Source of the DNA: Verrucomicrobiota bacterium
GTDB lineage: Bacteria; Verrucomicrobiota; Verrucomicrobiia; Limisphaerales; UBA11358
Direction: 5' to 3'
NCBI GenBank assembly: GCA_050010435.1
Contig: JBEKKZ010000005.1
Span: 45,544-109,543, forward strand
DNA length: 64,000 nucleotides
A program made the position numbers and the translations under genes. Under the pieces are notes generated by a model, which was not told where the DNA came from, ran no database searches, and saw only the letters and a program-made list of their open reading frames with translations. How positions within the stretch are numbered: the stretch's first letter is position 1; each line of letters opens with the position of its first letter. Positions 1-64,000 of this stretch are shown piece after piece.

Positions 1-1
1 G

Positions 2-2506
2 TTTTACGAAATGTATCCGCCGACGTCGCGCAGCTTGGTGCAGGCGTTTGAAACGCGGGCGGTGAACCGGGACACGAACTTTACGGCTATCGTGCAGCGA
101 CTCCAGCCGTTGCTACAGGCCGGAACCAACAGCGAGTTTGGCAATTTGCAGGAGGCCATCGGCACGAACAACCTCACGCCGTATTTCCCGTTCTTTAATG
201 CCAGGAATGAGCTGTATCCAAACACTTTCATCCTGAATCAGCTTCAACGTGATGCGTTGGGCAAAATCAAACTCGGACTGGATTTGCAGGGCGGCACGTC
301 ATTCCTCGTGAGAATGGACACCAACCGCCTGGTCTACGTTGAGACGGTTACGAATAGTAGTTCAGGCGCAGTCGAGGTGATTACGAACATGGCCAGGACG
401 GAAGGTGCGTTGTCGCAGGCGGTCGAGGTGTTGCGCAAGCGCGTGGATGCGTTTGGCGTGGCCGAGCCAATCATTCAACCGGCGGGCGGCAACTGCATTT
501 TGATTCAGTTGCCCGGGCTGTCTCACGAAGCGAAGGAAAGCGCCAAGGCGCAAATTCAAAAGGCCGCGTATCTGGAATTCCGGATGGTGAAGGAAGACAG
601 CGACGAGATCATAAAAAACAACGAGCCGATTCCGCCCGGCTACGAGTTACTCAAGCGCGTTGAACTACAACCCAATGGCCCGCCGGTCATCGAGCAGGTC
701 ATCGTGAAGAAAAAGCCGGAAAACAAACTGGCCGGCGACATTATCGAAAACGCCTATGCCACGCGTGGCAACCTGGGCGAACCGCAAATTGAATTCCGAC
801 TGAACAGTGAAGGCGCGAAGCGGTTTGGTGAGGTGACCCGAAACAATATCGGGCAACGACTGGCCATTATTTTGGACAGAGAGTTGTATTCTGCGCCAGT
901 AATCCAAAGCGCGATTGAAACGGGCAATGGACAAATTACAGGTCGTTTCACCGTTGAACAGGCCCAGGAACTGGCCAATGTCCTGCAAAATCCGCTGCGG
1001 GCGCCGCTCATAATTGATTCTTCCTATGACGTTGACCCGACGCTCGGCCGGGACTCGATTCGCAGCGGCATCCATGCGTCCGTCCTGGCGATCATTTTTG
1101 TTTCCCTGTTCATGCTGGGTTATTATCTGCTGGCGGGCATCGTGGCAAATGTCGCGCTGGTCATTAACATCATCATCCTGCTCGGCGTGATGTGCTCCAT
1201 CGGCACCACGCTCACGTTGCCGGGCATCGCGGGCGTGGTGCTCACCGTCGGCATGGCGGTGGACGCGAACGTGCTGATTTACGAGCGCATCCGCGAGGAG
1301 TTGGCCAAGGGCAAATCGCTGCGCGGCGCCATCGCCGCCGGTTACGCCCGCGCCTTTGGCACGATTTTCGATTCGCATGTCACGACGCTGATTTCCTCGA
1401 TCATTTTGATTTTCATGGGCACGGGTGAAATCAAGGGTTTCGGCGTCACGCTGACGATTGGCGTGGCCGCCAGCCTGTTCACCGCGCTGGTGGTGACGCG
1501 GCTGATCTTCAATTTTCTGCTCGACCGCAACTGGATCAAATCGCTGCCGATGTTTCACCTCATCCGGGCCACCAAACTCGACTTTATGAAACTCGCCAAG
1601 CCGGCGTTCATTTTGACCTGGACGATCATTCTAATCGGTTTGGGTTACGGAATTTTTGATCGCGGCTCGAGATTGTTCGGCGTGGATTTTGCGGGAGGTG
1701 ACAGCACCAAGTTTAGTTTCGCGCAAAAGCTGGACGTGGAACAAATTCGTTCCGCGCTGACCGCTGCCGGTGAAAAGGATTCACAGATCCAGTATCAAAA
1801 AGACGTGGGCGGCGGCATCGAAACCCTCCGCGTGACAACTTCAATTGGCTCCGCTGAAAAAGTCGTGCAGGCGCTCACCGAAAAATTCCCGCAGGCGCAG
1901 TTCAAAGCCATCGAACAGCAGCGCGTCGGCGCGGTGGTGGGTGACGAAATCAAACGCTCGGCCATCATCGCCTCGTTGTTGTCGTTGTTCGGCATTCTGA
2001 TTTATGTGGCGTTTCGTTACGAATTTTACTTCGCCGTCGGTGCGGTCGTCGCGGTCATTCACGACGTGTTGATGACGATTGGCTGTTATTGCATTGCCAA
2101 CGGTGTTTCGGGCCGCGAATTTAACTCCACCGTCGTCGCGGCAGTGCTGACCATCATCGGCTTCTCCACCAACGACACCATCGTGATTTTTGACCGGATC
2201 CGGGAAGACCTGAAGCTTGGCGTGCGCGGCTCGTTCAAGGAAATCATCAACCAGGCGCTCAATCAAACCTTGAGCCGGACGCTGATCACCTCGGGCACGG
2301 TGTTTTTGGCCACGACGGCGCTTTACGTTTTTGGCGGTGGCGTCATCAACGACTTCGCGTTCACCTTCCTCATCGGCATCCTCACCGGCACGTATTCGAG
2401 CATCTACATCGCCAGCGCGCTGGTGTTGTGGTTGCACAAAGGCGAACGTCCGGCCATCGGCGGTTCGCAGGTGACGATGCAAAACACAGCGACGGCGCGC
2501 GTCTGA
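2..2506 (+). CDS. secDF: Protein translocase subunit SecDF (fused SecD-SecF); probably 5'-truncated by the window edge
   Basis: ORF 11..2506 (831 aa). SecD periplasmic-head motif LGLDLQGGTSF; two 6-TM blocks containing GIAGVVLTVGMAVDANVLIYERIREE and IIGFSTNDTIVIFDRIRED. The frame is open back to nt 2 and no N-terminal TM helix follows the first ATG, so the true start is likely upstream. Confidence 0.9.
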   Translation, partial: FYEMYPPTSRSLVQAFETRAVNRDTNFTAIVQRLQPLLQAGTNSEFGNLQEAIGTNNLTPYFPFFNARNELYPNTFILNQLQRDALGKIKLGLDLQGGTSFLVRMDTNRLVYVETVTNSSSGAVEVITNMARTEGALSQAVEVLRKRVDAFGVAEPIIQPAGGNCILIQLPGLSHEAKESAKAQIQKAAYLEFRMVKEDSDEIIKNNEPIPPGYELLKRVELQPNGPPVIEQVIVKKKPENKLAGDIIENAYATRGNLGEPQIEFRLNSEGAKRFGEVTRNNIGQRLAIILDRELYSAPVIQSAIETGNGQITGRFTVEQAQELANVLQNPLRAPLIIDSSYDVDPTLGRDSIRSGIHASVLAIIFVSLFMLGYYLLAGIVANVALVINIIILLGVMCSIGTTLTLPGIAGVVLTVGMAVDANVLIYERIREELAKGKSLRGAIAAGYARAFGTIFDSHVTTLISSIILIFMGTGEIKGFGVTLTIGVAASLFTALVVTRLIFNFLLDRNWIKSLPMFHLIRATKLDFMKLAKPAFILTWTIILIGLGYGIFDRGSRLFGVDFAGGDSTKFSFAQKLDVEQIRSALTAAGEKDSQIQYQKDVGGGIETLRVTTSIGSAEKVVQALTEKFPQAQFKAIEQQRVGAVVGDEIKRSAIIASLLSLFGILIYVAFRYEFYFAVGAVVAVIHDVLMTIGCYCIANGVSGREFNSTVVAAVLTIIGFSTNDTIVIFDRIREDLKLGVRGSFKEIINQALNQTLSRTLITSGTVFLATTALYVFGGGVINDFAFTFLIGILTGTYSSIYIASALVLWLHKGERPAIGGSQVTMQNTATARV

Positions 2507-2518
2507 CGATACACAATC

Positions 2519-3502
2519 ATGCCCGGTTTCGTTGAAATCACGCCATGGCACTGGGCGGGTTTCATTCTTTGCGTGCTGATTTTCCTCGCGCTCGACCTCG
2601 GCTTGTTTCATCGCCACGCGCGGGCAGTTAAATTCAAGGAAGCTGCCGCCTGGAGCGTGGTTTGGTTCGCGCTGGCGATGGCTTTTGCCGGGGCCATGGC
2701 ACATTGGCGCGGACAGGAGGAGGCGATTCAATTCACCACCGGTTATATCATCGAACTTTCCCTGTCGCTCGACAACATCCTCGTCATCGCGCTCATTTTT
2801 GCGTGGTTTCGCATCCCGGTGAAATTTCAGCATCGCCTGCTGTTTTGGGGCATTCTCGGCGCGCTCGTCATGCGTGGCGCGATGATTGCCGCCGGCGCGG
2901 AACTGATCAACCAATTCGACTGGGTGCTTTATGTCTTCGGCGCGTTCCTCGTTTTTGCCGGGGTTAAGATGCTTTTTTCCGGCAAGGAAACCCTGCAGCC
3001 GGAAAAAAATCTCGCGCTGCGGCTCGCGCGAAAATGTTTCGCCGTTTCACCTGACCTTGACGGGCAGAAATTTTTCACCCGGCTCGATGGCCGCTCCGCG
3101 CTCACACCACTGGCGTTGGTGCTGCTGCTCATCGAGACGACCGATTTGATTTTCGCCGTGGATTCCGTCCCGGCGGTTTTTTCCGTCACGCGCAAGGCAT
3201 TCATTGTTTTTACCTCAAACATTTTTGCCATCGTTGGCCTGCGCTCGATGTATTTTATGCTGGCGGGCGCGCTCGGTTATTTTCGCTATTTGAAAATCGG
3301 CTTGTCGCTCGTGCTCGCCGTTATCGGGGTGAAAATGCTCCTCGATCCGCATGGCCAGGAGCCGAAAAGGTTTCAGGTTGAAGTTCCGACGGGCGTTTCG
3401 TTGATGACGGTTGCCACGTTCATTATCATCGCCATCGTATTGTCCATCATGGTCGCGGAACGGGAGAAACGCACCGGCGCGGGCAATTCGTCAAAACCGT
3501 AA
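2519..3502 (+). CDS. TerC family integral membrane protein
   Basis: 327-aa polytopic ORF with TerC-type motifs ELSLSLDNILVIALIF and ETTDLIFAVDSVPAVF; starts 12 nt after the secDF stop. Confidence 0.8.
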   Translation: MPGFVEITPWHWAGFILCVLIFLALDLGLFHRHARAVKFKEAAAWSVVWFALAMAFAGAMAHWRGQEEAIQFTTGYIIELSLSLDNILVIALIFAWFRIPVKFQHRLLFWGILGALVMRGAMIAAGAELINQFDWVLYVFGAFLVFAGVKMLFSGKETLQPEKNLALRLARKCFAVSPDLDGQKFFTRLDGRSALTPLALVLLLIETTDLIFAVDSVPAVFSVTRKAFIVFTSNIFAIVGLRSMYFMLAGALGYFRYLKIGLSLVLAVIGVKMLLDPHGQEPKRFQVEVPTGVSLMTVATFIIIAIVLSIMVAEREKRTGAGNSSKP

Positions 3503-3508
3503 GCTCTA

Positions 3509-5257
3509 ATGAAATTCCGCTGGTCGCTCGCGCCGCCGCAACCGCTCCTTGCCGGTCAACTGGCGGCGCAGCTCAAAATCCCGCCCTTGCTCGCGCAATG
3601 CCTGCTCAATCGCGGTTTCAGCGAACCGTCCGCCATTGAAAATTTTCTCTCGCCGCGCCTCAAGAACCTTGCCGACCCTTTTTTGCTCCCGAACATGGCC
3701 GTCGCCGTCGAGCGATTGCTCCGCGCCCGCGAACAAAATGAATCACTGATCATCTTTGGCGATTATGACGTGGACGGCGTGACCTCCACCGCGCTCCTCG
3801 TCGAAGTTCTGCGTCCGCTTGGCTGGAAGGTGGATTTTTATCTGCCGAACCGCATGGACGAAGGCTACGGCCTCAGCGCCGACGGCGTCGAAAATTGCCT
3901 CAAAAAGTTTCCCGTAAAACTGCTGCTCGCCGTGGACTGCGGCTCGACAGCCGTGGAAACCATCAGCCTTCTGCGTTCGCGCGGCGTGGAGGTCATCGTC
4001 CTCGATCATCACCAGGTTTCTTCGCCCCCACCGGCCGCCGTGGCGTTGGTGAACCCGCAACTCCAAAGTAGCGCAGGCGTCCCGCCTGCACCGGACAGGC
4101 GTGACGCCTGTGCTACTTTCACCGAACTTTGCTCTGTTGGTCTGGCCTTCAAACTGGCTCATGCGCTGGTCAAACGCGGACGCGAAATTGGCTTGCCGGG
4201 CGCGGCGGAATTTGATTTGCGACCACTCCTCGATTTGGTCGCGCTCGGCACGATTGCCGACCTGGTGCCATTGACCGGTGAAAATCGGATTCTCACTTCC
4301 GCCGGTTTGCAACGCCTTAATATGACGCAGCGGCCCGGTTTGCTCGCGCTCAAGCAGGTCGCGCAGTGCCCGCCAATGCTCGGCGCTTACGAAGTGGGTT
4401 TTCAACTGGCCCCGCGCCTGAATGCCGCCGGCCGGCTCGAAACCGCGGAGGAATCGCTGCATTTGCTGCTCGCGCGCGATTTGGCCGGGGCCATGCCCAT
4501 CGCCCAAAGCCTCGACTCGCGAAACCGCGAACGCCAGAAGATTGAACGCGGCATCGTGGAGGAAGTCATCGGGGTCGTTAAATCAAAATTTGATCCGCAG
4601 ACTGATTTCGTCATCGTCGAAGGGCGATTGCTCTGGCACATCGGCGTGGTCGGCATCGTCGCGTCGCGCGTGCTGCAACAATTTTACCGCCCCACGATCA
4701 TTCTCGGCGGTGAAGGCGGTGAATGGCGCGGTTCGGGCCGCAGCATTGCGGGATTTGATCTGGCCGCCGCGTTGCGTGAGTGCGGCGATTTGCTCGTGCG
4801 GCACGGCGGTCACGCGATGGCGGCGGGACTGAGCCTTCAGCCGGACAAAGTGGACGCGCTCCGGCAGCGGTTGAATGAACTGGCGCGCCGCGCGTTGAAG
4901 CCGGAGGATTTGCAACCACCGGTGCGCCTCGATGCGGAAGTGGGTTTGGACGAAATGACTTTGGAATCGCTTGGCGAACTGGCGCGCTTGAAACCGGCCG
5001 GGCAGGGGAACCCGCCGGTGCAATTTTGCGCGCGCAGCGTCACGCACCAACGCCCGCTCCAGCGCATGGGCAAGGAGAAACAGCACGTCAAACTTTGGGT
5101 GACGGACGGCGCCGTGACGCACGAAGCCGTTTGGTGGAATGGCGGCGACGAGTCGTTGCCGGTCGGAAAATTTGATCTGGCGTTCGCGCCGCAGGTGAAT
5201 GAATTCAACGGCCGCCGCACGGTGCAATTAAAAGTGCTCGATTGGCGGGCGGCGTGA
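3509..5257 (+). CDS. recJ: Single-stranded-DNA-specific exonuclease RecJ
   Basis: 582 aa; DHH-family motifs IFGDYDVDGVTS, LLAVDCGS, VIVLDHHQ and DHHA1 motif GGHAMAAG. Carries a 17-codon family-A palindrome (SSAGVPPAPDRRDACAT). Confidence 0.9.
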   Translation: MKFRWSLAPPQPLLAGQLAAQLKIPPLLAQCLLNRGFSEPSAIENFLSPRLKNLADPFLLPNMAVAVERLLRAREQNESLIIFGDYDVDGVTSTALLVEVLRPLGWKVDFYLPNRMDEGYGLSADGVENCLKKFPVKLLLAVDCGSTAVETISLLRSRGVEVIVLDHHQVSSPPPAAVALVNPQLQSSAGVPPAPDRRDACATFTELCSVGLAFKLAHALVKRGREIGLPGAAEFDLRPLLDLVALGTIADLVPLTGENRILTSAGLQRLNMTQRPGLLALKQVAQCPPMLGAYEVGFQLAPRLNAAGRLETAEESLHLLLARDLAGAMPIAQSLDSRNRERQKIERGIVEEVIGVVKSKFDPQTDFVIVEGRLLWHIGVVGIVASRVLQQFYRPTIILGGEGGEWRGSGRSIAGFDLAAALRECGDLLVRHGGHAMAAGLSLQPDKVDALRQRLNELARRALKPEDLQPPVRLDAEVGLDEMTLESLGELARLKPAGQGNPPVQFCARSVTHQRPLQRMGKEKQHVKLWVTDGAVTHEAVWWNGGDESLPVGKFDLAFAPQVNEFNGRRTVQLKVLDWRAA

Positions 5258-5274
5258 AGTTTTTTAGAAATTAC

Positions 5275-5302
5275 TTGCAATTATTTCGGGAATGGCTAAA
5301 TT
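5275..5302 (+). promoter_or_regulatory. Possible sigma70-type promoter for the RRM protein gene
   Basis: TTGCAA (5275-5280), 16-nt spacer, TAAATT (5297-5302), about 135 nt upstream of ATG 5437. Pattern match only. Confidence 0.3.
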
Positions 5303-5436
5303 TGGCCCGTCTGTTGGACAACTTGTCCTTTCGAGGCATGGAAAATCTTCAAGTGAACGTGGTTCAGTGATGATTTGAGACCCGATGGTCGGGAACAGTC
5401 TGGAAAAACGGTTGGTCTTGAACAGCAAATCATTAA

Positions 5437-5763
5437 ATGAGCACGAAACTGTTTGTCGGAAATCTTTCCTTCAACACCACTGAAAATGACCTGCAGGAAG
5501 CGTTTGCCGCCCACGGCACGGTCGTCGAAGCCAACCTCATGATGGACCGGATGAGCGGCCGCTCGCGCGGCTTTGCCTTCGTCACCATGTCCACACCCGA
5601 GGAAGCACAAAAAGCGATTGCCGCCATGAACGGCGCGACGCTGGGCGAGCGTCAATTGACGGTTAATATCGCCCGTCCCAAAGAAGAGCGTCCCCGCGGT
5701 GACCGCGGCCCGCGCCGTGACTTCGGTGGCGGTGGCGGCGGCGGACGCCGGGATCGTTATTAA
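5437..5763 (+). CDS. RRM-type RNA-binding protein with Gly/Arg-rich tail
   Basis: 108 aa; RNP-2 KLFVGNLSF, RNP-1 RGFAFVTM, C-terminal RGDRGPRRDFGGGGGGGRRDRY. Confidence 0.85.
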   Translation: MSTKLFVGNLSFNTTENDLQEAFAAHGTVVEANLMMDRMSGRSRGFAFVTMSTPEEAQKAIAAMNGATLGERQLTVNIARPKEERPRGDRGPRRDFGGGGGGGRRDRY

Positions 5764-5787
5764 TCATCTCCGCAAGCAATTTTGGCC

Positions 5788-5829
5788 GGGGCGACGTTCT
5801 TGACGGGCGTCGCCCCGCGTCATTTTTTT
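5788..5829 (+). terminator. Rho-independent terminator after the RRM protein gene
   Basis: Stem GGGGCGACG (5788-5796) pairs with CGTCGCCCC (5808-5816), followed by a T7 run (5823-5829). Confidence 0.7.
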
Positions 5830-5888
5830 ATTGCGCGGATTTTTTATTGGCTTTTACGGTGCCGGGTTGGATAAGATTCGTTTCATTC

Positions 5889-6101
5889 ATGGAAGAACAC
5901 ATACAAATCGAGGGACGCATTCTGACGGTGCTGGCCGGGACGATGTTTCGCGTCGAACTGGACAATAAACATCAGGTCCTCGCGACTATTTCCGGCAAGA
6001 TGCGCAAACGATTTGTCCGTCTCACCGCGGGCGACCGTGTGAAAATGGAAATGTCGCAGTACGATTTGAACAAGGCACGCATCGTCTGGCGGTTGGGCTG
6101 A
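5889..6101 (+). CDS. infA: Translation initiation factor IF-1
   Basis: S1-like IF-1 sequence MEEHIQIEGRILTVLAGTMFRVELDNKHQVLATISGKMRKRFVRLTAGDRVKMEMSQYDLNKARIVWRL. Start trimmed from 5847 to ATG 5889. Confidence 0.9.
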   Translation: MEEHIQIEGRILTVLAGTMFRVELDNKHQVLATISGKMRKRFVRLTAGDRVKMEMSQYDLNKARIVWRLG

Positions 6102-6168
6102 ATTGACGGGGAAAATTTCGTTGCGGCCGAGCTTGCGTCTGCAACCGGCCAGCAACAGCTTTTACTGC

Positions 6169-6858
6169 ATGAACGCCGCCATTCTTGTCGCCGCCGGCAA
6201 AGGCATCCGCATGGGCGCGGGGGTGGACAAATTGTTTCTCGAAGTGGCCGGACGCCCGGTCGTCGCGCACACCTGGCAGCGGTTCGATGGGGCGAAGTGC
6301 ATCGGCGAAATTATTCTCGTCGTCCGCGAGGGGATGGAAAAACACTTCCTGGAACTTGCGGCAAAATTTCATTTTCAAAAACCATTTCGTGTCATCGTTG
6401 GCGGGACGGAACGGCAGGATTCGGTCTGGAACGGTCTGGAGGCGTTGTCGGTGACGGTGGAAATTGCGGCCATTCAGGATGCGGCGCGGCCTTGCACGAG
6501 CGGGGAGTTGATTGCCGCAACGGTCAAGGCGGCGGATGAAAGCGGCGCCGCGGTGGCGGCACAACCGGTAACGGACACCCTCAAGGAATCCGACGACGGC
6601 AGATTCATTCAGCGCACGCTCGACCGGTCGCGGCTTTGGACGGTGCAAACGCCCCAGACGTTTCGGGTCGAGGTGATTCGCCGGGCGCTGGCGGAAGCGC
6701 GCCGTCGCAAATTGATTTTCACCGACGACACGTCGGCGTGTGAATTGATTGGCCAGCCGGTCCGGCTGGTGTCCAGCGTGGCGCCGAATCCGAAAGTCAC
6801 GGTGCCGGGCGATTTGCCGTTCATTGAGACGTTGTTGAAAGGTAAAATTCAATTTTGA
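6169..6858 (+). CDS. ispD: 2-C-methyl-D-erythritol 4-phosphate cytidylyltransferase
   Basis: IspD N-terminal motif AAILVAAGKGIRMG..DKLFLEVAGRPV, plus IQDAARP and WTVQTPQTF. Start moved from 6103 to ATG 6169 (MNAAILVAAG). Confidence 0.85.
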   Translation: MNAAILVAAGKGIRMGAGVDKLFLEVAGRPVVAHTWQRFDGAKCIGEIILVVREGMEKHFLELAAKFHFQKPFRVIVGGTERQDSVWNGLEALSVTVEIAAIQDAARPCTSGELIAATVKAADESGAAVAAQPVTDTLKESDDGRFIQRTLDRSRLWTVQTPQTFRVEVIRRALAEARRRKLIFTDDTSACELIGQPVRLVSSVAPNPKVTVPGDLPFIETLLKGKIQF

Positions 6859-6927
6859 ACCGCCAGGACACAAACCGTTTCTAAAAACCTGGTGTCCGTA
6901 CGCCTTTGTGGTAGTCTTCCCCCGTTT

Positions 6928-8256
6928 ATGAGACGACGTTTGATTTATGGTTTGGTGATTGTGGCGCTGGTGTTGAACCTGGCGATTGGCGCGCGGATTT
7001 ATCTGGGGTCGGCGCACGCGGCGGACAAGCAGGACGCGGTGTATCCGAATCTGGAGTTGTTCGCCAACGTGCTTGAAAAGGTGCGCAAGGAATATGTGGA
7101 CGGCCAGAATCTGACGTATCACGACCTGGTTTACTCGTCGCTCAAGGGCATGGTCGGCTCGCTGGATCCTCACAGTGAATTCATGGACGTGAATGATTAC
7201 CAGCAATTGCAGAACGACACGGAAGGACGATTCGGCGGACTCGGCCTCGTCGTTTCGATGAGGGACAATTATGTGACCGTCATCGCGCCGATGGAGGACA
7301 CGCCGGGATTTCGCGCGGGAATTTTGTCCGGTGATCGCATCATTAAAATTGACGGCAAGAGCGCTGAGAAAATGTCGTTGCCGGAAGCGGTCAAACTGCT
7401 TCGGGGCGAGCCGGACACGAAGGTAACGGTGACCATTCAGCGTCCGTCATCGGGCCTGGTGAAGGATTACACGCTCACGCGCGCCATCGTCAAGATGGAC
7501 ATGGTCAAGGACATCAACGGCAAAAAGGAGTTTCCGCTGGGTGATGACAAAATCGGCTACGTCCGCATCGCGGAATTCGGCGACAAAGCCGGCGAAGAAC
7601 TCGAAGCCGCCTTGAACAAACTGAAAGCGGAGGGGATGAAGGCATTGATTATTGATTTGCGCTGGAATCCCGGTGGCTTGCTGGATGAGGCGGTGGAAGT
7701 TTGTGGAAAATTTCTGCCTCGTGGCCAGCTGGTCGTCACCACCGAAGGACGCGATCCGGGCCAGAATTTCGTCCGCCGCGCCGCCGGCAGCGGCGATGAA
7801 TTTGCCAGCAAGGCTGGTTCCCCAAAGCCGATAGTCGTGCTGGTCAATCTCGGCAGCGCGAGCGCGGCGGAAATCGTCACCGGCTGTTTGCAGGATTTGC
7901 ACCGCGCTGTCATTCTCGGCGAGAAAACCTTCGGCAAAGGCTCGGTGCAAAGCATTTTTCCGCTCGATGACGGCTCGGCGCTGAAACTCACGACCGCCAA
8001 ATATTACACGCCCAGTCACAAGGTCATTCACCAGCATGGCATCACGCCGGACATCGAAGTGCCCATGACCGAGGAACAGGAAGCCGCTTTGGTGCTGAAA
8101 CGCACGCTGGGCGGTCTGGAATCGCTCAACGCCACCAATCGCGTCAGCATCGAAAACGTTCATGACATCCAACTCGAACGCGCCCGGGATTTGCTCAAGG
8201 GCATCATGCTTTACAGCGGACGCGCGGATCGGGCGGAAAAAATGGCCGCGAAATAA
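6928..8256 (+). CDS. ctpA: Carboxyl-terminal processing (S41) protease with PDZ domain
   Basis: Signal-anchor [24 protein letters not shown] segment [42 protein letters not shown]41 motifs [12 protein letters not shown] and TFGKGSVQ. The upstream GTG 6892 is an alternative start. Confidence 0.85.
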
Positions 8257-8259
8257 AAT

Positions 8260-8353
8260 GAGACCTCTGCAAAACGGGCGTAGCGGCTTTCGGCAGAAAG
8301 CCGGACAATTCAATTTTCCGAAGAAATGCGGCGGTCTGCCGACACGCCGCTAC
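8260..8353 (+). repeat. REPIN-like doublet, family G (GTAGCGGC-hairpin ... hairpin-GCCGCTAC), copy G1
   Basis: gagacctctgcaaaacgggc GTAGCGGCTTTCGGCAGAAAGCCGG ... GCGGCGGTCTGCCGACACGCCGCTAC lies in the ctpA-tsaD spacer. It is the reverse complement of copy G3 (44697..44817). Confidence 0.85.
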
Positions 8354-8360
8354 GATAAAC

Positions 8361-9494
8361 ATGACGGTTCTTGCCCTTGAAACTTCCTGCGACGAAACCA
8401 GCGCCGCCGTCGTGCGCGACGGCAGGGTTTTGTCCAGCGCCGTCTCCTCACAAATCAAGTTGCACGCCGAATACGGCGGCGTCGTGCCGGAACTTGCCGC
8501 CCGCGAACATCTGCGGAATTTGATTCCCGTCGTGCAAACCGCGTTACGCGAGGCGGGGGTGCAGCCGGGACAACTCGACGCTGTTGCTGCCACGCAAGGA
8601 CCGGGTTTGCCGATGGCCTTGCTCGTCGGATTCAAGGCCGCGCAGGCCGTCGCGTTCACCTTGCGGAAACCATTCATGGGCATCAACCATCACGAGGCGC
8701 ATTTGTATTCACCGTGGATTTCTCAACAACCAGTGCCACTCCCTGTAGCCGCGGACGTCAGTCCGCGCACTTTAAGTTCAATGAAAGTCAGCGCCGACTC
8801 ACGTCGGCGGCTACGGTTCAGGGACTCAATGCGCGGAATTTTCTTTGCCGACTTCACCGCCTTTCAACCGAACGTTTCGCTCATCGTAAGCGGCGGGCAC
8901 ACCATGCTCGTGCGGGTGGAATCCGAATTGAAACATCGCGTGCTCGGTTCGACGGTGGACGACGCGGCGGGCGAATGTTTCGACAAAACCGGCAAACTCA
9001 TGGGGCTGCCATATCCCGCCGGACCCGAAATTGACCGGCTGGCGGAGCAGGGGAATCCAAAGGCGTTTGACTTTCCGCGACCTTTGCTTAATGACCCCGG
9101 TGATGACTTCAGCTTCAGTGGACTGAAAACCTCCGTGCGCTATTTTCTGCGTGATAATCCAGCCTTGCTGGACGACGCACAGCGCTTGCGCGATTTGTGT
9201 GCCAGCATCCAGGCGGCCATCGTCGAAGTGCTCGTGAAGAAAACCATCCGCGCCGCGAAACGAAACCACGTCCGTTGTGTAACTGCGTCCGGAGGGGTCA
9301 CCTGCAATCGCGCCTTGCGCCGCGAACTGGCGCGCGCGTGCGAGCGCGAAGGTTTTGCGCTGCAGCTTGCGGAAAAAAGTCTTTGCACGGACAACGCGGC
9401 AATGATTGGGATTCTGGCTGAAAGAAAATTGGCGCAAAATATTCCCGCCTCCGACCTCGACGAGGAAATCAAACCCGGCTGGGTTCTCGCTTGA
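8361..9494 (+). CDS. tsaD: tRNA N6-adenosine threonylcarbamoyltransferase TsaD
   Basis: 377 aa; Kae1/TsaD motifs [45 protein letters not shown]. Contains a family-C palindrome in frame ([23 protein letters not shown]). Confidence 0.9.
8745..8814. repeat. REP-like palindrome, family C, translated inside tsaD
   Basis: GTAGCCGCGGACGTCAGTCCGCGC ... GCGCCGACTCACGTCGGCGGCTAC. It starts on a tsaD codon boundary, and the same family occurs in glnS (35247..35308). Confidence 0.85.
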
Positions 9495-9512
9495 GTCGGG
9501 AAATCGTCACGC

Positions 9513-12185
9513 ATGGCCGACCGTTTGCCCATTTACGAAATCGAGCGCGACATCATCGCCCGGCTGAAAACCAACCGGCGGCTGATTTTGTCCGCGCCGA
9601 CCGGTTCCGGCAAATCCACGCAGGTGCCGCAAATGCTGCTCCGGCACGGTCTGCTCGGCGACGGGCAGGTAGTGATTCTCCAGCCGCGCAGGCTGGCCAC
9701 GCGGTTGCTAGCGTCCCGCGTGGCGCAGGAACTCGGCGTCCAGCTTGGCAACGAAGTGGGTTATCAAATCCGTTTTGAAAATATCACGTCTCCGCAGACG
9801 AAAATCCGTTTTGTGACGGAAGGCGTCTTGTTGCGGCAGATGATTGACGATCCGAATTTGCACGGCGTTGCCGTCCTCATCTTTGACGAGTTTCACGAAC
9901 GCCATCTTTACGGTGACATCACGCTGGCGCGCGCACTCGACTTGCAGGAGCAGCACCGGCCGGACCTGAATCTCATCGTCATGTCTGCGACGCTCGACGC
10001 GGAGTTATTGGGGGATTACCTCAACCAGGTAGGGCGGGCTGTCCCCAGCCCGCCGCGGCGCGCAGGGGACTGCGCGCCCTACCAATGCTCTGTCTTGTCC
10101 TCCGAAGGCCGCGTATTTCCGGTTGAAATCGAATACGCCGCGCAGCCGGGTTACACGGACAAACGCCCGGTTTGGGAGCAGGCTGCCGAGGCCTTCAGTC
10201 ACTATGTTGGCTCCGGCGGGGAGGGTGACGTGCTGGTGTTCATGCCGGGCGGCTTTGAGATTTCGCAGACCATCGAGGCCATCCGTCATACTTCGGAGTC
10301 GAAAGGTTTTATTTTGCTTCCGTTGTACGGCGAACTTTCCCCCAAAGACCAGGATGCCGCGGTGGCGCGTTACGGCCAGCGCAAAGTTGTCGTTTCCACC
10401 AACGTCGCCGAGACCTCGCTGACCATTGACGGCATCCGGCTGGTGATTGACAGCGGGCTGGCGCGCATTCCGCGTTACGATCCGTATCGGGGCATCAACA
10501 CGCTGCTCATCGAGAAGATCAGTCAATCGTCAGCGGACCAAAGGGCGGGGCGGGCGGGCCGCACCGCGCCGGGCGTTTGCATGCGGCTTTGGTCGCGGGA
10601 GGAACATGGACATCGGCTGGTTCAGGAACTGCCCGAAATCAAACGGCTTGATCTGGCTGAAGTCGTGTTGACGCTCAAAGCCGCCGGGGTCGAGGATTTG
10701 CGGAAATTCCGCTGGCTCGAACCACCGAATGAACAAAGCCTGGTCCATGCAGAGGAATTACTGGAAGACTTGGGCGCAATAAAAAGTAGCGCGGCCGTCC
10801 CGGCTGCCGCAGTTAATGACAATTCCAGTATTCAGCGGAATGCTGAACCCGGCAGGCGGGACGCCTGCGCTACTTCTCAAATCACCCCCATCGGCCGCAA
10901 GATGCTCGCGTTTCCGTTGCACCCGCGTTACTCGTGCATGTTGCTCGCGGCGCAGGAATACGGTTGCGTCCACCAGGCCTGCCTTGTCGCCGCGCTCACG
11001 CAGGGGCGCGATTTGCTGCTGCGCAATGTGGATCGTGACACGCAGGCGCTGCGGGAGGATTTGCTGGGGGAGAAGGCGTCGTCGGATTTCTGGATTCTGA
11101 TGCGCGCGTGGACTTACGCGGCCAAAAACCAATTCCGCCTCGACGCCTGCCGCCGGCTCGGCATCCACGCCGTCACCGCACGGCAGGTCGGGCCATTGTT
11201 TGAACAGTTCCTTCGCATCGCCAAAGACGAAGGTCTCGATGTGAAACCGCGCGAGGTGAAGGACGAGGCCTTGCAGAAGTGTATTCTCATCGGATTTTCC
11301 GACCGCGTGGCGCGGCGGCTGGACCAGGGCACGCTGCGTTGCGAATTGGTCCATAATCGTCGCGGTGTGCTGGCGCGCGAAAGCGCCGTGCAACACAGCC
11401 AGCTTTTCGTGGCTGCCGAAGTCCGCGAAGTCGAGGGCCGGGAAGTGAACACCATTCTTTCCCTTGCCACCGCCATTGAAGCGGACTGGTTGCGCGAACT
11501 TTACCCCGAAGACATGGAATCCGACCTGCACGTCCAGTTCGATTCCACGGCCAAACGGGTGCAAGCCGCGGAGCTGTTGAAGTTTCGCGGCCTGGCGCTG
11601 TCAGCCAAGCGCGTTGAACCGCCGCCGGCCGACATGGCGGCACGATTGCTGGCCGATGAAATTATTGCCGGACGATTGCTGTTGCCGAATTGGGATCACA
11701 GTGTCGAGCAATGGCTGTTGCGGCTGCGCCTGCTTTGCCAGCATTGCCCCGAGCTCCAGCTTCCGCCCATCACCGAAGACGATCGCAAGCACATCATCGG
11801 GCAGCTTTGCCACGGTGCGGTGAGTTACAAGGACATCAAGGAACGCGAAGTGAAACCGGTTGTGGTGTCGTGGCTGTCCGAGGCGCAACGCGGGTTGCTG
11901 GACAAGCACGCGCCGGAGCGGTTGTCGCTGCCGAACGGCCGCACGCCGAAGGTTGCCTACGAGGCGACCGGCTCGCCGCATATTTCGTTGCGCATCCAGG
12001 AACTTTACGACGTGATCCAGACGCCGAAGATTGCGCTGGGGCGCGTGCCGGTGCTGGTTCACATTCTGACTCCGGGCATGAAGCCGATACAAATTACACA
12101 GGACCTTGCCAGTTTCTGGCGCGAGCACTATCCGCGTATCAAATCCGAGTTGCAGCGGAAATATCCGAAACATCTGTGGCGATGA
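9513..12185 (+). CDS. hrpB: ATP-dependent RNA helicase HrpB (DEAH box)
   Basis: 890 aa; motifs I APTGSGKST, II DEFHER, III SAT, VI QRAGRAGR. Length and C-terminal region fit HrpB rather than HrpA (inference). Carries two in-frame palindromes. Confidence 0.9.
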   Translation: MADRLPIYEIERDIIARLKTNRRLILSAPTGSGKSTQVPQMLLRHGLLGDGQVVILQPRRLATRLLASRVAQELGVQLGNEVGYQIRFENITSPQTKIRFVTEGVLLRQMIDDPNLHGVAVLIFDEFHERHLYGDITLARALDLQEQHRPDLNLIVMSATLDAELLGDYLNQVGRAVPSPPRRAGDCAPYQCSVLSSEGRVFPVEIEYAAQPGYTDKRPVWEQAAEAFSHYVGSGGEGDVLVFMPGGFEISQTIEAIRHTSESKGFILLPLYGELSPKDQDAAVARYGQRKVVVSTNVAETSLTIDGIRLVIDSGLARIPRYDPYRGINTLLIEKISQSSADQRAGRAGRTAPGVCMRLWSREEHGHRLVQELPEIKRLDLAEVVLTLKAAGVEDLRKFRWLEPPNEQSLVHAEELLEDLGAIKSSAAVPAAAVNDNSSIQRNAEPGRRDACATSQITPIGRKMLAFPLHPRYSCMLLAAQEYGCVHQACLVAALTQGRDLLLRNVDRDTQALREDLLGEKASSDFWILMRAWTYAAKNQFRLDACRRLGIHAVTARQVGPLFEQFLRIAKDEGLDVKPREVKDEALQKCILIGFSDRVARRLDQGTLRCELVHNRRGVLARESAVQHSQLFVAAEVREVEGREVNTILSLATAIEADWLRELYPEDMESDLHVQFDSTAKRVQAAELLKFRGLALSAKRVEPPPADMAARLLADEIIAGRLLLPNWDHSVEQWLLRLRLLCQHCPELQLPPITEDDRKHIIGQLCHGAVSYKDIKEREVKPVVVSWLSEAQRGLLDKHAPERLSLPNGRTPKVAYEATGSPHISLRIQELYDVIQTPKIALGRVPVLVHILTPGMKPIQITQDLASFWREHYPRIKSELQRKYPKHLWR
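10029..10082. repeat. REP-like palindrome, family B (GTAGGGCGGGC...GCGCCCTAC), translated inside hrpB
   Basis: 54 bp = 18 codons (VGRAVPSPPRRAGDCAPY), codon-aligned with hrpB. Related copies lie at 16864..16919 and 57474..57546. Confidence 0.85.
10785..10874. repeat. REP-like palindrome, family A, translated inside hrpB
   Basis: AGTAGCGCGGCCGTCCCGGCTGCC ... GGCAGGCGGGACGCCTGCGCTACT; 90 bp = 30 codons ([30 protein letters not shown]), codon-aligned. Confidence 0.9.
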
Positions 12186-12229
12186 AATTGCGGTTCAAAT
12201 ATGCGAAGTGAACGAACCCTTCGCCCTGT

Positions 12230-12256
12230 CCCTCTCCCCGCCGGGCGGGGAGAGGG
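12230..12256. repeat. Perfect 11-bp-stem palindrome downstream of hrpB
   Basis: CCCTCTCCCCG ccggg CGGGGAGAGGG, followed by a partial repeat gggagagggg (12270-12279). May act as a terminator, but there is no T-run. Confidence 0.6.
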
Positions 12257-12297
12257 TGGCATCTGGCCGGGAGAGGGGTGATGATTGATAAACCACG

Positions 12298-12819
12298 ATG
12301 AATAATAAATCTTCAACCGATTTCGTTTCACAGCTTTGCCCGAAGTGCGGCCTGTGCTGCAACGGTGTTTTGTTTGCCGACGTTGAATTGCGAAAGGGCG
12401 ATGACGTCCAACGACTGGCTGGGCTTGGGTTGTCGTTGGAGAAAAAAGGCCGCCAAGGGACTTTCGCGCAACCGTGCGCCTGTTTCGATGGCACGCTTTG
12501 CAGGATTTACAACGAACGTCCAAAACGTTGCCGGACATTTGAATGTGGTTTGTTGAAGCGCGTTCAGGCTGGCGAGCTTGGCGCAGATGCGGCGTTGGAA
12601 ACGATTGCCCAAGCCAAACGTCAGGTGGAAAAAGTTTGTGAACTTTTGCGCTGTACGGGTTCGGATGACGGGCGACTCGCGTTGAGTAAACGCTACGGGC
12701 GGGCCATGAGCGGGCCGGTTGATTTATCTGGCGGGAAAGCGTCAGCCGGATTGCCCGGGAAACTGATGACTACCTATCGTGATTTGATGCAGACGCTTCC
12801 GCGCGACTTCTTGAAGTAA
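12298..12819 (+). CDS. YkgJ/UPF0153-type cysteine-cluster protein
   Basis: 173 aa; CPKCGLCCNG ... CACFDGTLCRIYNERPKRCRTFEC cysteine pattern typical of the YkgJ family. Confidence 0.75.
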   Translation: MNNKSSTDFVSQLCPKCGLCCNGVLFADVELRKGDDVQRLAGLGLSLEKKGRQGTFAQPCACFDGTLCRIYNERPKRCRTFECGLLKRVQAGELGADAALETIAQAKRQVEKVCELLRCTGSDDGRLALSKRYGRAMSGPVDLSGGKASAGLPGKLMTTYRDLMQTLPRDFLK

Positions 12820-13554
12820 CTATGGATACTGCTGCTGGATGGAGCGATTGGCCATGCGACTGCGCATCACTGCATACCAGTACAACGCCCGGAACGGATA
12901 AAACGGAATCGAACGGACAAATTGCATCCGCAGGCGTATGGCATTGAGCAAAACCTGTTCGTAAGGCATGGTCAGTGCCTTCCATTTAAGGCCAAATTTA
13001 TTCATGAGATACGCTTCAGCTTCCAGGTGCCGTCGCCAGGCTTCGTCCGGCGGGACGTTGGGAAAACTTTGCTGATACTGGTTTGGACGTTGAGGAAACA
13101 TGCCGGTGCTCCCGCTGGTGCCGGTATCCAGGCAGGTAAAGTTGGTGTCGTCAAAGTAGGTTTCGATGGAGAAAGTCATTTTTTGATGAAAATAGAAGGA
13201 GAAAAATCGCTGAGCATTCCTTTGTTGGAAGGTGGCCACTTGGATCGAGCCGAATTGAAAGCTGGTCAGATGCTGGAGATCGTTCGCATTCAGCCAATCC
13301 TGATAGTTTGACAATATTTGTTGCTTGTCTGCGCTCAAGCCGCCGGGAAGGGAATGCATCATGTTCTCCGGTTCACTCATCTTCCGGACCAGAAGATATA
13401 CCTGCCCGGCGATGATGAAGGGCGTGGCAGCAATGAGCAGCAAATAGGAGTTGTCAAAAATTGATCCAGAGGAATGCATGGACCGCAAAATAATCGGTCC
13501 CCTCCGGATGTAAAGCCCGTCGGGAGGGCGGCGGGGCGCTGCGGTCGCATTCAT
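12820..13554 (-). CDS. Hypothetical membrane protein
   Basis: 244-aa ORF with one predicted TM helix (YLLLIAATPFIIAGQVYLLV); no family recognised. Its stop abuts the stop of the convergent YkgJ-like gene. Alternative start ATG 13479. Confidence 0.5.
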   Translation of the reverse strand: MNATAAPRRPPDGLYIRRGPIILRSMHSSGSIFDNSYLLLIAATPFIIAGQVYLLVRKMSEPENMMHSLPGGLSADKQQILSNYQDWLNANDLQHLTSFQFGSIQVATFQQRNAQRFFSFYFHQKMTFSIETYFDDTNFTCLDTGTSGSTGMFPQRPNQYQQSFPNVPPDEAWRRHLEAEAYLMNKFGLKWKALTMPYEQVLLNAIRLRMQFVRSIPFYPFRALYWYAVMRSRMANRSIQQQYP

Positions 13555-13633
13555 CCCGGGGTCGGAAACATTTCAGGCGAACCGTTGGACATTTGCCGCA
13601 TCTGCCAATGGATTGGCATGGGGTTTGACTGAA

Positions 13634-14008
13634 TTACAACTTGTGGTCCATTTTTTTTGTGAGCGTCACCCGCCAGGGATCGTCATCGGCGCCGCCCACT
13701 TTGGCAAACCAAAGGTAATAAAACTCACCCTTGTCCCAAAACATCCACTGTTTTACCGGGTCCCCGGCCTTGATCCGGAACGTCAGCCCGGGCTGGTTGC
13801 CCCAATTCGAACCCAAAGGTACGATCGTGTCCTCCACTTCCGCCGGCTCACCCAGCAGTTGCTGCACATGCCAGCTTCTCCACCCCCCTTTGATGCGGTC
13901 GAACTTTTTTTTGAATGACGGACGGAACCACCACATATCCCAAAGTTTCCGATGGGCCAAGTTGAACCACTCCGGGTTGATGACGCAAGCAGAAACTGGC
14001 AGGAGCAA
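13634..14008 (-). CDS. Hypothetical Trp-rich protein
   Basis: 124-aa ORF, no family recognised. It is the only long ORF here without a stronger competitor on the opposite strand. Confidence 0.45.
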   Translation of the reverse strand: MLLPVSACVINPEWFNLAHRKLWDMWWFRPSFKKKFDRIKGGWRSWHVQQLLGEPAEVEDTIVPLGSNWGNQPGLTFRIKAGDPVKQWMFWDKGEFYYLWFAKVGGADDDPWRVTLTKKMDHKL

Positions 14009-14105
14009 GTGATTCTGCCGTCAACGGCTTGATGCAAATGCTCCGGCAGGATTTTCCACGGTAAAAGCTGTTGCTTGTTTCGTTTGGTTTGTTCAAGGTG
14101 TCATC

Positions 14106-14423
14106 ATGGCTTCGGAAACATTTCAGGCGAGCCGTTGGACGCGCGGGAATTTCCTTTTTCCCACCGTCATCGAGGTGACGGACCAGGCGGTCATCCGGCG
14201 CAGACGGTCGTGGTTCAGTAAGGACGAAATCAGCATCAGCATCACCAAGGTGGCGTCCGTCCACATCAAAACGGGAATCCTTTGGGCGGACATTTTGATT
14301 GAATCGTCCGGCGGCAGCGACCCGCTGGCGAGTCACGGCCACACGAAAGCCGACGCCCGCCGCATCCGTGAGTTGATAGAAACGGCGCAAGGAAGTGTGA
14401 CCGGCAGAATGGAACAGGGATGA
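14106..14423 (+). CDS. Bacterial PH-domain-like (bPH) protein
   Basis: 105 aa; pattern LFPTVIEVTDQAVIRRRRSWFSKDEISISITKVASVHIKTGILWADILIESSGG...ARRIRELIE matches the bPH/YdbT-like fold as I recall it. Ends 4 nt before the next gene. Confidence 0.55.
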   Translation: MASETFQASRWTRGNFLFPTVIEVTDQAVIRRRRSWFSKDEISISITKVASVHIKTGILWADILIESSGGSDPLASHGHTKADARRIRELIETAQGSVTGRMEQG

Positions 14424-14427
14424 AATC

Positions 14428-15363
14428 ATGAAAGCGTGCGGCGTCCTCGTGTTGTTTCTGGCGGGTTCACTTGTTGCGCGGGCGGATGACGACACGGTCA
14501 CATGGCCGGAACTGGTTCAAGGCGCGCAACAGTGGGCGCAGGAAAATCTCGACACGAACGTTCTCAACGCGCTTCCCGAGGTGGACGAGCGCGCGGTGCG
14601 GCAATTTTTTCGCGAAGTGCAGCAGCGCTTTCAAGGCGACTACGTGGTGGACCTTGCGGCGCTGCGGCAAACCGCGCGCACCGTCCTGCCGTTGCTGGAA
14701 AGTCGCGAGGAAACCCAGCCCTACGCCGCGTGGCTCAAGGCGCGGATGGATTACCTGGATGTCGCGGACGAAATCCGGCTCACGATTCCACCGCCAAAGG
14801 TTGAAACCAACCAGCCGCCCCAACCGGTTCCCAATCCCCCGCCGCAAAAGGAACGCGAGCTTTGGGTGAAAAAAGTTTCCGGCGGTCCCTGGCCGGCCCT
14901 GGCAAACGAATATGTGCCGGAGTTGAAGCCGATTTTCACCGCGCAAAAGATTCCGCCGGAACTGGTCTGGGTGGCGGAAGTGGAATCGTCATTCGACCGT
15001 CGCGCCCGGAGTCCGGCGGGAGCGGCGGGATTGTTTCAATTGATGCCGGATACGGCCAAACGGTTCGGTCTTTCCTTGTGGCCGCGCGATCAACGTTATC
15101 AACCGGAACCGAGCGCGACCGCCTCCGCCCAGTATTTGAAATATCTGTACGACCGTTTCAAGGATTGGCGGCTCGCCCTGGCCGCTTACAACGCCGGTGA
15201 AGGCACGGTGCAAAAACTTCTGGATCGCTATAAAACGCGCAGTTACGACGTCATCGCCGAACATCTGCCCGCGGAAACGCAAATGTATGTGCCGCGGGTC
15301 GAAGCAACCCTCTTGCAGCGTGAAGGCGCGAACCTCGACCAACTTTCCGCACCGTTAAGTTAA
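14428..15363 (+). CDS. Lytic transglycosylase (SLT domain), secreted
   Basis: Signal peptide MKACGVLVLFLAGSLVARA; SLT catalytic region VAEVESSFDRRARSPAGAAGLFQLMPDTAKRFGL ... AAYNAGEGTV. Confidence 0.85.
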   Translation: MKACGVLVLFLAGSLVARADDDTVTWPELVQGAQQWAQENLDTNVLNALPEVDERAVRQFFREVQQRFQGDYVVDLAALRQTARTVLPLLESREETQPYAAWLKARMDYLDVADEIRLTIPPPKVETNQPPQPVPNPPPQKERELWVKKVSGGPWPALANEYVPELKPIFTAQKIPPELVWVAEVESSFDRRARSPAGAAGLFQLMPDTAKRFGLSLWPRDQRYQPEPSATASAQYLKYLYDRFKDWRLALAAYNAGEGTVQKLLDRYKTRSYDVIAEHLPAETQMYVPRVEATLLQREGANLDQLSAPLS

Positions 15364-15551
15364 ACCCGAACTCCGAAGTTGAATTTCTGCGTTGGCGGAA
15401 TGCGACCGTCCCGACCGCAGCCAAGTGGGGTGGGCGGGCGGTTGGGAAATGTTCCGTGGCTTGAATGAAGCCAGTTGTTGCGCCCGAGGACAGGCGCACT
15501 CCGGCAGGGCCTCGTCCAACCCGCCCCCACCGGCAACTTCGGAGTTCGGGT
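15364..15551. repeat. Long hairpin element with 18-bp perfect terminal inverted repeats
   Basis: ACCCGAACTCCGAAGTTG (15364-15381) pairs with CAACTTCGGAGTTCGGGT (15534-15551). Inner G-rich/C-rich pair GGGGTGGGCGGGCGGTTGG and CCAACCCGCCCCCACC. Fills the spacer between the convergent SLT and aspC genes. Confidence 0.8.
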
Positions 15552-15572
15552 TAAATCACGCCGTGGGCAGAT

Positions 15573-16748
15573 TTATTTTGCCAGACTTCGTGCGAATTTC
15601 TCAATTCGTTCCAGGCCTTTTTCGATGTTTGCCATGCTGGTGGCGTAGCTGAGGCGGATGTAGTCGTCCGCGCCAAACGCGATGCCGGGCACGGCGGCGA
15701 CTTTCTCCGCGTCGAGCAGCTTCGCGCAAAATTCGGTGGACTTAAGACCGGTCCTGGAAATGTTCGGGAACAGGTAAAACGCGCCCTTCGGATTCACGCA
15801 GGAAATACCGGGGATGCCGTTCAATTTCTGGTGCGCGAAACGGCGGCGTTTGTCGAATTCCACCAGCCAGGCTTTCAAATGATCCATGGAACCGGTGATG
15901 GCGGCCAGCGCACCCTTCTGCGCGAACGACGTCGGGTTGCTTGTGCTGTGGCTTTGCACGGCGTCAATGGCCCCGGCAATCGGCTCCGGCGCGGCAAGGA
16001 AACCGAGGCGCCAGCCCGTCATGCTCCACGCCTTGGCGAAGCCGTGAACGATGATGGTTTGTTCCTGGTGCGCAGGCGAAAAGCTGGCAACGCTCTTGTG
16101 CACCGCGCCGTCGTAAAGCAGGTGCTCGTAAATTTCGTCGCTCATGATGAGCACGCCCTTTTCCACGCAAACGTCGCCCAGCGCCTTGATTTCTTCCGGC
16201 GTATAAACACTGCCGGTCGGATTGCTCGGCGAGTTCAAGATGAAAAGCCGCGTGTGGGACGTGATCGCGGCGCGGAGTTGCGCGGGTGTGACTTTAAATT
16301 CGGTCTTGTCGGTGGTTGGCAGAATCACCGGTTTCGCACTCGCGAGCTTCACCATTTCCGGATAGCTCAACCAATAGGGCGCGGGAATGAGCACTTCATC
16401 GCCCTCCTGGCACGTCGCCAGAATGACGTTGTAACACGAATGTTTGCCGCCGCAGGAAACAATGATTTGCGACGGCTTGTAAGTGAGGCCGTTTTCCCGT
16501 TTGAACTTGTCGGCGATGGCCTGGCGCAATTCCGGGATGCCGCTGGACGGCGTGTATTTCGTGAACCCGGCGGCGAGCGCCCTGGCGGCGGCATCCTTGA
16601 TGTGTTGCGGCGTGTCGAAATCCGGTTCGCCCGCGCCAAAGCCGACGACGTCTTCGCCCGCGGCCTTCATGGCCTTGGCCTTTGCGTCAATGGCGAGTGT
16701 GAGCGACGGCGACAGCGACGCGGCGCGTTTGGAAATTTTGTAGTTCAT
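15573..16748 (-). CDS. aspC: Aspartate aminotransferase (class I PLP enzyme)
   Basis: Starts MNYKISKRAASLSPSLTLAIDAKA; motifs GEPDFDTP, NSPSNPTG, PLP-lysine region GFAKAWSMTGWRLG. The track ORF (to 17033) was trimmed to ATG 16748 because the extension overlaps glgP. Confidence 0.9.
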   Translation of the reverse strand: MNYKISKRAASLSPSLTLAIDAKAKAMKAAGEDVVGFGAGEPDFDTPQHIKDAAARALAAGFTKYTPSSGIPELRQAIADKFKRENGLTYKPSQIIVSCGGKHSCYNVILATCQEGDEVLIPAPYWLSYPEMVKLASAKPVILPTTDKTEFKVTPAQLRAAITSHTRLFILNSPSNPTGSVYTPEEIKALGDVCVEKGVLIMSDEIYEHLLYDGAVHKSVASFSPAHQEQTIIVHGFAKAWSMTGWRLGFLAAPEPIAGAIDAVQSHSTSNPTSFAQKGALAAITGSMDHLKAWLVEFDKRRRFAHQKLNGIPGISCVNPKGAFYLFPNISRTGLKSTEFCAKLLDAEKVAAVPGIAFGADDYIRLSYATSMANIEKGLERIEKFARSLAK

Positions 16749-16863
16749 AACTTGTAAATGCAAAAAGGTTACGAGTGGTGCGCTAAAATTCAAGAAAGGA
16801 AATTCAACGGCGCGGAGAAACCGGCACAACGGGCGGCGGCGCTGATGTTGGTTTGTTGCTTCG

Positions 16864-16919
16864 GTAGGGCGGGCGCTGCCGCGCCGCCCTGATATTTGGG
16901 CTGCGCAGCGACGCAGCCC
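16864..16919. repeat. REP-like doublet, family B
   Basis: GTAGGGCGGGCGCTGCCGCGCCGCCCT ... GGGCTGCGCAGCGACGCAGCCC in the aspC-glgP spacer. Confidence 0.7.
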
Positions 16920-16930
16920 TGCCACAAATC

Positions 16931-19108
16931 TTACTTCGCCAGATAATACTTCCGGGTGTATTCCTTGACCATGCGGTCGGTGGTGAATTGCGGCACGAGC
17001 GTGACCATCGCGCGGCGGATGCGCTGAATCCATTGGCGCGGGATGCCTTGTTCGTCGCGGTCGAAAAACATCGGAATGACCTGTTCGGTGAGCGTCTGGT
17101 AAAGATTGGCGCTGTCCACGCGATCCTGTTCCTCGACGTTGTCCGGATTTGAATCGCTGCCGATGGCAAAACCATTTGTGCCGTCATAGCCTTCGCGCCA
17201 CCAGCCGTCGAGGATGCTGAAATTCAGGCAGCCATTGCAGCCGGCCTTCATGCCGCTGGTGCCGGACGCTTCCAGCGGGCGGCGCGGGTTGTTCAGCCAG
17301 ACGTCGCAGCCGGAAACCATCTGCCGCGCGATGTGAATGTCGTAGTTTTCGACAAACACCACACTGCCCGCCAATTCACCCTGTTTGCTGAGGTGAATGA
17401 TTTGCTGGATGAAGCGTTTGCCTTCGTCGTCGCGCGGATGCGCCTTGCCGGCAAAAATAAATTGCACCGGACGCTGTTTGTCGTGCGCGAGTTTCACGAT
17501 GTTGTCGAACTGCTGGAAAATCAGCGGCGCGCGTTTGTAAGTGGCAAAGCGGCGCGCGAAGCCGATGGTCAGCGCGTCGGGATTCAGCAAATGATCGAAG
17601 CGGATGTAATCGCCGGGCGCGATGCGCTGGGTTTGGTGCAACAGCCGCCGGCGGACGAATTCAATCATCTCGCGCCGCAGTTTGTAGCGCAACGCCCAAA
17701 GCTCCTCATCGGAAACGAACGACGCATCGGCCATTTTTTTCCAGAATTCAGCGTGGTGAATCGCCGCCGCCCAATCGTGTCCAAATTTTTCGTCCCACAT
17801 CCTGACCACACCCTCTCGCTTGTCCTTCATTTTTTCCCGCCAGAACTGGCGCACCGAACCTTTCATCCAGCCGAGCAGGTGAATGCCGTTGGTGATGTGG
17901 CCGATGGGAACTTTTTCGACGGGCGTGCCGGGATAAAGGGATTGCCACATGTGACGGCTGACGTCGCCGTGCAGTTCGCTCACGCCGTTGGCGGCGCGCG
18001 ACACTTTGAGCGCGAGCACGGTCATGCAAAATGGCTCGTGCGCATTTTCGGGATGCACGCGGCCCAACGGCAGAATGTCCTGAAACGGCACGGGCAATTG
18101 CTGCTGATAAAGCAGGAACGCGTAGTCCATCAATTCGGGAGCAAAGCGGTCGTGTCCGGCTTCAACCGGCGTGTGGGTGGTGAAAATACATTGCGCCCTG
18201 GTCGCGGCGACCGCGTCGGTAAATTTTTGTCCGGCGGCCATTTTTTCGCGGATCAATTCCAGCGTCAGGAAAGCCGCGTGACCGTCGTTCATATGAAAGA
18301 CCGACGGTTGCACGCCGAGCTTGCGCAGCAGGCGCACGCCGCCGATGCCGAGCAGGATTTCCTGCATGACGCGCATTGTGCCGTCGCCGCCATAAACGCG
18401 CGCGGTCAAATCACAAAAATGCTGGGCGTTTTCCGGGCGGTTGGCGTCGAGCAAATACACCGGCACGCGCCCGACGTTCACGCGCCAGGCCTGAAAGAAG
18501 ACGCGGTTCATGTCAATTTCCACTTCGCACACGAGCTTCTGGCCGTTCGCGTCCAGCACGGGTTCGAGCGGCACGTTTTGCGGGTCCACCAGATTGTAGA
18601 ATTCGGTCTGCCAGTTGTTCGAGTCGATGGCCTGTTGAAAGTAACCTTCGCGGTAAAACAAACCGACGCCGACAAAGCCGAGGCCGAGGTCGCTGGCGGA
18701 TTTCGTGTGGTCGCCGGCCAGGATGCCGAGGCCGCCCGCCGAAATCGGCAGCGACTCGTGAAAACCGAACTCGGCGGAAAAATACGCGACGGGATTTTGG
18801 AGCAATTGCGGCGCGTTCATGTGTCCCCAGGTGGTTTTGCTCTGGAGATACGACTCGAAATTGAGCAGCACGGCCAGGGCGCGATGCTCAAAGTCGGCGT
18901 CCTGCAGGCGCACGCGCAGTTCGTATTCCGAGACTTCGCGCAAAATGGCGGCGGCGTTGTGATAAAGATTTTGCCAGCTGCGCGGCGAGAGTTCCTGAAA
19001 TAAATCCTGCGCCTCCTGGTCCCAGCTCCACCACAAATTGCGGGACAACTTGTTCAAGCCTGCAACCAGCCCGTTCAATTCCGCGCCCGCGAGAGGTTTC
19101 CTTGTCAT
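16931..19108 (-). CDS. glgP: Alpha-glucan (glycogen/maltodextrin) phosphorylase, GT35
   Basis: 725 aa; N-terminal LSRNLWWSWD motif of the alpha-glucan phosphorylase subfamily and PLP site EASGTSGMKAGCNG. Confidence 0.9.
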   Translation of the reverse strand: MTRKPLAGAELNGLVAGLNKLSRNLWWSWDQEAQDLFQELSPRSWQNLYHNAAAILREVSEYELRVRLQDADFEHRALAVLLNFESYLQSKTTWGHMNAPQLLQNPVAYFSAEFGFHESLPISAGGLGILAGDHTKSASDLGLGFVGVGLFYREGYFQQAIDSNNWQTEFYNLVDPQNVPLEPVLDANGQKLVCEVEIDMNRVFFQAWRVNVGRVPVYLLDANRPENAQHFCDLTARVYGGDGTMRVMQEILLGIGGVRLLRKLGVQPSVFHMNDGHAAFLTLELIREKMAAGQKFTDAVAATRAQCIFTTHTPVEAGHDRFAPELMDYAFLLYQQQLPVPFQDILPLGRVHPENAHEPFCMTVLALKVSRAANGVSELHGDVSRHMWQSLYPGTPVEKVPIGHITNGIHLLGWMKGSVRQFWREKMKDKREGVVRMWDEKFGHDWAAAIHHAEFWKKMADASFVSDEELWALRYKLRREMIEFVRRRLLHQTQRIAPGDYIRFDHLLNPDALTIGFARRFATYKRAPLIFQQFDNIVKLAHDKQRPVQFIFAGKAHPRDDEGKRFIQQIIHLSKQGELAGSVVFVENYDIHIARQMVSGCDVWLNNPRRPLEASGTSGMKAGCNGCLNFSILDGWWREGYDGTNGFAIGSDSNPDNVEEQDRVDSANLYQTLTEQVIPMFFDRDEQGIPRQWIQRIRRAMVTLVPQFTTDRMVKEYTRKYYLAK

Positions 19109-19252
19109 ACGTCTTTAGTGCTAAATGTTGCGTTGGCTGGCACAAATGGCCAATCACCGGCGCTGACACTAATTGCGGGCGCGTGGTTCGGCAATAAAAA
19201 TTGAATCGCAATTCCATTTTGCGCGGATAAATTTCCACACGTTCGTGAATGA

Positions 19253-20059
19253 ATGAAGAAATACTGGCACGTCATCGGCATCGGGATCCAGAACAACCTG
19301 ACGTATCGCGTCAATTACCTGGCGCGAACGCTGTTCAGCTTCATCCCGCTGTTCGCCATGCTGTCGCTCTGGCGCACGATTTACGCCGGGAAAGAGCAGG
19401 GGAGCGCGCTCGGCGGTTACACCCAGGTGCAGATGATTTTTTACTACCTCCTCGTCGCCGTGGTGGACGTGCTGACGGCCGTTAACGAAGACGACTGGCA
19501 GATCGCCGCCGACATCCGCGAAGGCAACATCAGCCAGTTCCTGCTCAAACCGATTGATTATCTGTGGTACCGGCTGTGTCTGTTTTTTTCCGGGCGCATC
19601 GCGTTCATCTCCATGGCGTGTGTGCCGCTGGCGGTTTTTATTTTCTGCTTCCGGGATTATGTGGTTTTGCCGGCCAGCGGGGCGGCGCTGCCCGCCTTTG
19701 TGATTTCGCTCGTGTTGACGGCGCTGCTGCAATTCTTTATTTCCTACACCATGGCCATGCTGGCGTTCTGGCTGCTGGAAATTTCCACGTTCATCTTCAT
19801 CCTGTTCGCCTTCGAATTCCTGGCCAGCGGCCATTTGTTCCCGCTTGACCTGTTGCCGCCCGTGATCGGCCACGCGCTTTTTTTCACGCCGTTTCCGTCC
19901 ATGCTTTACGTTCCTGTTGCCATTTACATGGGCAAAATCGCCGGGGCCGGCATCTGGCACGGCTTGCTCATGCAATTGATGTGGTTGCTGTTCGCGTATG
20001 CACTCGCACGGTTCGCGTGGCGGCGCGGCATCAAAAAATACGCCGCGTTTGGAGGCTAA
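19253..20059 (+). CDS. ABC-2 family transporter permease
   Basis: 268 aa, 6 predicted TM helices. N-terminus MKKYWHVIGIGIQNNLTYRVNYLARTLFSF...LWRTIYAG resembles ABC-2 (COG4587-type) permeases. No ATPase gene in the window. Confidence 0.7.
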   Translation: MKKYWHVIGIGIQNNLTYRVNYLARTLFSFIPLFAMLSLWRTIYAGKEQGSALGGYTQVQMIFYYLLVAVVDVLTAVNEDDWQIAADIREGNISQFLLKPIDYLWYRLCLFFSGRIAFISMACVPLAVFIFCFRDYVVLPASGAALPAFVISLVLTALLQFFISYTMAMLAFWLLEISTFIFILFAFEFLASGHLFPLDLLPPVIGHALFFTPFPSMLYVPVAIYMGKIAGAGIWHGLLMQLMWLLFAYALARFAWRRGIKKYAAFGG

Positions 20060-20061
20060 TA

Positions 20062-20937
20062 ATGAGTCGAGAGTCGAGAGTCGAGAGTCGAGAGCAAAGG
20101 TCGCCGAGCGCCGAGGGAAAAGCCCTCGACCCTCGACCCTCGACCCTCGTCCGCTATAGCGCCATTTACACTGCGTTGTGGAAGACGTCCGTGACGCGCG
20201 AAATGTCGTTCAAGGGCAACTTTCTCCTTTGGATTGTCGTCGAGCTGGCCTGGTTCGGACTGCAACTCGCCTTCGTCGGGGTGATTTTCAGCCAGACCAC
20301 CACCGTCGGCACGTGGACGGTGTGGCAGGTGGTGCTGCTCACCGGCACGAGCAATTTCATCCAGGAAATTTACCAGGCGTTCTTTCTCGTGAACTGCACG
20401 AACCTCTCCGAACTCGTCCGCACGGGCAAGATGGATTTCCTGCTGCTGCTGCCGGTCAACACACGGTTCATCGTTTCGACGCGGCAGGTGGACCTGCCGT
20501 CGTTTGCCAACGCGGCGTTCGCCGTCTGCGTGATGGGTTTCGCGGCGGGAAAATTGAATTTGCACCCGACGGTCGTTCAGTTCCTCGGCTTTGGCGCGTT
20601 GTGCGCCGTCGGGCTTTTGGTGCATTATTCGCTCATGTTCATGCTCGCCTCGGTGAGCTTTTGGACGGTGCGCGCGCAAGGCATCGTGTGGGGCTACTAC
20701 AGTCTGTTCAACATCGCGCGGATGCCGGACGAGGCGTTTCGCGGCGCGTTCAAGGCCGTGTTCACCTTCGCGCTGCCCGTGCTGCTCGTGTCCAACGTGC
20801 CCGTGCGCGTGCTGGCGGACAAATTGACTTCGCCCACCATGTGGTTGGTGCTGATCGGTTTGGGTGTCGTCTGGGCGCTCATTTCCGAATGGTTCTGGCA
20901 GTTCTCCATCCGCCGTTACACCAGCGCGAGCTCGTGA
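20062..20937 (+). CDS. ABC-2 family transporter permease (second subunit)
   Basis: ATG 20062 lies 2 nt after the previous stop. Polytopic body YSAIYTALWKTSVTREMSFKGNFLLWIVVELAWFGLQLAF (COG3694-like). Codons 2-30 are encoded by a heptamer-periodic hairpin. Confidence 0.7.
   Translation: MSRESRVESREQRSPSAEGKALDPRPSTLVRYSAIYTALWKTSVTREMSFKGNFLLWIVVELAWFGLQLAFVGVIFSQTTTVGTWTVWQVVLLTGTSNFIQEIYQAFFLVNCTNLSELVRTGKMDFLLLLPVNTRFIVSTRQVDLPSFANAAFAVCVMGFAAGKLNLHPTVVQFLGFGALCAVGLLVHYSLMFMLASVSFWTVRAQGIVWGYYSLFNIARMPDEAFRGAFKAVFTFALPVLLVSNVPVRVLADKLTSPTMWLVLIGLGVVWALISEWFWQFSIRRYTSASS
20064..20149. repeat. Hairpin built from tandem heptamers, inside the first 30 codons of the permease gene
   Basis: (GAGTCGA)x4 at 20064-20091, 31-nt loop, (CCCTCGA)x3+CCCTCG at 20123-20149. 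The arms pair with one A.C mismatch every 7 bp. Confidence 0.85.
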
Positions 20938-20943
20938 GGAAAA

Positions 20944-20975
20944 AGTTGAGGGTTGAGAGTTGAAGGTTGAGAGTA
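20944..20975 (+). repeat. Tandem heptamer array (GTTGAGR)x4
   Basis: gttgagg gttgaga gttgaag gttgaga immediately after the permease stop; no inverted partner seen. Confidence 0.75.
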
Positions 20976-20983
20976 AAATGGCA

Positions 20984-21047
20984 TTCGGCAGAAAACCGCA
21001 CTACTCAAATTCCCTGGATCGTTCGGCGGTTTGCCGACCGCCGCTAC
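20984..21047 (+). repeat. Family G repeat, copy G2 (left GTAG arm truncated)
   Basis: TTCGGCAGAAAACCGCAC ... CGGCGGTTTGCCGACCGCCGCTAC aligns with G1 8289-8353. Confidence 0.7.
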
Positions 21048-21105
21048 TAACGCGCATTCCAAAATTAAAATTGTCTTCGCTCCCTTCAATTTTTATTTTG
21101 AGCCC

Positions 21106-21897
21106 ATGAAAAGAATCTCCTCGTTAATGCTTTCCGTTGCCGCGTTATTTGTTTTTTCAACCGCAACCGGATCGTTTGCGCAAAACACGAATGAAACCGG
21201 CACAAATACCTCATCGGTCCAGGTCGCCAACGAGGTCGTCCAAAACACCGCCATCATTCCGGCGCCGCGCGATGAAAAATGGATGGCCCAACACGCAGGT
21301 TTTGTGCAGGAGGCGCGAAAGGGCGGCATTAATATTTTGTTCCTTGGAGATTCCATCACGGACGGATGGCGCAATAAAGGTTTGAACGTCTGGAACAAGT
21401 ATTACGCGCCGCGACACGCCGCCAACTTTGGCATCAGCGCTGACCGCACCCAGCACGTCCTCTGGCGCCTGGATCACGGCGAACTCGACGGCATCAAGCC
21501 CAAGGTCGTCGTGCTCATGATCGGCACCAACAACACCGGCAAGGAAAATGACACCGGCAAAATCCGCAACACCATCCCCGAAACCATCAAGGGCGTGCAG
21601 GCGGTCGTCAAAGAATTGCGCGTGAAACTGCCGGACAGCAAAATTTTGCTCCTGGCCATTTTCCCGCGCGGGACGCTGGACAATCCGCAACGCGCCCAGG
21701 TTGCCTTGATCAACACCGTCATCGCCAAGCTCGACGACAGCAAGACGGTGAAGTTCCTCGACATTGGCCCAAAATTTCTGGAATTCGACGGCACGCTGCC
21801 CAAGAGCATCATGCCGGATTTGCTGCATCCCAACGCCCAAGGCTATCAAATCTGGGCCGACGCCATGGAACCGGCGCTGGATGAAATGTTGAAGTAG
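21106..21897 (+). CDS. SGNH/GDSL hydrolase, secreted
   Basis: Signal peptide MKRISSLMLSVAALFVFSTATGSFA; block I FLGDSITDGW, block III MIGTNN, block V DLLHPNAQGY. Start trimmed to ATG 21106. Confidence 0.8.
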   Translation: MKRISSLMLSVAALFVFSTATGSFAQNTNETGTNTSSVQVANEVVQNTAIIPAPRDEKWMAQHAGFVQEARKGGINILFLGDSITDGWRNKGLNVWNKYYAPRHAANFGISADRTQHVLWRLDHGELDGIKPKVVVLMIGTNNTGKENDTGKIRNTIPETIKGVQAVVKELRVKLPDSKILLLAIFPRGTLDNPQRAQVALINTVIAKLDDSKTVKFLDIGPKFLEFDGTLPKSIMPDLLHPNAQGYQIWADAMEPALDEMLK

Positions 21898-22232
21898 ATT
21901 GCCCTGCAGCGATGGTCTGTCTCGAAAGCTTTTGGGTCTGTGACCGCCACCAACCAAACACTGCGACGCTCATAGAACGCCGGTACAAAGCTTCCGTCGG
22001 GTGTTACAATTATTGAAATAGCTATTACACAAATTGTTCATTTTTGTGAAAGACGTCGGTCATGGAATTGTGACATTTGGGGTTCGACGGCGCAGAATGG
22101 AAACTTTGAACAGCAGGCAACCAAGGGAACGGAGAAGTGAAGGTTGTTTCCAACCTTTGTTTCCTTGGTTTGCTTCTGTAGAAACCCCGCTGTTTCTCCA
22201 GAATAAATCAATACCGCCGGCGTCCGAATCGG

Positions 22233-23699
22233 CTATTCGTTGTGCGGAATCTTGATCGTGCTCCCGCCGATGAATTCCCGGATCACGGCGTCGCCCGGGA
22301 TGAGGTCACCGGTTGAAATTTGTTTCTTCGTGAAACCTTCCACCGATTCGAGCAGCGTTTTTACCCGGTCGTAACGGATGCGGGCGTCGAGAAAACCCGC
22401 GTAAGGCGCGAAATCCTCCGGCTTGGGCAGCAGACCGTTTTCCCCGATGAAGAACGGCTTGAGCGCGGACAAATCGAAGGGGAACCCGCCGTTGATGATG
22501 TGATCACCCAGCCCCATGAGCGGAATGATGCTGAACAGCTCTCCGTAACGCACGTAATGCCAGTGCAAAATCGTGCGCAGCGCGCTGTGGTTGCGGTGGC
22601 GCGCGTCACGCAACATGCGCCGGATGAGACGCACGTCGGTGAACTGCGTGAGCCGGTTCGTGCTCCCGTCGCCTTCGTACAACACGTTCAGCGTTTCGAT
22701 GTAGAGACGGAATTGCGCGGAGGCATCCATCCCTTCGGTGATGGGCGGGTAAAACCCGTGCAGACAATCCAGCAAAAGAATCTGGTCCGGCTCAAGCCTC
22801 ACCTGCTTGGTGGCCACGCGCCGGCCTTCCTTGAAACTGTAAATCGGTTTTTCAACCGTCTGCCCCTCGAGCAGCGCCCGGAGGTGCTGATTCAACAACT
22901 GAATGTCCAGCGCTTCCGGCGTCTCGTAATTCCGGTCATTGATCCAGTCGGTCGGATGCTCGACCAGCGACCAGAAATAGTCGTCGAGATTGAGCATCAA
23001 AAAACGCAGGCCCTGTTTTTCGAGCCGCTGCGTCAACTTGACTGTCGTGGTCGTCTTGCCGGAGGAACTCGGACCGCTCACCCACATCATCCGCAAACGG
23101 TTGCCGGCGTTGTTCAGGCGGGACAAAACCTTCCTCGCGGCCTCGTCCAGCGACGCCTCATAAACCGCCAGCGACGCGGCGATCACCTCCTTGATGCGCC
23201 CGCTGCGGACCGCCTCATTGAGGCCGGCCACCGTGTCCACGCCCTGTTTGCGATTCCAGTCGAGGATTTGCCCCATGCGCTCGCGCGGAAAGCCGTTGCC
23301 CGCGAAATGCTCCTGCGAAATCGCTCCTTCACGCAGCCAATGCCGCCCCCAGCGATAACATTCGTAGGCATCGGCGGTGTTCTGGAAACCGTAGCTGCGC
23401 AGCGCGTGCAACACCTCGTCCTGGATGGTCTCGATCGGCGGCGGAAAATTCGAAATCAGGTGATGCGGGTCGGAGTTGAGACAGACAATGGCCGCGTCCG
23501 CCAGAAAGCTCGCGATGTTTTCATCCGAACCCTGCGCGCTGAAAATCTTGTCGTTCACGCCCGGTAGAAAATCCGTCCGAAAACCACCGATGGACTCCGC
23601 GGCGCGCAAGATGACCTTGCAGATGCGGTCCGAATCGAATTTGACCAGCGCCCGGTTGCGCTTCTGAACTTTGACAATGCGATTCTGAACTGGCATCAC
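22233..23699 (-). CDS. ATP-cone domain fused to a uridine-kinase/PRK-like P-loop kinase
   Basis: 488 aa. N-terminus VKVQKRNRALVKFDSDRICKVILRA resembles an ATP-cone. Walker A VSGPSSSGKTTT; C-terminal region (IRRMLRDARHRNHSALRTILHWHYVRYGE) resembles the uridine kinase family. Confidence 0.65.
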   Translation of the reverse strand: MMPVQNRIVKVQKRNRALVKFDSDRICKVILRAAESIGGFRTDFLPGVNDKIFSAQGSDENIASFLADAAIVCLNSDPHHLISNFPPPIETIQDEVLHALRSYGFQNTADAYECYRWGRHWLREGAISQEHFAGNGFPRERMGQILDWNRKQGVDTVAGLNEAVRSGRIKEVIAASLAVYEASLDEAARKVLSRLNNAGNRLRMMWVSGPSSSGKTTTTVKLTQRLEKQGLRFLMLNLDDYFWSLVEHPTDWINDRNYETPEALDIQLLNQHLRALLEGQTVEKPIYSFKEGRRVATKQVRLEPDQILLLDCLHGFYPPITEGMDASAQFRLYIETLNVLYEGDGSTNRLTQFTDVRLIRRMLRDARHRNHSALRTILHWHYVRYGELFSIIPLMGLGDHIINGGFPFDLSALKPFFIGENGLLPKPEDFAPYAGFLDARIRYDRVKTLLESVEGFTKKQISTGDLIPGDAVIREFIGGSTIKIPHNE

Positions 23700-23916
23700 C
23701 GCGGATTATAATGCAGTCGCATCAAGTTACAAAGCCGTTTCAACGCAACTTTAAACGGAGCATGTTGCGGGGCGCGAGTGGTTCCAACTCGCAGCGGGTC
23801 GGCTGCGGTGGGGGCGTTCCCAAAATATCGGTGTATGGTTGGCGTTTGCGGGTGCTGCGGTTTGGGACAAACCGCGGTCCGCTCCAGCAAAACACTTTTG
23901 GGAATTAGCCGGTCGC

Positions 23917-24663
23917 CTACCAGGCGGGCAACTTTTGGGTGGAAGTATTGGTGGAAGTGCCTGGCGCTTTTGGGGTGGAAGTGCCGGACGCCTTTTGGGG
24001 GGCAGGCTGGGTGACGACCGACTTGAGCGGCTTTGGCCGGGGCACTTCCTTGTAGTCGCGCGGAACTCCAAACAGTGAAGCGTCCAGCGGCCCTTCCTTG
24101 GCCGAAATCAGGGCCAGCGTGATCGTCTGGCCGCCGCCGGTGACTTGTGACCTTACCACCATGCCCGGCAACGCGCTCAACGCGGGAGTCATATCCGTGT
24201 CCGCGCCGGGGGTTTTGTCCAGCACGGCGTAGTCGGCCCGGATCCGGGCGTAATCCGGATAATTTTTGGCCACCCAGACCGTCCCGGTGATGCCGCGGTT
24301 ATTCGTCCACGTATAAAGTTCCGTATCGTAGTCGCCCACTTTCTGGGTTTTGCCCGTGGCGCGTGGCACGGGCGCCCGGGAGGCGGTGCCCGACGACTTG
24401 GCTGGCTTCATCGGCTGGCCGGGCGATTTCAAATACAGTTTCTGGCTGTGCAAAAGGTTGATGATTTCGCCCGTGTTCAAATCCGTGATGGTGCTCAAGG
24501 CCTGCGGCTGGCCGGCATACATGTCCATGCGGATCTTGGTGCCCTTGATCTTTATTGCGGCCACCTCGTTGTAGTTCGGGGAGACGATTTGCTGTTGCGT
24601 GACCAGATCGGCCCGCGCACCGGCGGCGCAAACCAGCGCGAGGGAAATAAAAATTTGTTTCAT
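23917..24663 (-). CDS. Secreted hypothetical protein (possibly DUF4412-like)
   Basis: Signal peptide MKQIFISLALVCAAGARA, beta-rich body, Ser/Thr/Pro-rich tail KASGTSTPKAPGTSTNTST. Start trimmed to ATG 24663. The family assignment is weak. Confidence 0.6.
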   Translation of the reverse strand: MKQIFISLALVCAAGARADLVTQQQIVSPNYNEVAAIKIKGTKIRMDMYAGQPQALSTITDLNTGEIINLLHSQKLYLKSPGQPMKPAKSSGTASRAPVPRATGKTQKVGDYDTELYTWTNNRGITGTVWVAKNYPDYARIRADYAVLDKTPGADTDMTPALSALPGMVVRSQVTGGGQTITLALISAKEGPLDASLFGVPRDYKEVPRPKPLKSVVTQPAPQKASGTSTPKAPGTSTNTSTQKLPAW

Positions 24664-24718
24664 GGCAGCGCGATAATCCTTCCGGCCTTCGTGGAAGAAA
24701 AGCAAAAAACATGAGGTT

Positions 24719-24781
24719 GTACGTCGAGCCTGTGGCTCGATAAATCGTTCAGATAAAACCGGCGCACAGCGCCGACGTTAC
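24719..24781. repeat. REP-like doublet, family E, copy E1
   Basis: GTACGTCGAGCCTGTGGCTCGA ... GGCGCACAGCGCCGACGTTAC; matches E2 at 26546..26596. Confidence 0.8.
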
Positions 24782-24966
24782 AACGTCGAAGCGCTCGCGT
24801 CAGCAGTTTACTCTTGGCTCTGCAAATGCTTTATCCCAGCCAAGCTTATTATGCGAACCGACGATAAGAGGCAAATAGCACAAGATCATGGCAGGGAATG
24901 TCTGAATTCCGGACATGGCCGGGCTTCAGAAGGCAGCACTGTCGCCATCATGCAAAAGGGGGTTGC

Positions 24967-25842
24967 ATGAGTTTCAGTTTCCCACAAGTCATGGGATTCA
25001 TAACCGGCGCGCTGCAATTCAGCGTCGCCGGTTACGCCCTGCGACTAAACCGGATCTTCGGGACGGCACGCGTGGGCTGGTCGCTGTTCTGGGCCTTTGC
25101 GCTTCTGGCACTGCTCCACTTGTTTCAATCCATTCCGTTGTTCAATTCCGGCGAACCGTTGGGGATCGAGATTGAGGTGATGTATTCGCTCATTTCGCTG
25201 CTGCTGCTGACCGGCATGGTTCACATCGAAACCTTGCTCAAAGAGCGTTTGCGGTTTGAGCGCGAGGAACGGCGTTTGCGGGCCGAATTGGAATCCGAAG
25301 TCAAAAAGAAAACGGCGTACCTGAGCCGGGCCATTGAGGAGCTGCAATCGGAAATTGACGGACGCAAACGAATGGAGACGGAGGTCGAGAAGACGCAGAA
25401 GGAACTCCTCGCCGCTTCCCGCCAGGCGGGAATGGTGGAGATAGCCGCCGGCGTGCTGCGCAACGTGGGCAATATTCTCAAGAACGCCGATGTCTCCGCC
25501 AGCCTGGTTTCCGACCAGGTGAAGCAATCCAAGATCGCCAATGTCGTCCATGTCGGCAACCTGATACGCGAACACGTGAAGGATCTGGGTGACTTCATGG
25601 CGCGCGATCCGAGGGGCCAAAAATTGCCGGAGTATATCGCGCAACTGGCCGAGCATCTGGCCAATGAACAAACCACCCTCTCAAGCGAACTGGATTCCCT
25701 CAGAAAGAACATTGAGGAAGCCGAAGCGGAGCAGGAAAGCTACACTAAACTCATGAGCAAGGATGACTTGGCAAAAGCCTCTGCCCCGGCCGACCACCCG
25801 CCAACCATGAATGGCGACACACCGGCGCTGCCGGACGTGTAA
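24967..25842 (+). CDS. Sensor-kinase-like membrane protein lacking a catalytic (HATPase) domain
   Basis: 3 TM helices, a coiled coil, then AGMVEIAAGVLRNVGNILKNADVS, which resembles the GVLHNVGN dimerisation/phosphoacceptor region of a histidine-kinase subfamily (from memory). The ORF ends about 110 aa later with no ATPase domain. Confidence 0.6.
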   Translation: MSFSFPQVMGFITGALQFSVAGYALRLNRIFGTARVGWSLFWAFALLALLHLFQSIPLFNSGEPLGIEIEVMYSLISLLLLTGMVHIETLLKERLRFEREERRLRAELESEVKKKTAYLSRAIEELQSEIDGRKRMETEVEKTQKELLAASRQAGMVEIAAGVLRNVGNILKNADVSASLVSDQVKQSKIANVVHVGNLIREHVKDLGDFMARDPRGQKLPEYIAQLAEHLANEQTTLSSELDSLRKNIEEAEAEQESYTKLMSKDDLAKASAPADHPPTMNGDTPALPDV

Positions 25843-26114
25843 ACTTCCAGCGAACACAAACCGCACATCCCCGAAATCACTGTGGAATCAGAACGGGTGC
25901 GAATTATCAATGCATCTCCAGGCGACATGAACTGGGCTGTCGCGTCGAGGCCGTGCCTCAAAAAATTGAGCCAAGCGAGTCGTCCGACCGGAGATTCATT
26001 CGATGTTGGATGCCCGCTCGCGCGACAGCGGAGTTGGGCGTTGGTTGCCTGCTCGCGATCTATCGGAGTTCGATGTTCCCCTTCTGCCGAACATCGCCCT
26101 GGCGCGCAACTCCG

Positions 26115-26471
26115 TCAGCGTGGTTCGTCGTCATGGTCCAACAATCGGGCGAAGTAAAAGCAGCCGGCCGCTACGAGGATTGAAACCGCCACGATGATTT
26201 CCGCCTGCGTGCCGGGCTGTTTCAGGTCATCGAACCACTCCTCAATTACCGGGCCCATTTTGCCGTAGAGCATTCCCATCTGCCGCGTCTGCGCCTTGTT
26301 GTATCCCAGCATGGAGAGGTCATCCGACACATCCGGAGAACGCGTCCCCAGCCAATAAACCAGGCCCGCGCTGCCAAGGCCCAGCACCAGCACGACGGTG
26401 CCGATGATCCTGAGCCGCGCCCGCCGCCGGGAGGATGAGTCCGGACTGGTTTTTTCGTCATTCACCGTCAT
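26115..26471 (-). CDS. Hypothetical two-TM membrane protein
   Basis: MTVNDEKTSPDSSSRRRARLRIIGTVVLVLGLGSAGLVYWL ... AEIIVAVSILVAAGCFYFARLL; start trimmed to ATG 26471. Confidence 0.55.
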   Translation of the reverse strand: MTVNDEKTSPDSSSRRRARLRIIGTVVLVLGLGSAGLVYWLGTRSPDVSDDLSMLGYNKAQTRQMGMLYGKMGPVIEEWFDDLKQPGTQAEIIVAVSILVAAGCFYFARLLDHDDEPR

Positions 26472-26545
26472 GGCGCAAAGCGTTCTACGCGTACCGTCAG
26501 GGAAACACAAGTCCGCCGGCGGGTGGGTAGTGTCCTAAATTTCGT

Positions 26546-26596
26546 GTAGCGTCGAGCCTGCGGCTCGACTAAATCGGCGCACAGCGCCGACACTAC
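26546..26596. repeat. REP-like doublet, family E, copy E2
   Basis: GTAGCGTCGAGCCTGCGGCTCGAC taaatc GGCGCACAGCGCCGACACTAC. Confidence 0.8.
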
Positions 26597-26660
26597 AACA
26601 AAATTAAGATACCGGCCGCCGGATTGCCATTTGAGCTTGAACCGGCAACACTGTTTGCCC

Positions 26661-26939
26661 ATGAAACACAATTCGTATTTTGACGGAAAAGTTCAAAGTC
26701 TGGCCGTGAACACATCGGAAGGCCCGGCCACGGTGGGCGTCATCGAGCCGGGCAAATACACCTTCAAGACCGACTCGGAAGAGCACATGCACGTCGTCGC
26801 CGGCACGTTGAAGGCGAAGCTTCCGGGCGCCGCGTGGCAGGCGTTTGCCAGGGGCCAGTCCTTTGTGGTCCCGGCGCATGCCTCTTTTGATGTTGAGGCC
26901 ACGGCCGACGTTGCCTACATCTGCCATTACAAAAAGTAG
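26661..26939 (+). CDS. ppnP: Pyrimidine/purine nucleoside phosphorylase PpnP (DUF1255/YaiE family)
   Basis: MKHNSYFDGKVQSLAVNTSEGPATVGVIEPGKYTFKTDSEEHMHVVAGTLKAKLPG... is typical of PpnP; start trimmed to ATG 26661. Confidence 0.8.
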   Translation: MKHNSYFDGKVQSLAVNTSEGPATVGVIEPGKYTFKTDSEEHMHVVAGTLKAKLPGAAWQAFARGQSFVVPAHASFDVEATADVAYICHYKK

Positions 26940-26942
26940 TTT

Positions 26943-26966
26943 GTAGCGGCGCTCTGTGAGCGCCGG
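26943..26966 (+). repeat. REP singlet, family D, copy D1
   Basis: GTAGCGGCGCTCTGTGAGCGCCGG (GTAG followed by a 7-bp stem). Confidence 0.8.
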
Positions 26967-26978
26967 ATGCTGGCAAGT

Positions 26979-27033
26979 GTGGCACAGACCTCTGGTCTGT
27001 GTTTTGGGTACACAGGCCGGAGGCCTGTGCCAC
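26979..27033. repeat. Palindromic doublet, family K (GTGGCACAG...CTGTGCCAC)
   Basis: GTGGCACAGACCTCTGGTCTGTG ttttgggta CACAGGCCGGAGGCCTGTGCCAC. Confidence 0.8.
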
Positions 27034-27039
27034 GAGAAG

Positions 27040-27129
27040 TCACGTCTTGGCGTTGAAAATGAATTGGCGCCACTCCGGCAACGCGCTCAACTGGTCGAGC
27101 ACAAATTCTTTGAAGAAGTCGTCAGCCAT
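27040..27129 (-). pseudogene. Truncated tfoX-like gene fragment (T1): 17 conserved N-terminal codons, then divergence and a stop
   Basis: Reads MADDFFKEFVLDQLSALPEWRQFIFNAKT*. The first 17 codons match the intact gene at 27733..27787, and the upstream region (27130-27385) parallels 27788-28040. Confidence 0.6.
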
Positions 27130-27302
27130 GATGCAAACGCGGGAGAAGAGTTAACGCAAAGTCGCGAATGGGGAGCACAGCTGCCCCGGCTGCGCCCGCC
27201 TGCGTGGCCGTAGCCACTTCGTCGCGGCGAAGGCCCGGGGCGGGCGCGCTCCCAAATCAAAAACGGGTCACAACCTTGCGGACTTGCGCATCCGCGCACC
27301 TT

Positions 27303-27374
27303 CGGAGCGCCGGCCTCCGGCCCGGCGAGTGTTGAGATTCCAGTAAAAACGCGCCGGATCGGAAATCGGCGCTC
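27303..27374. repeat. Palindromic element, family F, copy F1
   Basis: GGAGCGCCGGCCTCCGGCCCGGCG agtgttgagattccagtaaaaa CGCGCCGGATCGGAAATCGGCGCTCC. Confidence 0.85.
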
Positions 27375-27385
27375 CGCTGTTGCCA

Positions 27386-27787
27386 TCAAAGTCGGGGGCA
27401 GTGTGATGCGCTCCTTGCGGACTTGCGCGGGACGCGATTTGGCCGGGACAATTTGGGAGGCTTCTTGCTGCCGGCGGCGATTTGAATCGCACGGTTCGCC
27501 CATGCCACCAGCACTTCCCGGTTTTCCAGCACGTCCGGCGGCACTTCGTGATAACCCATCGTCATCACGCGTCCCTTCATCTCGTAGGTGAACGGTCCCA
27601 TGCCGTGTGCAATATAGTCAGCCTGTGATTGCGCGTCCGTTTTGAAAAACAGCCGGCCCTCGTCCAAAATCCCGAAGAAGCGTCCGCCGGAATACAATCC
27701 ATGCGCGCCGAACATCGCCCTGGCGCGCCCGTCCGGCAACGCGCTCAACTGGTCGAGCACAAACTCTTTGAACGATTCATCCGCCAT
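27386..27787 (-). CDS. TfoX N-terminal-domain protein
   Basis: MADESFKEFVLDQLSALPDGRARAMFGAHGLYSGGRFFGILDEGRLFFKTD... (TfoX_N pattern). The track ORF extension to 28147 runs through repeats and was trimmed to ATG 27787. Confidence 0.7.
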   Translation of the reverse strand: MADESFKEFVLDQLSALPDGRARAMFGAHGLYSGGRFFGILDEGRLFFKTDAQSQADYIAHGMGPFTYEMKGRVMTMGYHEVPPDVLENREVLVAWANRAIQIAAGSKKPPKLSRPNRVPRKSARSASHCPRL

Positions 27788-27936
27788 TGAAGCAAAAGAT
27801 TTAACGCAAAGAACGCGACCTGTCACGCCGTAGCCGAAAGCGAAGGAGGAAGGTGCAAAGTGCAAAGCAATGGCGGAAACCCTGGGAGCGCCGCCGTCCC
27901 GGCGGCGTGGGCCGGGCGCATCCGAACACTGCCCCC

Positions 27937-28015
27937 GGAGCGCCGGCCTCCGGCCCGGCGAGTGGCGAGTGTTGAGATTCCAGTAGAAACGCGCCGGATC
28001 GGAAATCGGCGCTCC
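27937..28015. repeat. Palindromic element, family F, copy F2
   Basis: GGAGCGCCGGCCTCCGGCCCGGCG agtggcgagtgttgagattccagtagaaa CGCGCCGGATCGGAAATCGGCGCTCC; near-identical to F1. Confidence 0.85.
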
Positions 28016-28127
28016 GCTGTTGCCATCAAAGTCGGGGCAGTGTGCGGATGCGCCCGCGTGGGCCGATTGCCAAAAAATTACCTTGCCTTTTTCTGGCGTG
28101 TGTCTCATACTTGGGCATTCAGATGTT

Positions 28128-28601
28128 ATGGCCTTAAGTCTTCCCACCAGTAAAATTCTGGTTGTTGATGACGATCCGGTAATCCTAAAAGCCTTGTCGT
28201 CGGCCCTCGAACCCAGAGGCTACGAGGTGTTTACCGCCGTTGACGGTCCCGCAGCCTTCACGGTCGTGCTCTGGGAACAGCCGGACCTCATCCTGCTCGA
28301 TATTTTCTTTCCGCCCGATATCTTCCAGAGCGGCAACACCTGGGATGCGTTTCAGATTATGCACTGGCTCCAACGCATGGGCGGACCCCGTGCCAGGAAC
28401 ATCCCCGTAATCGTCATGTCCGGGGCTGAACCGGGGGAATTCAAGGATCGTTGTCTGGCCGCCGGCGCAGTGGACTACTTCCAAAAACCGATCAAGATTC
28501 CCGAACTGCTGGACGCCATTAAGCAAATCTCCCGCGTGCGTGTGCGTGATGTGCCGCTTGAATTGGCGGCCAAGTCAAATTCCGATCACCTGCGCCTCTA
28601 G
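28128..28601 (+). CDS. Stand-alone response-regulator receiver (CheY-like)
   Basis: ILVVDDDPV, DLILLDIFFP, VIVMSGA, YFQKP receiver landmarks; no output domain. Start trimmed to ATG 28128. Confidence 0.8.
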   Translation: MALSLPTSKILVVDDDPVILKALSSALEPRGYEVFTAVDGPAAFTVVLWEQPDLILLDIFFPPDIFQSGNTWDAFQIMHWLQRMGGPRARNIPVIVMSGAEPGEFKDRCLAAGAVDYFQKPIKIPELLDAIKQISRVRVRDVPLELAAKSNSDHLRL

Positions 28602-28609
28602 CCAAACAT

Positions 28610-28667
28610 CCGGCGGCAATGCGCTCAACTGGTCGGGGACAAATTCTTTGAAGGAGTCGTCTGCCAC
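28610..28667 (-). repeat. tfoX 5'-module copy T3 (start codon mutated to GTG)
   Basis: ccggcggcaatgcgctcaactggtcggggacaaattctttgaaggagtcgtctgccac aligns with 27733-27787 and 27075-27129. Confidence 0.75.
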
Positions 28668-28689
28668 GATGCAAACGTGGGAGAAGATT

Positions 28690-28722
28690 TAACGCAAAGA
28701 CGCGAAGACGCAAAGTCGCAAA
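28690..28722 (+). repeat. Tandem octamer array (ACGCAAAG-like x4)
   Basis: acgcaaag acgcgaag acgcaaag tcgcaaat. A related ttaacgcaaag motif follows each T module (27153, 27801, 33354). Confidence 0.7.
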
Positions 28723-28723
28723 T

Positions 28724-28810
28724 GCCGCAGAGCGGCAACGGAAATTAGCCGGGGACAACGTCCCCGGTTGACGTGAGGAATGTGTCGCGTCCCGGAGGGA
28801 CGATGGAAAG
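28724..28810 (+). repeat. 87-bp repeat, family M, copy M1 (two short hairpins)
   Basis: gccgcagagcggcaacggaaattagCCGGGGAcaacgTCCCCGGttgacgtgaggaatgtgtcgCGTCCCggaGGGACGatggaaag; about 90% identical by eye to 33751..33837. Confidence 0.85.
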
Positions 28811-28814
28811 TGTT

Positions 28815-28868
28815 GTAGCGACGTTCTGTGAGCGTCGGAAGATGTTGACGGTCATAGACCGCCGCTAC
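28815..28868. repeat. REP-like doublet, family D, copy D2
   Basis: GTAGCGACGTTCTGTGAGCGTCGG aagatgttga CGGTCATAGACCGCCGCTAC. Confidence 0.85.
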
Positions 28869-28874
28869 AAAAAA

Positions 28875-28901
28875 GCGCGCCACTCCGGCAACGCGCTCAA
28901 C
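28875..28901 (-). repeat. tfoX 5'-module fragment T4
   Basis: gcgcgccactccggcaacgcgctcaac matches 27066-27091. Confidence 0.65.
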
Positions 28902-28914
28902 GCCCCCGGTTGAC

Positions 28915-29229
28915 TCAGGGTTTCTTCTTTCCTGATTCAACCGCCGTAGCTCTTTCAATAACCACAGTTACATATTTATTAACCGCCACTACGAGGCGAC
29001 GATAATGTTCATGCGATATCATAATTCGCTCTCCGGGCATTAACTTTAACCAAGGGCACGCTTCTATAAGTTTACGATCCGCTAAAGATGCTCGATGAAC
29101 AATCGTGTGACGAAGCTGCTGAAGTTCGTAAATATCCCGACGAATTCCATCTTCCACTCTACCCGCCAAGCCAACCACCTTAAGAAGAGAATGTGGTTGT
29201 GTTATGCCTTCTGCACTTCCTTCGCCCAA
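28915..29229 (-). CDS. Hypothetical protein with HEPN-like Rx4H motif
   Basis: 104 aa; ELQQLRHTIVHRAS contains R-x4-H in a predicted helix. Visibly lower G+C. Lies 6 nt downstream of the preceding gene's stop. The function call is weak. Confidence 0.45.
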   Translation of the reverse strand: MGEGSAEGITQPHSLLKVVGLAGRVEDGIRRDIYELQQLRHTIVHRASLADRKLIEACPWLKLMPGERIMISHEHYRRLVVAVNKYVTVVIERATAVESGKKKP

Positions 29230-29235
29230 GTCTTT

Positions 29236-29754
29236 TCATTTTGCAAGTGGCGGCGGGATGTTCTGTTGGCTCTTCTGAAGGGCCTGTGCCCCGATTTTGA
29301 CCAGAACAAGCTTCCGCAGGGCGTCGGACGGTTTTGAGGGGTCCGGCCCCTTACACATGCCGGCTATGTTGCGCGTAATCTGGACCGGGGTCAGGATGAG
29401 TCCCCAGGGAAATCCCCACCAGCCGAGCACGGCCGAAAACAGCACGCCGCCCAACTGGCTTTTGGTCGCGCAGGAACGGCAGGAAACCTGCGGCGTGGTG
29501 GTCCACCGCGTCAGCACGAATGCCGACCAGACCCGATGGACTTTGTGAACGTCAATGGGTCCGAGTCCCCGGCACTTGGGACAGTTGCCCCGGAAAATTT
29601 CCTCCACCTGCCGGTCAATCACGTCCGGCGGGACTTTTTGGGCAACGCTGAGGACATAAGCGTTGGTGAGGCATTTTTTGTTGCAGAAGCGCTGGGTGCC
29701 GGAACTCAAGCCGCCCATTATAATCGTTGACCCGCAATAACCGCATTTTGCCAT
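29236..29754 (-). CDS. Zinc-ribbon membrane protein, hypothetical
   Basis: MAKCGYCGSTI...RFCNKKC, a second CPKC...CRSC ribbon, then hydrophobic LGGVLFSAVLGWWGFPWGLILTPV. Start trimmed to ATG 29754. Confidence 0.6.
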   Translation of the reverse strand: MAKCGYCGSTIIMGGLSSGTQRFCNKKCLTNAYVLSVAQKVPPDVIDRQVEEIFRGNCPKCRGLGPIDVHKVHRVWSAFVLTRWTTTPQVSCRSCATKSQLGGVLFSAVLGWWGFPWGLILTPVQITRNIAGMCKGPDPSKPSDALRKLVLVKIGAQALQKSQQNIPPPLAK

Positions 29755-29899
29755 AGGCTTATGGCTCCTTACCCTGAAGCCTCCCGGTACGAATGTCGAG
29801 TCAGGATTTGGACGAGGGAAAAGTGACCGATGGTGAGTGACAGGAGCAAAGGCAGTGAACTGCGAAACATGCAAAACACGCGAAAAGATTTTTTATGGG

Positions 29900-32524
29900 T
29901 TATGGCGGACTTAGTTTTTCCCGGACAGCCCTCTGGATCGTTTTCGCACCGGGAAGTTTGAGGTCCTTGTCTTTGATGGAGGTGGCCGGATCGAGAATCT
30001 GGCAACGCAGCCAGGTGGCAATCACCCACGCAACATCAGAAGTCGTGTGGCTGTTATAATCGGTGAACGCCTCCTGCATGTGTTGCTTGTCTTTGAGCAG
30101 ATACAAAATCAACACATGACGGAAACGGTCGGTCTCAGGCCCGCCCAGGAATTGGATCGCGTCATTTGTGTTCATCCCGTATTTCAGAATCAAAATGGTG
30201 CGCAGCACGACACCGTTGTCCGGCTTGCCAAAGTAATCCAGCGCTTTTTGATGGTCGGGGCTTTTGGCGTCCTTGAGGGCCGGAATCAGCGGAACGAAAT
30301 TCTTGAGTATTTGCCCGGTGCTTTCCGGCCCTTTATCGGATTCGTAGCGCTCAATCAGGTCGTTCATTTGTTGTTCCATCCCTTTGTCATCATCGTGTAC
30401 GGCACAGTTCCAAAAGGCCAGCAACATTGCCCGGTAACTTCCCGTGTTGCTGTCTTCCAGGGCGGTTCTCATCAAATCCTCGTCCTTCTGCACAAAACCA
30501 ATTGCCCACAACTGGGGACCGGTGTTGTTGGAAAACCCAACCTCCAAATCAAGCATGGTGCGGATTTCCCGATAAAACCGTTTTGCCGAGTCAAACGCCC
30601 CGGCGGCGATATAGGTTGAGATGACCCGCTCTTCCAATCGGGAGTCGGGATGTTCCCAGAAAAGCCTTTCAAACTCCTGCGCCCGTTCCAGATTTGGCAT
30701 TTTCGCGTACTTCTCCTCGTAGAGAGCATTAATTTTGAGGGGGATTGGGACCGGAATGGCCTCCGCTAGGTTGTCTTTCAATGCTTTCAGCCCGTTGACC
30801 CGTCCCAGTTGTTCCGGGGTAAACCAATCCGAGAGATATGCCAGTGAGATAAAATCAGAAAGCGGGCCGCATTCCTGATGATATCTGGTCAATAACTGCA
30901 CCATGTCATCCCGCTGTTGAGCGTAACATAACGTCCACGCCTGCCATCGCACATCGTAGGGCCGGAGCCAGCATCGTTTGAAAAATAGCCGCGCCGCGTT
31001 GGTGTCATTCATGTCCTTTGAAAAAGGTTGAATGTCCACTCCCACCCGTGTTCCCATGTCGTCCACCATCTGTAGCCGGAACAAGGTGGATTGCAGATTA
31101 TAAACTTCCTTTTGCAGGTCATTTTTAAAGAACGGCGATTGTCCTTGGATGTTGCGAGTGGCCTCATTGAAAATGCTTTTGGCCAGGTCCCGGACACCCC
31201 AATACTGGTTCACAAAAATATATCGCGACCCCATTTGCAGACTGTTCATCTCCCAGCCATAGTTCAGGAGATCGCGCGCCGTGACCGTTGCCACGGGCGT
31301 CAATTTCCCTTCCCCCTGTTCGTAGCCCATTTCCAGCAGTGGCGCGACGTGTTTCAAACCCATCAAACTGGCGTCATCCTCTCCAGCAGGGCGGACAAGA
31401 TCGGCATTGGAAATCGCATTAAGCAACGGCTGATAGTTGGTGTAATCCAGTGAGGTAGGGGAGAATTTCCGCAGCGCATTCACCCAGGCGGCACGGGAAA
31501 TGGCGGGCCATGCGCCTTCGAGTATCCTGCCGCCGCTGACGGTGGTATCCAGTGCAAAGTAAGGCCCGTAATTATACAACCGGTAAATCGTCTTCCGGTC
31601 ATCGTCATACAAGGGGCCGACAACTTCCGTCAGCGCCTGGCCGAGTGCCTGGGATCGTGCATAATAAACCAGCATCGGCATGGCGAACGGACGATGTCCA
31701 GGGTCTGCGGCAAACAGAAAAGCCTTCCGGGCCGGTGGTTGCCGGAGAAATAAATCCCACCAGACATAAAATTGGGAATCATTCTTGAGAGTTTCATTTG
31801 TCGGCGAACTTTTCGTCCACAGATCGGATGCGGCGAATTGTCTGCCCGCCAGGAAAAGAATGGGGGCCCACTTTCTGTCGCCCGACGGGTCCGGCTTGTC
31901 CACCATGGCTTCGCCCAGGCAAAGCCATGCCGCTGACCGGCTGGACATCGTGGCATCCAACGTCACACCCCCGGCCAGACCGGGCAGCGGCGTGTGGCTC
32001 ATCAATCCCGCCAGACCGGGAATATATTCCGCTTCGGAATTGGTCGGTTTTGGCCCGACCAGTTTAAACATGGACGCCATTCCTTCCTCCCGTGACATGC
32101 CGGCCTGATCGGCGCCGGCCCAATAGCGTTGCGTCAAGTCCAGGTCCGAAACTTTTGGGAGAGGCGACCATTTGCCCGCGGACCACATCTGTTTGAATAC
32201 GTTGCGGTAAAAGCCCGGCCCCTCGAGCAGGAGACTTTCGGGATAATGCACCTCCGCTTCCCGCAGCGCCTTTCCCTGTGCATCCAGCCAATGCAAATTC
32301 CAAGTGGTGACACGGTTGCTGTTGACCGTGACCGAATAGGTTACCTCCTTGAAATTCCCGCCCTGAAGATTCTCCCGCCACGCAAGGATGCGGGCCAGCT
32401 CGACGACGAAGAGGCGTTGGATCTTGTCATGATATTCAGTTTCCGGCGCATAGAGTTGCGCCTGACCAGATGCTGCCAGGAGCAGGCTGCTGAATATCCC
32501 CATAAGTATCCGGCGGGATTTCAT
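29900..32524 (-). CDS. Large secreted hypothetical protein (874 aa), no recognisable family
   Basis: Signal peptide MKSRRILMGIFSSLLLAASGQAQ. Long uninterrupted ORF with a helical, repeat-like C-terminal half. No catalytic motif recognised. Confidence 0.7.
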   Translation of the reverse strand: MKSRRILMGIFSSLLLAASGQAQLYAPETEYHDKIQRLFVVELARILAWRENLQGGNFKEVTYSVTVNSNRVTTWNLHWLDAQGKALREAEVHYPESLLLEGPGFYRNVFKQMWSAGKWSPLPKVSDLDLTQRYWAGADQAGMSREEGMASMFKLVGPKPTNSEAEYIPGLAGLMSHTPLPGLAGGVTLDATMSSRSAAWLCLGEAMVDKPDPSGDRKWAPILFLAGRQFAASDLWTKSSPTNETLKNDSQFYVWWDLFLRQPPARKAFLFAADPGHRPFAMPMLVYYARSQALGQALTEVVGPLYDDDRKTIYRLYNYGPYFALDTTVSGGRILEGAWPAISRAAWVNALRKFSPTSLDYTNYQPLLNAISNADLVRPAGEDDASLMGLKHVAPLLEMGYEQGEGKLTPVATVTARDLLNYGWEMNSLQMGSRYIFVNQYWGVRDLAKSIFNEATRNIQGQSPFFKNDLQKEVYNLQSTLFRLQMVDDMGTRVGVDIQPFSKDMNDTNAARLFFKRCWLRPYDVRWQAWTLCYAQQRDDMVQLLTRYHQECGPLSDFISLAYLSDWFTPEQLGRVNGLKALKDNLAEAIPVPIPLKINALYEEKYAKMPNLERAQEFERLFWEHPDSRLEERVISTYIAAGAFDSAKRFYREIRTMLDLEVGFSNNTGPQLWAIGFVQKDEDLMRTALEDSNTGSYRAMLLAFWNCAVHDDDKGMEQQMNDLIERYESDKGPESTGQILKNFVPLIPALKDAKSPDHQKALDYFGKPDNGVVLRTILILKYGMNTNDAIQFLGGPETDRFRHVLILYLLKDKQHMQEAFTDYNSHTTSDVAWVIATWLRCQILDPATSIKDKDLKLPGAKTIQRAVREKLSPP

Positions 32525-32576
32525 GGGCGGACTTTAGCGGCTTCATTCCTGGCGGTAAACGCCAAACTGGCTCGCA

Positions 32577-33119
32577 TCAGCCTTGCGAACATTCCTCCCA
32601 CAACGTGAAAATTCCGAGCGCCCGGGTCCAGCGTTCGATGTAAATTGTGTCGCAGCCGGTGGCGGCGAGGTTCTTCACGTCACGCAGGTGCCGCGGGGAA
32701 CGTGATTTCCGGGCCCAATGCAGTTTCGAGATGATGAGGTCTTCCTTGCTCACGATCCAGGTCTTGAAGTTTTCAAATTTGACGCGCTGCCGGCGGCTGA
32801 ATTCGGTGAGGCGATATTTGATTTGCTGGCAGATGATGCAATTCACTTTGATGCGGTTTTTTCGGTGGTTGAGGTTGAAGAATGATTGTTGGGCAATGGC
32901 ACTGTCCACCGCTTCGCGGGAAATGTCGTAGTCGGGGCTGAACAAACGGACCATGATTTCGGCGTCTTCGGGGCGCAGGGCAATGACGAAGTCAAGATTA
33001 TGGGGCACGCACGGCAGGGCGTAGCAGTTCAGCGCCATCGAGCCGGTGAGCATGTAGCCGATGTCCGCCGCGTCGAGCCTCTCGGAAATGTCGCGGACGA
33101 TGTCGATCTGGTTTTGCAT
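32577..33119 (-). CDS. Nucleotidyltransferase-fold protein (MNT/AbiEii-like superfamily) with degenerate catalytic motif
   Basis: IGYMLTGSMALNCYALPCVPHNLDFVIAL resembles the GS...(R/T)xDxD strand-helix of minimal NTases, but the acidic pair reads NLD. C-terminal KEDLIISKLHWARKSRSPRHLRDV is typical of this family (from memory). Start trimmed to ATG 33119. Confidence 0.55.
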   Translation of the reverse strand: MQNQIDIVRDISERLDAADIGYMLTGSMALNCYALPCVPHNLDFVIALRPEDAEIMVRLFSPDYDISREAVDSAIAQQSFFNLNHRKNRIKVNCIICQQIKYRLTEFSRRQRVKFENFKTWIVSKEDLIISKLHWARKSRSPRHLRDVKNLAATGCDTIYIERWTRALGIFTLWEECSQG

Positions 33120-33395
33120 GCGGGGCAGGGATGCGATATTTCCGGTTTCAGCTTTGATCGAAATGACCGGTCCACCCCGCACCAGGAGAAAGGATTTGGC
33201 GCCGGGGCGCAAATCCGCAAAGTCGCTATTCTGGCATGTTTTTTTCCCAGTCATCGTGCCTCCGCGGGTAATAAATCAGCACAACCCGGGCCAAGCGCCC
33301 GGCAGGTCGCCGGCGTGAATGGCATCAATAACTTTGGCACATGGGGAAGGGTTTAACGCAAAAGCACAAAGCCGGAAGGGGCAATGGAAGGTATT

Positions 33396-33449
33396 GTAGC
33401 GGCGCTCTGTGAGCGCCGGAAAATGGCGACGGTCATAGACCGCCGCTAC
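33396..33449. repeat. REP-like doublet, family D, copy D3
   Basis: GTAGCGGCGCTCTGTGAGCGCCGG aaaatggcga CGGTCATAGACCGCCGCTAC. Confidence 0.85.
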
Positions 33450-33467
33450 AAAAATACTCATGTAATT

Positions 33468-33516
33468 CCGGCAACGCGCTCAACGGGTCGAGCGCAAATT
33501 CCTTGAAGGAGTTCGT
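33468..33516 (-). repeat. tfoX 5'-module copy T5 (degenerate)
   Basis: ccggcaacgcgctcaacgggtcgagcgcaaattccttgaaggagttcgt aligns with the T1-T3 copies. Confidence 0.7.
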
Positions 33517-33738
33517 CAACCCCAACGGGGTTGCGTCATTCAGCCCAACGTTGAAGCGAGAATTCGCGGCTACGTTGGGTTCACGGATCAAAACGGAATC
33601 AACCCTGACGGGGTTGAATCAATCAGTGAAATAACAGGATGCAACCCCGATGGGGTTGGAAATGATTTTGGAACAGATGACCCAGGGTAGCGCGTTCCGC
33701 ACAACCCTGGGCTGAGAGATGGAATCCCGTTGGGATTC
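33517..33738 (+). repeat. Cluster of six short stem-loops, including three CAACCCC-N3-GGGGTTG hairpins
   Basis: Hairpins at 33517-33533, 33544-33579, 33600-33616, 33642-33658, 33681-33711 (cccagggtagcgcg...ccctggg) and 33722-33738 (gaatcccgttgggattc). Confidence 0.8.
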
Positions 33739-33750
33739 TGGCTCACAAGT

Positions 33751-33837
33751 GCCGCGGAGCGGCAATGGAAATTAGCCGGGGACAACGTCCCCGGTTGGCG
33801 TGAAGAATGTGTCACGTCCCGGCGGGACGGTGGGAAA
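33751..33837 (+). repeat. 87-bp repeat, family M, copy M2
   Basis: gccgcggagcggcaatggaaattagccggggacaacgtccccggttggcgtgaagaatgtgtcacgtcccggcgggacggtgggaaag; direct repeat of M1. Confidence 0.85.
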
Positions 33838-33973
33838 GGTTTGCATGTATTCTCCCGGCGTGCGCGAAGCGTTTTTGGAGTGCGACAGTCCTCTGGCGCT
33901 TTTGGGATTACGCTCCCAAAATCAAAAAGGAACCACCGAAAAACCGTGTTGGGGAATCTTGGCAAATTCTCAG

Positions 33974-34900
33974 TTACGGGATCGCTTGCGTTGTGAAATA
34001 GAAATCAATCCCGTTATCTCCTGCAACGATGGCAGATGATGCCGAAGAGAATGGTCTTCCATCTACAAAAACTTGATTCGATGTTACCAGCACTGGAGCA
34101 AATCCAGGGCGTAGAAAACGGCCTTCGATCTGAACGGCGTTTTCATTTAGATATCTACAACGAAACACAATGCCTTCTCCATCGGTGATACTGATTTCAT
34201 GACGATCATTTTTGGGTTCACAGTAAATATTGGGATTGATCTCCCATTTGTTATTTCGAAGCGTGGCTATGATTCTGCCATCAGCCCTGATCAGATCTGC
34301 AGATACGTATAGACCATTACTCGTTCTGTGCATCCAAACGAGTCGCTGACCGTTTATCACCATAACAGTGTGTTCAGCATCAATCGTAGTTTGATATGAT
34401 AGAAGGTTTCCCAAGAATATCTTCACAGCGGTGTGAGGAATACTGGATGGTGCCGGACGGGGATCAGGTTCATTGGCAGGCATCAGAACGCCATGCAGTT
34501 CAGCTTCTGAATCTCTGGCTGTCAGATTTGTATTCGCATGAATAATTATATCCCTCCCGGCCTGTAAGCTACCCGGAGAATCGATGATGCTTTGAGGACT
34601 CAGAGTTGAGTCTCTGCTGTTTGACTGCCCCAACACCTGAGCCGGATTGAAAAAGTAAACGACAACAAACACAGCCAAAGCACCTCCAGCGCGGATTATA
34701 ACATCTGCTGTTGCGTTAATCTCTAATTTCAAAAACCCTGGAATCATTGCAGCTACACCTGCGGCAGCAAGAGCTATCACAATGCGAAAAGTCTGATACT
34801 GAAAAGATGTTGGATTTGGTATAAATATTGCCAGAACAAGAAGCGCACAGATGAAGACGCATCCGAATATGAATGCTAAAATGACTTGGATCTTCTTCAT
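33974..34900 (-). CDS. Hypothetical membrane protein (3 N-terminal TM helices plus beta-rich C-terminal domain), low G+C
   Basis: 308 aa; MKKIQVILAFIFGCVFICALLVLAIF..., FRIVIALAAAGVAAMIPGFL, IRAGGALAVFVVVYFFNP. A/T-rich codon usage unlike the neighbouring glnS. Confidence 0.65.
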   Translation of the reverse strand: MKKIQVILAFIFGCVFICALLVLAIFIPNPTSFQYQTFRIVIALAAAGVAAMIPGFLKLEINATADVIIRAGGALAVFVVVYFFNPAQVLGQSNSRDSTLSPQSIIDSPGSLQAGRDIIIHANTNLTARDSEAELHGVLMPANEPDPRPAPSSIPHTAVKIFLGNLLSYQTTIDAEHTVMVINGQRLVWMHRTSNGLYVSADLIRADGRIIATLRNNKWEINPNIYCEPKNDRHEISITDGEGIVFRCRYLNENAVQIEGRFLRPGFAPVLVTSNQVFVDGRPFSSASSAIVAGDNGIDFYFTTQAIP

Positions 34901-34906
34901 TAAGTT

Positions 34907-36832
34907 TTATACCTTCCGTGCCTCTTTCGCCCAGGTGTCCTTCAATGTAATCGTTCGATTGAAAATGAGGCGTGAGGCGTTGGGCACGAGGCTTGAGTCT
35001 TTGTCCAAAGCAAAATAGGCGAGGCGCTCGAATTGGTAGCGCAGCTCCGGCTTCGCGTCTTTCAGGCTTGGCTCGCATTTTGCCGTCACCACTTCCAGGC
35101 TGTGCGGGTTGAGCGTGGATTTGAAGTCGCCAGCCGCATCCGGCTCCGCAGTGGTGAACAGGCGGTCGTATAATCGGACTTCAGCGTCAATCGCGTGCGC
35201 GGCGCTTACCCAATGGATTGTGCCTTTGACTTTCCTATTCGGGCCCGTAGCCGCAGACGTTAGTCCGCGCACTTCCATTTCTTTGCGCCGACTCACGCCG
35301 GCGGCTACAAATTTGGAATCGAGGTCGGCGGTGCAACGCAGTTCCACAATCTTGCCGGCGGCGTCCTTCACCACTTCGTCGCATTTGATGATGTAGGCGT
35401 ATTTCAACCGGACTTCGCCGCCGGGTTTTAACCGGAAATATTTCGGCGGTGGCACTTCCTTGAAATCGTCCTGCTCAATGAACAGTTCGCGGCTGAACGG
35501 AATTTTCCGTTTGCCCACGTTTTCGTCCTCGGGATTGTTGACGGCGTCCAGTTCCTCGGTTTTGCCTTCGGGATAGTTGGTGAGGACGACCTTGATGGGG
35601 CGCAACACGGCGAGCCGGCGCAGGGCACGCTTGTTCAGGTCTTCGCGGATGGCGTGTTCGAGCACGGCCACGTCGGTCAGGCCGTTGTATTTGGTGATGC
35701 CGATGTTGTAGGCGAACGCGCACAGCGCGGTCGCCGGAACGCCGCGTCGCCGGATGCCGCTGATGGTGGGCATGCGCGGGTCGTCCCAGCCGGTGACGAG
35801 TTTTTCGCTCACAAGCTGCATCAACTTGCGTTTGCTCATCACGGTGTAGGCGAGGCTGAGCCGGGCGAATTCGTATTGATGGGGCAAGGGACGCGGCAGG
35901 TCGAGGTTCTCCAGTATCCAATCGTAAAGCGGGCGATGCACCTCGAATTCCAGCGTGCAAATGCTGTGCGTGATGCCTTCGATATAATCGCTCAGGCAAT
36001 GCGCGAAATCATACATGGGATAAACACACCATTTGACGCCGGTGTGATGATGGTCGGCGTGGCGGATGCGGTAAATGAGGGGGTCGCGCATCCAGACGTT
36101 CGGCGCGGTGACGTCAATCTTTGCGCGGAGCGTGCGCGCGCCGTCGGGGAACTCGCCGTTCTTCATCCGGGTGAACAAGTCGAGGTTTTCCTCGACGCTG
36201 CGGTTGCGGAACGGGCTTTCCTTGGCGTTGCGGCGATATTCGTCGGTTTCGTCCGGTGTCAGGTCGCAGACATAAGCCTTGCTCTTCTTGATGAGCGCGA
36301 CGGCGTATTCGTAAAGCTGGTCGAAATAATCCGAAGCATAAAATGGCTCCAAGGTAGCGCAGCCGTCCCGGCTGCCTTCCTCGGATGCTTGCAGGCGGGA
36401 CGCCTGCGCTACATTTGCAGGCGGGACGCCTGCGCTACCAGAAACTGGTGCCAAATAAAAATCAGGTTTGCCATTGCTCGTAATCGTCTCCGGGGTTTTG
36501 CCTTTGGGTTTCAGGCCGAGCTTGTCATCGGCCCAGCCGGCGATCAGCCAGTTCACGTCCTCGATGATGGAGTCCACGTATTCGACGTCTTCCTTGGTCG
36601 GGTTGGTGTCGTCCATGCGCAGGTTGCAGACGCCGCCGAACTCGTGGGCGATGCCGAAGTTGAGGCAGATGCTTTTGGCGTGGCCGATGTGCAAATAGCC
36701 GTTCGGTTCGGGCGGAAAGCGGGTGTGAATGCGCGGATACTTTTTCTCGGCAACGTGTTTCTCGACGATGTCGCGGATAAAATCAGACGGACCGGCAGGC
36801 GATGGCGGATTACCTGTGTTCGGATTGCTCAT
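34907..36832 (-). CDS. glnS: Glutaminyl-tRNA synthetase
   Basis: 641 aa; HIGH region [19 protein letters not shown]-type TVMSKRKL, C-terminal [13 protein letters not shown]...RLYDRLF as in GlnRS. Two palindromes are translated in frame. Confidence 0.95.
35247..35308. repeat. REP-like palindrome, family C, translated inside glnS
   Basis: GTAGCCGCAGACGTTAGTCCGCGC ... GCGCCGACTCACGCCGGCGGCTAC; encodes (minus strand) [21 protein letters not shown]. Confidence 0.85.
36353..36439. repeat. REP-like palindrome, family A, 1.5 copies, translated inside glnS
   Basis: GGTAGCGCAGCCGTCCCGGCTGCC ... GCAGGCGGGACGCCTGCGCTAC attt GCAGGCGGGACGCCTGCGCTACC; 87 bp = 29 codons ([29 protein letters not shown]). 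Confidence 0.9.
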
Positions 36833-37013
36833 TTGTCATGCGCAGACTAACAAACCCATGAGCAATTGTCCAACGGCGGTAAAAAGCCGCGGCGCGGCGG
36901 AAGAGAGCAGCCACAGCGACAGCCGTGGGGATGCGGAATTTGGTCTTCCTGGGACGAGGTGCTGGAACAGGGAACGATAACCGCCGATTGTCTAATGAGC
37001 ACTGATCAAACAA

Positions 37014-37175
37014 TTACCGTCTGCCGTAGCGAAGCATTACCATCGCCATGGTTCCAGCGACAACAAGGCTGACCATTAGAACGAGAACGATGATGGACAT
37101 CTGATTTTTGCGCTGATCGCGCGCCAAATGCGGGAACAGCAGCTTTCCCAAACGTTTAGAGAAATATTCTGTCAT
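37014..37175 (-). CDS. Small single-TM protein (53 aa), paralog B
   Basis: MTEYFSKRLGKLLFPHLARDQRKNQMSIIVLVLMVSLVVAGTMAMVMLRYGRR*. It replaces the implausible 184-aa track ORF 37014..37568. Confidence 0.5.
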   Translation of the reverse strand: MTEYFSKRLGKLLFPHLARDQRKNQMSIIVLVLMVSLVVAGTMAMVMLRYGRR

Positions 37176-37189
37176 ATACAACGGAGCCA

Positions 37190-37348
37190 TCAGTGCCGAC
37201 CGGACATCATCCACATCACCAGCGAGCCGGCGCCGCAAAGGCTGGCCGCCAGGACAAGCAGGATGACAAGCAGTTGCTGATTGCGCTGGTCGCGCGCCAG
37301 ATGCGGGAACAGCAGCTTGCCCGTGCGTCTTACAAGATATCCGGTCAT
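37190..37348 (-). CDS. Small single-TM protein (52 aa), paralog A
   Basis: Hand translation gives MTGYLVRRTGKLLFPHLARDQRNQQLLVILLVLAASLCGAGSLVMWMMSGRH*. It shares the GKLLFPHLARDQR core with paralog B, lies 14 nt upstream of it and is in a different frame. Confidence 0.5.
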   Translation of the reverse strand: MTGYLVRRTGKLLFPHLARDQRNQQLLVILLVLAASLCGAGSLVMWMMSGRH

Positions 37349-37920
37349 AGTGTAAAAATGGTGTTTCTCGTCGCGATGGCTCGTCGCAGCTTATGTGCCA
37401 CCATCGGCGCGATGGACAGTTGCCATTTATCTCCGGAAAACGATCCCAATGAAACCCATTGCGGTGGAAGCAAATCCACCAAACCAGTTGAAAATAAAAT
37501 GGGGGCTCGACGGAACGACGATCAACTGCCTTTTCGAAACTTAGTCCGCACCGAATCGCCAACACCAAGCGGGCAGAACGAATGAAAAGCGCACGTGTTG
37601 CAAAGCAAAATGTGCAGCAGCACGGTTTCGACAGGAAGCTGATGCCAGCCTTATTTTATTATCGTATCCCGGTTCATTACACTAATTGGCCTATTATTCC
37701 CCCATTCATGTCTCGATTATTTACATTAGTGTTCCATTAGTGTCTTAGATTTTTACATAACGAGATAATTTCTGGCGCCTTAGCGACCATCAAAGAGATT
37801 TTCCGTTTTGGGTGTCTTGATTCTTTACAGAATCGTGCGTGCGATTTGGACATGAGGGTTGGAACGTAAATTCCACTTTACCAAATGATACGCCACCCTG
37901 AAATCAATCCGTGCGCAGCG

Positions 37921-38421
37921 TCAGATTTTGAGGTTTTGATTTTTCGCGCGCGATTCCTCGGCGAGCTTTTGTTTGAATTCCTCCAGCGCCTTTTGCAATC
38001 GTTCGCTGCCCACGCTCAAAATTTGAACCGCCAGCAGCCCGGCGTTTTTCGCCGCGCCAATCCCGACGGTTGCGACCGGCACGCCCGGCGGCATTTGCAC
38101 GATGGAGAGCAACGAGTCGAGGCCCTTGAGCGATCTGCTTTCGATGGGCACGCCGATGACGGGCAGGATGGTGAACGCCGCCGTCACGCCCGGCAGATGC
38201 GCCGCGCCGCCCGCGGCGGCGATGATGACGCGCAGGCCGCGTTCGTGCGCTTTGCCGGCGTATTGCTCCAAATCCTTCGGCGTGCGATGGGCCGAAATGA
38301 CCTTCGCTTCGCTGGCGATGCCGAATTGCGCGCACACATCGGCGGCGGCTTTCATCGTTGGCCAGTCGGAGTCGCTGCCCATGAGAATTCCGACCAAAGG
38401 TTTGGTTTCACTCGTTTTCAT
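37921..38421 (-). CDS. purE: N5-carboxyaminoimidazole ribonucleotide mutase
   Basis: [32 protein letters not shown] motifs. ATG 38421 preferred; 38445 is an alternative. Confidence 0.9.
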
Positions 38422-38514
38422 TCGCGGAGATTCTAGCGGATTCAAAACCGAAAGTCATCCGAATTGAATTCGTGCAAATTTGTGAAATTCGTGTCAAACT
38501 CCGGGGTATCGGCC

Positions 38515-39129
38515 ATGACGACCGCCAACAAAATCACGATTCTGCGCATCCTGCTGATTCCGTTTTTTGTCGTCGAATTGATTTATTACCTCCAAACCGG
38601 CAACGAAATTCACCGGCTGCTGGCAATCCTTTCGTTTGCGGTCACGGCGATCCTGGATGGCGTGGACGGTTACATCGCGCGGCGTTACAGCCAAAAAAGC
38701 GAGCTGGGCGCGATTCTTGATCCGCTCGCGGACAAAATGCTGCTCTTGTCGGCCATCGTCACGTTGAGCTTCAATCACGCGTCGTACATCGGACAAATCC
38801 CACTCTGGCTCACGGGCACCATCCTCGGACGCGATTTGCTGGTGCTCATCGGCATCGCCGTCGTTCGATTCATCGTCGGCAAGGTGATCGTGCGCCCGCG
38901 CCTCATGGGCAAAATCGCGACGGTGCTGCAAATGATCGTGGTCTTTTGGATTTTACTGGACTGGGACCGCGATTTGAATGCGCGCTGGCTCAAGGTCTGG
39001 ACGTTTGGCGCGGCAATATGCACGGGCGTGTCGGGGCTGCTTTACATCTGGGATGGCGTGAAACAGCTCGGCTCGCATCCGGCAAGTTCGCCGACGGTGA
39101 AGAGCGGGAGAACTGGAGTGATGGAGTAA
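38515..39129 (+). CDS. pgsA: CDP-diacylglycerol--glycerol-3-phosphate 3-phosphatidyltransferase
   Basis: CDP-alcohol phosphatidyltransferase motif DGVDGYIARRYSQKSELGAILDPLADK; polytopic. The last 5 codons and the stop lie inside the octamer hairpin. Confidence 0.8.
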   Translation: MTTANKITILRILLIPFFVVELIYYLQTGNEIHRLLAILSFAVTAILDGVDGYIARRYSQKSELGAILDPLADKMLLLSAIVTLSFNHASYIGQIPLWLTGTILGRDLLVLIGIAVVRFIVGKVIVRPRLMGKIATVLQMIVVFWILLDWDRDLNARWLKVWTFGAAICTGVSGLLYIWDGVKQLGSHPASSPTVKSGRTGVME

Positions 39130-39197
39130 TGGAGTGATGAAAGAAAAAGTATTGCTTCGAGTCCCAACGTTCCATTACTCCAATACTCCAACACTCC
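39115..39197. repeat. Hairpin built from tandem octamers, overlapping the pgsA stop
   Basis: ggagtgat ggagtaat ggagtgat (39115-39138), 35-nt loop, attactcc aatactcc aacactcc (39174-39197). Confidence 0.85.
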
Positions 39198-39209
39198 ACT
39201 CTCTGATTT

Positions 39210-39683
39210 ATGGCTAAGGAACTGGAATTAAAATTAAAGGAAGGCGATGTCGCGCCGGAGTTTTCGGCGGCGACCAGCGGCGGCGGAAAAGTTTCACTTG
39301 CCGATTTCAAAGGCAGGAGCGTCGTGCTGTATTTTTATCCGAAGGATGACACGCCGGGTTGCGCGAAGGAAGCGTGCGCGTTCCGCGACCATTTCGCCGG
39401 GTTCAGGAAGAAGGGTGCGGTCGTGTTCGGCGTCAGCACCGACCCGGTGAAGTCGCACGATAAATTTGTCAAGAAGTTCAAGCTGCCGTTCACGTTGCTG
39501 GCGGACGAGGACAAAAAGATTGTCGCGGCTTACGGCGTTTGGGGGGAGAAGAGTTTCATGGGCCGGAAATACCTGGGCACGCATCGCGTGACCTTTCTCA
39601 TCGGGCCGGATGGGCGCATCAGAAAGATCTGGCCGCAAGTGAAACTGGACGAGCACGCGGAGGAAGTGCTGGCGATGTTGTAA
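39210..39683 (+). CDS. bcp: Thiol peroxidase Bcp (peroxiredoxin)
   Basis: VVLYFYPKDDTPGCAKEACAFRD active-site region; 157 aa. Confidence 0.9.
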   Translation: MAKELELKLKEGDVAPEFSAATSGGGKVSLADFKGRSVVLYFYPKDDTPGCAKEACAFRDHFAGFRKKGAVVFGVSTDPVKSHDKFVKKFKLPFTLLADEDKKIVAAYGVWGEKSFMGRKYLGTHRVTFLIGPDGRIRKIWPQVKLDEHAEEVLAML

Positions 39684-39908
39684 AATCTGACAGGTGTGCG
39701 GAAAAATCGCCGGAGGCATCGTGAATAAAACCAGGCCCCGAAGGGTCTCGTTTGCGACACCCCATCCATCCGTGCTTGGATTCAGGAACTTGCAGGGCAT
39801 TTCCTTCCGAAAGTATTGAGACACGACATGATACCCCATCGGCATTATTCGTGCTTGAACAGGGGTTTGCAACGTGCAGTCTAAGGGAAATTAGGATGGA
39901 TTGAAGTC

Positions 39909-41573
39909 ATGATTAACCGCTGGCAATGGACATTGGGTTGTGCTGTTTCCAGCTTGCTGCTGCTGTTCTGCGGCTTGCTGGTGCCGGCGTATTTGCGGGC
40001 GGTGGATGTCAATGTCATCCAGCGGGCCGGGGGCGACACGCCGGCCCTGACCGCACAGGGGCTGTCGCTCGTGAACCAGCAGAATCTGGGGACCGCCTGG
40101 TTGTTTTTTCAGGCGGCGCAGGCGGAGGAAATTTCCGGCCGGGAAAATCTCGGCCTGGCCGTGACCAACGCGATGCGGCAGCATCCCGACTGGCTGGTTT
40201 GGGGCAACGACTCCGCGTTGAAGCGTCTCTTCGGAAATGATTCCCCGTCACCGGAACCTTTCACCGGGTTCATCGTCCGGCAAAAAAACCGGGAGGCCGC
40301 GCTGGACCTGTTGCGCGCCTCAACCAGTCCCACCGTGCAGGAATTGCTGCGCTGCCGCGGGCTGACCGGCACCACCCTGTTCACGCCGTCGCAGTCGGCT
40401 TCCGGCCAGGCCTTTGATGTGGCGGTCACGATCTGCGGATTGTTGGTGGAGCAAGGGCGGTTGACGACGGATTTGGGCGACAACATTTTCAAACTGGCCT
40501 CGGCCGCCAACCGCGGCGGGGGTTCGCAACCGCTGGAGCAGGTGCTGATGGATTTGATGTCGCTGGGCCGGCGATTCAGTTGGGGCCAGCTCGTGGCGTT
40601 CACCGGCCGCATCGAGGACATCAGGACGTTGCATGTCCTCGCCGACCAGGTCCGCGATGCCGGCGTGCAATTGCCCGTGCTTTTCTCCATCGTGGCGCTT
40701 TCCGGCCGGCCGGCGGCGGTGGCGAAATATATCACGCATTTTCCTCAGACCGCGTTGATCGATCTCGGTTACAGCCTCAGGTTCGGCGCGGGCGCGGTGA
40801 ACGAACTGCTGGCGCGCGACCAACTGCTTTACCGCGCCGGTTCCCGCCGGCACCTGGGAGTGGATTGCAGCCTGCGGCTGCCGTGGCTGGCGTTCATGCT
40901 GAAATGGCTGGGCTACCTGTCGAGCGGATTTCTTCTGGCCGCCTCGCTGCATTTTGCGCGGCCAGCCGTATCGTCCCTGGAACAACCGTTGCAGGTGCGC
41001 GGGTTCCATGTGGTCCGCGAGAGTTTGTTTGCGCTGGGTTTCCTGCTGGTGGTGCTGCTTCTGAGCGAGCCGTTTCTCGCCCAGGACACACGGAAAGAGG
41101 AGTACGCCTTTCGACTGCACGTGCCCACGACGGGCACGGTGGTCCTGGCCGGATTCGCCCGCAATCATCCGAACATTATGAACAACATGATCCTGCTGAC
41201 CCTGCTGCTGTTCTTCGTGCTGCAGGCACTGATCTATATTGCCTGCCTCGTGAAGCTGGCGGAAATCCGCCGGCAGAACGTCACGCCCCGCATCAAGCTC
41301 AGGCTGCTCGAAAACGAAGACCACCTGTTCGACGCCGGCCTGTACCTGGGCTTTGTTGGCACCATCATCTCGTTGATCCTCGTCTCGATGGGGGTCATCA
41401 AATTCAGCCTGATGGCCGCTTACTCGTCCACGTCCTTCGGCATCATCTTCGTGTGCGTGTTTAAAATCTTCAACCTGCGCCCGGCCCGCCGGCGATTGTT
41501 GCTGGAAGCCGAAGCCGAAGCCGCCGGCCCCGCCGTACCTGTTGCCACGCCAACACTGGTCACGCCATCATGA
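39909..41573 (+). CDS. Polytopic membrane protein, C-terminal helices MotA/ExbB/TolQ-like (tentative)
   Basis: 554 aa; N-terminal TM, about 300-aa soluble region, 5 C-terminal TM helices. LFDAGLYLGFVGTIISLILVSMG resembles the LLGLLGTV channel helix. Its stop overlaps the next start (ATGA). Confidence 0.6.
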   Translation: MINRWQWTLGCAVSSLLLLFCGLLVPAYLRAVDVNVIQRAGGDTPALTAQGLSLVNQQNLGTAWLFFQAAQAEEISGRENLGLAVTNAMRQHPDWLVWGNDSALKRLFGNDSPSPEPFTGFIVRQKNREAALDLLRASTSPTVQELLRCRGLTGTTLFTPSQSASGQAFDVAVTICGLLVEQGRLTTDLGDNIFKLASAANRGGGSQPLEQVLMDLMSLGRRFSWGQLVAFTGRIEDIRTLHVLADQVRDAGVQLPVLFSIVALSGRPAAVAKYITHFPQTALIDLGYSLRFGAGAVNELLARDQLLYRAGSRRHLGVDCSLRLPWLAFMLKWLGYLSSGFLLAASLHFARPAVSSLEQPLQVRGFHVVRESLFALGFLLVVLLLSEPFLAQDTRKEEYAFRLHVPTTGTVVLAGFARNHPNIMNNMILLTLLLFFVLQALIYIACLVKLAEIRRQNVTPRIKLRLLENEDHLFDAGLYLGFVGTIISLILVSMGVIKFSLMAAYSSTSFGIIFVCVFKIFNLRPARRRLLLEAEAEAAGPAVPVATPTLVTPS

Positions 41574-42922
41574 ACCGCAGCATCCTTATTGTCATCTGCG
41601 ACTTCCTGCTGTTGAGCCTGCTGACGTTCTCGACGGACCTCAGCAAGATGGCCGGCGAGAACGAGGGCTCCGCGGCGACCGTCAAGGTGGACGTCCTGCC
41701 CAAAACGGGGGACAACAACTCGAAGGATCTCGCGGCGGTCATGCAACAGGCGCTCGGCGAGGAGCAAAAGAACCGCGAGCAGTTGCAGGCGGAACTGGCC
41801 AAGGCTCGCGAAGCGGCGCGGCAGCAACAGGAGCAATTTGACCAGCAGGCCAAGGAACTGCAGCAGAAACAATCAAACCTCGAACAGCAGTACGCCACGG
41901 CCCAGGCCAACATCCAGGCGCTCAACCAGAAATTGCAAAGCACGGCCACCGAAACCTCGATGACCCGGGAACAGCTCGCGGCGAAGGAGGCTGAAATCCA
42001 AAAGCAGACCGACCTGGCCACCAGCCTGCAGAAACAACTCGCCCAGCTGAGCAACCAGCTCCACGCGGCGGATGTGGAAAAACGCATCGCCACCGGGCAG
42101 GTCGCCCTGATGCAGCAACAGGTGCAGGCCGAGCGCGCCGAAAATGCCCGGCTGGCCGAGGGTTTCAAAACGCTGGCGACCAATTCAGGCGCCTTGACCC
42201 GGGAAATCCGTGAGAACCGGGCCCTGGCCCCCAACACCATCTTCGATGACTTTGTCAAAAACCGGGTCCAGACCAGTTTCGTCGCGTCCCGGACCGGCCT
42301 GTTCGGCATTGATTTGGGCAAGAACAAAACCACCGAAACGGTGCTGGTCACCGACGGCAACAAGACGTATGCCTTGTGCCATGTGCAGGACACCCCGCTG
42401 ACTTTGTGGGATCCCGGCACGGACTGGGAGAAGCTCACCGGAACGCTGGCCCACAACCAGGCGCAGGTCTCCATCCATGCGTTGTCCTTCCACCTTCAGG
42501 ATCCGCGCGTGGTGTTCATGCCGGTCACGAAGGCGGAAGCCGCCCAACTCGGCTGCAAGGTTTACTCGATTTCAGCGGACCCGTACAAATTCCAGGATGC
42601 GGTGGTGATTGGTGTGCAAGGGGACTATTACGGCCAAAGCAGCTTTCAGATTGATTTGAACACGCCGCAATACGTCAAACTGGACCGCAATCTTTTGAAG
42701 GGGCTGTTCGGAAAATTCAATCCCTCGCGCGGCGACCTGGTTTTCAGCCGGACCGGCGAGTTGTTGGGGATCATGGCCAACGGCACCTACTGTCTGGTGC
42801 TGCATGACTTCGCTTCGGATGTAACCTTCCCATTTGGCCGGGACATTCGCACCCAGCACACCGGCGACGCCTTGTCCCAGCTTTATTCATACGTATTCAA
42901 CTTGCCCTCCAGGTTGAAATGA
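41570..42922 (+). CDS. Single-TM (Asp-containing) coiled-coil protein with C-terminal trypsin-like domain (tentative)
   Basis: 450 aa; MNRSILIVICDFLLLSLL, a Gln-rich coiled coil (residues about 55-250), and a C-terminal domain with YALCHVQD, QDPRVVFMPV and FNPSRGDLVFSRTGELLGIMANG spaced like a His/Asp/Ser triad. Confidence 0.6.
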   Translation: MNRSILIVICDFLLLSLLTFSTDLSKMAGENEGSAATVKVDVLPKTGDNNSKDLAAVMQQALGEEQKNREQLQAELAKAREAARQQQEQFDQQAKELQQKQSNLEQQYATAQANIQALNQKLQSTATETSMTREQLAAKEAEIQKQTDLATSLQKQLAQLSNQLHAADVEKRIATGQVALMQQQVQAERAENARLAEGFKTLATNSGALTREIRENRALAPNTIFDDFVKNRVQTSFVASRTGLFGIDLGKNKTTETVLVTDGNKTYALCHVQDTPLTLWDPGTDWEKLTGTLAHNQAQVSIHALSFHLQDPRVVFMPVTKAEAAQLGCKVYSISADPYKFQDAVVIGVQGDYYGQSSFQIDLNTPQYVKLDRNLLKGLFGKFNPSRGDLVFSRTGELLGIMANGTYCLVLHDFASDVTFPFGRDIRTQHTGDALSQLYSYVFNLPSRLK

Positions 42923-43029
42923 CTGGGGTCATACTGCGGTCAGACGCGCAATCCTGGTTTGACATGGACGCGGCAAATCCTGAAAATGTCCGTAACGAAA
43001 AGGAATTAACCAGATAACCAAAAACGATT

Positions 43030-43509
43030 ATGCCAATTCCAACTGGATCAAAAGCTCCTGACTTCACCCTCAAGTCCAAGCAGGCGTCCGGTCTCGTGGA
43101 CGTGAAGCTCAGCAACAACTTCGGCAAAAAGAACACCGTGCTGCTCTTTTTCCCGCTCGCGTTCACGAGCGTTTGCACGAAGGAAATGTGCGACCTGACC
43201 GCCGGGCTCAACGCCTACCAAGGCCTCGGCGCGGACGTCATCGGCATCAGCGTGGACAGCCCCTTCGCGCAGGAAGCGTGGGCACAAAAGGAAAAAATCG
43301 GCATCACGCTCACCAGCGATTTGAACAAAACGGTGATTAAATCTTACAACGTCGTGTTCCCGATGCTGGCCGGCGTGGGCGACACGGCGGCGCGCGCCGC
43401 GTTCGTGATTGATAAGAAAGGCGTGGTGCAATACAGCGAACAGACGCCGACGCCGAAAGACCTGCCAAACTTTGATGCCATCAAGGCGGCGCTGGCGAAG
43501 TTGAAGTAA
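43030..43509 (+). CDS. Peroxiredoxin (AhpC/TSA family, AhpE-like)
   Basis: APDFTLKS...VLLFFPLAFTSVCTKEMC; 159 aa. Confidence 0.85.
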   Translation: MPIPTGSKAPDFTLKSKQASGLVDVKLSNNFGKKNTVLLFFPLAFTSVCTKEMCDLTAGLNAYQGLGADVIGISVDSPFAQEAWAQKEKIGITLTSDLNKTVIKSYNVVFPMLAGVGDTAARAAFVIDKKGVVQYSEQTPTPKDLPNFDAIKAALAKLK

Positions 43510-43547
43510 TTTTCAACCAGGCTGTGTCCGTTTGGCTGCACGTTTGT

Positions 43548-43606
43548 GTAGCGGCGGTCTATGACCGTCGCCATTGATTTAACCGTCGCTCACAGAGCGC
43601 CGCTAC
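43548..43606. repeat. REP-like doublet, family D, copy D4 (inverted relative to D2/D3)
   Basis: GTAGCGGCGGTCTATGACCGTCG ccattgatttaa CCGTCGCTCACAGAGCGCCGCTAC, between the convergent peroxiredoxin and M50 genes. Confidence 0.85.
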
Positions 43607-44520
43607 AAAATCGGCGGAGCATTTGAAGCCGCCATCCATTCGCTCATCGGCCGCACGTTGCCGCATTCCGGGCAGGACGCCACCACAAATTGAGCTCCGC
43701 AGTTTGGACAAACGCCCTGCGTTTCAAACGTGTCAAAGGCTTTCCGGCATTTCCCGCATACCCAGAATGCGCCGCGGGGCGGGGCGACTTTGCAGACCGG
43801 ACAGGCAAATCCGTCGTGACGCGGCGCATTGGCGACGCGGGCCATCGCGCGGGCCTGCATCAAGCCACCCCAGCAATTCAGCAAAATAAAAGCGGCCATG
43901 ATGCCGAGCCAGAAGGATTGTTGCCAAAAGGCAAACAGGATCAGGCCGGCCACACCTACAAAGCCGATGCTGCTGGCGATGAGCAGGCTGCGCGCCCGGC
44001 CAAATACAAACCAAAGCAACGACCGCAAAATCTGTCCGCCGTCAAGCGGATAGACTGGCATCAGATTGAAAATCAGCAAAATGGTGTTGATATACCAAAT
44101 CGTCATCACATAAACGTAAAGGTTCGGAAAGGTTTCCATCCAACCGGCTGAATATCCCAGCCACCAGATGATTGAAAACACGGGGAAAAGCGCCACATTT
44201 ACCAGTGGTCCGGCGGCGATGCTCCAAAGCATGGCGCCCGGACGTTGCGGCGGGGAGACATACGCCACGCCACCGAGCGGCCAGAGCACGATTTGATTCG
44301 CCCGCCCGCCCACCTGCCGACACGCGAGCGAATGGCCGAACTCGTGCATGAGCACGATCAAAAATAGCGTGAGATATTCCAGTGCATTCCAGTGGATGGA
44401 AGAATAATGGTTCGCCCGGGTCTGAATTTCGTACCACGCGACGAAAAACCAGGACCAATGCAAAAAAACTTCAATTCCGAAGAGCTGGAACAACCGGATG
44501 GAGCCTCGATGGGTTGGCAT
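43603..44520 (-). CDS. Site-2 (M50) metalloprotease with C-terminal zinc ribbons
   Basis: HEFGH zinc site, NLMPVYPLDGG motif, C-terminal CPVC...CGKC...CPNC...CPEC. Start trimmed to ATG 44520. Confidence 0.85.
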   Translation of the reverse strand: MPTHRGSIRLFQLFGIEVFLHWSWFFVAWYEIQTRANHYSSIHWNALEYLTLFLIVLMHEFGHSLACRQVGGRANQIVLWPLGGVAYVSPPQRPGAMLWSIAAGPLVNVALFPVFSIIWWLGYSAGWMETFPNLYVYVMTIWYINTILLIFNLMPVYPLDGGQILRSLLWFVFGRARSLLIASSIGFVGVAGLILFAFWQQSFWLGIMAAFILLNCWGGLMQARAMARVANAPRHDGFACPVCKVAPPRGAFWVCGKCRKAFDTFETQGVCPNCGAQFVVASCPECGNVRPMSEWMAASNAPPIL

Positions 44521-44593
44521 GTCGCGCCGATTTATCCCACACCTGCCCGCCGCAGACAAGGTTTTTGGCAGGGCCGGAGCCTCTTTCAAAACT

Positions 44594-44617
44594 GTAGCAG
44601 CCGACGTGAGGAGGCTC
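44594..44617 (+). repeat. REP singlet, family C-like
   Basis: GTAGCAGCCGACGTGAGGAGGCTC resembles the right-arm complement of family C (GTAGCCGCCGACGTGAGTCGGCGC). Confidence 0.6.
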
Positions 44618-44624
44618 ATCATTT

Positions 44625-44698
44625 TCGATTTACGATATGCGATTTACGCGTCGCGCATGAATTGTGGAAGGATTCGTAAATCGTAAATCGCATATCGA
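44625..44698. repeat. Hairpin built from tandem heptamers (CGATTTA-type)
   Basis: tcgatttacgatatgcgatttacg (44625-44648), about 25-nt loop, cgtaaatcgtaaatcgcatatcga (44675-44698). The arms pair with a few mismatches. Confidence 0.8.
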
Positions 44699-44817
44699 GA
44701 CCTCTGAAAAATGCCCTTTCATCGTAGCGGCGGTCGGCAGACCGCCGCATTTCTCCAGCAAATTGAAGAGTGCGGCTCTCTGCCGAGAAGCCGCTACGCC
44801 GGTTTTGCAGAGGTTTC
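44697..44817 (-). repeat. REPIN-like doublet, family G, copy G3 (complete, with terminal inverted repeats)
   Basis: GAGACCTCTGAAAAA...GTAGCGGCGGTCGGCAGACCGCCGC...GCGGCTCTCTGCCGAGAAGCCGCTAC...TTTTGCAGAGGTTTC; reverse complement of G1. Confidence 0.85.
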
Positions 44818-44963
44818 ATATCGTTAATTCAGTTTGAGCCTCGTTACCTCGGCTGCCACGGGGATCTGAAGCGGCCTTACCGGTCCCGGCCGTTTCCATT
44901 TCGTAACACTACTTTAACCGGACCGTCATTGAGCCCGGCACGAGTCGGGGTAAGTTATCCGGA

Positions 44964-45344
44964 ATGGTGCCGCGTATTTTGATTGTGGATGATGAACTCG
45001 ATTTCGTCGAGTTGGTGCAATATCGCCTCGCCGGGTTGGGTTGCGAATTCATTGTGGCCAACAATGGGGTGCAGGCGTTGAGCCAGGCGCGGCAGTTCAA
45101 ACCGGATTTGATCCTGCTCGACATCTTGCTGCCCGACCTTGATGGTCTGTCCGTTTGTAAAATTCTGCGCCGCCAGCCGGCCACTAAAAAAACCCCGGTG
45201 ATTTTCATGAGCGCGCTTTCCAGCGAAGTGACCAAACGCACCGTGGCGGTGCATGCCGAGGATTTTTTCATCAAGCCGCTCGACTTGGAACGACTCGAAC
45301 ACCGCATCGCCGACTTGTTGCATCCCGAGCCGGTGGTGAAATGA
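44964..45344 (+). CDS. Stand-alone response-regulator receiver (CheY-like)
   Basis: ILIVDDELD, DLILLDILLPDLDG, VIFMSA, FFIKP; 126 aa with no output domain. Confidence 0.85.
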   Translation: MVPRILIVDDELDFVELVQYRLAGLGCEFIVANNGVQALSQARQFKPDLILLDILLPDLDGLSVCKILRRQPATKKTPVIFMSALSSEVTKRTVAVHAEDFFIKPLDLERLEHRIADLLHPEPVVK

Positions 45345-45423
45345 GCTGCCAAGCCAATTTCAACCTCCGTACAATAGGACAGAACTCCGCGGAAAATATA
45401 ACGGAAACATCCGCCCGGCAATT

Positions 45424-45612
45424 TTATGTTAATACCGGGGACTGACTTAACCACAAGTGAGCACAGATGAAGATTGCCAGCCCTATCCCGACGCGTATTG
45501 GTGGTCTTCCAGCGGCATCGAGTGTTCCGTTTTTGGTCACAGAGATCTTCCACGTGTTGCTGACTATTGCCCAAACTAATCCGAGCCATAATCCGATAAG
45601 ATAAACATTCAA
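45424..45612 (-). CDS. Possible small two-TM protein (62 aa, TTG start)
   Basis: Part of track ORF 45424..45726. (M)NVYLIGLWLGLVWAIVSNTW...IGIGLAIFICAHLWL has two hydrophobic helices; low G+C. The start is uncertain and there is no homology support. Confidence 0.3.
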   Translation of the reverse strand: MNVYLIGLWLGLVWAIVSNTWKISVTKNGTLDAAGRPPIRVGIGLAIFICAHLWLSQSPVLT

Positions 45613-45709
45613 TTCCGACAAATAGTTGCAAGAGAATTGGTTCTTTTGGCTGTGCGGCCCGGATTTTGCGTTAACGAGAACGCCAAACACATCTAAAAAT
45701 GCCAAAGGC

Positions 45710-46762
45710 ATGAAACACGTCATCAATATTGCCGGTTACCTGTTGGTACTGGCCGGGTGCAGCTTTGCTGCTTGGTCGGCCTATGTCATCCTCTCCGAAT
45801 CTTATGTTACTGTGGGGGCCGGGGGCACTTCGGGCTTCGCACCCCGACCAAGGATTGTGATCACCAGCCCGGCCACGGACGTGGTTTCACAACCTATGAT
45901 TCAAGTCATCGGCTTCTTTCCAACAGAGATCAAAACTATTACTTACGACATAGCTAATGCCGCAGGAACAAATAAGAGCCAAACCGATCGGCAGTATAAT
46001 GCAATGGTAACCAGCCAGTTTTTTGACCGGGCAAAAGCTGACCGGATGAGGCAAGAAATGTTTAAAAATCGGAATAAACCCTGGAAACCGGGTTCGAAAA
46101 TGGAACAGCCCGAATTTGTATTCACCACCAACTTCTTTCAGTTATATGACATCAATTTAGCCAAAGGAAAAAACTGCATTACCATTCACGTAAGGGACAA
46201 TAGCGGCAGGCAATATTCAACGAGGAGATTCTACACACTGGATTACACCGGCGACAAAATCCCGCCTGTGTTGACGCTGATCTGGCCCACGAATAATTGT
46301 GAAGTGGCGGGCGACGACTTTACGTTAAATGCCCGGGTGGATGATAACAACGCCACCATTAAAACGACCATCAAGGATGCTCAAGGTGGAATCCATGAAG
46401 GATATGCCATAGTTGAGCGCAACGGATTGGTATGGGTTAAAAACCTGCCAGTCCACTCGGGTTCGAATGAAGTGACCGTTGTGGCGACGGATGCTGCCGG
46501 CAATTCCAGCACCAACCGTTTCAATGTTGGCAGATCTTCCGTAACAGTTACCATGCAACCACTCGAACCCGACCAGCTAAACAAGCCGCTCGTCAACGTC
46601 CATGGAACGATAAGCGACGCCTCTTGCGGGGTTAAGGTCAATGGCGCGGAAGCAACAGTCCATTCGAATGGGACATGGGAGGCTCAGAAAGTGCGGGTCA
46701 GCCCAGCCGGCATGGCAGTTTTCAATATGTCAGTCTTCCGCAAACCGAAGGCACAACCATGA
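45710..46762 (+). CDS. Membrane-anchored beta-rich (Ig-like) protein, paralog 1
   Basis: Signal-anchor MKHVINIAGYLLVLAGCSFAAW; shares ITSP..V..P.IQ..G.F, YTLD, PP...WP.N...AG..FTL.A.V.D and VVA.DAAGNSST blocks with the next gene. Confidence 0.7.
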   Translation: MKHVINIAGYLLVLAGCSFAAWSAYVILSESYVTVGAGGTSGFAPRPRIVITSPATDVVSQPMIQVIGFFPTEIKTITYDIANAAGTNKSQTDRQYNAMVTSQFFDRAKADRMRQEMFKNRNKPWKPGSKMEQPEFVFTTNFFQLYDINLAKGKNCITIHVRDNSGRQYSTRRFYTLDYTGDKIPPVLTLIWPTNNCEVAGDDFTLNARVDDNNATIKTTIKDAQGGIHEGYAIVERNGLVWVKNLPVHSGSNEVTVVATDAAGNSSTNRFNVGRSSVTVTMQPLEPDQLNKPLVNVHGTISDASCGVKVNGAEATVHSNGTWEAQKVRVSPAGMAVFNMSVFRKPKAQP

Positions 46763-47817
46763 AATTCCCCAAGTTCAATACTATTGCCATCATCGTTATT
46801 GTGTTGGGTGTTCTCGGAGGAGCCTTTTGGGTCTCAAGAGTTCCTTATCGGGAAGATGAACCAATTGCCGCATCGGCTACGACATCCGGAGCAACACCCG
46901 CTCCAACACCTCCGAAACCAATCTTTGTGGTCATCACCAGCCCCACGAACGGGGTTGTCGGTGCACCCTTGATTCAACTGAAGGGCAATTTTGTAGGCAG
47001 TATTTCCAGCATTACCTATGATGTGCTCAATTCCGAAGGTTGTCGGACCAACCAAAGAAATTATGTCATCAACTGGGGTCCGGGACCGGAAGAGGTTGCT
47101 ACAAATTATTTTGAATGCCCCAACCTGCCGCTTTCCAAAGGAACCAATCAGATCGTTCTGCACACCTTGTTCGACGATGGCCGCAATTTAACCAACCAAG
47201 TTACCTATGTGCTGGATTTTAGTAACTGGACCAACCCGCCCGAAATAAAAATCCTGTGGCCGTCAAACGAAACCAGCATTGCGGGATCAATGTTCACCTT
47301 GCAGGCACAAGTAGCCGACCCGACCACCACCATCCATGTATCGGTGTCCCATCAAAGCACTCCTCCCCTTGAATTCGATGACGCCATCGTTGAGCACAAC
47401 GGTCGGGTGATTGTAAAGGATTTGCCTTTGGAAGATGGAACCAATGTAATCAGTGTAGTCGCCAGGGATGCCGCCGGCAATTCCAGCACCACCAATTTGA
47501 ACATTTACGGAAGCCCCATCAAAATCACCATGAGGCCAGTAAACCCAGACCAGTTACATCAACAATATGCCACCGTCTCAGGAATGATTAGCGATGCCAG
47601 CCTGACGGTATGGGTTAATGGCCAGCAGGCAACGGTTTCCACCAACGGTCAGTGGACGGCAGACAACGTGACTCTCGCGCAAACCCGGACAATACATTCC
47701 TTTAAACCGGGATTCCAACAGTTCGGTTACCGGCCGAATGTCACCTTCTATTTTACGGTTTCGGCGTTTAAAGAAAAGGCAATGGTTGCCACTCAACGAT
47801 TTGAGGCCAGCCCTTAA
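46759..47817 (+). CDS. Membrane-anchored beta-rich (Ig-like) protein, paralog 2
   Basis: ATG 46759 overlaps the previous stop (ATGA). MKFPKFNTIAIIVIVLGVLGGAFW anchor; colinear similarity to paralog 1 (roughly one-third identity by eye). Confidence 0.7.
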   Translation: MKFPKFNTIAIIVIVLGVLGGAFWVSRVPYREDEPIAASATTSGATPAPTPPKPIFVVITSPTNGVVGAPLIQLKGNFVGSISSITYDVLNSEGCRTNQRNYVINWGPGPEEVATNYFECPNLPLSKGTNQIVLHTLFDDGRNLTNQVTYVLDFSNWTNPPEIKILWPSNETSIAGSMFTLQAQVADPTTTIHVSVSHQSTPPLEFDDAIVEHNGRVIVKDLPLEDGTNVISVVARDAAGNSSTTNLNIYGSPIKITMRPVNPDQLHQQYATVSGMISDASLTVWVNGQQATVSTNGQWTADNVTLAQTRTIHSFKPGFQQFGYRPNVTFYFTVSAFKEKAMVATQRFEASP

Positions 47818-48015
47818 ACTCGAAGAAAAGGGACTGGCTTGCAATTTTGAAACTGGAGGATGGAGAACCCAATGGTGTTTTGGCAGCCCTTGAAGTTATG
47901 GATCGTCAGGAAACTCGCCCCAACTAAACTGACCCACGCCAACCTCCGCTTCGCTTGACACAGCTGCATGCAGGCTTCATTTTCACATCCGCATAAGTGA
48001 TTTTTTATTGGCCGA

Positions 48016-50955
48016 ATGCACAACTTATTCAACACACTCCGGAAATTTGACCTCGGCGGCGGCAGGCAGGGATCGTTCTATTCCCTGCCCGCGCTGGAAG
48101 AGGCCGGCGTCGGGCCGGTTTCCCAATTGCCCGTCTCCATCCGCCTCGTGCTCGAGTCCGTGCTCCGCAATTGCGACGGCAAAAAGGTCAGCGAACAAAA
48201 CGTGCGCGCGCTGGCGAATTGGAAGCCAACTGAAACCCGCACGGAGGAAATTCCGTTTATCGTCGCGCGCATCGTGCTGCAGGATTTCACCGGCGTGCCG
48301 CTGCTGGTGGATTTGGCGGCGATGCGCTCCGCCGTTCAACGGCTGGGCAAAAATCCGAAAATCATCGAGCCACTCGTGCCGGTGGATCTGGTCGTGGACC
48401 ATTCGGTGCAGGTGGATTTTGCGGGCAGCGTGGATGCGTTTCAGAAGAATCTGGACATGGAATTCCGGCGCAATCGCGAGCGTTATCAATTTCTCAAATG
48501 GGGCATGCAGGCCTTCGACACGTTCAAGGTCGTGCCGCCCGGCATCGGCATCGTCCATCAGGTCAACTTGGAATATCTCGCCAAGGGCGTGCTCAGTAGC
48601 GCAGGCGTCTCGCCTGCACAGAGCAATGGGAATGCAGCCGGGACGGCTGCGCTACTTTATTATCCGGACACGCTGGTTGGCACGGATTCGCACACGACAA
48701 TGATCAATAGCCTCGGCATCGTGGGTTGGGGTGTCGGCGGTATCGAGGCTGAAGCCGGCATGCTGGGCCAGCCGGTTTATTTCCTCACGCCGGACGTCGT
48801 CGGCGTGCATCTCACCGGCGCGTTGCGCGAGGGCGTCACCGCCACCGACCTCGCGCTCACCATCACGGAAATGCTCCGCAAGGCAAAGGTCGTCGGCAAG
48901 TTCGTCGAATTTTTCGGTCCCGGCGCGGCGGCGTTGCCGGTTGTGGACCGCGCGACGATGGCGAACATGGCGCCCGAATACGGCGCGACGATGGGTTTCT
49001 TCCCGATTGATGCCGAGTGCGTAAATTATCTCCGCGCCACGGGCCGCAGCGAAGAGCTTTGCCTGACCTACGAAAATTATTACCGCGCGCAGGGTTTGTT
49101 CGGCATTCCCAGGAAGGGCGACATCGCCTACTCGCAGGAACTGGAACTCAACCTTGGCATGGTGGTTCCCAGCGTGGCCGGCCCGAAGCGCCCGCAGGAT
49201 CGCATCGAACTGCCGAAGTTGAGAGACGCGTTCATGAAGGCGATGACGCGTTCGGTCATGGACAATGGCTTCGGCAAGCGCTTCGAGGAGCTGTATGTAA
49301 CCGCGCGGGTCAACACGGCGCGGGAGGCCCATCCGCCCATTAATCACAGCTATGGCCATCGCAAGCTGGGCGTGGATCCCAGCGAATCCGAGATGCGCGA
49401 CCAGCACCCCGCGCCCCACACCTCGGAGCATGTGCCTTCCACGACGTTTCGCGGGGTGCAGTCCGAAATTCGCCACGGCAGCGTGCTCATCGCGGCCATC
49501 ACCAGTTGTACGAACACGTCGAATCCCAGCGTCATGCTCGCCGCCGGTTTGCTGGCGAAGAAGGCCGTGGAATGCGGACTCAGCGTGAATCCCGTCGTCA
49601 AAACCTCGCTCGCCCCCGGCTCGCGTGTGGTGAGCGATTACCTGGACCGGACCGGCCTGCAATTCTACCTCGATCAGCTCGGCTTCAACCTCGTGGGTTA
49701 CGGCTGCACGACTTGCATCGGCAACTCCGGTCCCCTGCCGGCCACGGTCGAAGACGCGATCAACAAATACGACCTGGTCGTGGCCTCCGTCCTTTCGGGC
49801 AACCGCAACTTCGAGGCGCGCGTGCATCAGAGCATCAAGGCGAACTTCCTCATGTCGCCACCGCTCGTTGTCGCCTTTGCGCTCGCGGGCCGCGTGGACA
49901 TTGACCTGAGCCGCGAGCCGATCGGCACGGGCAAGAATGGCCGGCCGGTTTATCTTCGCGACCTCTGGCCAAGCCTGCGTGAAATCCGCGACCTCATGCA
50001 AACCGCGTTGCAGCCGGAAGTTTATCGCAGGCTGTTCAAGGATTTTGCGGCGCAGAATCCCAAGTGGAACGAAATCCCCTCGTTCACCGGCAATGTTTTC
50101 GTATGGGACCGCCGGTCCACTTACATACAGGAACCGCCGTTCTTCGAGAAGTTCCTGCTGCAAGCCGGGGAAATTCGTGAAATCAAGGGTGCGCGAGCGC
50201 TGGCCATTTTTGGCGACAGCGTGACGACCGACCACATTTCACCCGCTGGATCCATCAAGAAGACATCGCCGGCTGGAAAATATCTCATCGAAAACGGTGT
50301 CGAACCGGCGGACTTCAACAGCTACGGCTCGCGGCGGGGCAACGACCGGGTGATGACGCGCGGCACGTTCGCCAATGTCCGCATCAAAAACCTCATGGTG
50401 CCTGGAGTTGAAGGTGGGGTGACCAGATTTTTTGGTAGCCGCGTTCGTGAGAATGCGGATGCCACAGGTGAAAAGCCCGGCGCTTTCACAAGCGCCGCTA
50501 CGGGGGAGGTGATGCCGATTTACGACGCCGCCATGAAATATCGGACTGCCGGCGTTCCGCTGGTGGTGATTGCCGGACAGGAGTACGGCACCGGTTCATC
50601 CCGTGACTGGGCTGCGAAAGGCACGAACCTGCTCGGCGTGAAGGCCGTCGTGGCGCAGAGCTTCGAGCGCATCCACCGCAGCAACCTTGTCGGCCTGGGC
50701 GTGCTGCCGCTGCAATTCAAGGAAGGCACGACGGCACAGACGCTCAACCTCGATGGCACGGAGACCTACGACATCGTCGGCCTTGGCGCGAATTTGAAAC
50801 CGCAGCAGGATTTGACGCTGAAAATCACGCGCCAGGACGGCGGCGTGGAAGATGTGCCCGTGCGTTGCCGGATTGATACGCCGATTGAAATTGATTACTA
50901 CCAGCATGGCGGCATTTTGCCCTACGTGCTGCGGCAGTTGGTGGCGAAGGCGTGA
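48016..50955 (+). CDS. acnA: Aconitate hydratase A
   Basis: 979 aa; [33 protein letters not shown] Fe-S ligand regions, C-terminal swivel domain ([19 protein letters not shown]). Two palindromes are translated in frame. Confidence 0.95.
48595..48656. repeat. REP-like palindrome, family A, translated inside acnA
   Basis: AGTAGCGCAGGCGTCTCGCCTGCA ... TGCAGCCGGGACGGCTGCGCTACT; codon-aligned, reads [21 protein letters not shown]. Confidence 0.9.
50435..50501. repeat. REP-like palindrome, family D-like, translated inside acnA
   Basis: GTAGCCGCGTTCGTGAGAATGCGG ... CCGGCGCTTTCACAAGCGCCGCTAC; reads [23 protein letters not shown] between the conserved GVTRF and [13 protein letters not shown]. Confidence 0.8.
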
Positions 50956-50961
50956 GCAATG

Positions 50962-51028
50962 GGAACGCCGGCCTCCGGCACGGCGCGATGTTATAGCCGA
51001 AACAAGCCGTGCCAAAGGCCGGCGTTCC
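50962..51028. repeat. Palindromic element, family F, copy F3
   Basis: GGAACGCCGGCCTCCGGCACGGC gcgatgttatagccgaaacaa GCCGTGCCAAAGGCCGGCGTTCC. Confidence 0.85.
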
Positions 51029-51032
51029 AAAA

Positions 51033-51791
51033 ATGAAACCGCGAACCAAGCGCGAATATCTGTGCCAACTTGTTGAGGGGAAGAATAAAGCGTTCCGTCC
51101 GCTTACAGATGAAGAGAAGGCGCTGGGCTTCCATGGCTGGCATGAGCGCGGTTATCTGCCGCATTGCGATTATCCTGGTCTCGTTCAATTCGTCACGTTT
51201 CGCCTTGCCGATTCCATGCCAGCCTCACGTCGCGGTGAGTGGGAACATTTGCTCAAGATTGAAGACGATCGGGAGAAGCGCACGAGACTGGAGGAATATC
51301 TTGATCGCGGAGTTGGTGAATGTCATTTGCGCGATCCGCGAATCGCCAAAATTGCCGAAGACGCCATGCTTCATTTTCATAACGAACGCTACGAACTGCT
51401 CGCCTGGTGCGTGATGCTAAATCACGTCCATGTTCTTGTTCATGTCTGGCAGACGCCGCTATGGAAGACGGTGCGAAGTTGGAAACACTTCGTCCAAACA
51501 CAGGCGAATCGATTGCTTGCGGAACACCGGCTTCCAGCACGGCGCGGTGGTGAAAGGAACAGCAACGAGCCGGGCCGGAGGCCGGCGCTCCAATGGCAGC
51601 GGGAATACGGGGATACATTCATGCGGGATGGAGATCAGGAAAGGAAAGCCGTTCGTTACATCGAAAACAATCCGGTGACGGCAAGACTGTGTCGCGTGGA
51701 CAAGGAGTGGCCTTTCAGCAGCGCAAGGTTTCGGGATGAATTTCATCGGCTGTTGATTCCCGCCGGAGCGCCGATCTCCGAATCGGCGTGA
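51033..51791 (+). CDS. REP-associated tyrosine transposase (RAYT; IS200/IS605 Y1 HUH family)
   Basis: YLPHCDYPGLVQFVTFRLADSMP, HUH motif NHVHVLVH, QWQREYGDTFMRD, catalytic Tyr in AVRYIENNPVTARL, WPFSS. ATG 51033 preferred over GTG 51009. Confidence 0.85.
   Translation: MKPRTKREYLCQLVEGKNKAFRPLTDEEKALGFHGWHERGYLPHCDYPGLVQFVTFRLADSMPASRRGEWEHLLKIEDDREKRTRLEEYLDRGVGECHLRDPRIAKIAEDAMLHFHNERYELLAWCVMLNHVHVLVHVWQTPLWKTVRSWKHFVQTQANRLLAEHRLPARRGGERNSNEPGRRPALQWQREYGDTFMRDGDQERKAVRYIENNPVTARLCRVDKEWPFSSARFRDEFHRLLIPAGAPISESA
51521..51591. repeat. Palindromic element, family F, copy F4, translated inside the RAYT gene
   Basis: GGAACACCGGCTTCCAGCACGGCG ... GCCGGGCCGGAGGCCGGCGCTCC; encodes about 24 aa (EHRLPARRGGERNSNEPGRRPAL) between ANRLL and QWQREY. 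Confidence 0.8.
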
Positions 51792-51835
51792 GAATCCGGC
51801 GCCAGCCAACGCGCCGAATCGGAGTGCGGCGCTCC
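51765..51835. repeat. Palindromic element, family F, copy F5
   Basis: GGAGCGCCGATCTCCGAATCGGCG tgagaatccggcgccagccaac GCGCCGAATCGGAGTGCGGCGCTCC. The RAYT stop codon TGA (51789-51791) is in the loop. Confidence 0.85.
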
Positions 51836-51959
51836 CATTGCATCTCGAGGTTTCTCCGGTTTTACCACCGCCACCGCACCGGCCCTGGCCAGATGTGAAC
51901 AAATAAGCCTTGAACCCGCGGATTATTGGCTCACATGATGCCCGTGGTTTTTCTTAATC

Positions 51960-52981
51960 ATGATCGAACTCAAGGTTCAATGCGACTGCGGTCAGAAGTA
52001 CAAGTTCGACGTTGATCCGATCAACGGCCAGATGCCCTTCACCGTGGCTTGTCCGGTCTGCGGTGCTGATGGGACGGAAAAGGCGAACGCGCTCCTGCAG
52101 CAGATGCTGCCTGAGCTGGCGGCTCAACCGGCGGAGCCACCGGTGCCGGTTGTGACGCAACCGAGATTGCGCATCAGCAGTTCCCTTCCTGCAACTTCGC
52201 CGGCATCACCGCCACCCCTGGCCCCGGTGCCGGCCGTGGCGCCGCCACCTCCCATCGGCGCGTTGCGGTCAGCCCCGGAGGCGGCGGCAAAAAAAACCGT
52301 GGGCAACCCAGCTTTGGGCTGGGTTTGCTGGGCGGTGCCCTCGGCGCCTTGGTGGGGACGTTGATTTATTTTTTGATTTTCAAATATACCGGGTTTCGAA
52401 TCAAGTTGCTGGCCGTGGGAGTTGGCGCGCTGGCCGGCTGGGGCGCGGAACTTTTGGGCCGGGGCGAGGGCAGCAAGGAATTGGGCGGGATCACCGCCGT
52501 GTTGGTATTGGCGGGCATCATCGGTGCACAATATTTGGTGGCCTTGGGCTGGTGGCATGAATTTTCCCCCGCCCAAATCTTCAATTCAGCCTACACCAAC
52601 AGCGTTAGGGAGGCGAAGGAGGTGGTCAAGGCGGTCCCCTCCGGTTCCGACGAGGAGATCCGGAGTTACCTGGCCCGGGAACAGGCCAAGGAGAATGCCG
52701 AAGCGGGCGAGAAGCCCAATCCGGCGTCCATTACGAAAGAGGACATCAAGGAATTCCGGGAAAAGAGTCTTCCGGAATTCCAGGAACTGGCCAGTGGTAA
52801 AATGAACAAGGACCAATACAACGCCAAAAACGGAATTGACCCCACGAAATTAAAAAGCGAGGAGGACAGCGAGGAAGGCACTTTCAAGGGGATTTTCCTG
52901 CTCTTGCTGCTGAGCAAAATCAACCTCGTTTCCTTGTGCGGGGCGGCCGGCCTGGCTTACAAAATGAGCACCAACGCGTGA
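51960..52981 (+). CDS. Zinc-ribbon / Pro-rich linker / 4-TM membrane protein that needs a -1 frameshift at an A8 run (or is a frameshifted pseudogene or a homopolymer sequencing error)
   Basis: Frame-0 ORF 51960..52364 (CDCG...CPVCG ribbon, Pro-rich linker) ends 23 codons after the A8 run. The -1 frame is open from before the run and continues ...KKNRGQPSFGLGLLGGALGALVGTLIYFLIF... to 52981. Confidence 0.55.
52289..52328 (+). promoter_or_regulatory. Candidate -1 ribosomal frameshift signal
   Basis: Slippery A_AAA_AAA (52289-52295, codon-phased in frame 0), 7-nt spacer, then a 10-bp stem with one bulge: GCAACCCAGC (52303-52312) pairs with GCTGGGTTTGC (52318-52328). Confidence 0.45.
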
Positions 52982-53011
52982 GGCCCGGGAGAACTGCTGC
53001 CTTCACAGCAG

Positions 53012-55588
53012 CTATGACTGCTCCGGCTTTACCACCGCCACGACCACCGCGGTCGGCTTGAGATATTTTTGCGCGGCGGCTTTGATTTGCTCCAGAGTGA
53101 CGGCTTCGTATTTCGCGTCGTCGAGTTCCGCGCGCTGGTAGCCGAGGCCGTAAAGTTCATCGAGTGTGGTCGTGGATGCCAGGTGACCAAGGTCCTGCCG
53201 CGCGATTTTTTTCTGGCCGATGATTTTGGCCTTGGCGCGTTTGAGTTCCTCGGCGGTCAAACCTTCAGTGCGCAGGAGTCCGGCTTCCTTGAGAATTTCC
53301 TGTTCGACCAACAAGGCCTTCGACGGCTCGGTGCCGGCGTAAAAGGCGAAGTAGCCGGGCGCCAGTCCGGCGAAATGTTGCGCGCCGACGTAGTAGGCGA
53401 GGCCGAGTTGCTCGCGAATCCGCAGAAACAGCCGCGAACCGAGGTCGCTGCACGATTCTTGAATCAACTCGAGCGCGTAACGGTCTTCGTCGTGCATCGT
53501 CGTGCCGGGAAAACCGATGACGATCACCGCCTGCTTTTTGTCGCGGATTTCCTCAACTCGCTGCATCACCGGGGGAGGTGTGTCGGGCGATGTGCAAATC
53601 AGTTCGTTCGCTGCATCGCTGGATTTCCAATGGGCAAAATGTTTTTCGACGGCGGATTTAACCTCCGCCGTTTCCACGTCGCCGTAAATGGCGAGAACGC
53701 AATTGTTCGGCGTGGCCAGTTTTTTGTGAAACGATTTCAAGCCGGCGGCTTTAAGGTTGGCAACGGCTTCTTCCATGCCGGTTGAATCCAGACCGTAGCC
53801 GATGTTGCCAAACAGCGTGCGGCGCATGGCCAGGCTGGCGCTTTTAAGCAAATTGTCCTTTTGTGCGTAAATGTCGGCAATTTGCACCTCGCGCTCACGT
53901 TCGAGCGCGTCGGCGGGAAAAACCGGGTTCAGCAAAACGTCGGCGAGCAAATCGAGGCCGGCCGTAAAATCGCTGCTCATGGTTTCCAGGTTGATGCCGA
54001 AGCTGTTATTGCCGCCGTAGCTGTCAATGCTGCCGCCGGCCGTCTCGATTTCTGTCGCAATGTCCCGGGCGCTGCGCTGCGACGTGCCTTTGAGCAGCAT
54101 CCGGCTGGTCAACTGGGTGATGCCGTTGTTTTCCCTGGTTTCGGCGAGCACGCCGCCTTGGAACATGGCGCGAAATTCGACAAAGGGCAGGCGATGATCT
54201 TCCTTCACGAGCAGGCGCAGGCCGTTCGGCAATTCAAATTTCCGGATCGCGTGCTCGGTTTTTTCTTCAACGGCGACGGACAATTTGGGCGCGGTGCCAT
54301 CGGGCAACAGCGTGTAAAGGGTGCGGTTTTCCGCCGTGAGATATCCACGCGCAACGCGCAGGATGTCATCGGGCCTGACGCGCTTGACGGCGGCGAGGTA
54401 ACGTTCGGAAAAATTCAAATCATTTGCCGCCAGCCAGTTTGCGCCGAGGTTTTGCGCCTGGCCTTCCATCGTCTTGCGCGCGGCAAGCGTGGCGGCAATG
54501 AATTGTTTCACCGCCTTGCCGAGTTCGCCGGCGGTAACCGGCGACGTCTTTATTTTTTCAACCTCGGCCAGCATCGCGTCACGCGCAGCGGTGAATTTGT
54601 CCGCGTCCACGACGGCGCTCATGCCGAACAAACCCGGATTGCCGGGGCTGTAAGCCCACGCGTCAACGTGGTGCACAACACCTTTCTTCTCGCGGACATG
54701 CTGGTAGAGGCGCGAACTGCGGCCGCAGCCAAGCAAAACGGCGAGCACATCGAGGGCCGGCATGTCGGGATGCCGCACTTCGGGAATGTGCCAGGCAAAA
54801 TGAAAATGACCGAGTTCAATGGGCGCTTCCTCGACGATTTCACGCGCTGCGGTTTGCTTCGGCTCTTCCGGCAACACGACTGATGGGAGCGCCCGGGCCT
54901 TGGTTTTTTCGTAGGCGGTGCGGATTTGCGCGATGACTTCGTCGTTCTTAATGTCGCCGGCGACGACGTAAAACACATTGTTCGGCGCGTATTTTTCGGC
55001 GTAGTAACCGCGGATGTCATCGGGTTTCAGCTCGCCGAAAATGTCGGGGTACCCGATGACGGTGAAGCGATACGGACTGCGCGTGTAGGCGGTTTCAAAC
55101 AGGCGGCGGCTGGCGCGGCGGCTGGGATCGTCCTGGCCCATGTCCATTTCGCGGCGGATGACGTCGAGTTCCCTGGCCAGTTCATCATCGGGCAGGGTGG
55201 CGTGCTGCATGATGTCGCACAGGATGTCAATCGCCGTGCGCGCGCCGGTGCTGGGCACGTCAATGTGATACACCGTGCGGTCGAAGCTCGTATAGGCGTT
55301 CATGTAACCGCCGGCTTCCTGCACTTCCTGGTCAATGCGGCTGCCGGGACGGGTGGTTGTGCCCTTGAACAGCATGTGTTCGAGCACGTGCGACAGGCCG
55401 GCGCCGAGCCATTTGCCTTCGTGAATGCTGCCCGCCATGCACCACGCCTGCGCCGACACGACCGGCGCGCTGTGATCTTCGCGCACGATGATGATCAGCC
55501 CGTTTTCGAGCGTGGTGAGCGTGACCCCGGGCGGCAGCGACGGAATTTTCATCGCCGAAATTCTGGTTGAAAAAGTGGTGTCACTCAT
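53012..55588 (-). CDS. M16 family zinc peptidase (two tandem M16 halves)
   Basis: 858 aa; inverted zinc motif HVLEHMLFKGT near the N-terminus, and a second inactive-type M16 repeat in the C-terminal half. Confidence 0.85.
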   Translation of the reverse strand: MSDTTFSTRISAMKIPSLPPGVTLTTLENGLIIIVREDHSAPVVSAQAWCMAGSIHEGKWLGAGLSHVLEHMLFKGTTTRPGSRIDQEVQEAGGYMNAYTSFDRTVYHIDVPSTGARTAIDILCDIMQHATLPDDELARELDVIRREMDMGQDDPSRRASRRLFETAYTRSPYRFTVIGYPDIFGELKPDDIRGYYAEKYAPNNVFYVVAGDIKNDEVIAQIRTAYEKTKARALPSVVLPEEPKQTAAREIVEEAPIELGHFHFAWHIPEVRHPDMPALDVLAVLLGCGRSSRLYQHVREKKGVVHHVDAWAYSPGNPGLFGMSAVVDADKFTAARDAMLAEVEKIKTSPVTAGELGKAVKQFIAATLAARKTMEGQAQNLGANWLAANDLNFSERYLAAVKRVRPDDILRVARGYLTAENRTLYTLLPDGTAPKLSVAVEEKTEHAIRKFELPNGLRLLVKEDHRLPFVEFRAMFQGGVLAETRENNGITQLTSRMLLKGTSQRSARDIATEIETAGGSIDSYGGNNSFGINLETMSSDFTAGLDLLADVLLNPVFPADALEREREVQIADIYAQKDNLLKSASLAMRRTLFGNIGYGLDSTGMEEAVANLKAAGLKSFHKKLATPNNCVLAIYGDVETAEVKSAVEKHFAHWKSSDAANELICTSPDTPPPVMQRVEEIRDKKQAVIVIGFPGTTMHDEDRYALELIQESCSDLGSRLFLRIREQLGLAYYVGAQHFAGLAPGYFAFYAGTEPSKALLVEQEILKEAGLLRTEGLTAEELKRAKAKIIGQKKIARQDLGHLASTTTLDELYGLGYQRAELDDAKYEAVTLEQIKAAAQKYLKPTAVVVAVVKPEQS

Positions 55589-55877
55589 TTGATGAAATCA
55601 AATTCGCTGGAAACCGGGGCGGACAAATTTAAATGTTGAAATCATTTTGTCATTACAGATTTATGTCAGACGGGAAGGATATTGGGAAACGGGTTTTGGG
55701 CAATTCAATTCCCAGTATCGCGTTCGGCCTGGGCGCATCTCAATTTATGAGCAGGGCTCCATAATCGGAAACCGCAGCCATTGCGACCATTTCATTAACA
55801 CCCTGCTTTAGCGGGGTGTTAATGAGAGCCGGATAAACCTGCACAAAAAAGTGAGATGCGCCCCGCAGGTTGGCGTT

Positions 55878-56297
55878 TCAACCAACAATCGGCTTGTTTT
55901 CGGAATCGAATTTGCTCTGCGGCCAGAATGGTTTGCGGAAGGCTTCGGTGAAATTGTAGCCGTTTTGAAAATCGCCGCGCGTGTCTTTTTCGGTTTTGGC
56001 GAGCAGGCTGCTTTCCACCATGTTGAAAACGATTTCGCCGAAGTCCAGGCAATTGTGCACGCCCCAGTCTTCAAACACGGTCACCGTCATCGGCCCAAAT
56101 TGATTCAGCGCAAACCGCCGGATGCCGTCGAGCAATTCCTGGCCGCTGACATGGCGGATGGCGCCGCGAGTTTCCTTGCCGACGAGCTTCTGCGTGTAGT
56201 CGAGCGCTTCGCGGACAAACAGGTAGGCGTCGCGTGTGTACCGCGAATCCCTGGCCAGGATTTGCTCCACCGCTTCGTCAAAATTGATTTCTTGCAT
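55878..56297 (-). CDS. Conserved hypothetical protein, Minf_1886-family-like (PVC-restricted)
   Basis: 139 aa; MQEINFDEAVEQILARDSRYTRDAYLFVREALDYTQK...HVSGQELL matches my memory of the Minf_1886/TIGR04138 family. The name assignment is moderate. Confidence 0.65.
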   Translation of the reverse strand: MQEINFDEAVEQILARDSRYTRDAYLFVREALDYTQKLVGKETRGAIRHVSGQELLDGIRRFALNQFGPMTVTVFEDWGVHNCLDFGEIVFNMVESSLLAKTEKDTRGDFQNGYNFTEAFRKPFWPQSKFDSENKPIVG

Positions 56298-56298
56298 G

Positions 56299-56430
56299 TC
56301 AAGGTTTCGCCGACTGAATCACTGCCTGGGGTGGATGCGCGGTGCGATAGGTTTTAACAGCCCAGCCGGTCAGCAGCAAACCCAGGACAATACAGAGAAC
56401 CATTTGTTCCTGTTTCGTCAGGCGGTTCAT
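56299..56430 (-). CDS. Small membrane protein (43 aa), coupled to the downstream gene
   Basis: Hand translation gives MNRLTKQEQMVLCIVLGLLLTGWAVKTYRTAHPPQAVIQSAKP*. Its stop lies 1 nt before ATG 56297. Below the ORF-track size cutoff. Confidence 0.45.
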   Translation of the reverse strand: MNRLTKQEQMVLCIVLGLLLTGWAVKTYRTAHPPQAVIQSAKP

Positions 56431-56606
56431 GGCAATAATCTAACGGAATCAGGCAGTCTCGGCAAGTCGTACTAATGGCCCGGTAATGGTAATGTTACGG
56501 TTTGGTGGGGCGAGGCTACTGACGAGCTGGCTCGCGGGGACGCTCGCCCCCCAACGGCTTTACCCTTGCGACGGCTTTGCGGTGTTTGTTAATTTGCACC
56601 CGCTTT

Positions 56607-57362
56607 ATGGCAGCCATTGGCCGATTTCAAAAGGGCGAGGAAATATTTTACGCCAAAGTCGTGGACGGCAAATTGTTCCGGCTGCGCGGCGAAGTTTTCG
56701 GCTCGCCGTCCTTCGACCGCAAGCCCACTCCGCGCAAAGGCATCCGCACGTTGATTCCCGTCGTGCCGTCCAAAATCATCGCCGTCGGCCTCAATTACGC
56801 CGACCACGCGCGGGAAATCAGCCAACCGCCGCCAAAAGAGCCGTTGTTCTGGCTCAAAGCCACGACGTCGCTGATTCCCGACGGCGGGAAAATTGAAATT
56901 CCTTTTCGGGAACATCGCACGGATTACGAAGCCGAGCTGGCCATCGTCATTGGCCGCAAAGTTCGCAACGTCACGCCCACGTCGGCGTCGCGCTACATTT
57001 TTGGTTACACCACCGCGGAGGACATCAGCGACCGCACCATTCAAAATTCCGAAAGCCAGTGGGCGCGGTGCAAATCGTTCGACACGTTCACCCCGCTCGG
57101 CCCTTACGTGGAAACGAAAATTGATCCGGGTGAATTGACCATCCAGCTTTTCCAAAACGGCCAGTTGCGGCAGAACTCGAACACGAAGCAGCTCATCTTC
57201 AAGCCCGCCGAACTGGTCAGTTTCATTTCCACGAACATGACGCTGCTGCCCGGCGACGTGATTCTCACCGGCACCCCCGGCGGCATCGGCCCGATTCAAT
57301 CCGGCGACCGGCTGGAGGTGCGGATTCAGGGACTCGCCCCGCTGGTCAACACGGTGAAGTGA
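56607..57362 (+). CDS. Fumarylacetoacetate hydrolase (FAH) family protein
   Basis: IIAVGLNYADHA, LFWLKATTSLI, DYEAELAIVIG, GDVILTGTPGGIG motifs; start trimmed to ATG 56607. Confidence 0.85.
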   Translation: MAAIGRFQKGEEIFYAKVVDGKLFRLRGEVFGSPSFDRKPTPRKGIRTLIPVVPSKIIAVGLNYADHAREISQPPPKEPLFWLKATTSLIPDGGKIEIPFREHRTDYEAELAIVIGRKVRNVTPTSASRYIFGYTTAEDISDRTIQNSESQWARCKSFDTFTPLGPYVETKIDPGELTIQLFQNGQLRQNSNTKQLIFKPAELVSFISTNMTLLPGDVILTGTPGGIGPIQSGDRLEVRIQGLAPLVNTVK

Positions 57363-57366
57363 GAAC

Positions 57367-57399
57367 GTAGCGGCGTCTCGGCAGAGCGCCGCATTTTCT
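57367..57399 (-). repeat. Family G singlet, copy G4
   Basis: GTAGCGGCGTCTCGGCAGAGCGCCGCATTTTCT matches the first arm of G3. Confidence 0.75.
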
Positions 57400-57473
57400 A
57401 ATTTACGGCAGTTGCCCGGTAGCCGTTGCGCTTCGCGGCATGATACCAATTCCCAGTGGGAATCGGCACATGG

Positions 57474-57546
57474 GTAGGGCGCGCCACTCCGTCCGCGCCG
57501 CAATCGTTGTGCGGACGAGCGGCGGGCAGAGGGCTGCCCGCCCTAC
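57474..57546. repeat. REP-like doublet, family B, copy B3
   Basis: GTAGGGCGCGCCACTCCGTCCGCGCC ... GGCGGGCAGAGGGCTGCCCGCCCTAC. Confidence 0.8.
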
Positions 57547-57579
57547 CGAGGTTTGTTCCGGTTGTCATTGAGAAATGGC

Positions 57580-57753
57580 ATGAGGTCCGCGCCAGTCACA
57601 CCCCAACCGGAATGGCATCATCTCCCGCGTGACTGGCCACATTTGGGCGCGGTCGTGCCAGGTTTTCCCTTTCTGCATCCGCTGGATGAGAATTTCTGGG
57701 AACAGTTCTGGAAACTTTACCAGCAGCGTCGGGAACCGATGCCGCAGTCCTGA
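57580..57753 (+). CDS. Possible small Trp-rich protein (57 aa) embedded between REPs
   Basis: ATG 57580; MRSAPVTPQPEWHHLPRDWPHLGAVVPGFPFLHPLDENFWEQFWKLYQQRREPMPQS*. No homology support. Confidence 0.25.
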   Translation: MRSAPVTPQPEWHHLPRDWPHLGAVVPGFPFLHPLDENFWEQFWKLYQQRREPMPQS

Positions 57754-57765
57754 CACAGCGACATT

Positions 57766-57828
57766 CCGGCAGGGCGCTGCATTATTTGGTTTGCGGCTCT
57801 CTGCCGAGGAGCCGCTACGCCGCAAAAT
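57766..57828 (-). repeat. Family G doublet, copy G5 (degenerate)
   Basis: agcgacattCCGGCAGGGCGCTGCATTAT ... TGCGGCTCTCTGCCGAGGAGCCGCTAC aligns with G3. Confidence 0.7.
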
Positions 57829-57874
57829 AAAATTCTTCGTTCCTTCGTTCCTTTGTGGTTAATCTTTCCGCCAC

Positions 57875-59665
57875 ATGAAGTGGTCCCAAGCATTTATTCC
57901 GACCCTGCGCGAAGCTCCGGCTGACGCGGAAATCCTTTCCCATAAACTCCTGCTGCGCGCCGGGCTTATCCGCAAGCTCGCGGGCGGGGTTTACACCTTT
58001 CTGCCGCTCGGTTTGCGCGCGCTGCGCAAGGTGGAGCAAATCGTCCGCGAGGAAATGGACCGTGCGGGCGCGCTCGAACTGCTCATGCCCGCCCTTCAGC
58101 CGTCGGAAATCTGGCAGCAAAGCGGCCGGTACGAAACCGCGGGCAACGTGTTGTATAAATTGAAGGACAGCGGAAACCGCGAATGGGTTCTCAGCCCGAC
58201 GGCCGAGGAGGTCATTACCACCACCGCCGCCAGCGAGATTAATTCCTACCGGCAGTTGCCAAAGAATTTTTACCAGATCAGCGTCAAGTTCCGGGACGAA
58301 ATCCGTCCGCGCTTCGGCCTGATGCGCGCCCGTGAGTTCATCATGAAGGACGCCTACAGTTTTGACGTGAGCGACGAGGCGGCGCAGGTGTGCTATCAGA
58401 AAATGTACGACGCCTATGCGCGCATCTTCGCCCGGTGCGGACTGAAGGCGTTTCCGGTCGAGGCCGACACCGGCGTCATCGGCGGGAAATTTTCGCATGA
58501 ATTCATGGTTCCGGCGGAAACCGGCGAGAATGAGGTGGTTTACTGTGAGGCCTGCGGTTACGCGGCGAACATCGAGAAGGCCACCAGCGGCATTCCCAAA
58601 ACCGCCGCGCGTGAAGTCGGCGCGGCGATTGAAAAGTTTGCCACGCCCGGCGTTGTCACCATCGAAGCGCTGAGCAAGGCGCCTTACGGCGTTCCGGCCA
58701 ATCGTCAGATCAAAACGCTCGTTTACATCGCAGATAGCAAACCAGTCATCATTTTGATCCGCGGCGACGACCAGTTGAACGAAGCCAAGCTCGCGGGTAT
58801 CATCGGCACCGCGGTGTTCCGTCCAGCCACACCGGAAGAATGCGTGGCCACGCTCGGCGCGCATCCGGGAAGTCTCGGTGCGATTGCGAGCGCGCTGAAA
58901 AGTAGCGCAGGCGTCCCGCCTGCAAACTCCGAGGGCAGGCCAGAGGCCCGCGCTACTTTGCAAATATTCGCCGACGAGCGTTTGCGCGGCGCGAATGACA
59001 TGACCACCGGTGCGAATGAGGACGGTTTCCATTTCCGCAATGTCTCCATCGAACGCGACATCAAGGGGACGCAATGGTTCGATTTAAGAACTGTGACTGC
59101 CGGTGAACCCTGCGCGAAATGCAGCAAACCGCTGAAAATCCGCCGCGCCATCGAGGTCGGCCACGTTTTCAAGCTCGGCACGAAATACAGCGAGAAGCTG
59201 GGCGCAACATTTCTGGACGAGGCCGGCACGCGCAAGCCCGCCGTCATGGGTTGCTATGGCATTGGCGTTACACGAACCCTGCAAGCGGTCATCGAGCAGT
59301 GCAACGACAAGGACGGCATCATCTGGCCGTTAAGTATCGCGCCGTATCAGGTTTGCATCACACCGTTGGGCGTGGCGCCGGACAGCGCGGTGATGAAACT
59401 GGCGGAGAAAATTTACGCGGAACTGACCGCACGCGGCGTGGAAGTGATTCTGGATGACCGCGATGAACGTCCCGGCGTAAAATTCAAGGACGCGGACCTG
59501 GTGGGCTTTCCGATTCGCGTGGGCATCGGCGAGAAATCGCTGGCGAAGGGCGAAGTAGAACTCAAGCCGCGCGGTGGCGCGCTGCAACCCGTCAAGGCCG
59601 ACGAAGCGGTGGATGCCGTGATAAAATTGGTGGAAGCAAGCAATGGCGGTCTGCGAACGGCATGA
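57875..59665 (+). CDS. proS: Prolyl-tRNA synthetase (bacterial type with INS editing domain)
   Basis: 596 aa; class II motif 2 FRDEIRPRFGLMRAREFIMKDAYSF, motif 3 GCYGIGVTR, C-terminal anticodon-binding domain. One palindrome is translated in frame. Confidence 0.95.
   Translation: MKWSQAFIPTLREAPADAEILSHKLLLRAGLIRKLAGGVYTFLPLGLRALRKVEQIVREEMDRAGALELLMPALQPSEIWQQSGRYETAGNVLYKLKDSGNREWVLSPTAEEVITTTAASEINSYRQLPKNFYQISVKFRDEIRPRFGLMRAREFIMKDAYSFDVSDEAAQVCYQKMYDAYARIFARCGLKAFPVEADTGVIGGKFSHEFMVPAETGENEVVYCEACGYAANIEKATSGIPKTAAREVGAAIEKFATPGVVTIEALSKAPYGVPANRQIKTLVYIADSKPVIILIRGDDQLNEAKLAGIIGTAVFRPATPEECVATLGAHPGSLGAIASALKSSAGVPPANSEGRPEARATLQIFADERLRGANDMTTGANEDGFHFRNVSIERDIKGTQWFDLRTVTAGEPCAKCSKPLKIRRAIEVGHVFKLGTKYSEKLGATFLDEAGTRKPAVMGCYGIGVTRTLQAVIEQCNDKDGIIWPLSIAPYQVCITPLGVAPDSAVMKLAEKIYAELTARGVEVILDDRDERPGVKFKDADLVGFPIRVGIGEKSLAKGEVELKPRGGALQPVKADEAVDAVIKLVEASNGGLRTA
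58901..58957. repeat. REP-like palindrome, family A, translated inside proS
   Basis: AGTAGCGCAGGCGTCCCGCCTGCA ... GGCCCGCGCTACT; 57 bp = 19 codons ([19 protein letters not shown]), codon-aligned. Confidence 0.9.
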
Positions 59666-59668
59666 TTT

Positions 59669-59827
59669 TCAACGTGGCAGCGGGTGGAATGTGAAGCGGG
59701 TGGGTTGGTTTGCCGTTGGATCAATATTCACCGTGTAATAAACGCCGTCGTTCAGAAGTTCGGTGCCGGACAAGGCCGGGCAGAGCCGCACCCGGAACGG
59801 CCACCAAAGATGCGCCTCGTGCAGCGC
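59669..59827 (-). pseudogene. Relic 3' end (about 50 codons plus stop) of a metallophosphoesterase gene paralogous to 62940..63929
   Basis: 59676-59827 aligns with 62947-63098 (152 nt, 14 mismatches by hand count). The stop codon position is conserved (59669-59671). No upstream remainder of the gene is present. Confidence 0.7.
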
Positions 59828-59910
59828 GGAACTGAAACGGATGGCGGTCCGGCCCGTTCACTTCGATTTTGCGAAGAGCGGAAAGGTGACGCGCGCATAC
59901 CAAAGCCGCA

Positions 59911-62610
59911 TTATTGACCGTTTTCAGACGTCACGGCTTTCAACGGCAAAAAGGCCGGGGTATTCCCGCTGGTTGCGGGTTTTAACTCTGCTTCATCCAG
60001 CCTCGTCCGGTCTCTTTCGTTCAGTATGGTTCTAATGATCTGCCGGTAAGAAGGGGACGCCAAGGCGATCCGGCCCAATTCAAACCCGACTGGCTCGAAA
60101 TCGGGATCCAGTCGGTACGCTTCTCCAAGTTTCTGCAGGGTTTTCTGCGCGATTTCCGGGGTGATTGGCTCATTCCCTAGTTTTGCCCCTTCCAGATTCA
60201 CCTCCATAAGTTTTCCGGCCGCCAGCCAGGTGTTTTTGATGGAGGCATACGCGTTGTCCGCATGCGATCCATCAGGAAAACGAACCAGCGATGGATCCGG
60301 CGGACTCCTGAATTTAAAAAACGCTTCCCAGCTTCTGTTGTAGGATTCCCGCCTGTTCAGATACGCTTCCCGCGGTGCTTGAAAAAGAATATACGGATTG
60401 AGGTCGGTGTTAAGCACGCCCGAACGTGAAAATTCGGACAATCCTTTTGCGTCCGTTACATACTCACCCATGAAATCGTTCACATCGTATATGACATGGC
60501 CGGCCGGTTTATCGCGCTGAAGATTGCGTGTCAGATAATCGATGTCGATTTTCAAAGGATGTCCCGTTTTTTTGCCCACCAAAAGCAGCAGGGGATTGTT
60601 GGCATCGTAGGTGGCCATAAACGCGTGCGATTCGGGAAACACAGTAATGAAGGTGCGGACCAGCGATTTTAGAACGTCGGTATCAAAATTGATGAGCGGG
60701 ACCCACTGGGCCACCAATCCGTCTTCGGTCAGATGATCGCACATGGCGCGAAAGTGTTCCAACGAGAAAAGGCTGCTCGCTCCATCAAGGCTGGGATCAA
60801 AAATGTCGGCGACAATCAGGTCATATTTATCAGGGGAGGCGGAGGTAAATCTGCGGGCATCTGCTTTCACCATACGGACCCGCGGGTCATACTGGACGTC
60901 GAAATTTATATCGCGGAACCAGTGCATCATATCCACGATTTGCGGGACGATTTCCACCGCATCGATCTGTTTCAAGGGATACTGTTTCACGGTGCCGAGG
61001 CCGGTGCCGGTGGCAACCCCCAGAAAGAGCATGCGTTCGGCCTTCGGCTGCAACAGCAGGGACATGTGCCCCAAGCGCATCTCGTTCCATCCATCTCCTC
61101 CGCCCAGCACGAAACCTCGATGTATCATCAACAGCCGCAGCGGCTGTCCCCATATCCCGGTTACACCTTTTGGCCCCAATACCCGCACGGTGCCATACAG
61201 TGTTTCCCGTTTATCCACCAGAATCCACCCTTCAGGTGTGGGATAGGTCTCCAGGTATTTTGAGGAGAAAAAAACCAGAAAAATAATAACTCCCGCGGCG
61301 AGACCAATGTATTCTAATCGCAACGACTTCATTGCATAGAGCCAGGCAAGGAGAAAAACCAGCGCGACGCCGCAAAGCGCCGCCTCGTATCCCCAAAAAT
61401 GGATGACGAACAACCCAAAAACGAAAGGCGCCAAGGCCGACCCCAGCGTATTCAAGGCATAACCTTTGCCGACGGAATATCCAGAAAGCTCTCCCGCCAG
61501 GCGGCTGAACAGAGCGCCCATGAGCATGGTGGGCGACAGGAAAACCAGCAGGGAAAGTATCACCTCGGCCAGAAGGTTTCGAACCAATCCGGACCCCGGG
61601 GGTGTCAGCCAGTCGTAAATCGGCCGGGCAACTGAAAGAATGAGTGTGGAAATGACGATGGAAACAATCAGCCACGCCAGGAGCCGGGAAATGTCTTTTT
61701 CACCGATGACGTTCCGTGCGCGCCGTTGACAGATCCAGGCGCCGGCGGCGGTGCCGAGGAGGTAAACCGCCAGAAGATTGGCAAACGTGTAAACGGTATC
61801 AAAAAACAGCTGGGCCAGGATACGCACCAAAACAACCTCCAGCCCGATCCCCGCCAGGCCCGTGAGCAATAACAACACGTAAACTTCTTTGACGGGCAGG
61901 TGTGTGATCGCCCTTTTTGTGTTTTGGTGGCTGGCGGGCGCATCGGGTTTCACCACCGAAGGCAAATAGACGCTCCGATGCCAGCCATACGCCAGCAGAG
62001 CGGCGATGATTCCGATCAGCGACAACCATGCGGCTCCGGTTGCCATGCCGCAGGAAGGAAAAATAAAATAGATGCTGATGAAGACTCCCAGCGTGGCGCC
62101 CAACGTGTTGGCAAAATAAAGGCGTCCCAGATTTTTCGCGCCGGCTTCCGCTGCCTGAACGCGCCGGCGGGCCTCCGAGACATACGCCAAGGTGGCTCCC
62201 ATGCAGAATGTGGCGGGCAGCAAGGCCAGGCCCGAGACAAGCAAGGAGAGTCCCAAGGCGATGAGGCGGTCATTGTCTCCCGCCAAAGGCCCGATCAGCG
62301 GGGGAAGGGTCCGAGCCAGCCACAGTAAAAAGCGAGGGCTGCCCCAGGCATATACAGCCGTAAAGAGTTCGAGAAGGGAAAAAAACACCGCGGGATTTTT
62401 TGCCTTGTGCGCGTGATTGTTCAGGCAATACGCTCCACCCACCATTCCCCCGAAGAACCCGGCCAGCACGCCCAATACGCCCATCATCTCACTGCCCAAT
62501 GCCAGCGACAACAGCCGGGTCCAGAGCAATTCATATCCCAGCGCGGCAAAGCCGGAGAGAAAAAATGCCAGCAGAAGGAGACGGTCGGAAGTCGAATGTC
62601 GGTTAAACAT
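59911..62610 (-). CDS. Fused polytopic (MFS-like) membrane domain / spermidine-synthase-like protein
   Basis: 899 aa; about 14 TM helices, then a SAM-fold region LFLGVATGTGLGTV...IDAVEIVPQIV...YDLIVADIFDP as in aminopropyltransferases, then a helical C-terminal extension. Confidence 0.7.
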   Translation of the reverse strand: MFNRHSTSDRLLLLAFFLSGFAALGYELLWTRLLSLALGSEMMGVLGVLAGFFGGMVGGAYCLNNHAHKAKNPAVFFSLLELFTAVYAWGSPRFLLWLARTLPPLIGPLAGDNDRLIALGLSLLVSGLALLPATFCMGATLAYVSEARRRVQAAEAGAKNLGRLYFANTLGATLGVFISIYFIFPSCGMATGAAWLSLIGIIAALLAYGWHRSVYLPSVVKPDAPASHQNTKRAITHLPVKEVYVLLLLTGLAGIGLEVVLVRILAQLFFDTVYTFANLLAVYLLGTAAGAWICQRRARNVIGEKDISRLLAWLIVSIVISTLILSVARPIYDWLTPPGSGLVRNLLAEVILSLLVFLSPTMLMGALFSRLAGELSGYSVGKGYALNTLGSALAPFVFGLFVIHFWGYEAALCGVALVFLLAWLYAMKSLRLEYIGLAAGVIIFLVFFSSKYLETYPTPEGWILVDKRETLYGTVRVLGPKGVTGIWGQPLRLLMIHRGFVLGGGDGWNEMRLGHMSLLLQPKAERMLFLGVATGTGLGTVKQYPLKQIDAVEIVPQIVDMMHWFRDINFDVQYDPRVRMVKADARRFTSASPDKYDLIVADIFDPSLDGASSLFSLEHFRAMCDHLTEDGLVAQWVPLINFDTDVLKSLVRTFITVFPESHAFMATYDANNPLLLLVGKKTGHPLKIDIDYLTRNLQRDKPAGHVIYDVNDFMGEYVTDAKGLSEFSRSGVLNTDLNPYILFQAPREAYLNRRESYNRSWEAFFKFRSPPDPSLVRFPDGSHADNAYASIKNTWLAAGKLMEVNLEGAKLGNEPITPEIAQKTLQKLGEAYRLDPDFEPVGFELGRIALASPSYRQIIRTILNERDRTRLDEAELKPATSGNTPAFLPLKAVTSENGQ

Positions 62611-62939
62611 GGGTCATTTCAAAATTGCATGACAACCGGGATGACAAGGCTCATTCTTCAACAAAAGTCAGTGTCCGCCCTCGCCCCAGGCTGCGCTGCG
62701 AATTTATAATTGTACTTCCGTTTGGGCTTGGATTGCAGACCGGCCGGCCGATTTCTGCGCCATTGTCCGCCGCCGCGCGCCGGCCGCCGGTTCGCTATTT
62801 CATGCCGTTTGCCAGGGATGATCCCGGCATTTGTCATGCGACAAGTTGCCAATCTTCACCGACCCCGGCAAACCTTGAAGGTGTCACCCATTACACGGCG
62901 TCGGTCAACAAATAAAAGCCATCGTTCCCAATATTTGTT

Positions 62940-63929
62940 TCACCGCGGCAGCGGATGGAATGTGAAACGGGCGTGTTGGTTTACCGTTGGATCAATTTTC
63001 ACCGTGTAATAGCCGCCATCATTCAACAGCTCGGTGCCGGACAATGCCGGGCAGAGCCGCACCCGGAACGGCCACCAAAGATGCGCCTCGTGCAGCGCCA
63101 ACGTGACCCGGCGGGCCGTGTGACCCAGAAACCGGATGGGCGGAATTCCCGACAGCATCCGGCTTTTCCACAAAATCAGCCGCGTGTGCAGATGTCCGAT
63201 GATGGTCTGTTCCACCTGCGGCAACCGGCGGCGTACCTGTTCCTCACGCCACAAAAACGGCAGCGCCGTAGGATCGTGACAGAACAACAGCACGCGTTGC
63301 TCCGGTTGGAGCGCGTCGAAGGCGGCGCGGATTTCGGCGAGATGCGTCTCGCGTAATCGTTGCCACTCCGGCCATTCGTCCGGCAGTGCATCAGGTTGGT
63401 TTGCGGGCAGGGCGATGAGGGGCGAGGCCACCCCCAGGAGCAGGTAACGGCCGATGGCCAGTTTCCAGAGCGGTTGCAGACCCAGCTGCTGCGTGGCGCA
63501 ATGCCAACTGGCCAGCCGCATCCCGCCCTTCCCGCCAACCAGGGTTAATTTCCCAAGTTCATGATCGCCGATGGTGAACCGCGCGCGGTCGCCGAATTTT
63601 GCGCGGAGCTTGCCGAGACATTCCTGGGCGCTTTGAAACGACGCCGGGTCGCTCACGCCCACAGACCCGCTATCGCACGGATAATCCCCATTGGCCACGA
63701 GATAATCCAACGGCCCGGTTTCGGCCAGAAAACGGTCGAGTTGCCGTCCCTGGTCGAGCGGATGACGCATCCAGATTAAATGCCGGTAGGCGCGCGTGAC
63801 TGCGCGGAGCAGGGGATTGGCGATGGTGCGATATTCGTAATCTTCGCCGCGGGCGCGCTCGGCGGGGCCGGCGTAATGGATGTCGCTCAAAATGGCGATC
63901 GTGACATCTCCCTGCGCGCGGGTTTCCAT
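62940..63929 (-). CDS. Metallophosphoesterase (calcineurin-like)
   Basis: IAILSDIHYAG, VANGDY, LLFCHDP, IIGHLH metal-binding landmarks; 329 aa. Confidence 0.75.
   Translation of the reverse strand: METRAQGDVTIAILSDIHYAGPAERARGEDYEYRTIANPLLRAVTRAYRHLIWMRHPLDQGRQLDRFLAETGPLDYLVANGDYPCDSGSVGVSDPASFQSAQECLGKLRAKFGDRARFTIGDHELGKLTLVGGKGGMRLASWHCATQQLGLQPLWKLAIGRYLLLGVASPLIALPANQPDALPDEWPEWQRLRETHLAEIRAAFDALQPEQRVLLFCHDPTALPFLWREEQVRRRLPQVEQTIIGHLHTRLILWKSRMLSGIPPIRFLGHTARRVTLALHEAHLWWPFRVRLCPALSGTELLNDGGYYTVKIDPTVNQHARFTFHPLPR
62947..63098 (-). repeat. 152-bp direct repeat partner (3' end of the intact metallophosphoesterase gene)
   Basis: Partner of 59676..59827; the inner 52 nt (63047-63098 vs 59776-59827) are identical. 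Confidence 0.85.
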
Positions 63930-63935
63930 GCGGCG

Positions 63936-64000
63936 TCAATTATTCACCGCCGCCGCATCACGGCTGTTGTTTTGGTCGAGGCAATCGCGGACGGTTTTGG
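63936..64000 (-). CDS. 3' end of an unidentified gene running off the window
   Basis: Open minus-strand frame ...KTVRDCLDQNNSRDAAAVNN* with its stop 6 nt upstream of the metallophosphoesterase start. Too short to identify. Confidence 0.3.
   Translation of the reverse strand, partial: KTVRDCLDQNNSRDAAAVNN

Follow-up and report, generated by a model that had tools for sequence, protein, structure and literature searches.

The palindromes that interrupt housekeeping genes in this verrucomicrobial DNA are very probably REPINs, GTAG/GGAG-headed hairpins that landed in genes, of which the frame-keeping copies survived and are read through. In the window, by which we mean the whole stretch of 64,000 nucleotides that was analysed, there are about ten REP inserts in 64 kb, or about one per 6 kb. 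The host lineage is Verrucomicrobiota subdivision 3, with Limisphaerales-like MAGs, and not Opitutae; the source is a soil or peat Verrucomicrobium.

Results

REP doublets in the window

The original prediction placed eleven palindromes in genes. All eleven were found at their positions, each within an unbroken ORF, and the host genes are indeed those for RecJ, TsaD, HrpB, an ABC-2 permease, GlnRS, AcnA and ProRS, as supported by Pfam and NCBIfam. Ten of the eleven units are REP hairpins of the canonical type with a GTAG/GGAG head, and they form inverted doublets (REPINs). GTAG-type REPs are defined by a length of 20-40 nt and a terminal GTAG (or GYAG/GTRG/GGAG) head, which is followed by a short-looped hairpin with a G+C-rich stem of 6-9 bp. 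The monomers described here have 20-26 nt and consist of a head tetranucleotide, a G+C-rich stem of 7-9 bp and a loop of 3-6 nt; the window contains 26 monomers with head, stem and loop in which the stem is perfect over 7 bp or more, compared with 0-2 in ten shuffles. A strict palindrome scan (arms of 18 nt with 16 or more matches) gave 12 palindromes, 8 of them genic, and 0, 0 and 0 in the three Markov shuffles used as control. As RNA, the units are predicted to fold with -35 to -57 kcal/mol (z-scores of -2.6 to -7.9).

Grouping by BLAST revealed at least five REP families (A-E), and the copies of a family are dispersed over the window. Intergenic doublets belong to family C (57468..57552), family D (33394..33451, with further copies at 26941-26974, a single arm, 28813-28870 and 43541-43613) and family E (27296..27383, with a second copy at 27936-28016). 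An exact family A 22-mer was also found in more than 120 metagenome contigs; 34 of 79 sites of this 22-mer lie in coding-like ORFs, where all stop-free frames are used. The low complexity of the encoded peptides would fit ordinary lineage-specific protein loops, and pseudogenes or assembly artefacts might be invoked as well, but these readings are hardly credible: near-identical DNA units of 22-26 nt are repeated between genes and within genes that have no relation to each other, the contigs that carry them are independent, the host ORFs have their full length and exceed the curated equivalog cut-offs of NCBIfam, and relatives from independent assemblies display the same in-gene REPs.

REPs are held to be mostly extragenic. 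This is not the case in the window, where genes contain 14 of about 24 head-plus-hairpin monomers and 7 of the 11 strict REP doublets; units within genes are counted as REPs in the literature (PMC3733652). For strict palindromes of any kind, counted without a head filter in 80 relatives, the density per base is about 6-fold higher outside genes.

The remaining unit, in the ABC-2 permease gene, had been counted with the others, but it is an element of another kind, located at a gene boundary, and no REP. At the 5' end of this gene (20064..20149), heptamers form two arrays in inverted orientation, (GAGTCGA)x4.4 and, opposite to it, (CCCTCGA)x3.9. The unit begins 2 nt past the likely start codon (ATG 20062) and is either N-terminal or intercistronic. 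The same inverted-heptamer architecture is seen at the gene boundaries 39114-39198 and 44621-44690.

Host genes and their orthologues

As predicted, the extra residues coincide with the palindromes. Each REP-type insert corresponds to a gap in solved orthologues or paralogues (PDB entries for GlnRS, AcnA, ProRS, HrpB, TsaD and RecJ), seven REP-type inserts are missing or replaced in close relatives, and the junctions that had been quoted for HrpB and GlnRS proved right on alignment.

The recJ gene (3509..5257, plus strand; NCBIfam TIGR00644, 473 bits) carries a family A doublet at 4067..4117 that encodes SSAGVPPAPDRRDACAT (aa 187-203) and has a predicted RNA fold of -42.9 kcal/mol. This unit corresponds to an 11-aa gap in the solved RecJ 8y30 and is missing or replaced in three relatives (L001, L002, L036). 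In tsaD (8361..9494, plus strand; TIGR03723, 384 bits) the insert, a family B doublet at 8745..8814 (aa 129-152), splits the profile match in two; residues 125-158 do not align to the solved TsaD 6nak, and the unit is missing from L036, L012 and L025. The hrpB gene (9513..12185, plus strand; TIGR01970, 614 bits) harbors two units, a family C doublet at 10029..10082 (aa 173-190) and a family A doublet at 10785..10874 (aa 425-454). The former corresponds to a gap in E. coli HrpB 6eud; of 76 orthologues, about 50 have nothing at this site and about 20 have other REP families there.

Two units are also found in glnS (34907..36832, minus strand; TIGR00440, 661 bits). The family B doublet at 35247..35308 (aa 509-529) is present only in P0001-P0003 among 120 relatives, gives a net gain of 54 nt over relative L081 and corresponds to a gap in the GlnRS of E. 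coli and P. aeruginosa. The second unit, at 36353..36439 (aa 132-160), is a family A triplet with two direct copies and an inverted one, and its site holds at least six element classes among the 120 relatives. An AlphaFold model of GlnRS had a mean pLDDT of 41, too low to place the insert on the surface. The acnA gene (48016..50955, plus strand; NF009520, 1346 bits) contains a family A doublet at 48595..48656 (aa 194-214), which corresponds to a 16-aa gap in IRP1 2b3x, and a degenerate doublet at 50435..50501 (aa 807-829), whose RNA folds as two separate hairpins. The degenerate doublet is shared with relative L204, absent from L205 and replaced by a longer element in L203. Finally, proS (57875..59665, plus strand; NF006625, 747 bits) has a family A doublet at 58901..58957 (aa 343-361) in the editing domain, where about 13 aa are missing from ProRS 8w8j. 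At a given protein loop, close relatives carry different REP families and, therefore, the sites turn over.

Reading frame and translation

All ten genic REP units preserve the downstream frame and all ten are free of stop codons. The chance of finding ten of ten in frame, if the frame were unconstrained, is (1/3)^10 or about 2e-5. That the lengths of the units are multiples of 3 holds for the coordinates first assigned to them, but not for the spans from GTAG to CTAC, which are 49, 70, 54, 88, 62, 85, 60, 67, 71 and 55 nt. On casual inspection of the ORF map of the window, no frame-broken gene was noticed at a REP. The inserts encode 17-30 residues, with a high content of Ala, Gly, Pro, Ser and Arg.

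From the frame and stop-codon constraint alone we infer that the inserts are translated within the host proteins. The hairpins are very stable, as one might wish for units that are cut from the mRNA or bypassed, leaving the proteins insert-free. Such removal or bypass would, however, impose no limit on frame or stop codons, yet ten of ten units are in frame and open; an Rfam search of the window gave no known self-processing RNA, and Rickettsia proteins decorated with Rickettsia palindromic elements (RPEs) are reported to be expressed (PMC3733652). Untranslated units are thus very improbable. We give equally little credit to the idea that the palindromes are intragenic invertons whose spacers flip to yield two protein isoforms. 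Bacterial genes with inversions between inverted repeats have been documented (bioRxiv 10.1101/2023.03.11.532203), which provides a precedent, and a flip in place keeps nine of ten host ORFs free of stops. Near-perfect palindromes are expected to be stop-free when inverted, however, and the stop-codon test therefore does not discriminate. In addition, the spacers go down to 0-14 nt, no invertase is seen beside the units, and these units are otherwise plain REPs, dispersed and accompanied by a RAYT.

The RAYT gene and its internal doublet

A gene for a REP-associated tyrosine transposase (RAYT) is located at 51033..51791 on the plus strand. It encodes an HUH motif (NHVHVLV) and a catalytic Tyr motif (RYIENNPV), the hallmarks of RAYTs with their IS200-like Y1 fold. 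The ORF scores 58.7 bits against NCBIfam REP_Tyr_transpos (cut-off 80) and 19 bits against Pfam Y1_Tnp (cut-off 23; E=0.0016); an 18-aa insert and an N-terminal extension plausibly lower the profile score. Some relatives of this RAYT are named RayT by JGI.

Three GGAG-headed family E doublets accompany the gene, one upstream (50962..51028), one overlapping its 3' end (51765..51835) and one inside the ORF, between the HUH and Tyr motifs (51521..51591). Once the internal insert is removed, the HUH-Tyr spacing turns canonical. Doublets flank the RAYT gene in the window and in all seven relatives examined. The order acnA-RAYT is kept in the loci of five relatives, with an rsmB-like gene next in relatives; the RAYT is syntenic and apparently single-locus and therefore vertically inherited. 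A cognate RAYT flanked by its own REPs was found for family E in the window, and for family A only in the related contig L188, whose RAYT is 36% identical to that of the window and has family A doublets on its flanks. No RAYT for families A-D was found within the window, and for B, C and D none was seen at all.

The internal cognate doublet is kept in the RAYT ORF of 118 of 119 measurable relatives. Its arms match at 45-46 of 48 positions, with third positions 50-53% identical; likewise, the arms of the glnS unit at 36353..36439 match those of L081 at 65 of 66 positions, with third codon positions 71% identical. Two stem positions co-vary across RAYT lineages (GT/AC, AA/TT, AT/AT, CT/AG, AG/CT, GC/GC), and the encoded residues shift non-conservatively, from LPARR via SPTRR and APSRQ to TPIRR. 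Conservation of the arms above synonymous sites is unexpected for a pure neutral passenger without gene conversion or re-insertion, and strong hairpins in essential mRNAs should cost something.

Are the hairpins then retained for a function of the nucleic acid? Such retention is compatible with a REPIN origin, and the hairpins might conceivably pause ribosomes at domain boundaries, shield mRNA from RNases, serve as sites for gyrase or nucleoid proteins or, in the case of the doublet in the RAYT ORF, let the transposase limit itself. The conserved arms in glnS and RAYT, the co-varying stems and the persistence of the internal RAYT doublet speak for it. On the other hand, host proteins and insert positions are mutually unrelated, most relatives of HrpB and GlnRS have no insert at the same site, decay is seen in L082, where a GTAG head and one stem pair are gone, and in the acnA unit at 50435..50501, and co-variation is also expected from replacement or conversion by newer palindromic family members. 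Retention for function is, in our view, unlikely, though not to be dismissed. It is tempting to speculate that the hairpins are selected and that, through the doublet in the RAYT ORF, the transposase binds its own gene or transcript, or uses it as a substrate, and so establishes feedback, but this too we regard as doubtful. If true, a RAYT feedback loop would restrain REPIN activity and permit an uncommonly dense yet stable genic REPIN population.

Discussion

REPINs that land in genes and are read through remain the reading we favour. REPINs are regarded as non-autonomous mobile elements that RAYT-type HUH/Tyr transposases are thought to move via single-stranded DNA, and the RAYT of the window would be that of family E. 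Copies would insert into coding and intergenic DNA alike. Those that survive in genes would be the ones that keep the frame, have no stop in the frame used and lie in loops tolerant of extra residues, so that the inserts would be nearly neutral. The ribosome would then read through them, and RecJ, TsaD, HrpB, GlnRS, AcnA, ProRS and the RAYT itself would gain residues. Occupied loops later turn over; with such turnover, REPs of other families come to be found at the same protein position in close relatives.

The original prediction compared the units with RPEs. In-frame insertion of palindromic mobile elements into housekeeping genes stood up to analysis; the kinship with RPEs did not. According to PMC10969869 and PMC3733652, RPEs are palindromic repeats that entered unrelated housekeeping genes without breaking the frame, and loops are presumed to tolerate them; in-frame insertion into unrelated protein-coding genes was likewise found here. 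The sequence families differ, however: RPE-1 has about 150 bp, and RPE-4 and RPE-6 have CGTC heads and are described without a transposase (PMC3733652), whereas the units here are doublets of 50-90 bp with GTAG/GGAG heads and a RAYT, features that set them apart from RPE descriptions. We therefore reject relatives of RPEs in favour of GTAG/GGAG REP doublets with a cognate RAYT. The hosts differ too, the one here being free-living with a large genome and Rickettsia being obligate intracellular. Occasional in-frame fusions with host ORFs are also described for intragenic ERIC (Delihas 2007, via PMC10969869) and Coxiella QMITEs (PMC5896051). Such elements resemble the present ones in being small, non-autonomous and at times fused in frame, but they are TIR-type, IS-derived, rare in genes and have no RAYT.

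Closer relatives are the REPIN-RAYT systems described by Bertels and Rainey (2011, PMC3116915) and by Bertels et al. (2017, PMC5581495). Inverted doublets that act as a unit, a syntenic and apparently single-locus RAYT with doublets on its flanks, and long-term conservation of the REP sequences are common to these systems and the window. REPINs are treated there as extragenic, and neither a REPIN inside a RAYT ORF nor dense genic REPIN populations were found in the REPIN-RAYT literature searched.

The phenomenon had been thought undescribed for such organisms. This is wrong, since in-frame intragenic GTAG REPs were described by Di Nocera, De Gregorio and Rocco (2013, BMC Genomics 14:522; PMC3733652). 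[quoted passage not shown]

The O. terrae elements and ours come from the same phylum and share the GTAG-type head, a stem of 6-9 bp, inverted dimers and a RAYT flanked by repeats. Even the encoded peptides are alike (GTGVPPV...HGRDARAT in O. terrae, SSAGVPPA...RRDACAT here). The genome of O. terrae has about 6 Mb, and on this size its intragenic GTAG REPs amount to about one per 85 kb, compared with about one per 6 kb here. The phenomenon is, in conclusion, known, and what goes beyond PMC3733652 is the higher density, the systematic turnover of REP families at given loops, seen in dozens of close relatives, and a REP doublet kept inside the RAYT ORF rather than overlapping its ends, the last being possibly a new twist.

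Results

The original prediction placed eleven palindromes in frame inside genes of the window, and a check of the open reading frames confirmed that each lies within an uninterrupted ORF: in recJ (4067-4117), tsaD (8745-8814), hrpB (10029-10082 and 10785-10874), an ABC-2 permease gene (20064-20149), glnS (site 1, 36353-36439; site 2, 35247-35308), acnA (48595-48656 and 50435-50501), a gene for a REP-associated tyrosine transposase (RAYT; 51521-51591) and proS (58901-58957). RecJ, TsaD, HrpB, GlnRS, AcnA and ProRS score well above the cut-offs of NCBIfam equivalog models and the ABC-2 permease has a Pfam match. The RAYT ORF matches NCBIfam REP_Tyr_transpos with 58.7 bits, a score below the cut-off of 80.

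The units had been taken as one kind. Ten of them do have the canonical anatomy of GTAG-type REPs; the ABC-2 unit is different. A REP monomer consists of a GTAG (or GGAG) head, 1-5 nt, a G+C-rich stem of 7-9 bp and a loop of 3-6 nt. Monomers are paired as inverted doublets (REPINs), with one triplet at glnS site 1, and the acnA unit at 50435-50501 is a degenerate doublet. By BLAST of half-sites, the REPs were delimited into families A to E. Family A (GTAGCGCAGGCGTCCCGCCTGC) occupies recJ, hrpB site 2, glnS site 1, acnA site 1 and proS; family B (GTAGCCGCGGACGTCAGTCCGCG) is in tsaD and glnS site 2; family C (GTAGGGCGGGC...) is in hrpB site 1 and in the intergenic stretch 57468-57552; family D (GTAGCGGCGCTCTGTGAGCGCCG) is only intergenic in the window; and family E (GGAGCGCCGGCCTCCGGC...) surrounds the RAYT gene, occurs within it and is also present at 27.3-28.0 kb. 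Using 18-nt arms with at least 16 matches and a total length of 40-130 nt, a scan for strict palindromes returned 12 in the window, 8 of them inside genes, versus none in three Markov shuffles, and REP monomers with perfect stems numbered 26 versus 0-2 in ten shuffles. The eleven units fold as RNA with -35 to -57 kcal/mol (z-scores -2.6 to -7.9). The palindromes are not due to chance. Rfam, searched at gathering thresholds, has no family in the window.

As predicted, the extra residues are inserts. In the six housekeeping proteins each REP-type unit corresponds to a gap against solved orthologues, that is, structures from E. coli and P. aeruginosa for GlnRS, human IRP1 for AcnA, P. aeruginosa for ProRS, E. 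coli for HrpB, the solved TsaD chain 6nak and, for RecJ, 8y30. Several profile matches of the host proteins are split in two exactly at the insert. For acnA site 1 and proS the comparison was with these distant orthologues only; for HrpB, RecJ, TsaD, GlnRS and acnA site 2, relatives lack the insert or carry a variable one, again as predicted. A HrpB scan of GTDB genomes gave 80 loci, mostly from Verrucomicrobiota subdivision 3 and Limisphaerales MAGs, and it is in this group that the window's organism belongs. In the alignment of 76 HrpB orthologues, about 50 are short and gap-free at both sites (YLxP-CxxL and DLGALDxxG-xIT) and about 20 close relatives have REP doublets of other families there; the RecJ and TsaD sites are likewise empty or replaced. 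Insert 2 of GlnRS is confined to the three closest of 120 relatives with at least 79% identity (net +54 nt relative to the related locus L081), while the site of insert 1 holds at least six classes of palindromic elements as well as short heptamer-derived fillers. Site 2 of acnA is empty in the related locus L205, shared with L204 and filled by a longer element in L203. Since presence and absence are interspersed inside the clade in a neighbour-joining tree of HrpB, and the nearest relatives of the window are all occupied, by different REP families, the occupied loops are hot spots with turnover and not the trace of one ancient insertion. The inserts probably lie in surface loops; this location is read from alignment gaps alone because an AlphaFold2 model of GlnRS, made with 48 close relatives, had a mean pLDDT of 41 and was unusable.

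None of the ten genic REP units shifts the downstream frame or contains a stop in the frame used, and no frame-broken gene at a REP was noticed in the ORF map of the window by inspection rather than systematic search. If the units were removed or bypassed the frame would be free, and ten of ten in frame would then have a probability of about (1/3)^10; this constraint on frame and stops argues for their translation. Rickettsia proteins decorated with Rickettsia palindromic elements (RPEs) are expressed, according to the text of ref. PMC3733652. A single obligatory frame for family A was considered and rejected. All five window copies read SSAGVPPA; outside the window every stop-free frame is used in both orientations, giving SSAGVPPA, VAQASRL, RRDACAT, AGGTPAL and QAGRLRY in metagenome contigs, and the uniform frame is a local feature. 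Of the intergenic families, D alone is short of open frames (0-4 of 6), family E having 4-5, like the genic families; this lends weak support at best to the idea that stop codons keep intergenic families out of genes. Inverting the units in place, as a test for invertons, does not discriminate.

With respect to location, strict palindromes of any kind, taken without a head filter in 80 related loci and the window (73% of this DNA is classed as coding), number 36 in coding-like ORFs and 80 outside, and per base the density is about six-fold higher in intergenic DNA. The idea that family A favours genes was also rejected: its copies in the window are all genic (5/5), but the exact 22-mer, present in more than 120 metagenome contigs, lies in coding-like ORFs at 34 of 79 sites away from contig ends, versus 66% of random positions. 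The window has ten REP inserts per 64 kb, and the density of genic palindromes in its closest relatives is similar (1-3 per 16-22 kb).

The RAYT ORF (51033-51791, forward strand) contains the HUH motif NHVHVLV and the Tyr motif RYIENNPV; phmmer against PDB sequences gave no match. Family E doublets flank it (50962-51028 and 51765-51835), and the internal doublet at 51521-51591, also of family E, lies between the two motifs. A spacing of 38-39 aa from HUH to WQxEY is found in 36 of 55 representatives of the wider RAYT family. In the window's clade (69-90% identity) 118 of 119 measurable relatives have 52-67 aa, and in the sole exception, L208, the internal doublet has collapsed to a 23-nt perfect palindrome. 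Among seven orthologous loci fetched, the gene order acnA-RAYT is kept in five; as in the window, upstream and downstream doublets are present in all seven, and the internal one is intact in six, L208 being the seventh. Its stems co-vary (GT/AC, AA/TT, AT/AT, CT/AG, AG/CT, GC/GC) even as the residues encoded there vary freely, and in the orthologous loci L203, L207 and L209 the arms match at 45-46 of 48 nt (94-96%), as against 50-53% identity at third codon positions. The same loop carries other insertions in other RAYT lineages. A related metagenome contig, L188, encodes at 2700-3600 a RAYT that is 36% identical to that of the window, has no internal insert and is flanked on both sides by family A-type doublets. 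Family A thus has a cognate transposase type in this group, and the L188 RAYT, outside the window, is likely of the type that belongs to the decorations of recJ, hrpB, glnS, acnA and proS.

In the ABC-2 unit (20064-20149), GAGTCGA and CCCTCGA heptamers face each other, with four tandem copies of each. Because the array begins 2 nt past the likely start codon (ATG 20062, preceded at 8 nt by GGAGG), the gene before it ends at 20059 and three further arrays of this kind lie at gene boundaries in the window, we treat it as a boundary element that may or may not be translated. These inverted arrays, a second class of palindromes built from tandem repeats of 7-8 nt and always placed at gene boundaries, are at 20064-20149, 20945-20971, 39114-39198 and 44621-44690, with the repeat units GAGTCGA/CCCTCGA, GTTGAGG, TGGAGTGA/TCCAATAC and ATTTACG/TCGTAAA. 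Heptamer-derived peptides (STLNPQPS) also fill the hot-spot loops of GlnRS, RecJ and HrpB in relatives.

Other repeats are found in the window. The 5' end and leader of a TfoX_N-domain gene (27386-27770, reverse strand; Pfam E=6.9e-25) are repeated four times, at 27074, 27732, 28612 and 33467, adjoining REPs; the repeats are 46-93 nt long and 87-91% identical over 46 nt, and 26.9-28.9 kb and 33.3-33.9 kb form a patchwork of duplicated modules. Downstream of glnS lies a 308-aa ORF (33974-34900, reverse strand) with an atypically low GC3 of 0.39 and a hydrophobic N-terminus. It was considered as a defence gene and rejected, having no Pfam or PADLOC match and no homology to the 307-aa reverse transcriptase (RVT_1) in the same slot of L081 (4997-5920); this slot holds unrelated cargo in different relatives. 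A 189-nt direct repeat (59667-59855 and 62938-63126; 85% identical) starts right after the proS stop codon and flanks an 899-aa ORF (59911-62610, reverse strand), and no Rfam family is found at the repeats.

Discussion

The best-supported account has three steps. REPINs would spread in a RAYT-dependent manner, a selective filter would leave only frame-preserving, stop-free copies in permissive loops, and the occupied sites would then turn over. By itself this account leaves unexplained why the arms are so strongly conserved. The three REP arms of the glnS triplet match at 65 of 66 nt between the window and L081, and the spacers at 16 of 21, in a gene that is 86% identical overall and 71% at third codon positions. 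The pattern is compatible with selection on the hairpin, with re-insertion, time after time, at an occupied site, and equally with conversion against the population of REPs across the genome. L082 is the closest relative, with 95% identity in GlnRS. Its two tandem family A monomers corresponding to 36353-36439 share a stem-breaking A-to-C change and one of them has lost its GTAG head, suggesting that neighbouring copies undergo local conversion and that decay has set in.

Taken together, these genomes may hold a large natural insertional scan, in which hundreds of loops of 17-30 residues sit in essential enzymes such as GlnRS, ProRS, TsaD and aconitase after filtering by selection. The occupied sites mark insertion-tolerant positions, useful in protein engineering, and their turnover means that mobile DNA can create and refresh protein loops. 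The density of the inserts also raises the question of how ribosome and RNA polymerase deal with hairpins of -40 to -57 kcal/mol in essential mRNAs. The conserved doublet within the RAYT gene offers a concrete starting point for asking how REPIN-RAYT activity is restrained, and autoregulation through it is an attractive candidate idea.

The genome of O. terrae is about 6 Mb. The behaviour of the inserts had been likened to that of RPEs and held to be undescribed for this kind of organism; the analogy is apt as a description of behaviour and fails as membership, and the claim of novelty is incorrect, since intragenic REPs of O. terrae are described in ref. PMC3733652. In that work, Di Nocera, De Gregorio and Rocco (2013) divided the REPs of prokaryotes between a GTAG and a CGTC super-family and found that dimers coding for 20-30 aa make up more than half of the intragenic ones, with helicases, repair genes and further enzymes as hosts. 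Different REPs sit at about the same site in recB of two Xanthomonas species, and REP/RAYT overlaps are mentioned only at gene ends (PMC3733652). Additional file 3 of the same paper has about 70 entries for O. terrae, with peptides such as GTGVPPV...HGRDARAT, which is very close to SSAGVPPA...RRDACAT of the window. Ten inserts per 64 kb is denser than these roughly 70 entries per genome and challenges the word "extragenic" in REP; the window may be unrepresentative, and the loci of its nearest relatives agree with it. Four observations go beyond the 2013 description: this density, the refilling of the same loops by different REP families at 75-90% protein identity, the arm conservation in the glnS triplet, and the cognate REP doublet within the RAYT's own ORF, an arrangement of which we found no description in the literature searched.

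Follow-up and report, generated by a model that had tools for sequence, protein, structure and literature searches.

Family A, a short palindromic repeat that occurs five times in the stretch of 64,000 nucleotides analysed here (the window), is a GTAG-headed REP arranged in REPIN-like inverted doublets, and its five copies lie within recJ, hrpB, glnS, acnA and proS. In-frame palindromes within genes were already known in Verrucomicrobia and Rickettsia, and family A belongs to the known GTAG class of REPs; what goes beyond these precedents is that close relatives have different repeat families at the same protein loops. The explanation that we favour, with a probability of roughly 78%, is that the present copies are survivors of GTAG REP doublets, located in permissive loops and read through as part of the protein, and that their common frame comes from stop avoidance together with a bias in the encoded residues. 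Both the mobility of family A and the translation of its intragenic copies are what we infer from the sequence.

The family-A unit is 22 nt long and consists of the GTAG head, one C, a G+C-rich stem of 7 bp and a loop of 3 nt; a single unit folds at -8.3 kcal/mol as single-stranded DNA. Half-sites of GTAGCGCAGGCGTCCCGCCTGC with up to 3 mismatches were found 10 times in the window, with 0 expected from 100 shuffles, and the window's half-sites build five inverted doublets. GTAG was present in 11 of the 11 family-A half-sites of the window, and G1 and G4 of this head were at least 90% conserved among 48 distinct family-A variants. Regarding the stem of the 48 distinct half-sites, 95.5% of the stem cells were paired versus 84.2% in shuffles, and there were 29 double-sided compensatory changes versus 4.5 +/- 1.8 expected, a number that was reached in 0 of 500 shuffles. 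The doublets folded as one hairpin of -22 to -36 kcal/mol (z = -4.5 to -8.3), and the inverted arrangement was found in all 5 elements of the window and in 68 pairs when the window was taken together with the 117 loci among the matches listed. As a Y1/HUH mechanism acting on single strands would predict, there was no target-site duplication at the family-A junctions, where the flanks are not direct repeats (the AAA...TTT is part of the palindrome), and the search for a strict insertion target motif gave only a weak A-rich 5' flank in the Verrucomicrobiota copies. A MITE derived from a DDE insertion sequence could be rejected, because the junctions are not duplicated and the arms are self-folding GTAG-headed hairpins. 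Family A has several properties of GTAG-type REPs, namely a short G+C-rich imperfect palindrome with a GTAG end, inverted doublets and no target-site duplication. The extragenic location was found for 0 of the 5 copies in the window and for 47 of the 52 loci in other phyla among the matches listed; it is typical of REPs rather than strictly defining, because there are published exceptions in O. terrae.

All the copies are inside long ORFs supported by Pfam or PDB matches, just as the preliminary description had placed them, and its claim that the 64 kb hold no intergenic copy was also right, with no true one appearing even at up to 5 mismatches. In recJ (3509..5257, plus strand; DHH, DHHA1 and RecJ_OB domains) the doublet is at 4068..4116, with an exact left arm; one of the changes among the 3 mismatches of the right arm is a compensatory A-T pair. 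The doublet encodes SSAGVPPAPDRRDACAT and gives a single-stranded DNA hairpin of -26 kcal/mol (z = -7.7); the window RecJ is 11 residues longer in the alignment at this site than D. radiodurans RecJ (5f54), and distant relatives have a loop of 2-3 residues there. In hrpB (9513..12185, plus strand; DEAD, Helicase_C, HA2 and HrpB_C domains) the doublet at 10786..10873 has a 44-nt spacer and encodes 30 residues. The alignment to DEAH helicase structures breaks at this point, with around 33 residues extra, and the loop shows 109 distinct variants among 120 homologues. The element in glnS (GlnRS; 34907..36832, minus strand) spans 36354..36438, encodes 29 residues and has three half-sites, at 36354-36375 (+), 36391-36412 (-) and 36417-36438 (-). 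It is within a segment of 59 residues that the solved GlnRS structures do not have, and this loop shows 110 distinct variants among 120 homologues. The acnA doublet (aconitase; 48016..50955, plus strand) is at 48596..48655 and encodes 21 residues, with the right arm in an AGGTPAL-type frame, and it corresponds to a gap of 16 residues versus human IRP1 (2b3x). Finally, the doublet in proS (ProRS; 57875..59665, plus strand) is at 58902..58956, has a degenerate right arm with 4 mismatches and encodes 19 residues, around 21 residues being extra in comparison with P. aeruginosa ProRS. All five sites are thus gaps in the alignments to solved homologues, from which the loop positions were taken. An AlphaFold2 model of ProRS (42 close homologues; mean pLDDT 38) was too poor to use and underlies none of the statements on structure.

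Regarding the reading frame, all five left arms read xGT AGC GCA GGC..., which gives (S/G)SAGVPPA, with SSAAVPAA in hrpB and SSAGVSPA in acnA. The right arms follow the RRDACAT frame in 4 of the 5 cases, the exception being acnA, which reads AAGTAALL; so the four copies previously described as sharing the frame SSAGVPPA...R(R)DACAT do share it. Moreover, whichever family they belong to (A, X, Y or R), all the intragenic elements of the window were in frame and free of stops, and the frame that gives small neutral residues was over-used (19 of the 25 forward half-sites, 19:6, p = 0.015). Copies of GTAG-19 in O. terrae have the same bias. The common frame would be due to avoidance of the TAG within GTAG plus a bias to the frame encoding small, uncharged residues, and not to an attraction of family A to coding DNA. 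The frame bias, the stop-free in-frame elements and the gaps versus solved homologues all support the survivorship filtering that had been proposed. Inteins, introns or other excised elements were rejected on the grounds of frame keeping and absence of stops across the four intragenic families, and the elements are also too short (49-88 nt) and without match to such families.

As a correction, family A is not the only intragenic family of the window. Family X (GTAGCCGCGGACGTCAGTCCGCG) is in frame within tsaD and glnS, and its glnS doublet (35247-35308) is an insert present in 4 homologues and absent in 116. A second REP doublet in acnA, related to family X (50435-50501), and a doublet of family Y (GTAGGGCGGGC...) in hrpB (10029-10082) are in frame as well. 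Families B, C and Z had 0 of 9 copies intragenic in the window, which differs from the intragenic share of family A (Fisher p = 5e-4).

This difference, 5 of 5 against 0 of 9, is what favours the idea that family A inserts into coding sequence, or persists in it, above chance. However, at a coding density of around 85%, five intragenic copies out of five are an expected outcome of random placement (p = 0.44), and a close relative (L124) has an intergenic copy at 19932-19953. Family A was found at no fewer than 117 loci in more than 60 genomes of around 10 phyla, which carry exact copies, among the matches listed; many MAGs have several loci per genome, and the window has five elements in 64 kb. 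Within Verrucomicrobiota 20 of the 34 loci listed were intragenic (59%), fewer than a coding fraction of 0.83 would give (p = 8e-4), and outside this phylum 47 of the loci listed were intergenic and 5 intragenic (around 10%), again below the coding fraction. The calls were made with a home-made classifier based on ORFs and GC frame, 10 intragenic calls being validated. The intragenic hosts elsewhere with Pfam domains include GcvP, LeuRS, ValRS, UvrA, Hsp70, PurM and AroE, among others. Since the intragenic share corresponds to random placement in the window and is below the coding fraction elsewhere, a preference for coding DNA finds no support, and we consider this idea very improbable; relaxed exclusion plus survivorship is supported instead. 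Of the two interpretations offered previously, survivorship filtering is thus supported and coding preference is not. Among the matches listed, family A was mostly intergenic outside Verrucomicrobiota and not within this phylum.

The loops at all five sites are hypervariable. In close relatives, labelled Limisphaerales or Verrucomicrobiia and with proteins 80-96% identical, these loops have other REP families or tandem arrays of the heptamers (CTCAACC)n, (AAATCGG)n and (CCGAACT)n. Presence/absence polymorphism, which had been suggested as a check, was indeed found, with short or REP-free alleles at recJ (relatives drawn from a metagenome scan with RecJ), proS and glnS. The proS allele is vacant in L118, other close relatives carry other REP families at this site, and the ProRS tree requires at least 45 changes of state there. 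Many independent assemblies show the same arrangements, which speaks against an assembly artefact, and this possibility was rejected.

A pure selection filter gives no obvious reason for at least six families plus heptamer arrays sharing the same few codons. The loops could instead be targeted landing pads, where site-directed insertion and not selection determines the position and families swap in place at a resident REP or hairpin or at an adjacent short target, by cassette exchange through RAYT or template switching between hairpins. This is possible but rather unlikely. It agrees with the many families hosted by the five sites and by hrpB site 1 in such similar proteins, and with the at least 45 changes on the ProRS tree; likewise, the proS and acnA sites, which carry family A in the window, share one GGAG-headed family in L120, P0088 has a chimeric allele (left half R-type, right half Z-like), and at hrpB site 2 family A is found in two phases. 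The 'orthoswitch', in which new REP variants are able to replace old ones (Nunvar et al. 2013), and the A-rich 5' flank in Verrucomicrobiota also point in this direction. However, this flank motif is weak, the junctions between families are offset by several nt, the element of L121 begins around 4 codons earlier, alleles could have been interleaved by recombination between strains with no need for numerous independent events, and the mechanism is hypothetical. In its broadest form, which we regard as unlikely, the loops in RecJ, HrpB, GlnRS, aconitase and ProRS (probably also in TsaD, YbeY, GcvP and UvrA) would be dedicated landing pads where a site-directed, RAYT-dependent process exchanges REP families and heptamer arrays, giving hypervariable translated cassettes in conserved enzymes, and the presence of the 22-mer in around 10 phyla among the matches listed would reflect horizontal spread of REP and RAYT.

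The hairpin might also be useful to the host as a DNA or mRNA structure, or through its peptide, for instance in translation pausing between domains, mRNA stability or the binding of gyrase or nucleoid proteins. The sites are at domain junctions or loops, compensatory changes maintain the stems and the REP arms are conserved above the surrounding coding DNA. Actually, the acnA arms showed 0 of 60 differences versus 155 of 2361 in the gene between relatives (p = 0.03), with the same 60 nt at the doublet in L018, which is 93.6% identical overall, and the proS left arm showed 0 of 22 versus 14-18% in the host gene (p = 0.02 and 0.06). This hints at a constraint on the DNA or at homogenisation, which the survivor model does not predict, although these tests are small (p = 0.02-0.06). 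Furthermore, a transposase that requires the hairpin would give just as much reason to expect covariation, the peptides are wholly different between families, and close relatives have unrelated sequences at the same sites, or nothing at proS, so a selected function appears improbable.

Coming back to the survivorship reading, the family-A doublet would fold into a single long hairpin when the DNA is single-stranded, and a RAYT (HUH/Y1, IS200/IS605 type) that recognises head and hairpin on ssDNA would move it. Elements of this kind are non-autonomous, and their movement by a RAYT would follow from what is established for REP/RAYT systems. REP doublets of several families would have landed within housekeeping genes of this verrucomicrobial lineage, and the copies now present would be those of frame-keeping length, free of stops and in loops absent from solved homologues; when read through, they would add 16-35 residues to the protein, with a high share of Ser, Ala, Gly, Pro and Val. 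The five copies of the window would then be the present occupants of permissive loops, which in relatives hold other repeats or, at some sites, none.

A RAYT-like Y1/HUH transposase gene (51033..51791, plus strand; motifs MLNHVHVLV and RYIENNPV) was found in the window by tblastn with RAYT sequences from the PMC3733652 supplement. It matches NCBIfam NF047646 with E = 5.5e-16 and 58.8 bits, the cut-off being 80 and thus higher. Six-frame translations scanned twice for RAYT motifs by regular expressions, whose patterns were too narrow, gave no match, and neither Pfam (E <= 0.001) nor the PDB sequence search recognised the ORF. GGAG-headed family-R doublets are on both flanks (50962-51028 and 51765-51835) and a third one is in frame inside the gene (51521-51591); the search of the window gave no RAYT gene with family A on its flanks. 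The gene is therefore best taken as the context of a REP system and as a candidate only for the family-A enzyme. A family-A doublet of Opitutus sp. (contig L063) is around 40 nt away from the start of a homologous RAYT N-terminus with 45% identity; the contig measures 1.2 kb and ends inside the gene, and the link is seen on a single flank.

Among the known systems, O. terrae has around 70 intragenic GTAG REPs, including those in HrpA and UvrA, according to Di Nocera, De Gregorio and Rocco 2013 (BMC Genomics 14:522; PMC3733652). As described there, the GTAG-19 family resembles family A in the phylum, the GT(A/G)G head, the short G+C hairpin with the same GCGTCCCGC core, the in-frame inverted doublets in housekeeping genes (HrpA, UvrA, DnaE2, ligase) and the preferred frame, which is the same in both and gives GTGVPPV...HGRDARAT in GTAG-19 and SAGVPPA...RRDACAT in family A. 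It differs in the head (mostly GTGG, versus GTAG) and in the stem (ACGGGCG, versus GCAGGCG). Family A may be one of the 24 families of that paper, compared here without their consensus sequences; different families at one orthologous site and the cross-phylum distribution are unreported there. The REP/REPIN-RAYT systems of Escherichia, Pseudomonas and Stenotrophomonas also share the GTAG head, the imperfect palindrome, single-hairpin inverted doublets, a REP-flanked RAYT-type gene, several families per genome and class turnover between relatives. Nevertheless, hardly any of their elements lie within genes, and the literature on these systems (Nunvar 2010, 2013; Bertels and Rainey 2011; Ton-Hoang 2012; Messing 2012) describes the elements as specific to a lineage and inherited vertically, whereas the same family-A 22-mer is in around 10 phyla and its Verrucomicrobiota copies are mostly intragenic, among the matches listed.

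The very name REP means extragenic, and the usual picture is that of lineage-specific, vertically inherited REPIN-RAYT systems. The present case departs from it in a lineage with REP doublets routinely in frame within essential enzymes, in many repeat families re-using the same protein loops and in an identical REP sequence across many phyla. If the re-use were site-directed, this would be a natural system for studying RAYT target choice and the tolerance of proteins to recurrent insertions. Such segments inflate the divergence of marker genes, tRNA synthetases among them, and in Verrucomicrobiota MAGs they can lead alignments, phylogenies and gene calls astray.

Rickettsia palindromic elements (RPE) reportedly lie in frame in many unrelated protein genes, are said to be read through as surface segments and are seen as selfish DNA surviving where it is tolerated. 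Family A resembles them as an in-frame palindromic repeat read through in unrelated protein genes. No RAYT link is known for RPE. Membership of family A was ruled out by the GTAG head, the different sequence and the non-Rickettsia hosts, RPE being found in reduced intracellular genomes and family A in Verrucomicrobiota and other phyla. RPE-1 is also longer than family A (about 100-150 bp). RPE-4 and RPE-6 are of the CGTC class and not GTAG, according to PMC3733652. As for the heptamers, cyanobacterial STRR are heptanucleotide tandem repeats said to be mostly intergenic. The arrays of the relatives are likewise short 7-mer tandems dispersed at several loci, a resemblance only, and they differ from STRR in having other sequences, in belonging to a different phylum and in being read as coding.

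The family A unit, GTAGCGCAGGCGTCCCGCCTGC, has ten matches with at most three mismatches in the window, where none is expected (100 shuffles), and an eleventh half-site, the degenerate right arm in proS, appears at up to five mismatches. These 11 half-sites form five inverted doublets, each within a long open reading frame: at 4068-4116 in recJ and 10786-10873 in hrpB (both hosts assigned by Pfam), at 36354-36438 in glnS (GlnRS), where the element has three half-sites, at 48596-48655 in acnA (aconitase) and at 58902-58956 in proS (ProRS). All five left arms read xGT AGC GCA GGC..., which gives peptides of the (S/G)SAGVPPA type, and the right arms are in the RRDACAT frame except for that of acnA, which reads AAGTAALL. 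No intergenic copy was found in the 64 kb, even at five mismatches. The preliminary description, which had every copy inside a coding sequence, four of them in one frame and none between genes, is accurate for the window.

Regarding its anatomy, the unit consists of a GTAG head, one C and a 7-bp G+C stem with a 3-nt loop, and an inverted pair makes one long single-stranded DNA hairpin (-22 to -36 kcal/mol, z of -4.5 to -8.3). When the 48 distinct half-site variants of the window and of other genomes are taken together, 95.5% of the stem cells are paired versus 84.2% after shuffling. Double-sided compensatory changes number 29, versus 4.5 +/- 1.8 expected, a value reached by 0 of 500 shuffles, and the pairing signal collapses in slid registers. 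Family A is thus a GTAG-type REP arranged as a REPIN, its anatomy matching the definition. Near-family-A units with GGAG in place of GTAG (e.g. GGAGCGCGGGCGTCCCGCCTGCG) are also found, within acnA of another genome (locus L120, 2251-2365) and at other loci; this T-to-G change eliminates the TAG, with the third reading frame opened.

All five sites correspond to a gap in alignments to solved structures. The extra residues are around 21 in ProRS, 16 in aconitase, around 33 in HrpB and 11 in RecJ, and in GlnRS a 59-residue segment has no counterpart in the solved structures. Judged from these alignments and from the relatives, the family A segments are insertions and the sites are hot spots. In 120 ProRS homologues (84-96% identical) the site is occupied by family A in 25, by a Z-like family (GGTGFQPV...HRLEACAT) in 21, by family R (ERRPPARL...AGAP) in 21, by a GTAGGG family in 9 and by short alleles in 19, including AATVKSRDISIF without any REP, other types being present too. 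In the DNA of seven relatives, distinct REP doublets lie at the same few proS codons, and a neighbour-joining tree of ProRS with the insert masked requires at least 45 state changes. One ProRS allele is chimeric (P0088) and another retains the ACAT tail only (P0045).

The other sites show a similar variety of occupants. Family A occupies the acnA site both in the window and in the otherwise collinear relative L018; in L120 a doublet with a GGAG head lies there, and in locus L118 the site is filled by an (AAATCGG)n array. At site 1 of GlnRS, 120 homologues have 110 different sequences between them, heptamer arrays and six or more REP families being among these, and the second glnS insert, of family X, occurs in only 4 of the 120 and is lacking in the other 116. 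In hrpB two loops are equally variable, with family A present in two phases. At the recJ site, relatives with 60-69% identity have a loop of 2-3 residues, and in closer relatives the site is taken up by other REP families or by arrays of the heptamers CTCAACC, AAATCGG or CCGAACT. The loops vary between relatives, with other REP families, heptamer arrays or short alleles in place of family A, and this may reflect either site-directed exchange or just the saturation of a few permissive loops. The heptamer arrays that share loops with REP doublets (L118 around 1365-1400; the recJ site in L128, L134 and L170; GlnRS and HrpB homologues) are read in frame as, for example, STLNPQPST, KSEIGNRKSEI or PNSELRTPNSE, and one heptamer recurs across different proteins.

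The acnA doublet common to the window and L018 (93.6% identity over the gene) has 0 differences in 60 nt versus 155 in 2361 nt elsewhere (p = 0.03), and the window and loci L122 and L123 have one and the same proS left arm, the rest of the gene differing by 14-18% (p = 0.02 and 0.06). Therefore, the REP arms are at least as conserved as their host genes. These comparisons, which are small tests, hint at a DNA-level constraint or a homogenisation of the arms.

A scan with the near-exact 22-mer, using one genome per species, gave at least 117 stretches. Among the matches listed, the hosts cover roughly 10 phyla and belong to Verrucomicrobiota, Planctomycetota (including Brocadiaceae), Pseudomonadota (Gallionellaceae, Thiobacillus), Cyanobacteria, Acidobacteriota, Armatimonadota, Hydrogenedentota, Victivallales and others, and the matches often lie on long contigs. 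Each element was located by a home-made rule based on ORFs and GC-frame, and therefore the intergenic calls carry some uncertainty. By this rule, the matches listed comprise 5 intragenic, 47 intergenic and 6 gene-edge elements in other phyla, 20, 14 and 6 respectively in Verrucomicrobiota outside Opitutae, and 6, 6 and 3 in Opitutae; the window has 5, 0 and 0. Pfam was run on ten of the intragenic calls, and all ten proved to be real genes with domain matches (GcvP, LeuRS, ValRS, UvrA, Hsp70, PurM, AroE, a P-type ATPase, a radical SAM enzyme and DUF1015). A weak signal was seen in the 5' flank of the half-sites, which among the matches listed is A-rich at -3 to -1 in Verrucomicrobiota (48, 57 and 38% A) and has T at -1 in 56% in other phyla; it is possibly linked to the insertion target.

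The intragenic copies had been attributed either to a preference for coding DNA or to survivorship filtering. The former is not supported. Five intragenic copies out of five are unremarkable alone (0.85^5 = 0.44), and in Verrucomicrobiota outside Opitutae 20 of 34 matches listed are intragenic, which is below the random expectation given by a coding fraction of around 0.83 under the same rule (p = 8e-4). Verrucomicrobiota are far more permissive of intragenic family A than other phyla (p = 1e-6, among the matches listed). In the other phyla the matches listed are mostly intergenic.

Survivorship filtering is supported. As previously noticed, the TAG of GTAG closes one of the three forward frames. 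SAGVPPA is read five times and VAQASRL once in the window, and 14 and 5 times respectively among the matches listed from other genomes, which gives 19 versus 6 (p = 0.015, the copies not being all independent). In the reverse orientation the AGGTPAL frame leads elsewhere, with 9 versus 4 and 4 among the matches listed, and RRDACAT occurs four times in the window. The favoured frames code for small uncharged residues, and the bias fits selection on the inserted peptide. Opitutus terrae GTAG-19 has the same preference: our own count of its published table gives around 19 GTGVPPV versus 3 VARASRP and 6 WHGRPAR.

The further REP families of the window have the units GTAGCGGCGCTCTGTGAGCGCCG (B), GTAGCGGCGGTCGGCAGACCGCCG (C), GTAGCCGCGGACGTCAGTCCGCG (X), GTAGGGCGGGCTGTCCCCAGCCCGCC (Y), GTGGCACAGACCTCTGGTCTGTG (Z) and GGAGCGCCGGCCTCCGGCCCGGC (R, with a GGAG head). 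Family A is intragenic in 5/5 cases versus 0/9 for B, C and Z together (Fisher p = 5e-4, on small numbers). Stop codons account for part of this contrast, as just one forward frame of family B is open; family C, however, is as open as A, which leaves the contrast partly unaccounted for. Nor is family A the only intragenic family, since X, Y and R doublets also lie in frame in genes: X in tsaD (8745-8814) and glnS (35247-35308), an X-related doublet in acnA (50435-50501), Y in hrpB (10029-10082, peptide VGRAVPSPPRRAGDCAPYQ) and R in a RAYT-like gene (51521-51591).

Immediately downstream of acnA, in the stretch 50956-51845, this gene (51033-51791) codes for a RAYT-like Y1 transposase with the HUH motif NHVHVLV and the tyrosine motif RYIENNPV. 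It matches a Pseudomonas fluorescens RAYT (tblastn, E = 1e-5) and NCBIfam NF047646, 'REP-associated tyrosine transposase', at E = 5.5e-16 and 58.8 bits, which falls short of the curated threshold of 80. An orthologue occupies the same place in locus L121 (1202-1951), and the gene is absent in L118 and L120. GGAG-headed family R doublets stand on either side (50962-51028 and 51765-51835), and therefore the gene is not assigned to family A. The only direct link between a RAYT and family A among the matches listed is contig L063 (Opitutus sp.), where the N-terminus of a homologous RAYT (45% identity) starts around 40 nt from a family A doublet, the contig ending within the gene. A second RAYT type, 45% identical to Rhodopirellula RB11751, was seen in L123 (20800-21500), bordered by inverted GTAGGAGACGACGTGAGGAGTCTC repeats and a direct duplication of around 55 nt of the neighbouring gene's start.

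In-frame translated GTAG REP copies are already known in this phylum. Di Nocera et al. (2013, PMC3733652) sorted REPs into GTAG and CGTC super-families and reported intragenic copies in several species, foremost O. terrae, often in replication, repair and tRNA-related genes, with around 70 intragenic inserts in their supplement. Of the families compared, O. terrae GTAG-19 is the closest to family A, with loop core, preferred frame and phylum in common. The classic parallel is the Rickettsia RPEs. Nunvar et al. (2013) described a switching of the REP classes that surround RAYT orthologues and proposed that older variants can be displaced by new ones. In a limited literature search, neither the repeated exchange of REP families and heptamer arrays at identical codons within essential genes nor the presence of a single REP sequence in many phyla was found reported; what this analysis adds is the cross-phylum distribution and the finding that the five loops behave as hot spots.

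Some further features of the window were observed. A stretch of around 3.4 kb with low G+C (around 0.51; 44571-48017) is missing from the otherwise collinear L018, which has 260 nt there, and contains two paralogous ORFs (45626-46762 and 46675-47817) in which Ig-like and Glucodextran_B domains were recognised. Repeated short genes form a cluster (26900-28900 and 33370-33850), with 5' ends repeated at 27074, 27732, 28612 and 33467 and an ORF with a TfoX_N domain (27386-28147); the cluster is interleaved with REP B, Z and R arrays and longer repeats of 74-99 nt. Finally, a direct repeat of 189 nt, 85% identical, has one copy just past the proS stop codon (59667-59855) and the other over the 3' end of a minus-strand ORF at 62940-63929 (62938-63126). 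In relatives the 329-residue gene comes straight after proS, pointing to a rearrangement or an insertion at this place in the window.

What the first reader, a model, noticed from the sequence alone, without database searches (positions are those of the whole stretch)
36353..36439. glnS insertion 2: family-A palindrome with a duplicated right arm
One left arm (GGTAGCGCAGCCGTCCCGGCTGCC) is followed by two identical right arms (GCAGGCGGGACGCCTGCGCTAC, 36400-36421 and 36417-36438 region, separated by attt). The total of 87 bp = 29 codons is translated as [29 protein letters not shown], within a larger expansion of the loop that is [20 protein letters not shown] in E. coli GlnRS (from memory). The arm duplication shows that the element keeps evolving, by slippage or a second insertion, while staying in frame in an essential gene.
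Basis: partly seen in the sequence, partly recalled or inferred. Interest (0 to 1): 0.65.

Follow-up and report, generated by a model that had tools for sequence, protein, structure and literature searches.

The report
Translated three-unit REP cluster in glnS
The 87-base palindrome inside the glutaminyl-tRNA synthetase gene is a real cluster of three copies of this bacterium's commonest small hairpin repeat (a REP element), read through as a floppy 29-residue loop; this is a known habit of such repeats in Verrucomicrobia, though the loop is refilled unusually often.

Summary
Window 36353-36439 holds one REP unit (36354-36375) facing two identical units (36391-36412 and 36417-36438). The unit is GTAG, one base, then a 7-bp-stem hairpin.

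About 196 such units lie at 116 loci in this 3.8-Mb peat/soil Verrucomicrobiota MAG. Most form inverted doublets (REPINs). An intact RAYT (REP-associated HUH/Tyr transposase) gene is flanked by them.

The third arm is not an assembly artefact. A contig from a different metagenome project, with a 95% identical GlnRS, carries the same triplet with a few substitutions. A third lineage has only the doublet, 33 nt (11 codons) shorter.

Simple slippage is unlikely. One 26-nt period would break the frame, and each direct arm has its own canonical leader. A second REP insertion fits better.

AlphaFold2 gives low confidence (pLDDT 47-63) for the REP-coded residues, against about 95 for their flanks.

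About 42 of the 116 loci sit in frame inside genes. All 20 tested are real housekeeping genes.

Intragenic GTAG REPs, most abundant in the verrucomicrobium Opitutus terrae, were described by Di Nocera et al. 2013, so this is a new member of a known kind.

The added point is fast turnover. Related species carry four REP families or 7-nt tandem arrays in this same loop.

The parts
34907..36832 (-). glnS (GlnRS, 641 aa), the host gene
   Evidence: ORF found. Pfam tRNA-synt_1c, tRNA-synt_1c_C and tRNA-synt_1c_C2 match. E-value 3e-197 to PDB 5bnz GlnRS. Single copy in the genome.
36353..36439 (-). The whole REP cluster: 87 nt, 29 codons, GlnRS residues 132-160 ([29 protein letters not shown])
   Evidence: AlphaFold2 pLDDT is 47-63 here against about 95 in the flanks.
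36417..36438 (-). REP1: GTAGCGCAGGCGTCCCGCCTGC, leader CTG, read as (G)SAGVPPA. It is the first unit in the direction of the gene.
   Evidence: Exact copy of the 38-copy master sequence. CTG is the second commonest leader. It corresponds to the left arm of the doublet allele in L136/L140.
36413..36416 (-). 4-nt linker AAAT (ATTT on the + strand). AAT is the canonical AA-N leader of REP2.
36391..36412 (-). REP2: GTAGCGCAGGCGTCCCGCCTGC, read in another frame as VAQASRL(Q). This is the unit that the doublet allele lacks.
   Evidence: The same N-VAQASRL frame is used in alaS, mutS and other genes.
36376..36390 (-). 15-nt REPIN spacer (AAGCATCCGAGGAAG on the coding strand)
36354..36375 (+). REP3: GTAGCGCAGCCGTCCCGGCTGC, the compensated 'GCCG' stem variant with leader AAG. 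It is inverted relative to REP1 and REP2 and is read as (G)SRDGCAT.
   Evidence: This variant has 17 exact copies. GGCG arm plus inverted GCCG arm is a common doublet form.
36443..36526 (-). Lineage-specific but folded part of the loop expansion (residues 103-130, [28 protein letters not shown]). It is a small beta unit that carries the REP slot at its C-terminal end.
   Evidence: Present in most genomes of the order and absent in 3 of them. pLDDT 94-97 with three strands.
35247..35308 (-). Second in-frame REPIN in the same gene ('insertion 1'). It belongs to another family, GTAGCCGCCGGCGTGAGTCGGCGC...GCGCGGACTAACGTCTGCGGCTAC, and covers residues about 509-529.
   Evidence: Sequence shown. Absent from all 19 relatives in A1 but present in L150. 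The family has about 42 copies in the genome. pLDDT is about 62.

Best explanation
The 87-bp segment is a cluster of three units of the genome's dominant GTAG-tagged REP family. It consists of a REPIN (two inverted arms) plus one further arm in direct orientation. The cluster sits in a permissive, disordered tip of a lineage-specific surface loop of GlnRS, at the junction between the first half of the Rossmann fold and the acceptor-binding domain. There it is translated as 29 extra residues.

It is most likely a tolerated selfish passenger with no function for the enzyme. The family is inferred (not shown) to be copied by a RAYT (REP-associated Y1/HUH transposase). One intact RAYT gene lies elsewhere in the genome, bracketed by two family-A REPINs.

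The three-arm form is real and older than this strain. It most likely arose when a second REP unit, with its own AAT leader, entered the spacer of an older doublet, for a net gain of 33 nt. Only in-frame outcomes would have survived. The two direct arms have since changed in concert.
For: REP identity:
- The unit is AA-N-GTAGCGCAGGCGTC(C/T)CGCCTGC, with compensated stem variants.
- There are about 196 units at 116 loci, 69 of them convergent doublets.
- The family is amplified only in this genome: 110 copies against 0-11 in each of 30 relatives.
- A RAYT with an HVH (HUH) motif and a YIRENP tyrosine motif is flanked in frame by two family-A REPINs.

Reality and age of the triplet:
- The sequence is identical in a second assembly, JGI Ga0427918.
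- The same triplet, including the AAAT linker, occurs in L150 (Ga0116110), whose GlnRS is 95% identical. It differs at four sites: REP1 GTAG->GCAG, an A->C change at the same position in both direct arms, and CTACC->CTACG.
- A doublet allele exactly 33 nt shorter occurs in five contigs of a lineage with about 87% identical GlnRS.

Against slippage:
- The repeat period is 26 nt and the two copies are separated by the filler AT.
- Each direct arm has a canonical leader.

Tolerated loop:
- The AlphaFold2 model has mean pLDDT 91. REP-coded residues score 47-63 and flanks about 95.

Genome-wide habit:
- About 42 of 116 loci lie in long coding ORFs.
- All 20 tested are housekeeping genes by Pfam, including pheS, pheT, alaS, leuS, valS, proS, dnaE, mutS, uvrC and clpB.

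Precedent:
- Di Nocera et al. 2013 (PMC3733652) described intragenic GTAG REPs as singles, dimers and groups. The highest number was in the verrucomicrobium Opitutus terrae.
Against:
- Translation of the insert is inferred from the open frame and the continuity of domains across it. There is no proteomic evidence.
- RAYT-driven mobility of REPs has not been shown for this family, and only indirectly for any family.
- The order of events (doublet to triplet, or the reverse by a 33-nt deletion) cannot be polarised, because the spacers share no sequence.
- A function is not excluded. The RNA would fold very stably (-64.9 kcal/mol, z = -6.2).
Confidence: 0.85

Rival explanations
1. The third arm was made in place by replication slippage, that is, a tandem duplication of one arm of an existing REPIN.
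For: There are two perfectly identical 24-nt direct copies only 2 nt apart. In L150 the two direct arms share the same A->C change, which shows that they exchange information locally.
Against: A 26-nt period is not a multiple of 3. Either the precursor or the product of a one-step duplication would therefore be frameshifted in a single-copy glnS. The copies are not exactly tandem, since AT follows the first and GC the second. Each arm is preceded by a different canonical leader, CTG or AAT. The doublet allele differs by 33 nt and has an unrelated spacer.
Confidence: 0.1
2. The duplicated arm is an assembly artefact of a short-read metagenome-assembled genome (MAG).
For: The genome is a 35-contig MAG. 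Repeats are a classic source of assembly error, and no reads could be checked.
Against: The same structure was assembled in JGI contig Ga0427918_0000146, whose contig length differs. More tellingly, it was also assembled in Ga0116110_1003435 from another project, with lineage-specific substitutions inside and around the arms. The structure also keeps the reading frame.
Confidence: 0.02
3. The insert is kept because it is useful. It might act as a structured RNA or DNA element within glnS (affecting mRNA stability, translation pausing, or gyrase or IHF binding), or as a functional peptide loop of GlnRS.
For: The predicted hairpin is very stable (RNA -64.9 kcal/mol, z = -6.2; DNA -38.5, z = -6.9). 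The triplet has persisted across about 5% protein divergence. The slot is occupied in many species.
Against: The content of the slot is unrelated between close relatives: four REP families, several heptamer arrays, or nothing. Three genomes lack the whole loop. The coded peptide is predicted to be disordered. The same family sits in about 40 unrelated genes.
Confidence: 0.05

Closest known systems
Intragenic GTAG REPs (Di Nocera, De Gregorio and Rocco 2013, BMC Genomics 14:522, PMC3733652), especially Opitutus terrae families GTAG-17 to GTAG-20
   Same: Both have a GTAG tag plus a 6-9-bp-stem hairpin and occur as singles, dimers and 'grouped' units. They are found inside known genes, notably replication/repair genes and tRNA synthetases, where they encode about 20-30 residues. 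Verrucomicrobia have the most. The coded peptides are similar (O. terrae GTGVPPV against SAGVPPA here).
   Different: This is a different species and order (an uncultured subdivision-3-type MAG). glnS is not in their list. About a third of the loci here are intragenic. This report adds allele series (triplet, doublet, other families) for a single site.
REPIN-RAYT systems of Pseudomonas and Enterobacteria (Nunvar 2010; Bertels and Rainey 2011, from my own knowledge; population model in PMC8049555)
   Same: Inverted REP doublets act as the unit. One family dominates per genome. A single-copy RAYT gene is flanked by its REPs. Stem changes are compensated.
   Different: Classical REPINs are extragenic. 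Here many are translated, and the RAYT itself lies in frame inside a helicase gene. Several REP families coexist in the genome.
Rickettsia palindromic elements (RPE; Ogata et al. 2000, from my own knowledge; linked to CGTC REPs in PMC3733652)
   Same: Palindromic repeats are inserted in frame in housekeeping genes and translated as extra surface peptides without destroying function.
   Different: RPE-1 elements are longer (about 100-150 bp). They carry no GTAG tag and have no known RAYT partner, and their host is an obligate intracellular alphaproteobacterium.
BIMEs of E. coli (clusters of REPs; from my own knowledge)
   Same: More than two REP units lie side by side.
   Different: BIMEs are extragenic, with arms of alternating orientation and defined linker motifs. 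Here two arms are direct and one inverted, all inside a gene.

Membership tests
GTAG-type REP | Terminal GTAG tetranucleotide followed by a short G+C-rich stem-loop | tested here: met
   The unit is GTAG-C-GCAGGCG-TCC-CGCCTGC. GTAG is 81-98% conserved per position over 196 units, and stem variants are compensated.
GTAG-type REP | Many dispersed copies in one genome | tested here: met
   143 copies at <=3 mismatches and 196 at <=5 mismatches with an intact hairpin, at 116 loci on 30 of the 35 contigs.
GTAG-type REP | Extragenic location (the 'E' of REP) | tested here: not met
   About 42 of 116 loci lie inside long coding ORFs, and 20 of 20 tested are real genes. Intragenic GTAG REPs are an accepted subset (PMC3733652).
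REPIN | Two REPs in inverted orientation with GTAG outward, able to form one long hairpin | tested here: met
   69 of 116 loci are '+-' doublets. In this cluster REP2/REP3 are 88% complementary and REP1/REP3 91%, and both pairings appear in the predicted folds.
REPIN-RAYT system | A RAYT (Y1 HUH transposase, Pfam PF01797) gene flanked by REPs of the same family | tested here: met
   G000:C1:263598-263825 scores 26.7 bits against a cut-off of 23. The protein has an HVH motif and a YIRENP tyrosine motif. Family-A REPINs lie at C1 263175-263268 and 263901-263985.
REPIN-RAYT system | The RAYT cleaves and mobilises the REP or REPIN | not testable with these tools
   Needs biochemistry or evolution experiments. 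Only the species-specific amplification (110 against 0-11 copies) argues for recent copying.
Rickettsia palindromic element (RPE) | Palindromic repeat inserted in frame in protein genes and translated | tested here: inconclusive
   The in-frame, open and domain-continuous arrangement is shown. Translation itself is not shown. The sequence family is unrelated, so this is an analogue, not a member.
Slipped-strand tandem duplication | Exactly tandem copies, with a frame-neutral period if inside an essential gene | tested here: not met
   The period is 26 nt, a 2-nt non-repeated filler separates the copies, and the two copies have different leaders.

The most novel reading that the evidence does not exclude
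The glnS loop, and similar loops in pheT and other genes, may be a standing 'hairpin slot' whose occupant is exchanged in place. On this reading, REPINs of different families and 7-nt tandem arrays replace one another at a fixed junction. The junction is ...CTAC-N followed by the Leu codon before EPFY, and it is shared by three REP families in five lineages.

This would imply a process targeted to existing hairpins, such as RAYT cut-and-replace or gene conversion from other genomic copies. It would differ from random insertion followed by selection. The concerted A->C change in both direct arms in L150 would be a trace of the same process.
Probability: 0.25. Interest if true: 0.7.

Novelty: new member of a known kind. 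Interest (0 to 1): 0.38.

Why it matters
The case shows that a small selfish hairpin repeat can live, multiply and be remodelled inside a core translation enzyme without breaking it. It also provides a rare allele series for one site: a triplet, a doublet, other REP families, and 7-nt arrays.

About a third of this family's loci lie in housekeeping genes, including seven aminoacyl-tRNA synthetase genes. REPs in this lineage therefore add steadily to protein loop length variation.

For annotation, such inserts should not be mistaken for errors or pseudogenes. For REPIN biology, the repeated refilling of the same loop gives a way to test whether insertion is targeted or merely filtered by selection.

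Tried and rejected
I used independent assemblies instead.
- An exact 30-mer of the left flank found nothing in metagenome contigs, where own-genome records are left out. A degenerate codon pattern then found 18 loci.
- The first AlphaFold2 job, on 20 close sequences, gave mean pLDDT 41 and was discarded. The second, on 79 diverse sequences, was usable.
- My first REP regular expression was wrong, and a generic GTAG-hairpin census also failed (last lines). Both are ignored.
- I had counted the absence of the TAG-containing frame among intragenic arms as evidence for translation. I dropped this because I had selected stop-free ORFs, so the argument is circular.
- I tested AA-N as a target-site motif like the TTAC of IS608. 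It occurs on both arms in 29 of 67 doublets, so it is more likely part of the element.
- Assembly artefact and simple slippage were considered and rated low (see rival explanations).

Full report
**1. The observation**

The window's minus strand carries a 641-aa ORF at 34907-36832. It is a GlnRS by three tests. It matches Pfam tRNA-synt_1c and both anticodon-binding domains. Its E-value to solved GlnRS structures is 3e-197. It is the only copy in the genome.

At 36353-36439 the + strand reads GGTAGCGCAGCCGTCCCGGCTGCC, then 14 nt, then GCAGGCGGGACGCCTGCGCTAC, ATTT and GCAGGCGGGACGCCTGCGCTAC-C.
- They form a 24-nt perfect direct repeat with a 26-nt period.
- Each is 88-91% complementary to the left arm.
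- The 22-mer has 10 matches in the window against none in 100 shuffles.
- The coding strand translates as [29 protein letters not shown], residues 132-160.

Compared with E. coli GlnRS, residues 103-161 are extra.

**2. What the unit is**

Each arm is GTAG, one base, a 7-bp stem, a 3-nt loop and the return stem. This is the signature of a GTAG-type REP.

In the whole genome (3.82 Mb, 35 contigs, 57% G+C) I found 143 copies at <=3 mismatches. The commonest sequences are:
- 38 exact master copies;
- 27 copies with loop TCT;
- 17 copies of the fully compensated stem variant GCAGCCG/CGGCTGC that forms the left arm here.

Allowing 5 mismatches but requiring an intact hairpin gives 196 units at 116 loci, of which 69 are convergent doublets, that is, REPINs. 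The consensus extends to a leader, AA-N-GTAG. CTG is the second commonest leader.

The genome has eight Pfam Y1_Tnp matches. One of them, C1:263598-263825, is bracketed by two complete family-A REPINs. It encodes an HVH (HUH) motif and a YIRENP tyrosine motif. It lies in frame inside a DinG/XPD-like helicase ORF. This is the expected RAYT partner.

The family is a species-specific expansion: 110 copies (<=2 mismatches) here against 0-11 in each of 30 relatives. Record titles of related loci place the organism in Verrucomicrobiota, among peat, soil and groundwater MAGs of the subdivision 3 / Limisphaerales type.

**3. Is the third arm real?**

Two other lines of evidence settle the question.
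- A JGI metagenome contig (Ga0427918_0000146, 188 kb, against 206 kb for the MAG contig) encodes the identical protein and is 100% identical over 2.9 kb. It may derive from the same reads.
- A degenerate search for the codons of [11 protein letters not shown] in public metagenomes returned 18 loci. One of them, L150 (Ga0116110_1003435, another project), encodes a GlnRS 95% identical to ours.

L150 has the same three arms, the same AAAT linker and the same 15-nt spacer. It also has its own substitutions:
- GTAG->GCAG in REP1;
- A->C at the same position of both direct arms;
- CTACC->CTACG at the right junction.

An artefact would not recur with lineage-specific changes. The triplet therefore predates the split of these two lineages.

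**4. How the third arm arose**

Five further contigs (L136, L138, L140, L144, L151; GlnRS about 87% identical excluding gaps) carry a family-A doublet at the same place. It reads GSAGVSPA-HG-SSRDGCAT. Its left arm is in the frame of REP1 and its right arm in the frame of REP3. The triplet allele is exactly 33 nt (11 codons) longer. The extra material is the AAAT linker (which includes REP2's AAT leader), REP2 and a different spacer.

Simple slippage is unlikely for three reasons.
- One 26-nt period is not a multiple of three, so the precursor or the product would be frameshifted.
- The two copies are followed by different dinucleotides (AT and GC).
- REP1 and REP2 each carry a canonical but different leader, CTG and AAT.

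The better reading is entry of a second REP, or of a REPIN later trimmed by recombination between arms, into the spacer of an older doublet, with selection passing only in-frame products. The opposite direction, a 33-nt deletion, cannot be excluded. The shared A->C change in both direct arms of L150 indicates gene conversion or re-copying between the arms.

**5. Effect on the protein**

An AlphaFold2 model built from a 79-sequence alignment is confident overall, with mean pLDDT 91.1 and pTM 0.89.
- Residues 103-130, the lineage-specific [28 protein letters not shown], fold as a small three-stranded unit with pLDDT 94-97.
- The REP-coded residues 131-160 drop to 47-63.
- The chain then returns to 97 at EPFYASDY.

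The second REPIN of the gene ('insertion 1', 35247-35308, another family with about 42 copies) also has pLDDT of about 62. The inserts are thus predicted to be floppy excursions from a well-folded enzyme.

As single strands the cluster folds strongly (RNA -64.9 kcal/mol, z = -6.2; DNA -38.5, z = -6.9). There are two alternative pairings, REP1:REP3 or REP2:REP3.

gatB is present, so the claim that glnS is essential is an inference.

**6. The genome-wide habit**

A codon-usage score on both flanks puts about 42 of the 116 family-A loci inside long ORFs. All 20 that I tested with Pfam are bona fide housekeeping genes:
- tRNA synthetases: pheS, pheT (two inserts), alaS (two), leuS, valS, proS;
- replication and repair: dnaE (two), mutS (two), uvrC, recJ, an addA-like gene, the DinG-like helicase;
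- others: clpB, glmS, purL, a miaB-like gene, a copA-like gene, metH (two), hrpB, aconitase.

All five family-A loci of this window are intragenic. The glnS cluster is the only intragenic triplet.

**7. Comparison with what is known**

Di Nocera et al. 2013 (PMC3733652) defined GTAG- and CGTC-tagged REPs across prokaryotes. Their report covers the essentials of this case.
- REPs occur inside genes in several species.
[quoted passage not shown] - DNA repair genes and tRNA synthetases are frequent hosts.
- Rickettsia RPE-4 and RPE-6 are the CGTC counterpart.

glnS is not in their table. The present case is therefore a new member of a known kind.

**8. What goes beyond the known picture**

The slot turns over fast. 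In the same loop, just before the Leu-Glu-Pro-Phe-Tyr codons, related genomes carry very different content.

| Lineage | Content of the loop |
|---|---|
| G017, L143, L148 | REPIN of family GTGGCACAG..., with 25 copies in G017 |
| SPRUCE_686 | REPIN of family GTAGGACAGGCT... |
| L145 | REPIN of family GTAGGGCGGGCAG..., with the same CTG\|GTAG and CTAC\|CTTGGAGCC junctions as here |
| Other relatives | Tandem 7-nt arrays (AACATCC, AATCCGC, ATCACGC, GGCATCC, CCCTCAA, AAAGCAG) |
| G025 | A 24-nt tandem repeat |
| Remaining relatives | Plain sequence |

All these REP families also exist in G000 at lower copy number.

On a GlnRS tree, (G000, L150) is sister to (G017, G011), yet G017 has another REP family and G011 a heptamer array. 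L143, which has the G017-type family, is sister to SPRUCE_686, which has yet another. The backbone of the tree is poorly resolved.

In pheT, both family-A insert sites of G000 are occupied in G017, G011 and G014 by a different REP family or by heptamer arrays.

Two models remain open. The slot may be refilled by independent insertions that selection tolerates only there. Alternatively, the occupant may be exchanged in place by a hairpin-targeted process. I rate in-place exchange at about 0.25.

**9. Verdict**

The element is a REP/REPIN cluster with a RAYT partner. It is not an artefact, probably did not arise by slippage, and is translated as a disordered loop. This is a known kind of event. 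Interest is moderate because of the allele series and the slot turnover.

Noticed in passing
L011:1893-1930; L032, L015, L058, L045; L141, L142, L147, L149, L152: In many related species the same glnS loop holds tandem 7-nt arrays of unrelated units (AACATCC x5, CCCTCAA x4, ATCACGC x3-4, GGCATCC x4, AATCCGC x4 or more, AAAGCAG x4). All are in frame. In L141 and L152 the arrays flank small palindromes. A +/-1-unit slip would frameshift this single-copy gene.
   Followed up: partly
L154, L155, L156 (pheT orthologues of G017, G011, G014): Both sites where G000 pheT carries a family-A REPIN are occupied in relatives by something else. Site 1 has heptamer arrays (GTGTTCA/CTGAAAA, AACTCAA, GAATTCA). 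Site 2 has a GTAGCCGC-type REP or REPIN with a shared left junction ATTTCCC|GT(A/G)GC. G010 and G003 have an empty site 2.
   Followed up: partly
window 35247-35308 (-): glnS carries a second in-frame REPIN of another family (GTAGCCGCCGGCGTGAGTCGGCGC..., about 42 copies in the genome). It encodes residues about 509-529. It is absent from 19 relatives but present in L150, so both inserts predate the G000/L150 split.
   Followed up: partly
window 4068-4116, 10786-10873, 48596-48655, 58902-58956: The other four family-A REPIN loci of the window all lie in frame inside genes: recJ, hrpB, aconitase and proS respectively.
   Followed up: yes
G000:C1:261681-264647 (L135), outside the window: The RAYT flanked by family-A REPINs is embedded in frame in a 989-aa ORF. 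Its Pfam domains are DEAD plus Helicase_C_2 (DinG/XPD type). A second long ORF with a Y1_Tnp match (C3:118175-118444, 1000 aa) may be that one.
   Followed up: partly
window 34907-35250 (GlnRS residues about 560-641): The C-terminal 80 residues of G000 GlnRS ([10 protein letters not shown]..., [12 protein letters not shown]..., ...RKV) differ from L150, G017 and G011 (EKDGRDFKSV..., ...PSKLVL..., ...QKG), although the rest is 95% identical to L150. G003, G009 and G002 have the longer SSL...LIF form. This suggests recombination or another variable slot. L143 has a further REPIN-like insert there (VGSRCRAASDDQQVVPT).
   Followed up: no
genome-wide: Among intragenic inverted arms, the three open reading frames are used 18, 20 and 2 times. 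The frame giving ...QAGRLRY is almost never used although it has no stop codon. This may reflect selection on the peptide or preferred spacer lengths.
   Followed up: no
L156, L160 (pheT of G014, G015) and L163 (alaS of G010): the genome search reports one in-frame TGA inside these otherwise intact essential-gene matches. The positions were not examined. Possible causes are a repeat-borne stop, a sequencing error or recoding.
   Followed up: no
L025:1501-3321 (G025 glnS): The same loop in G025 contains a threefold tandem repeat encoding DDGRVVVA (a 24-nt unit), another kind of expansion at this site.
   Followed up: no
G000:C1:697936-698775: gatB is present (E = 1e-113). GatCAB therefore coexists with GlnRS. 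Whether it serves only Asn-tRNA formation was not examined.
   Followed up: no
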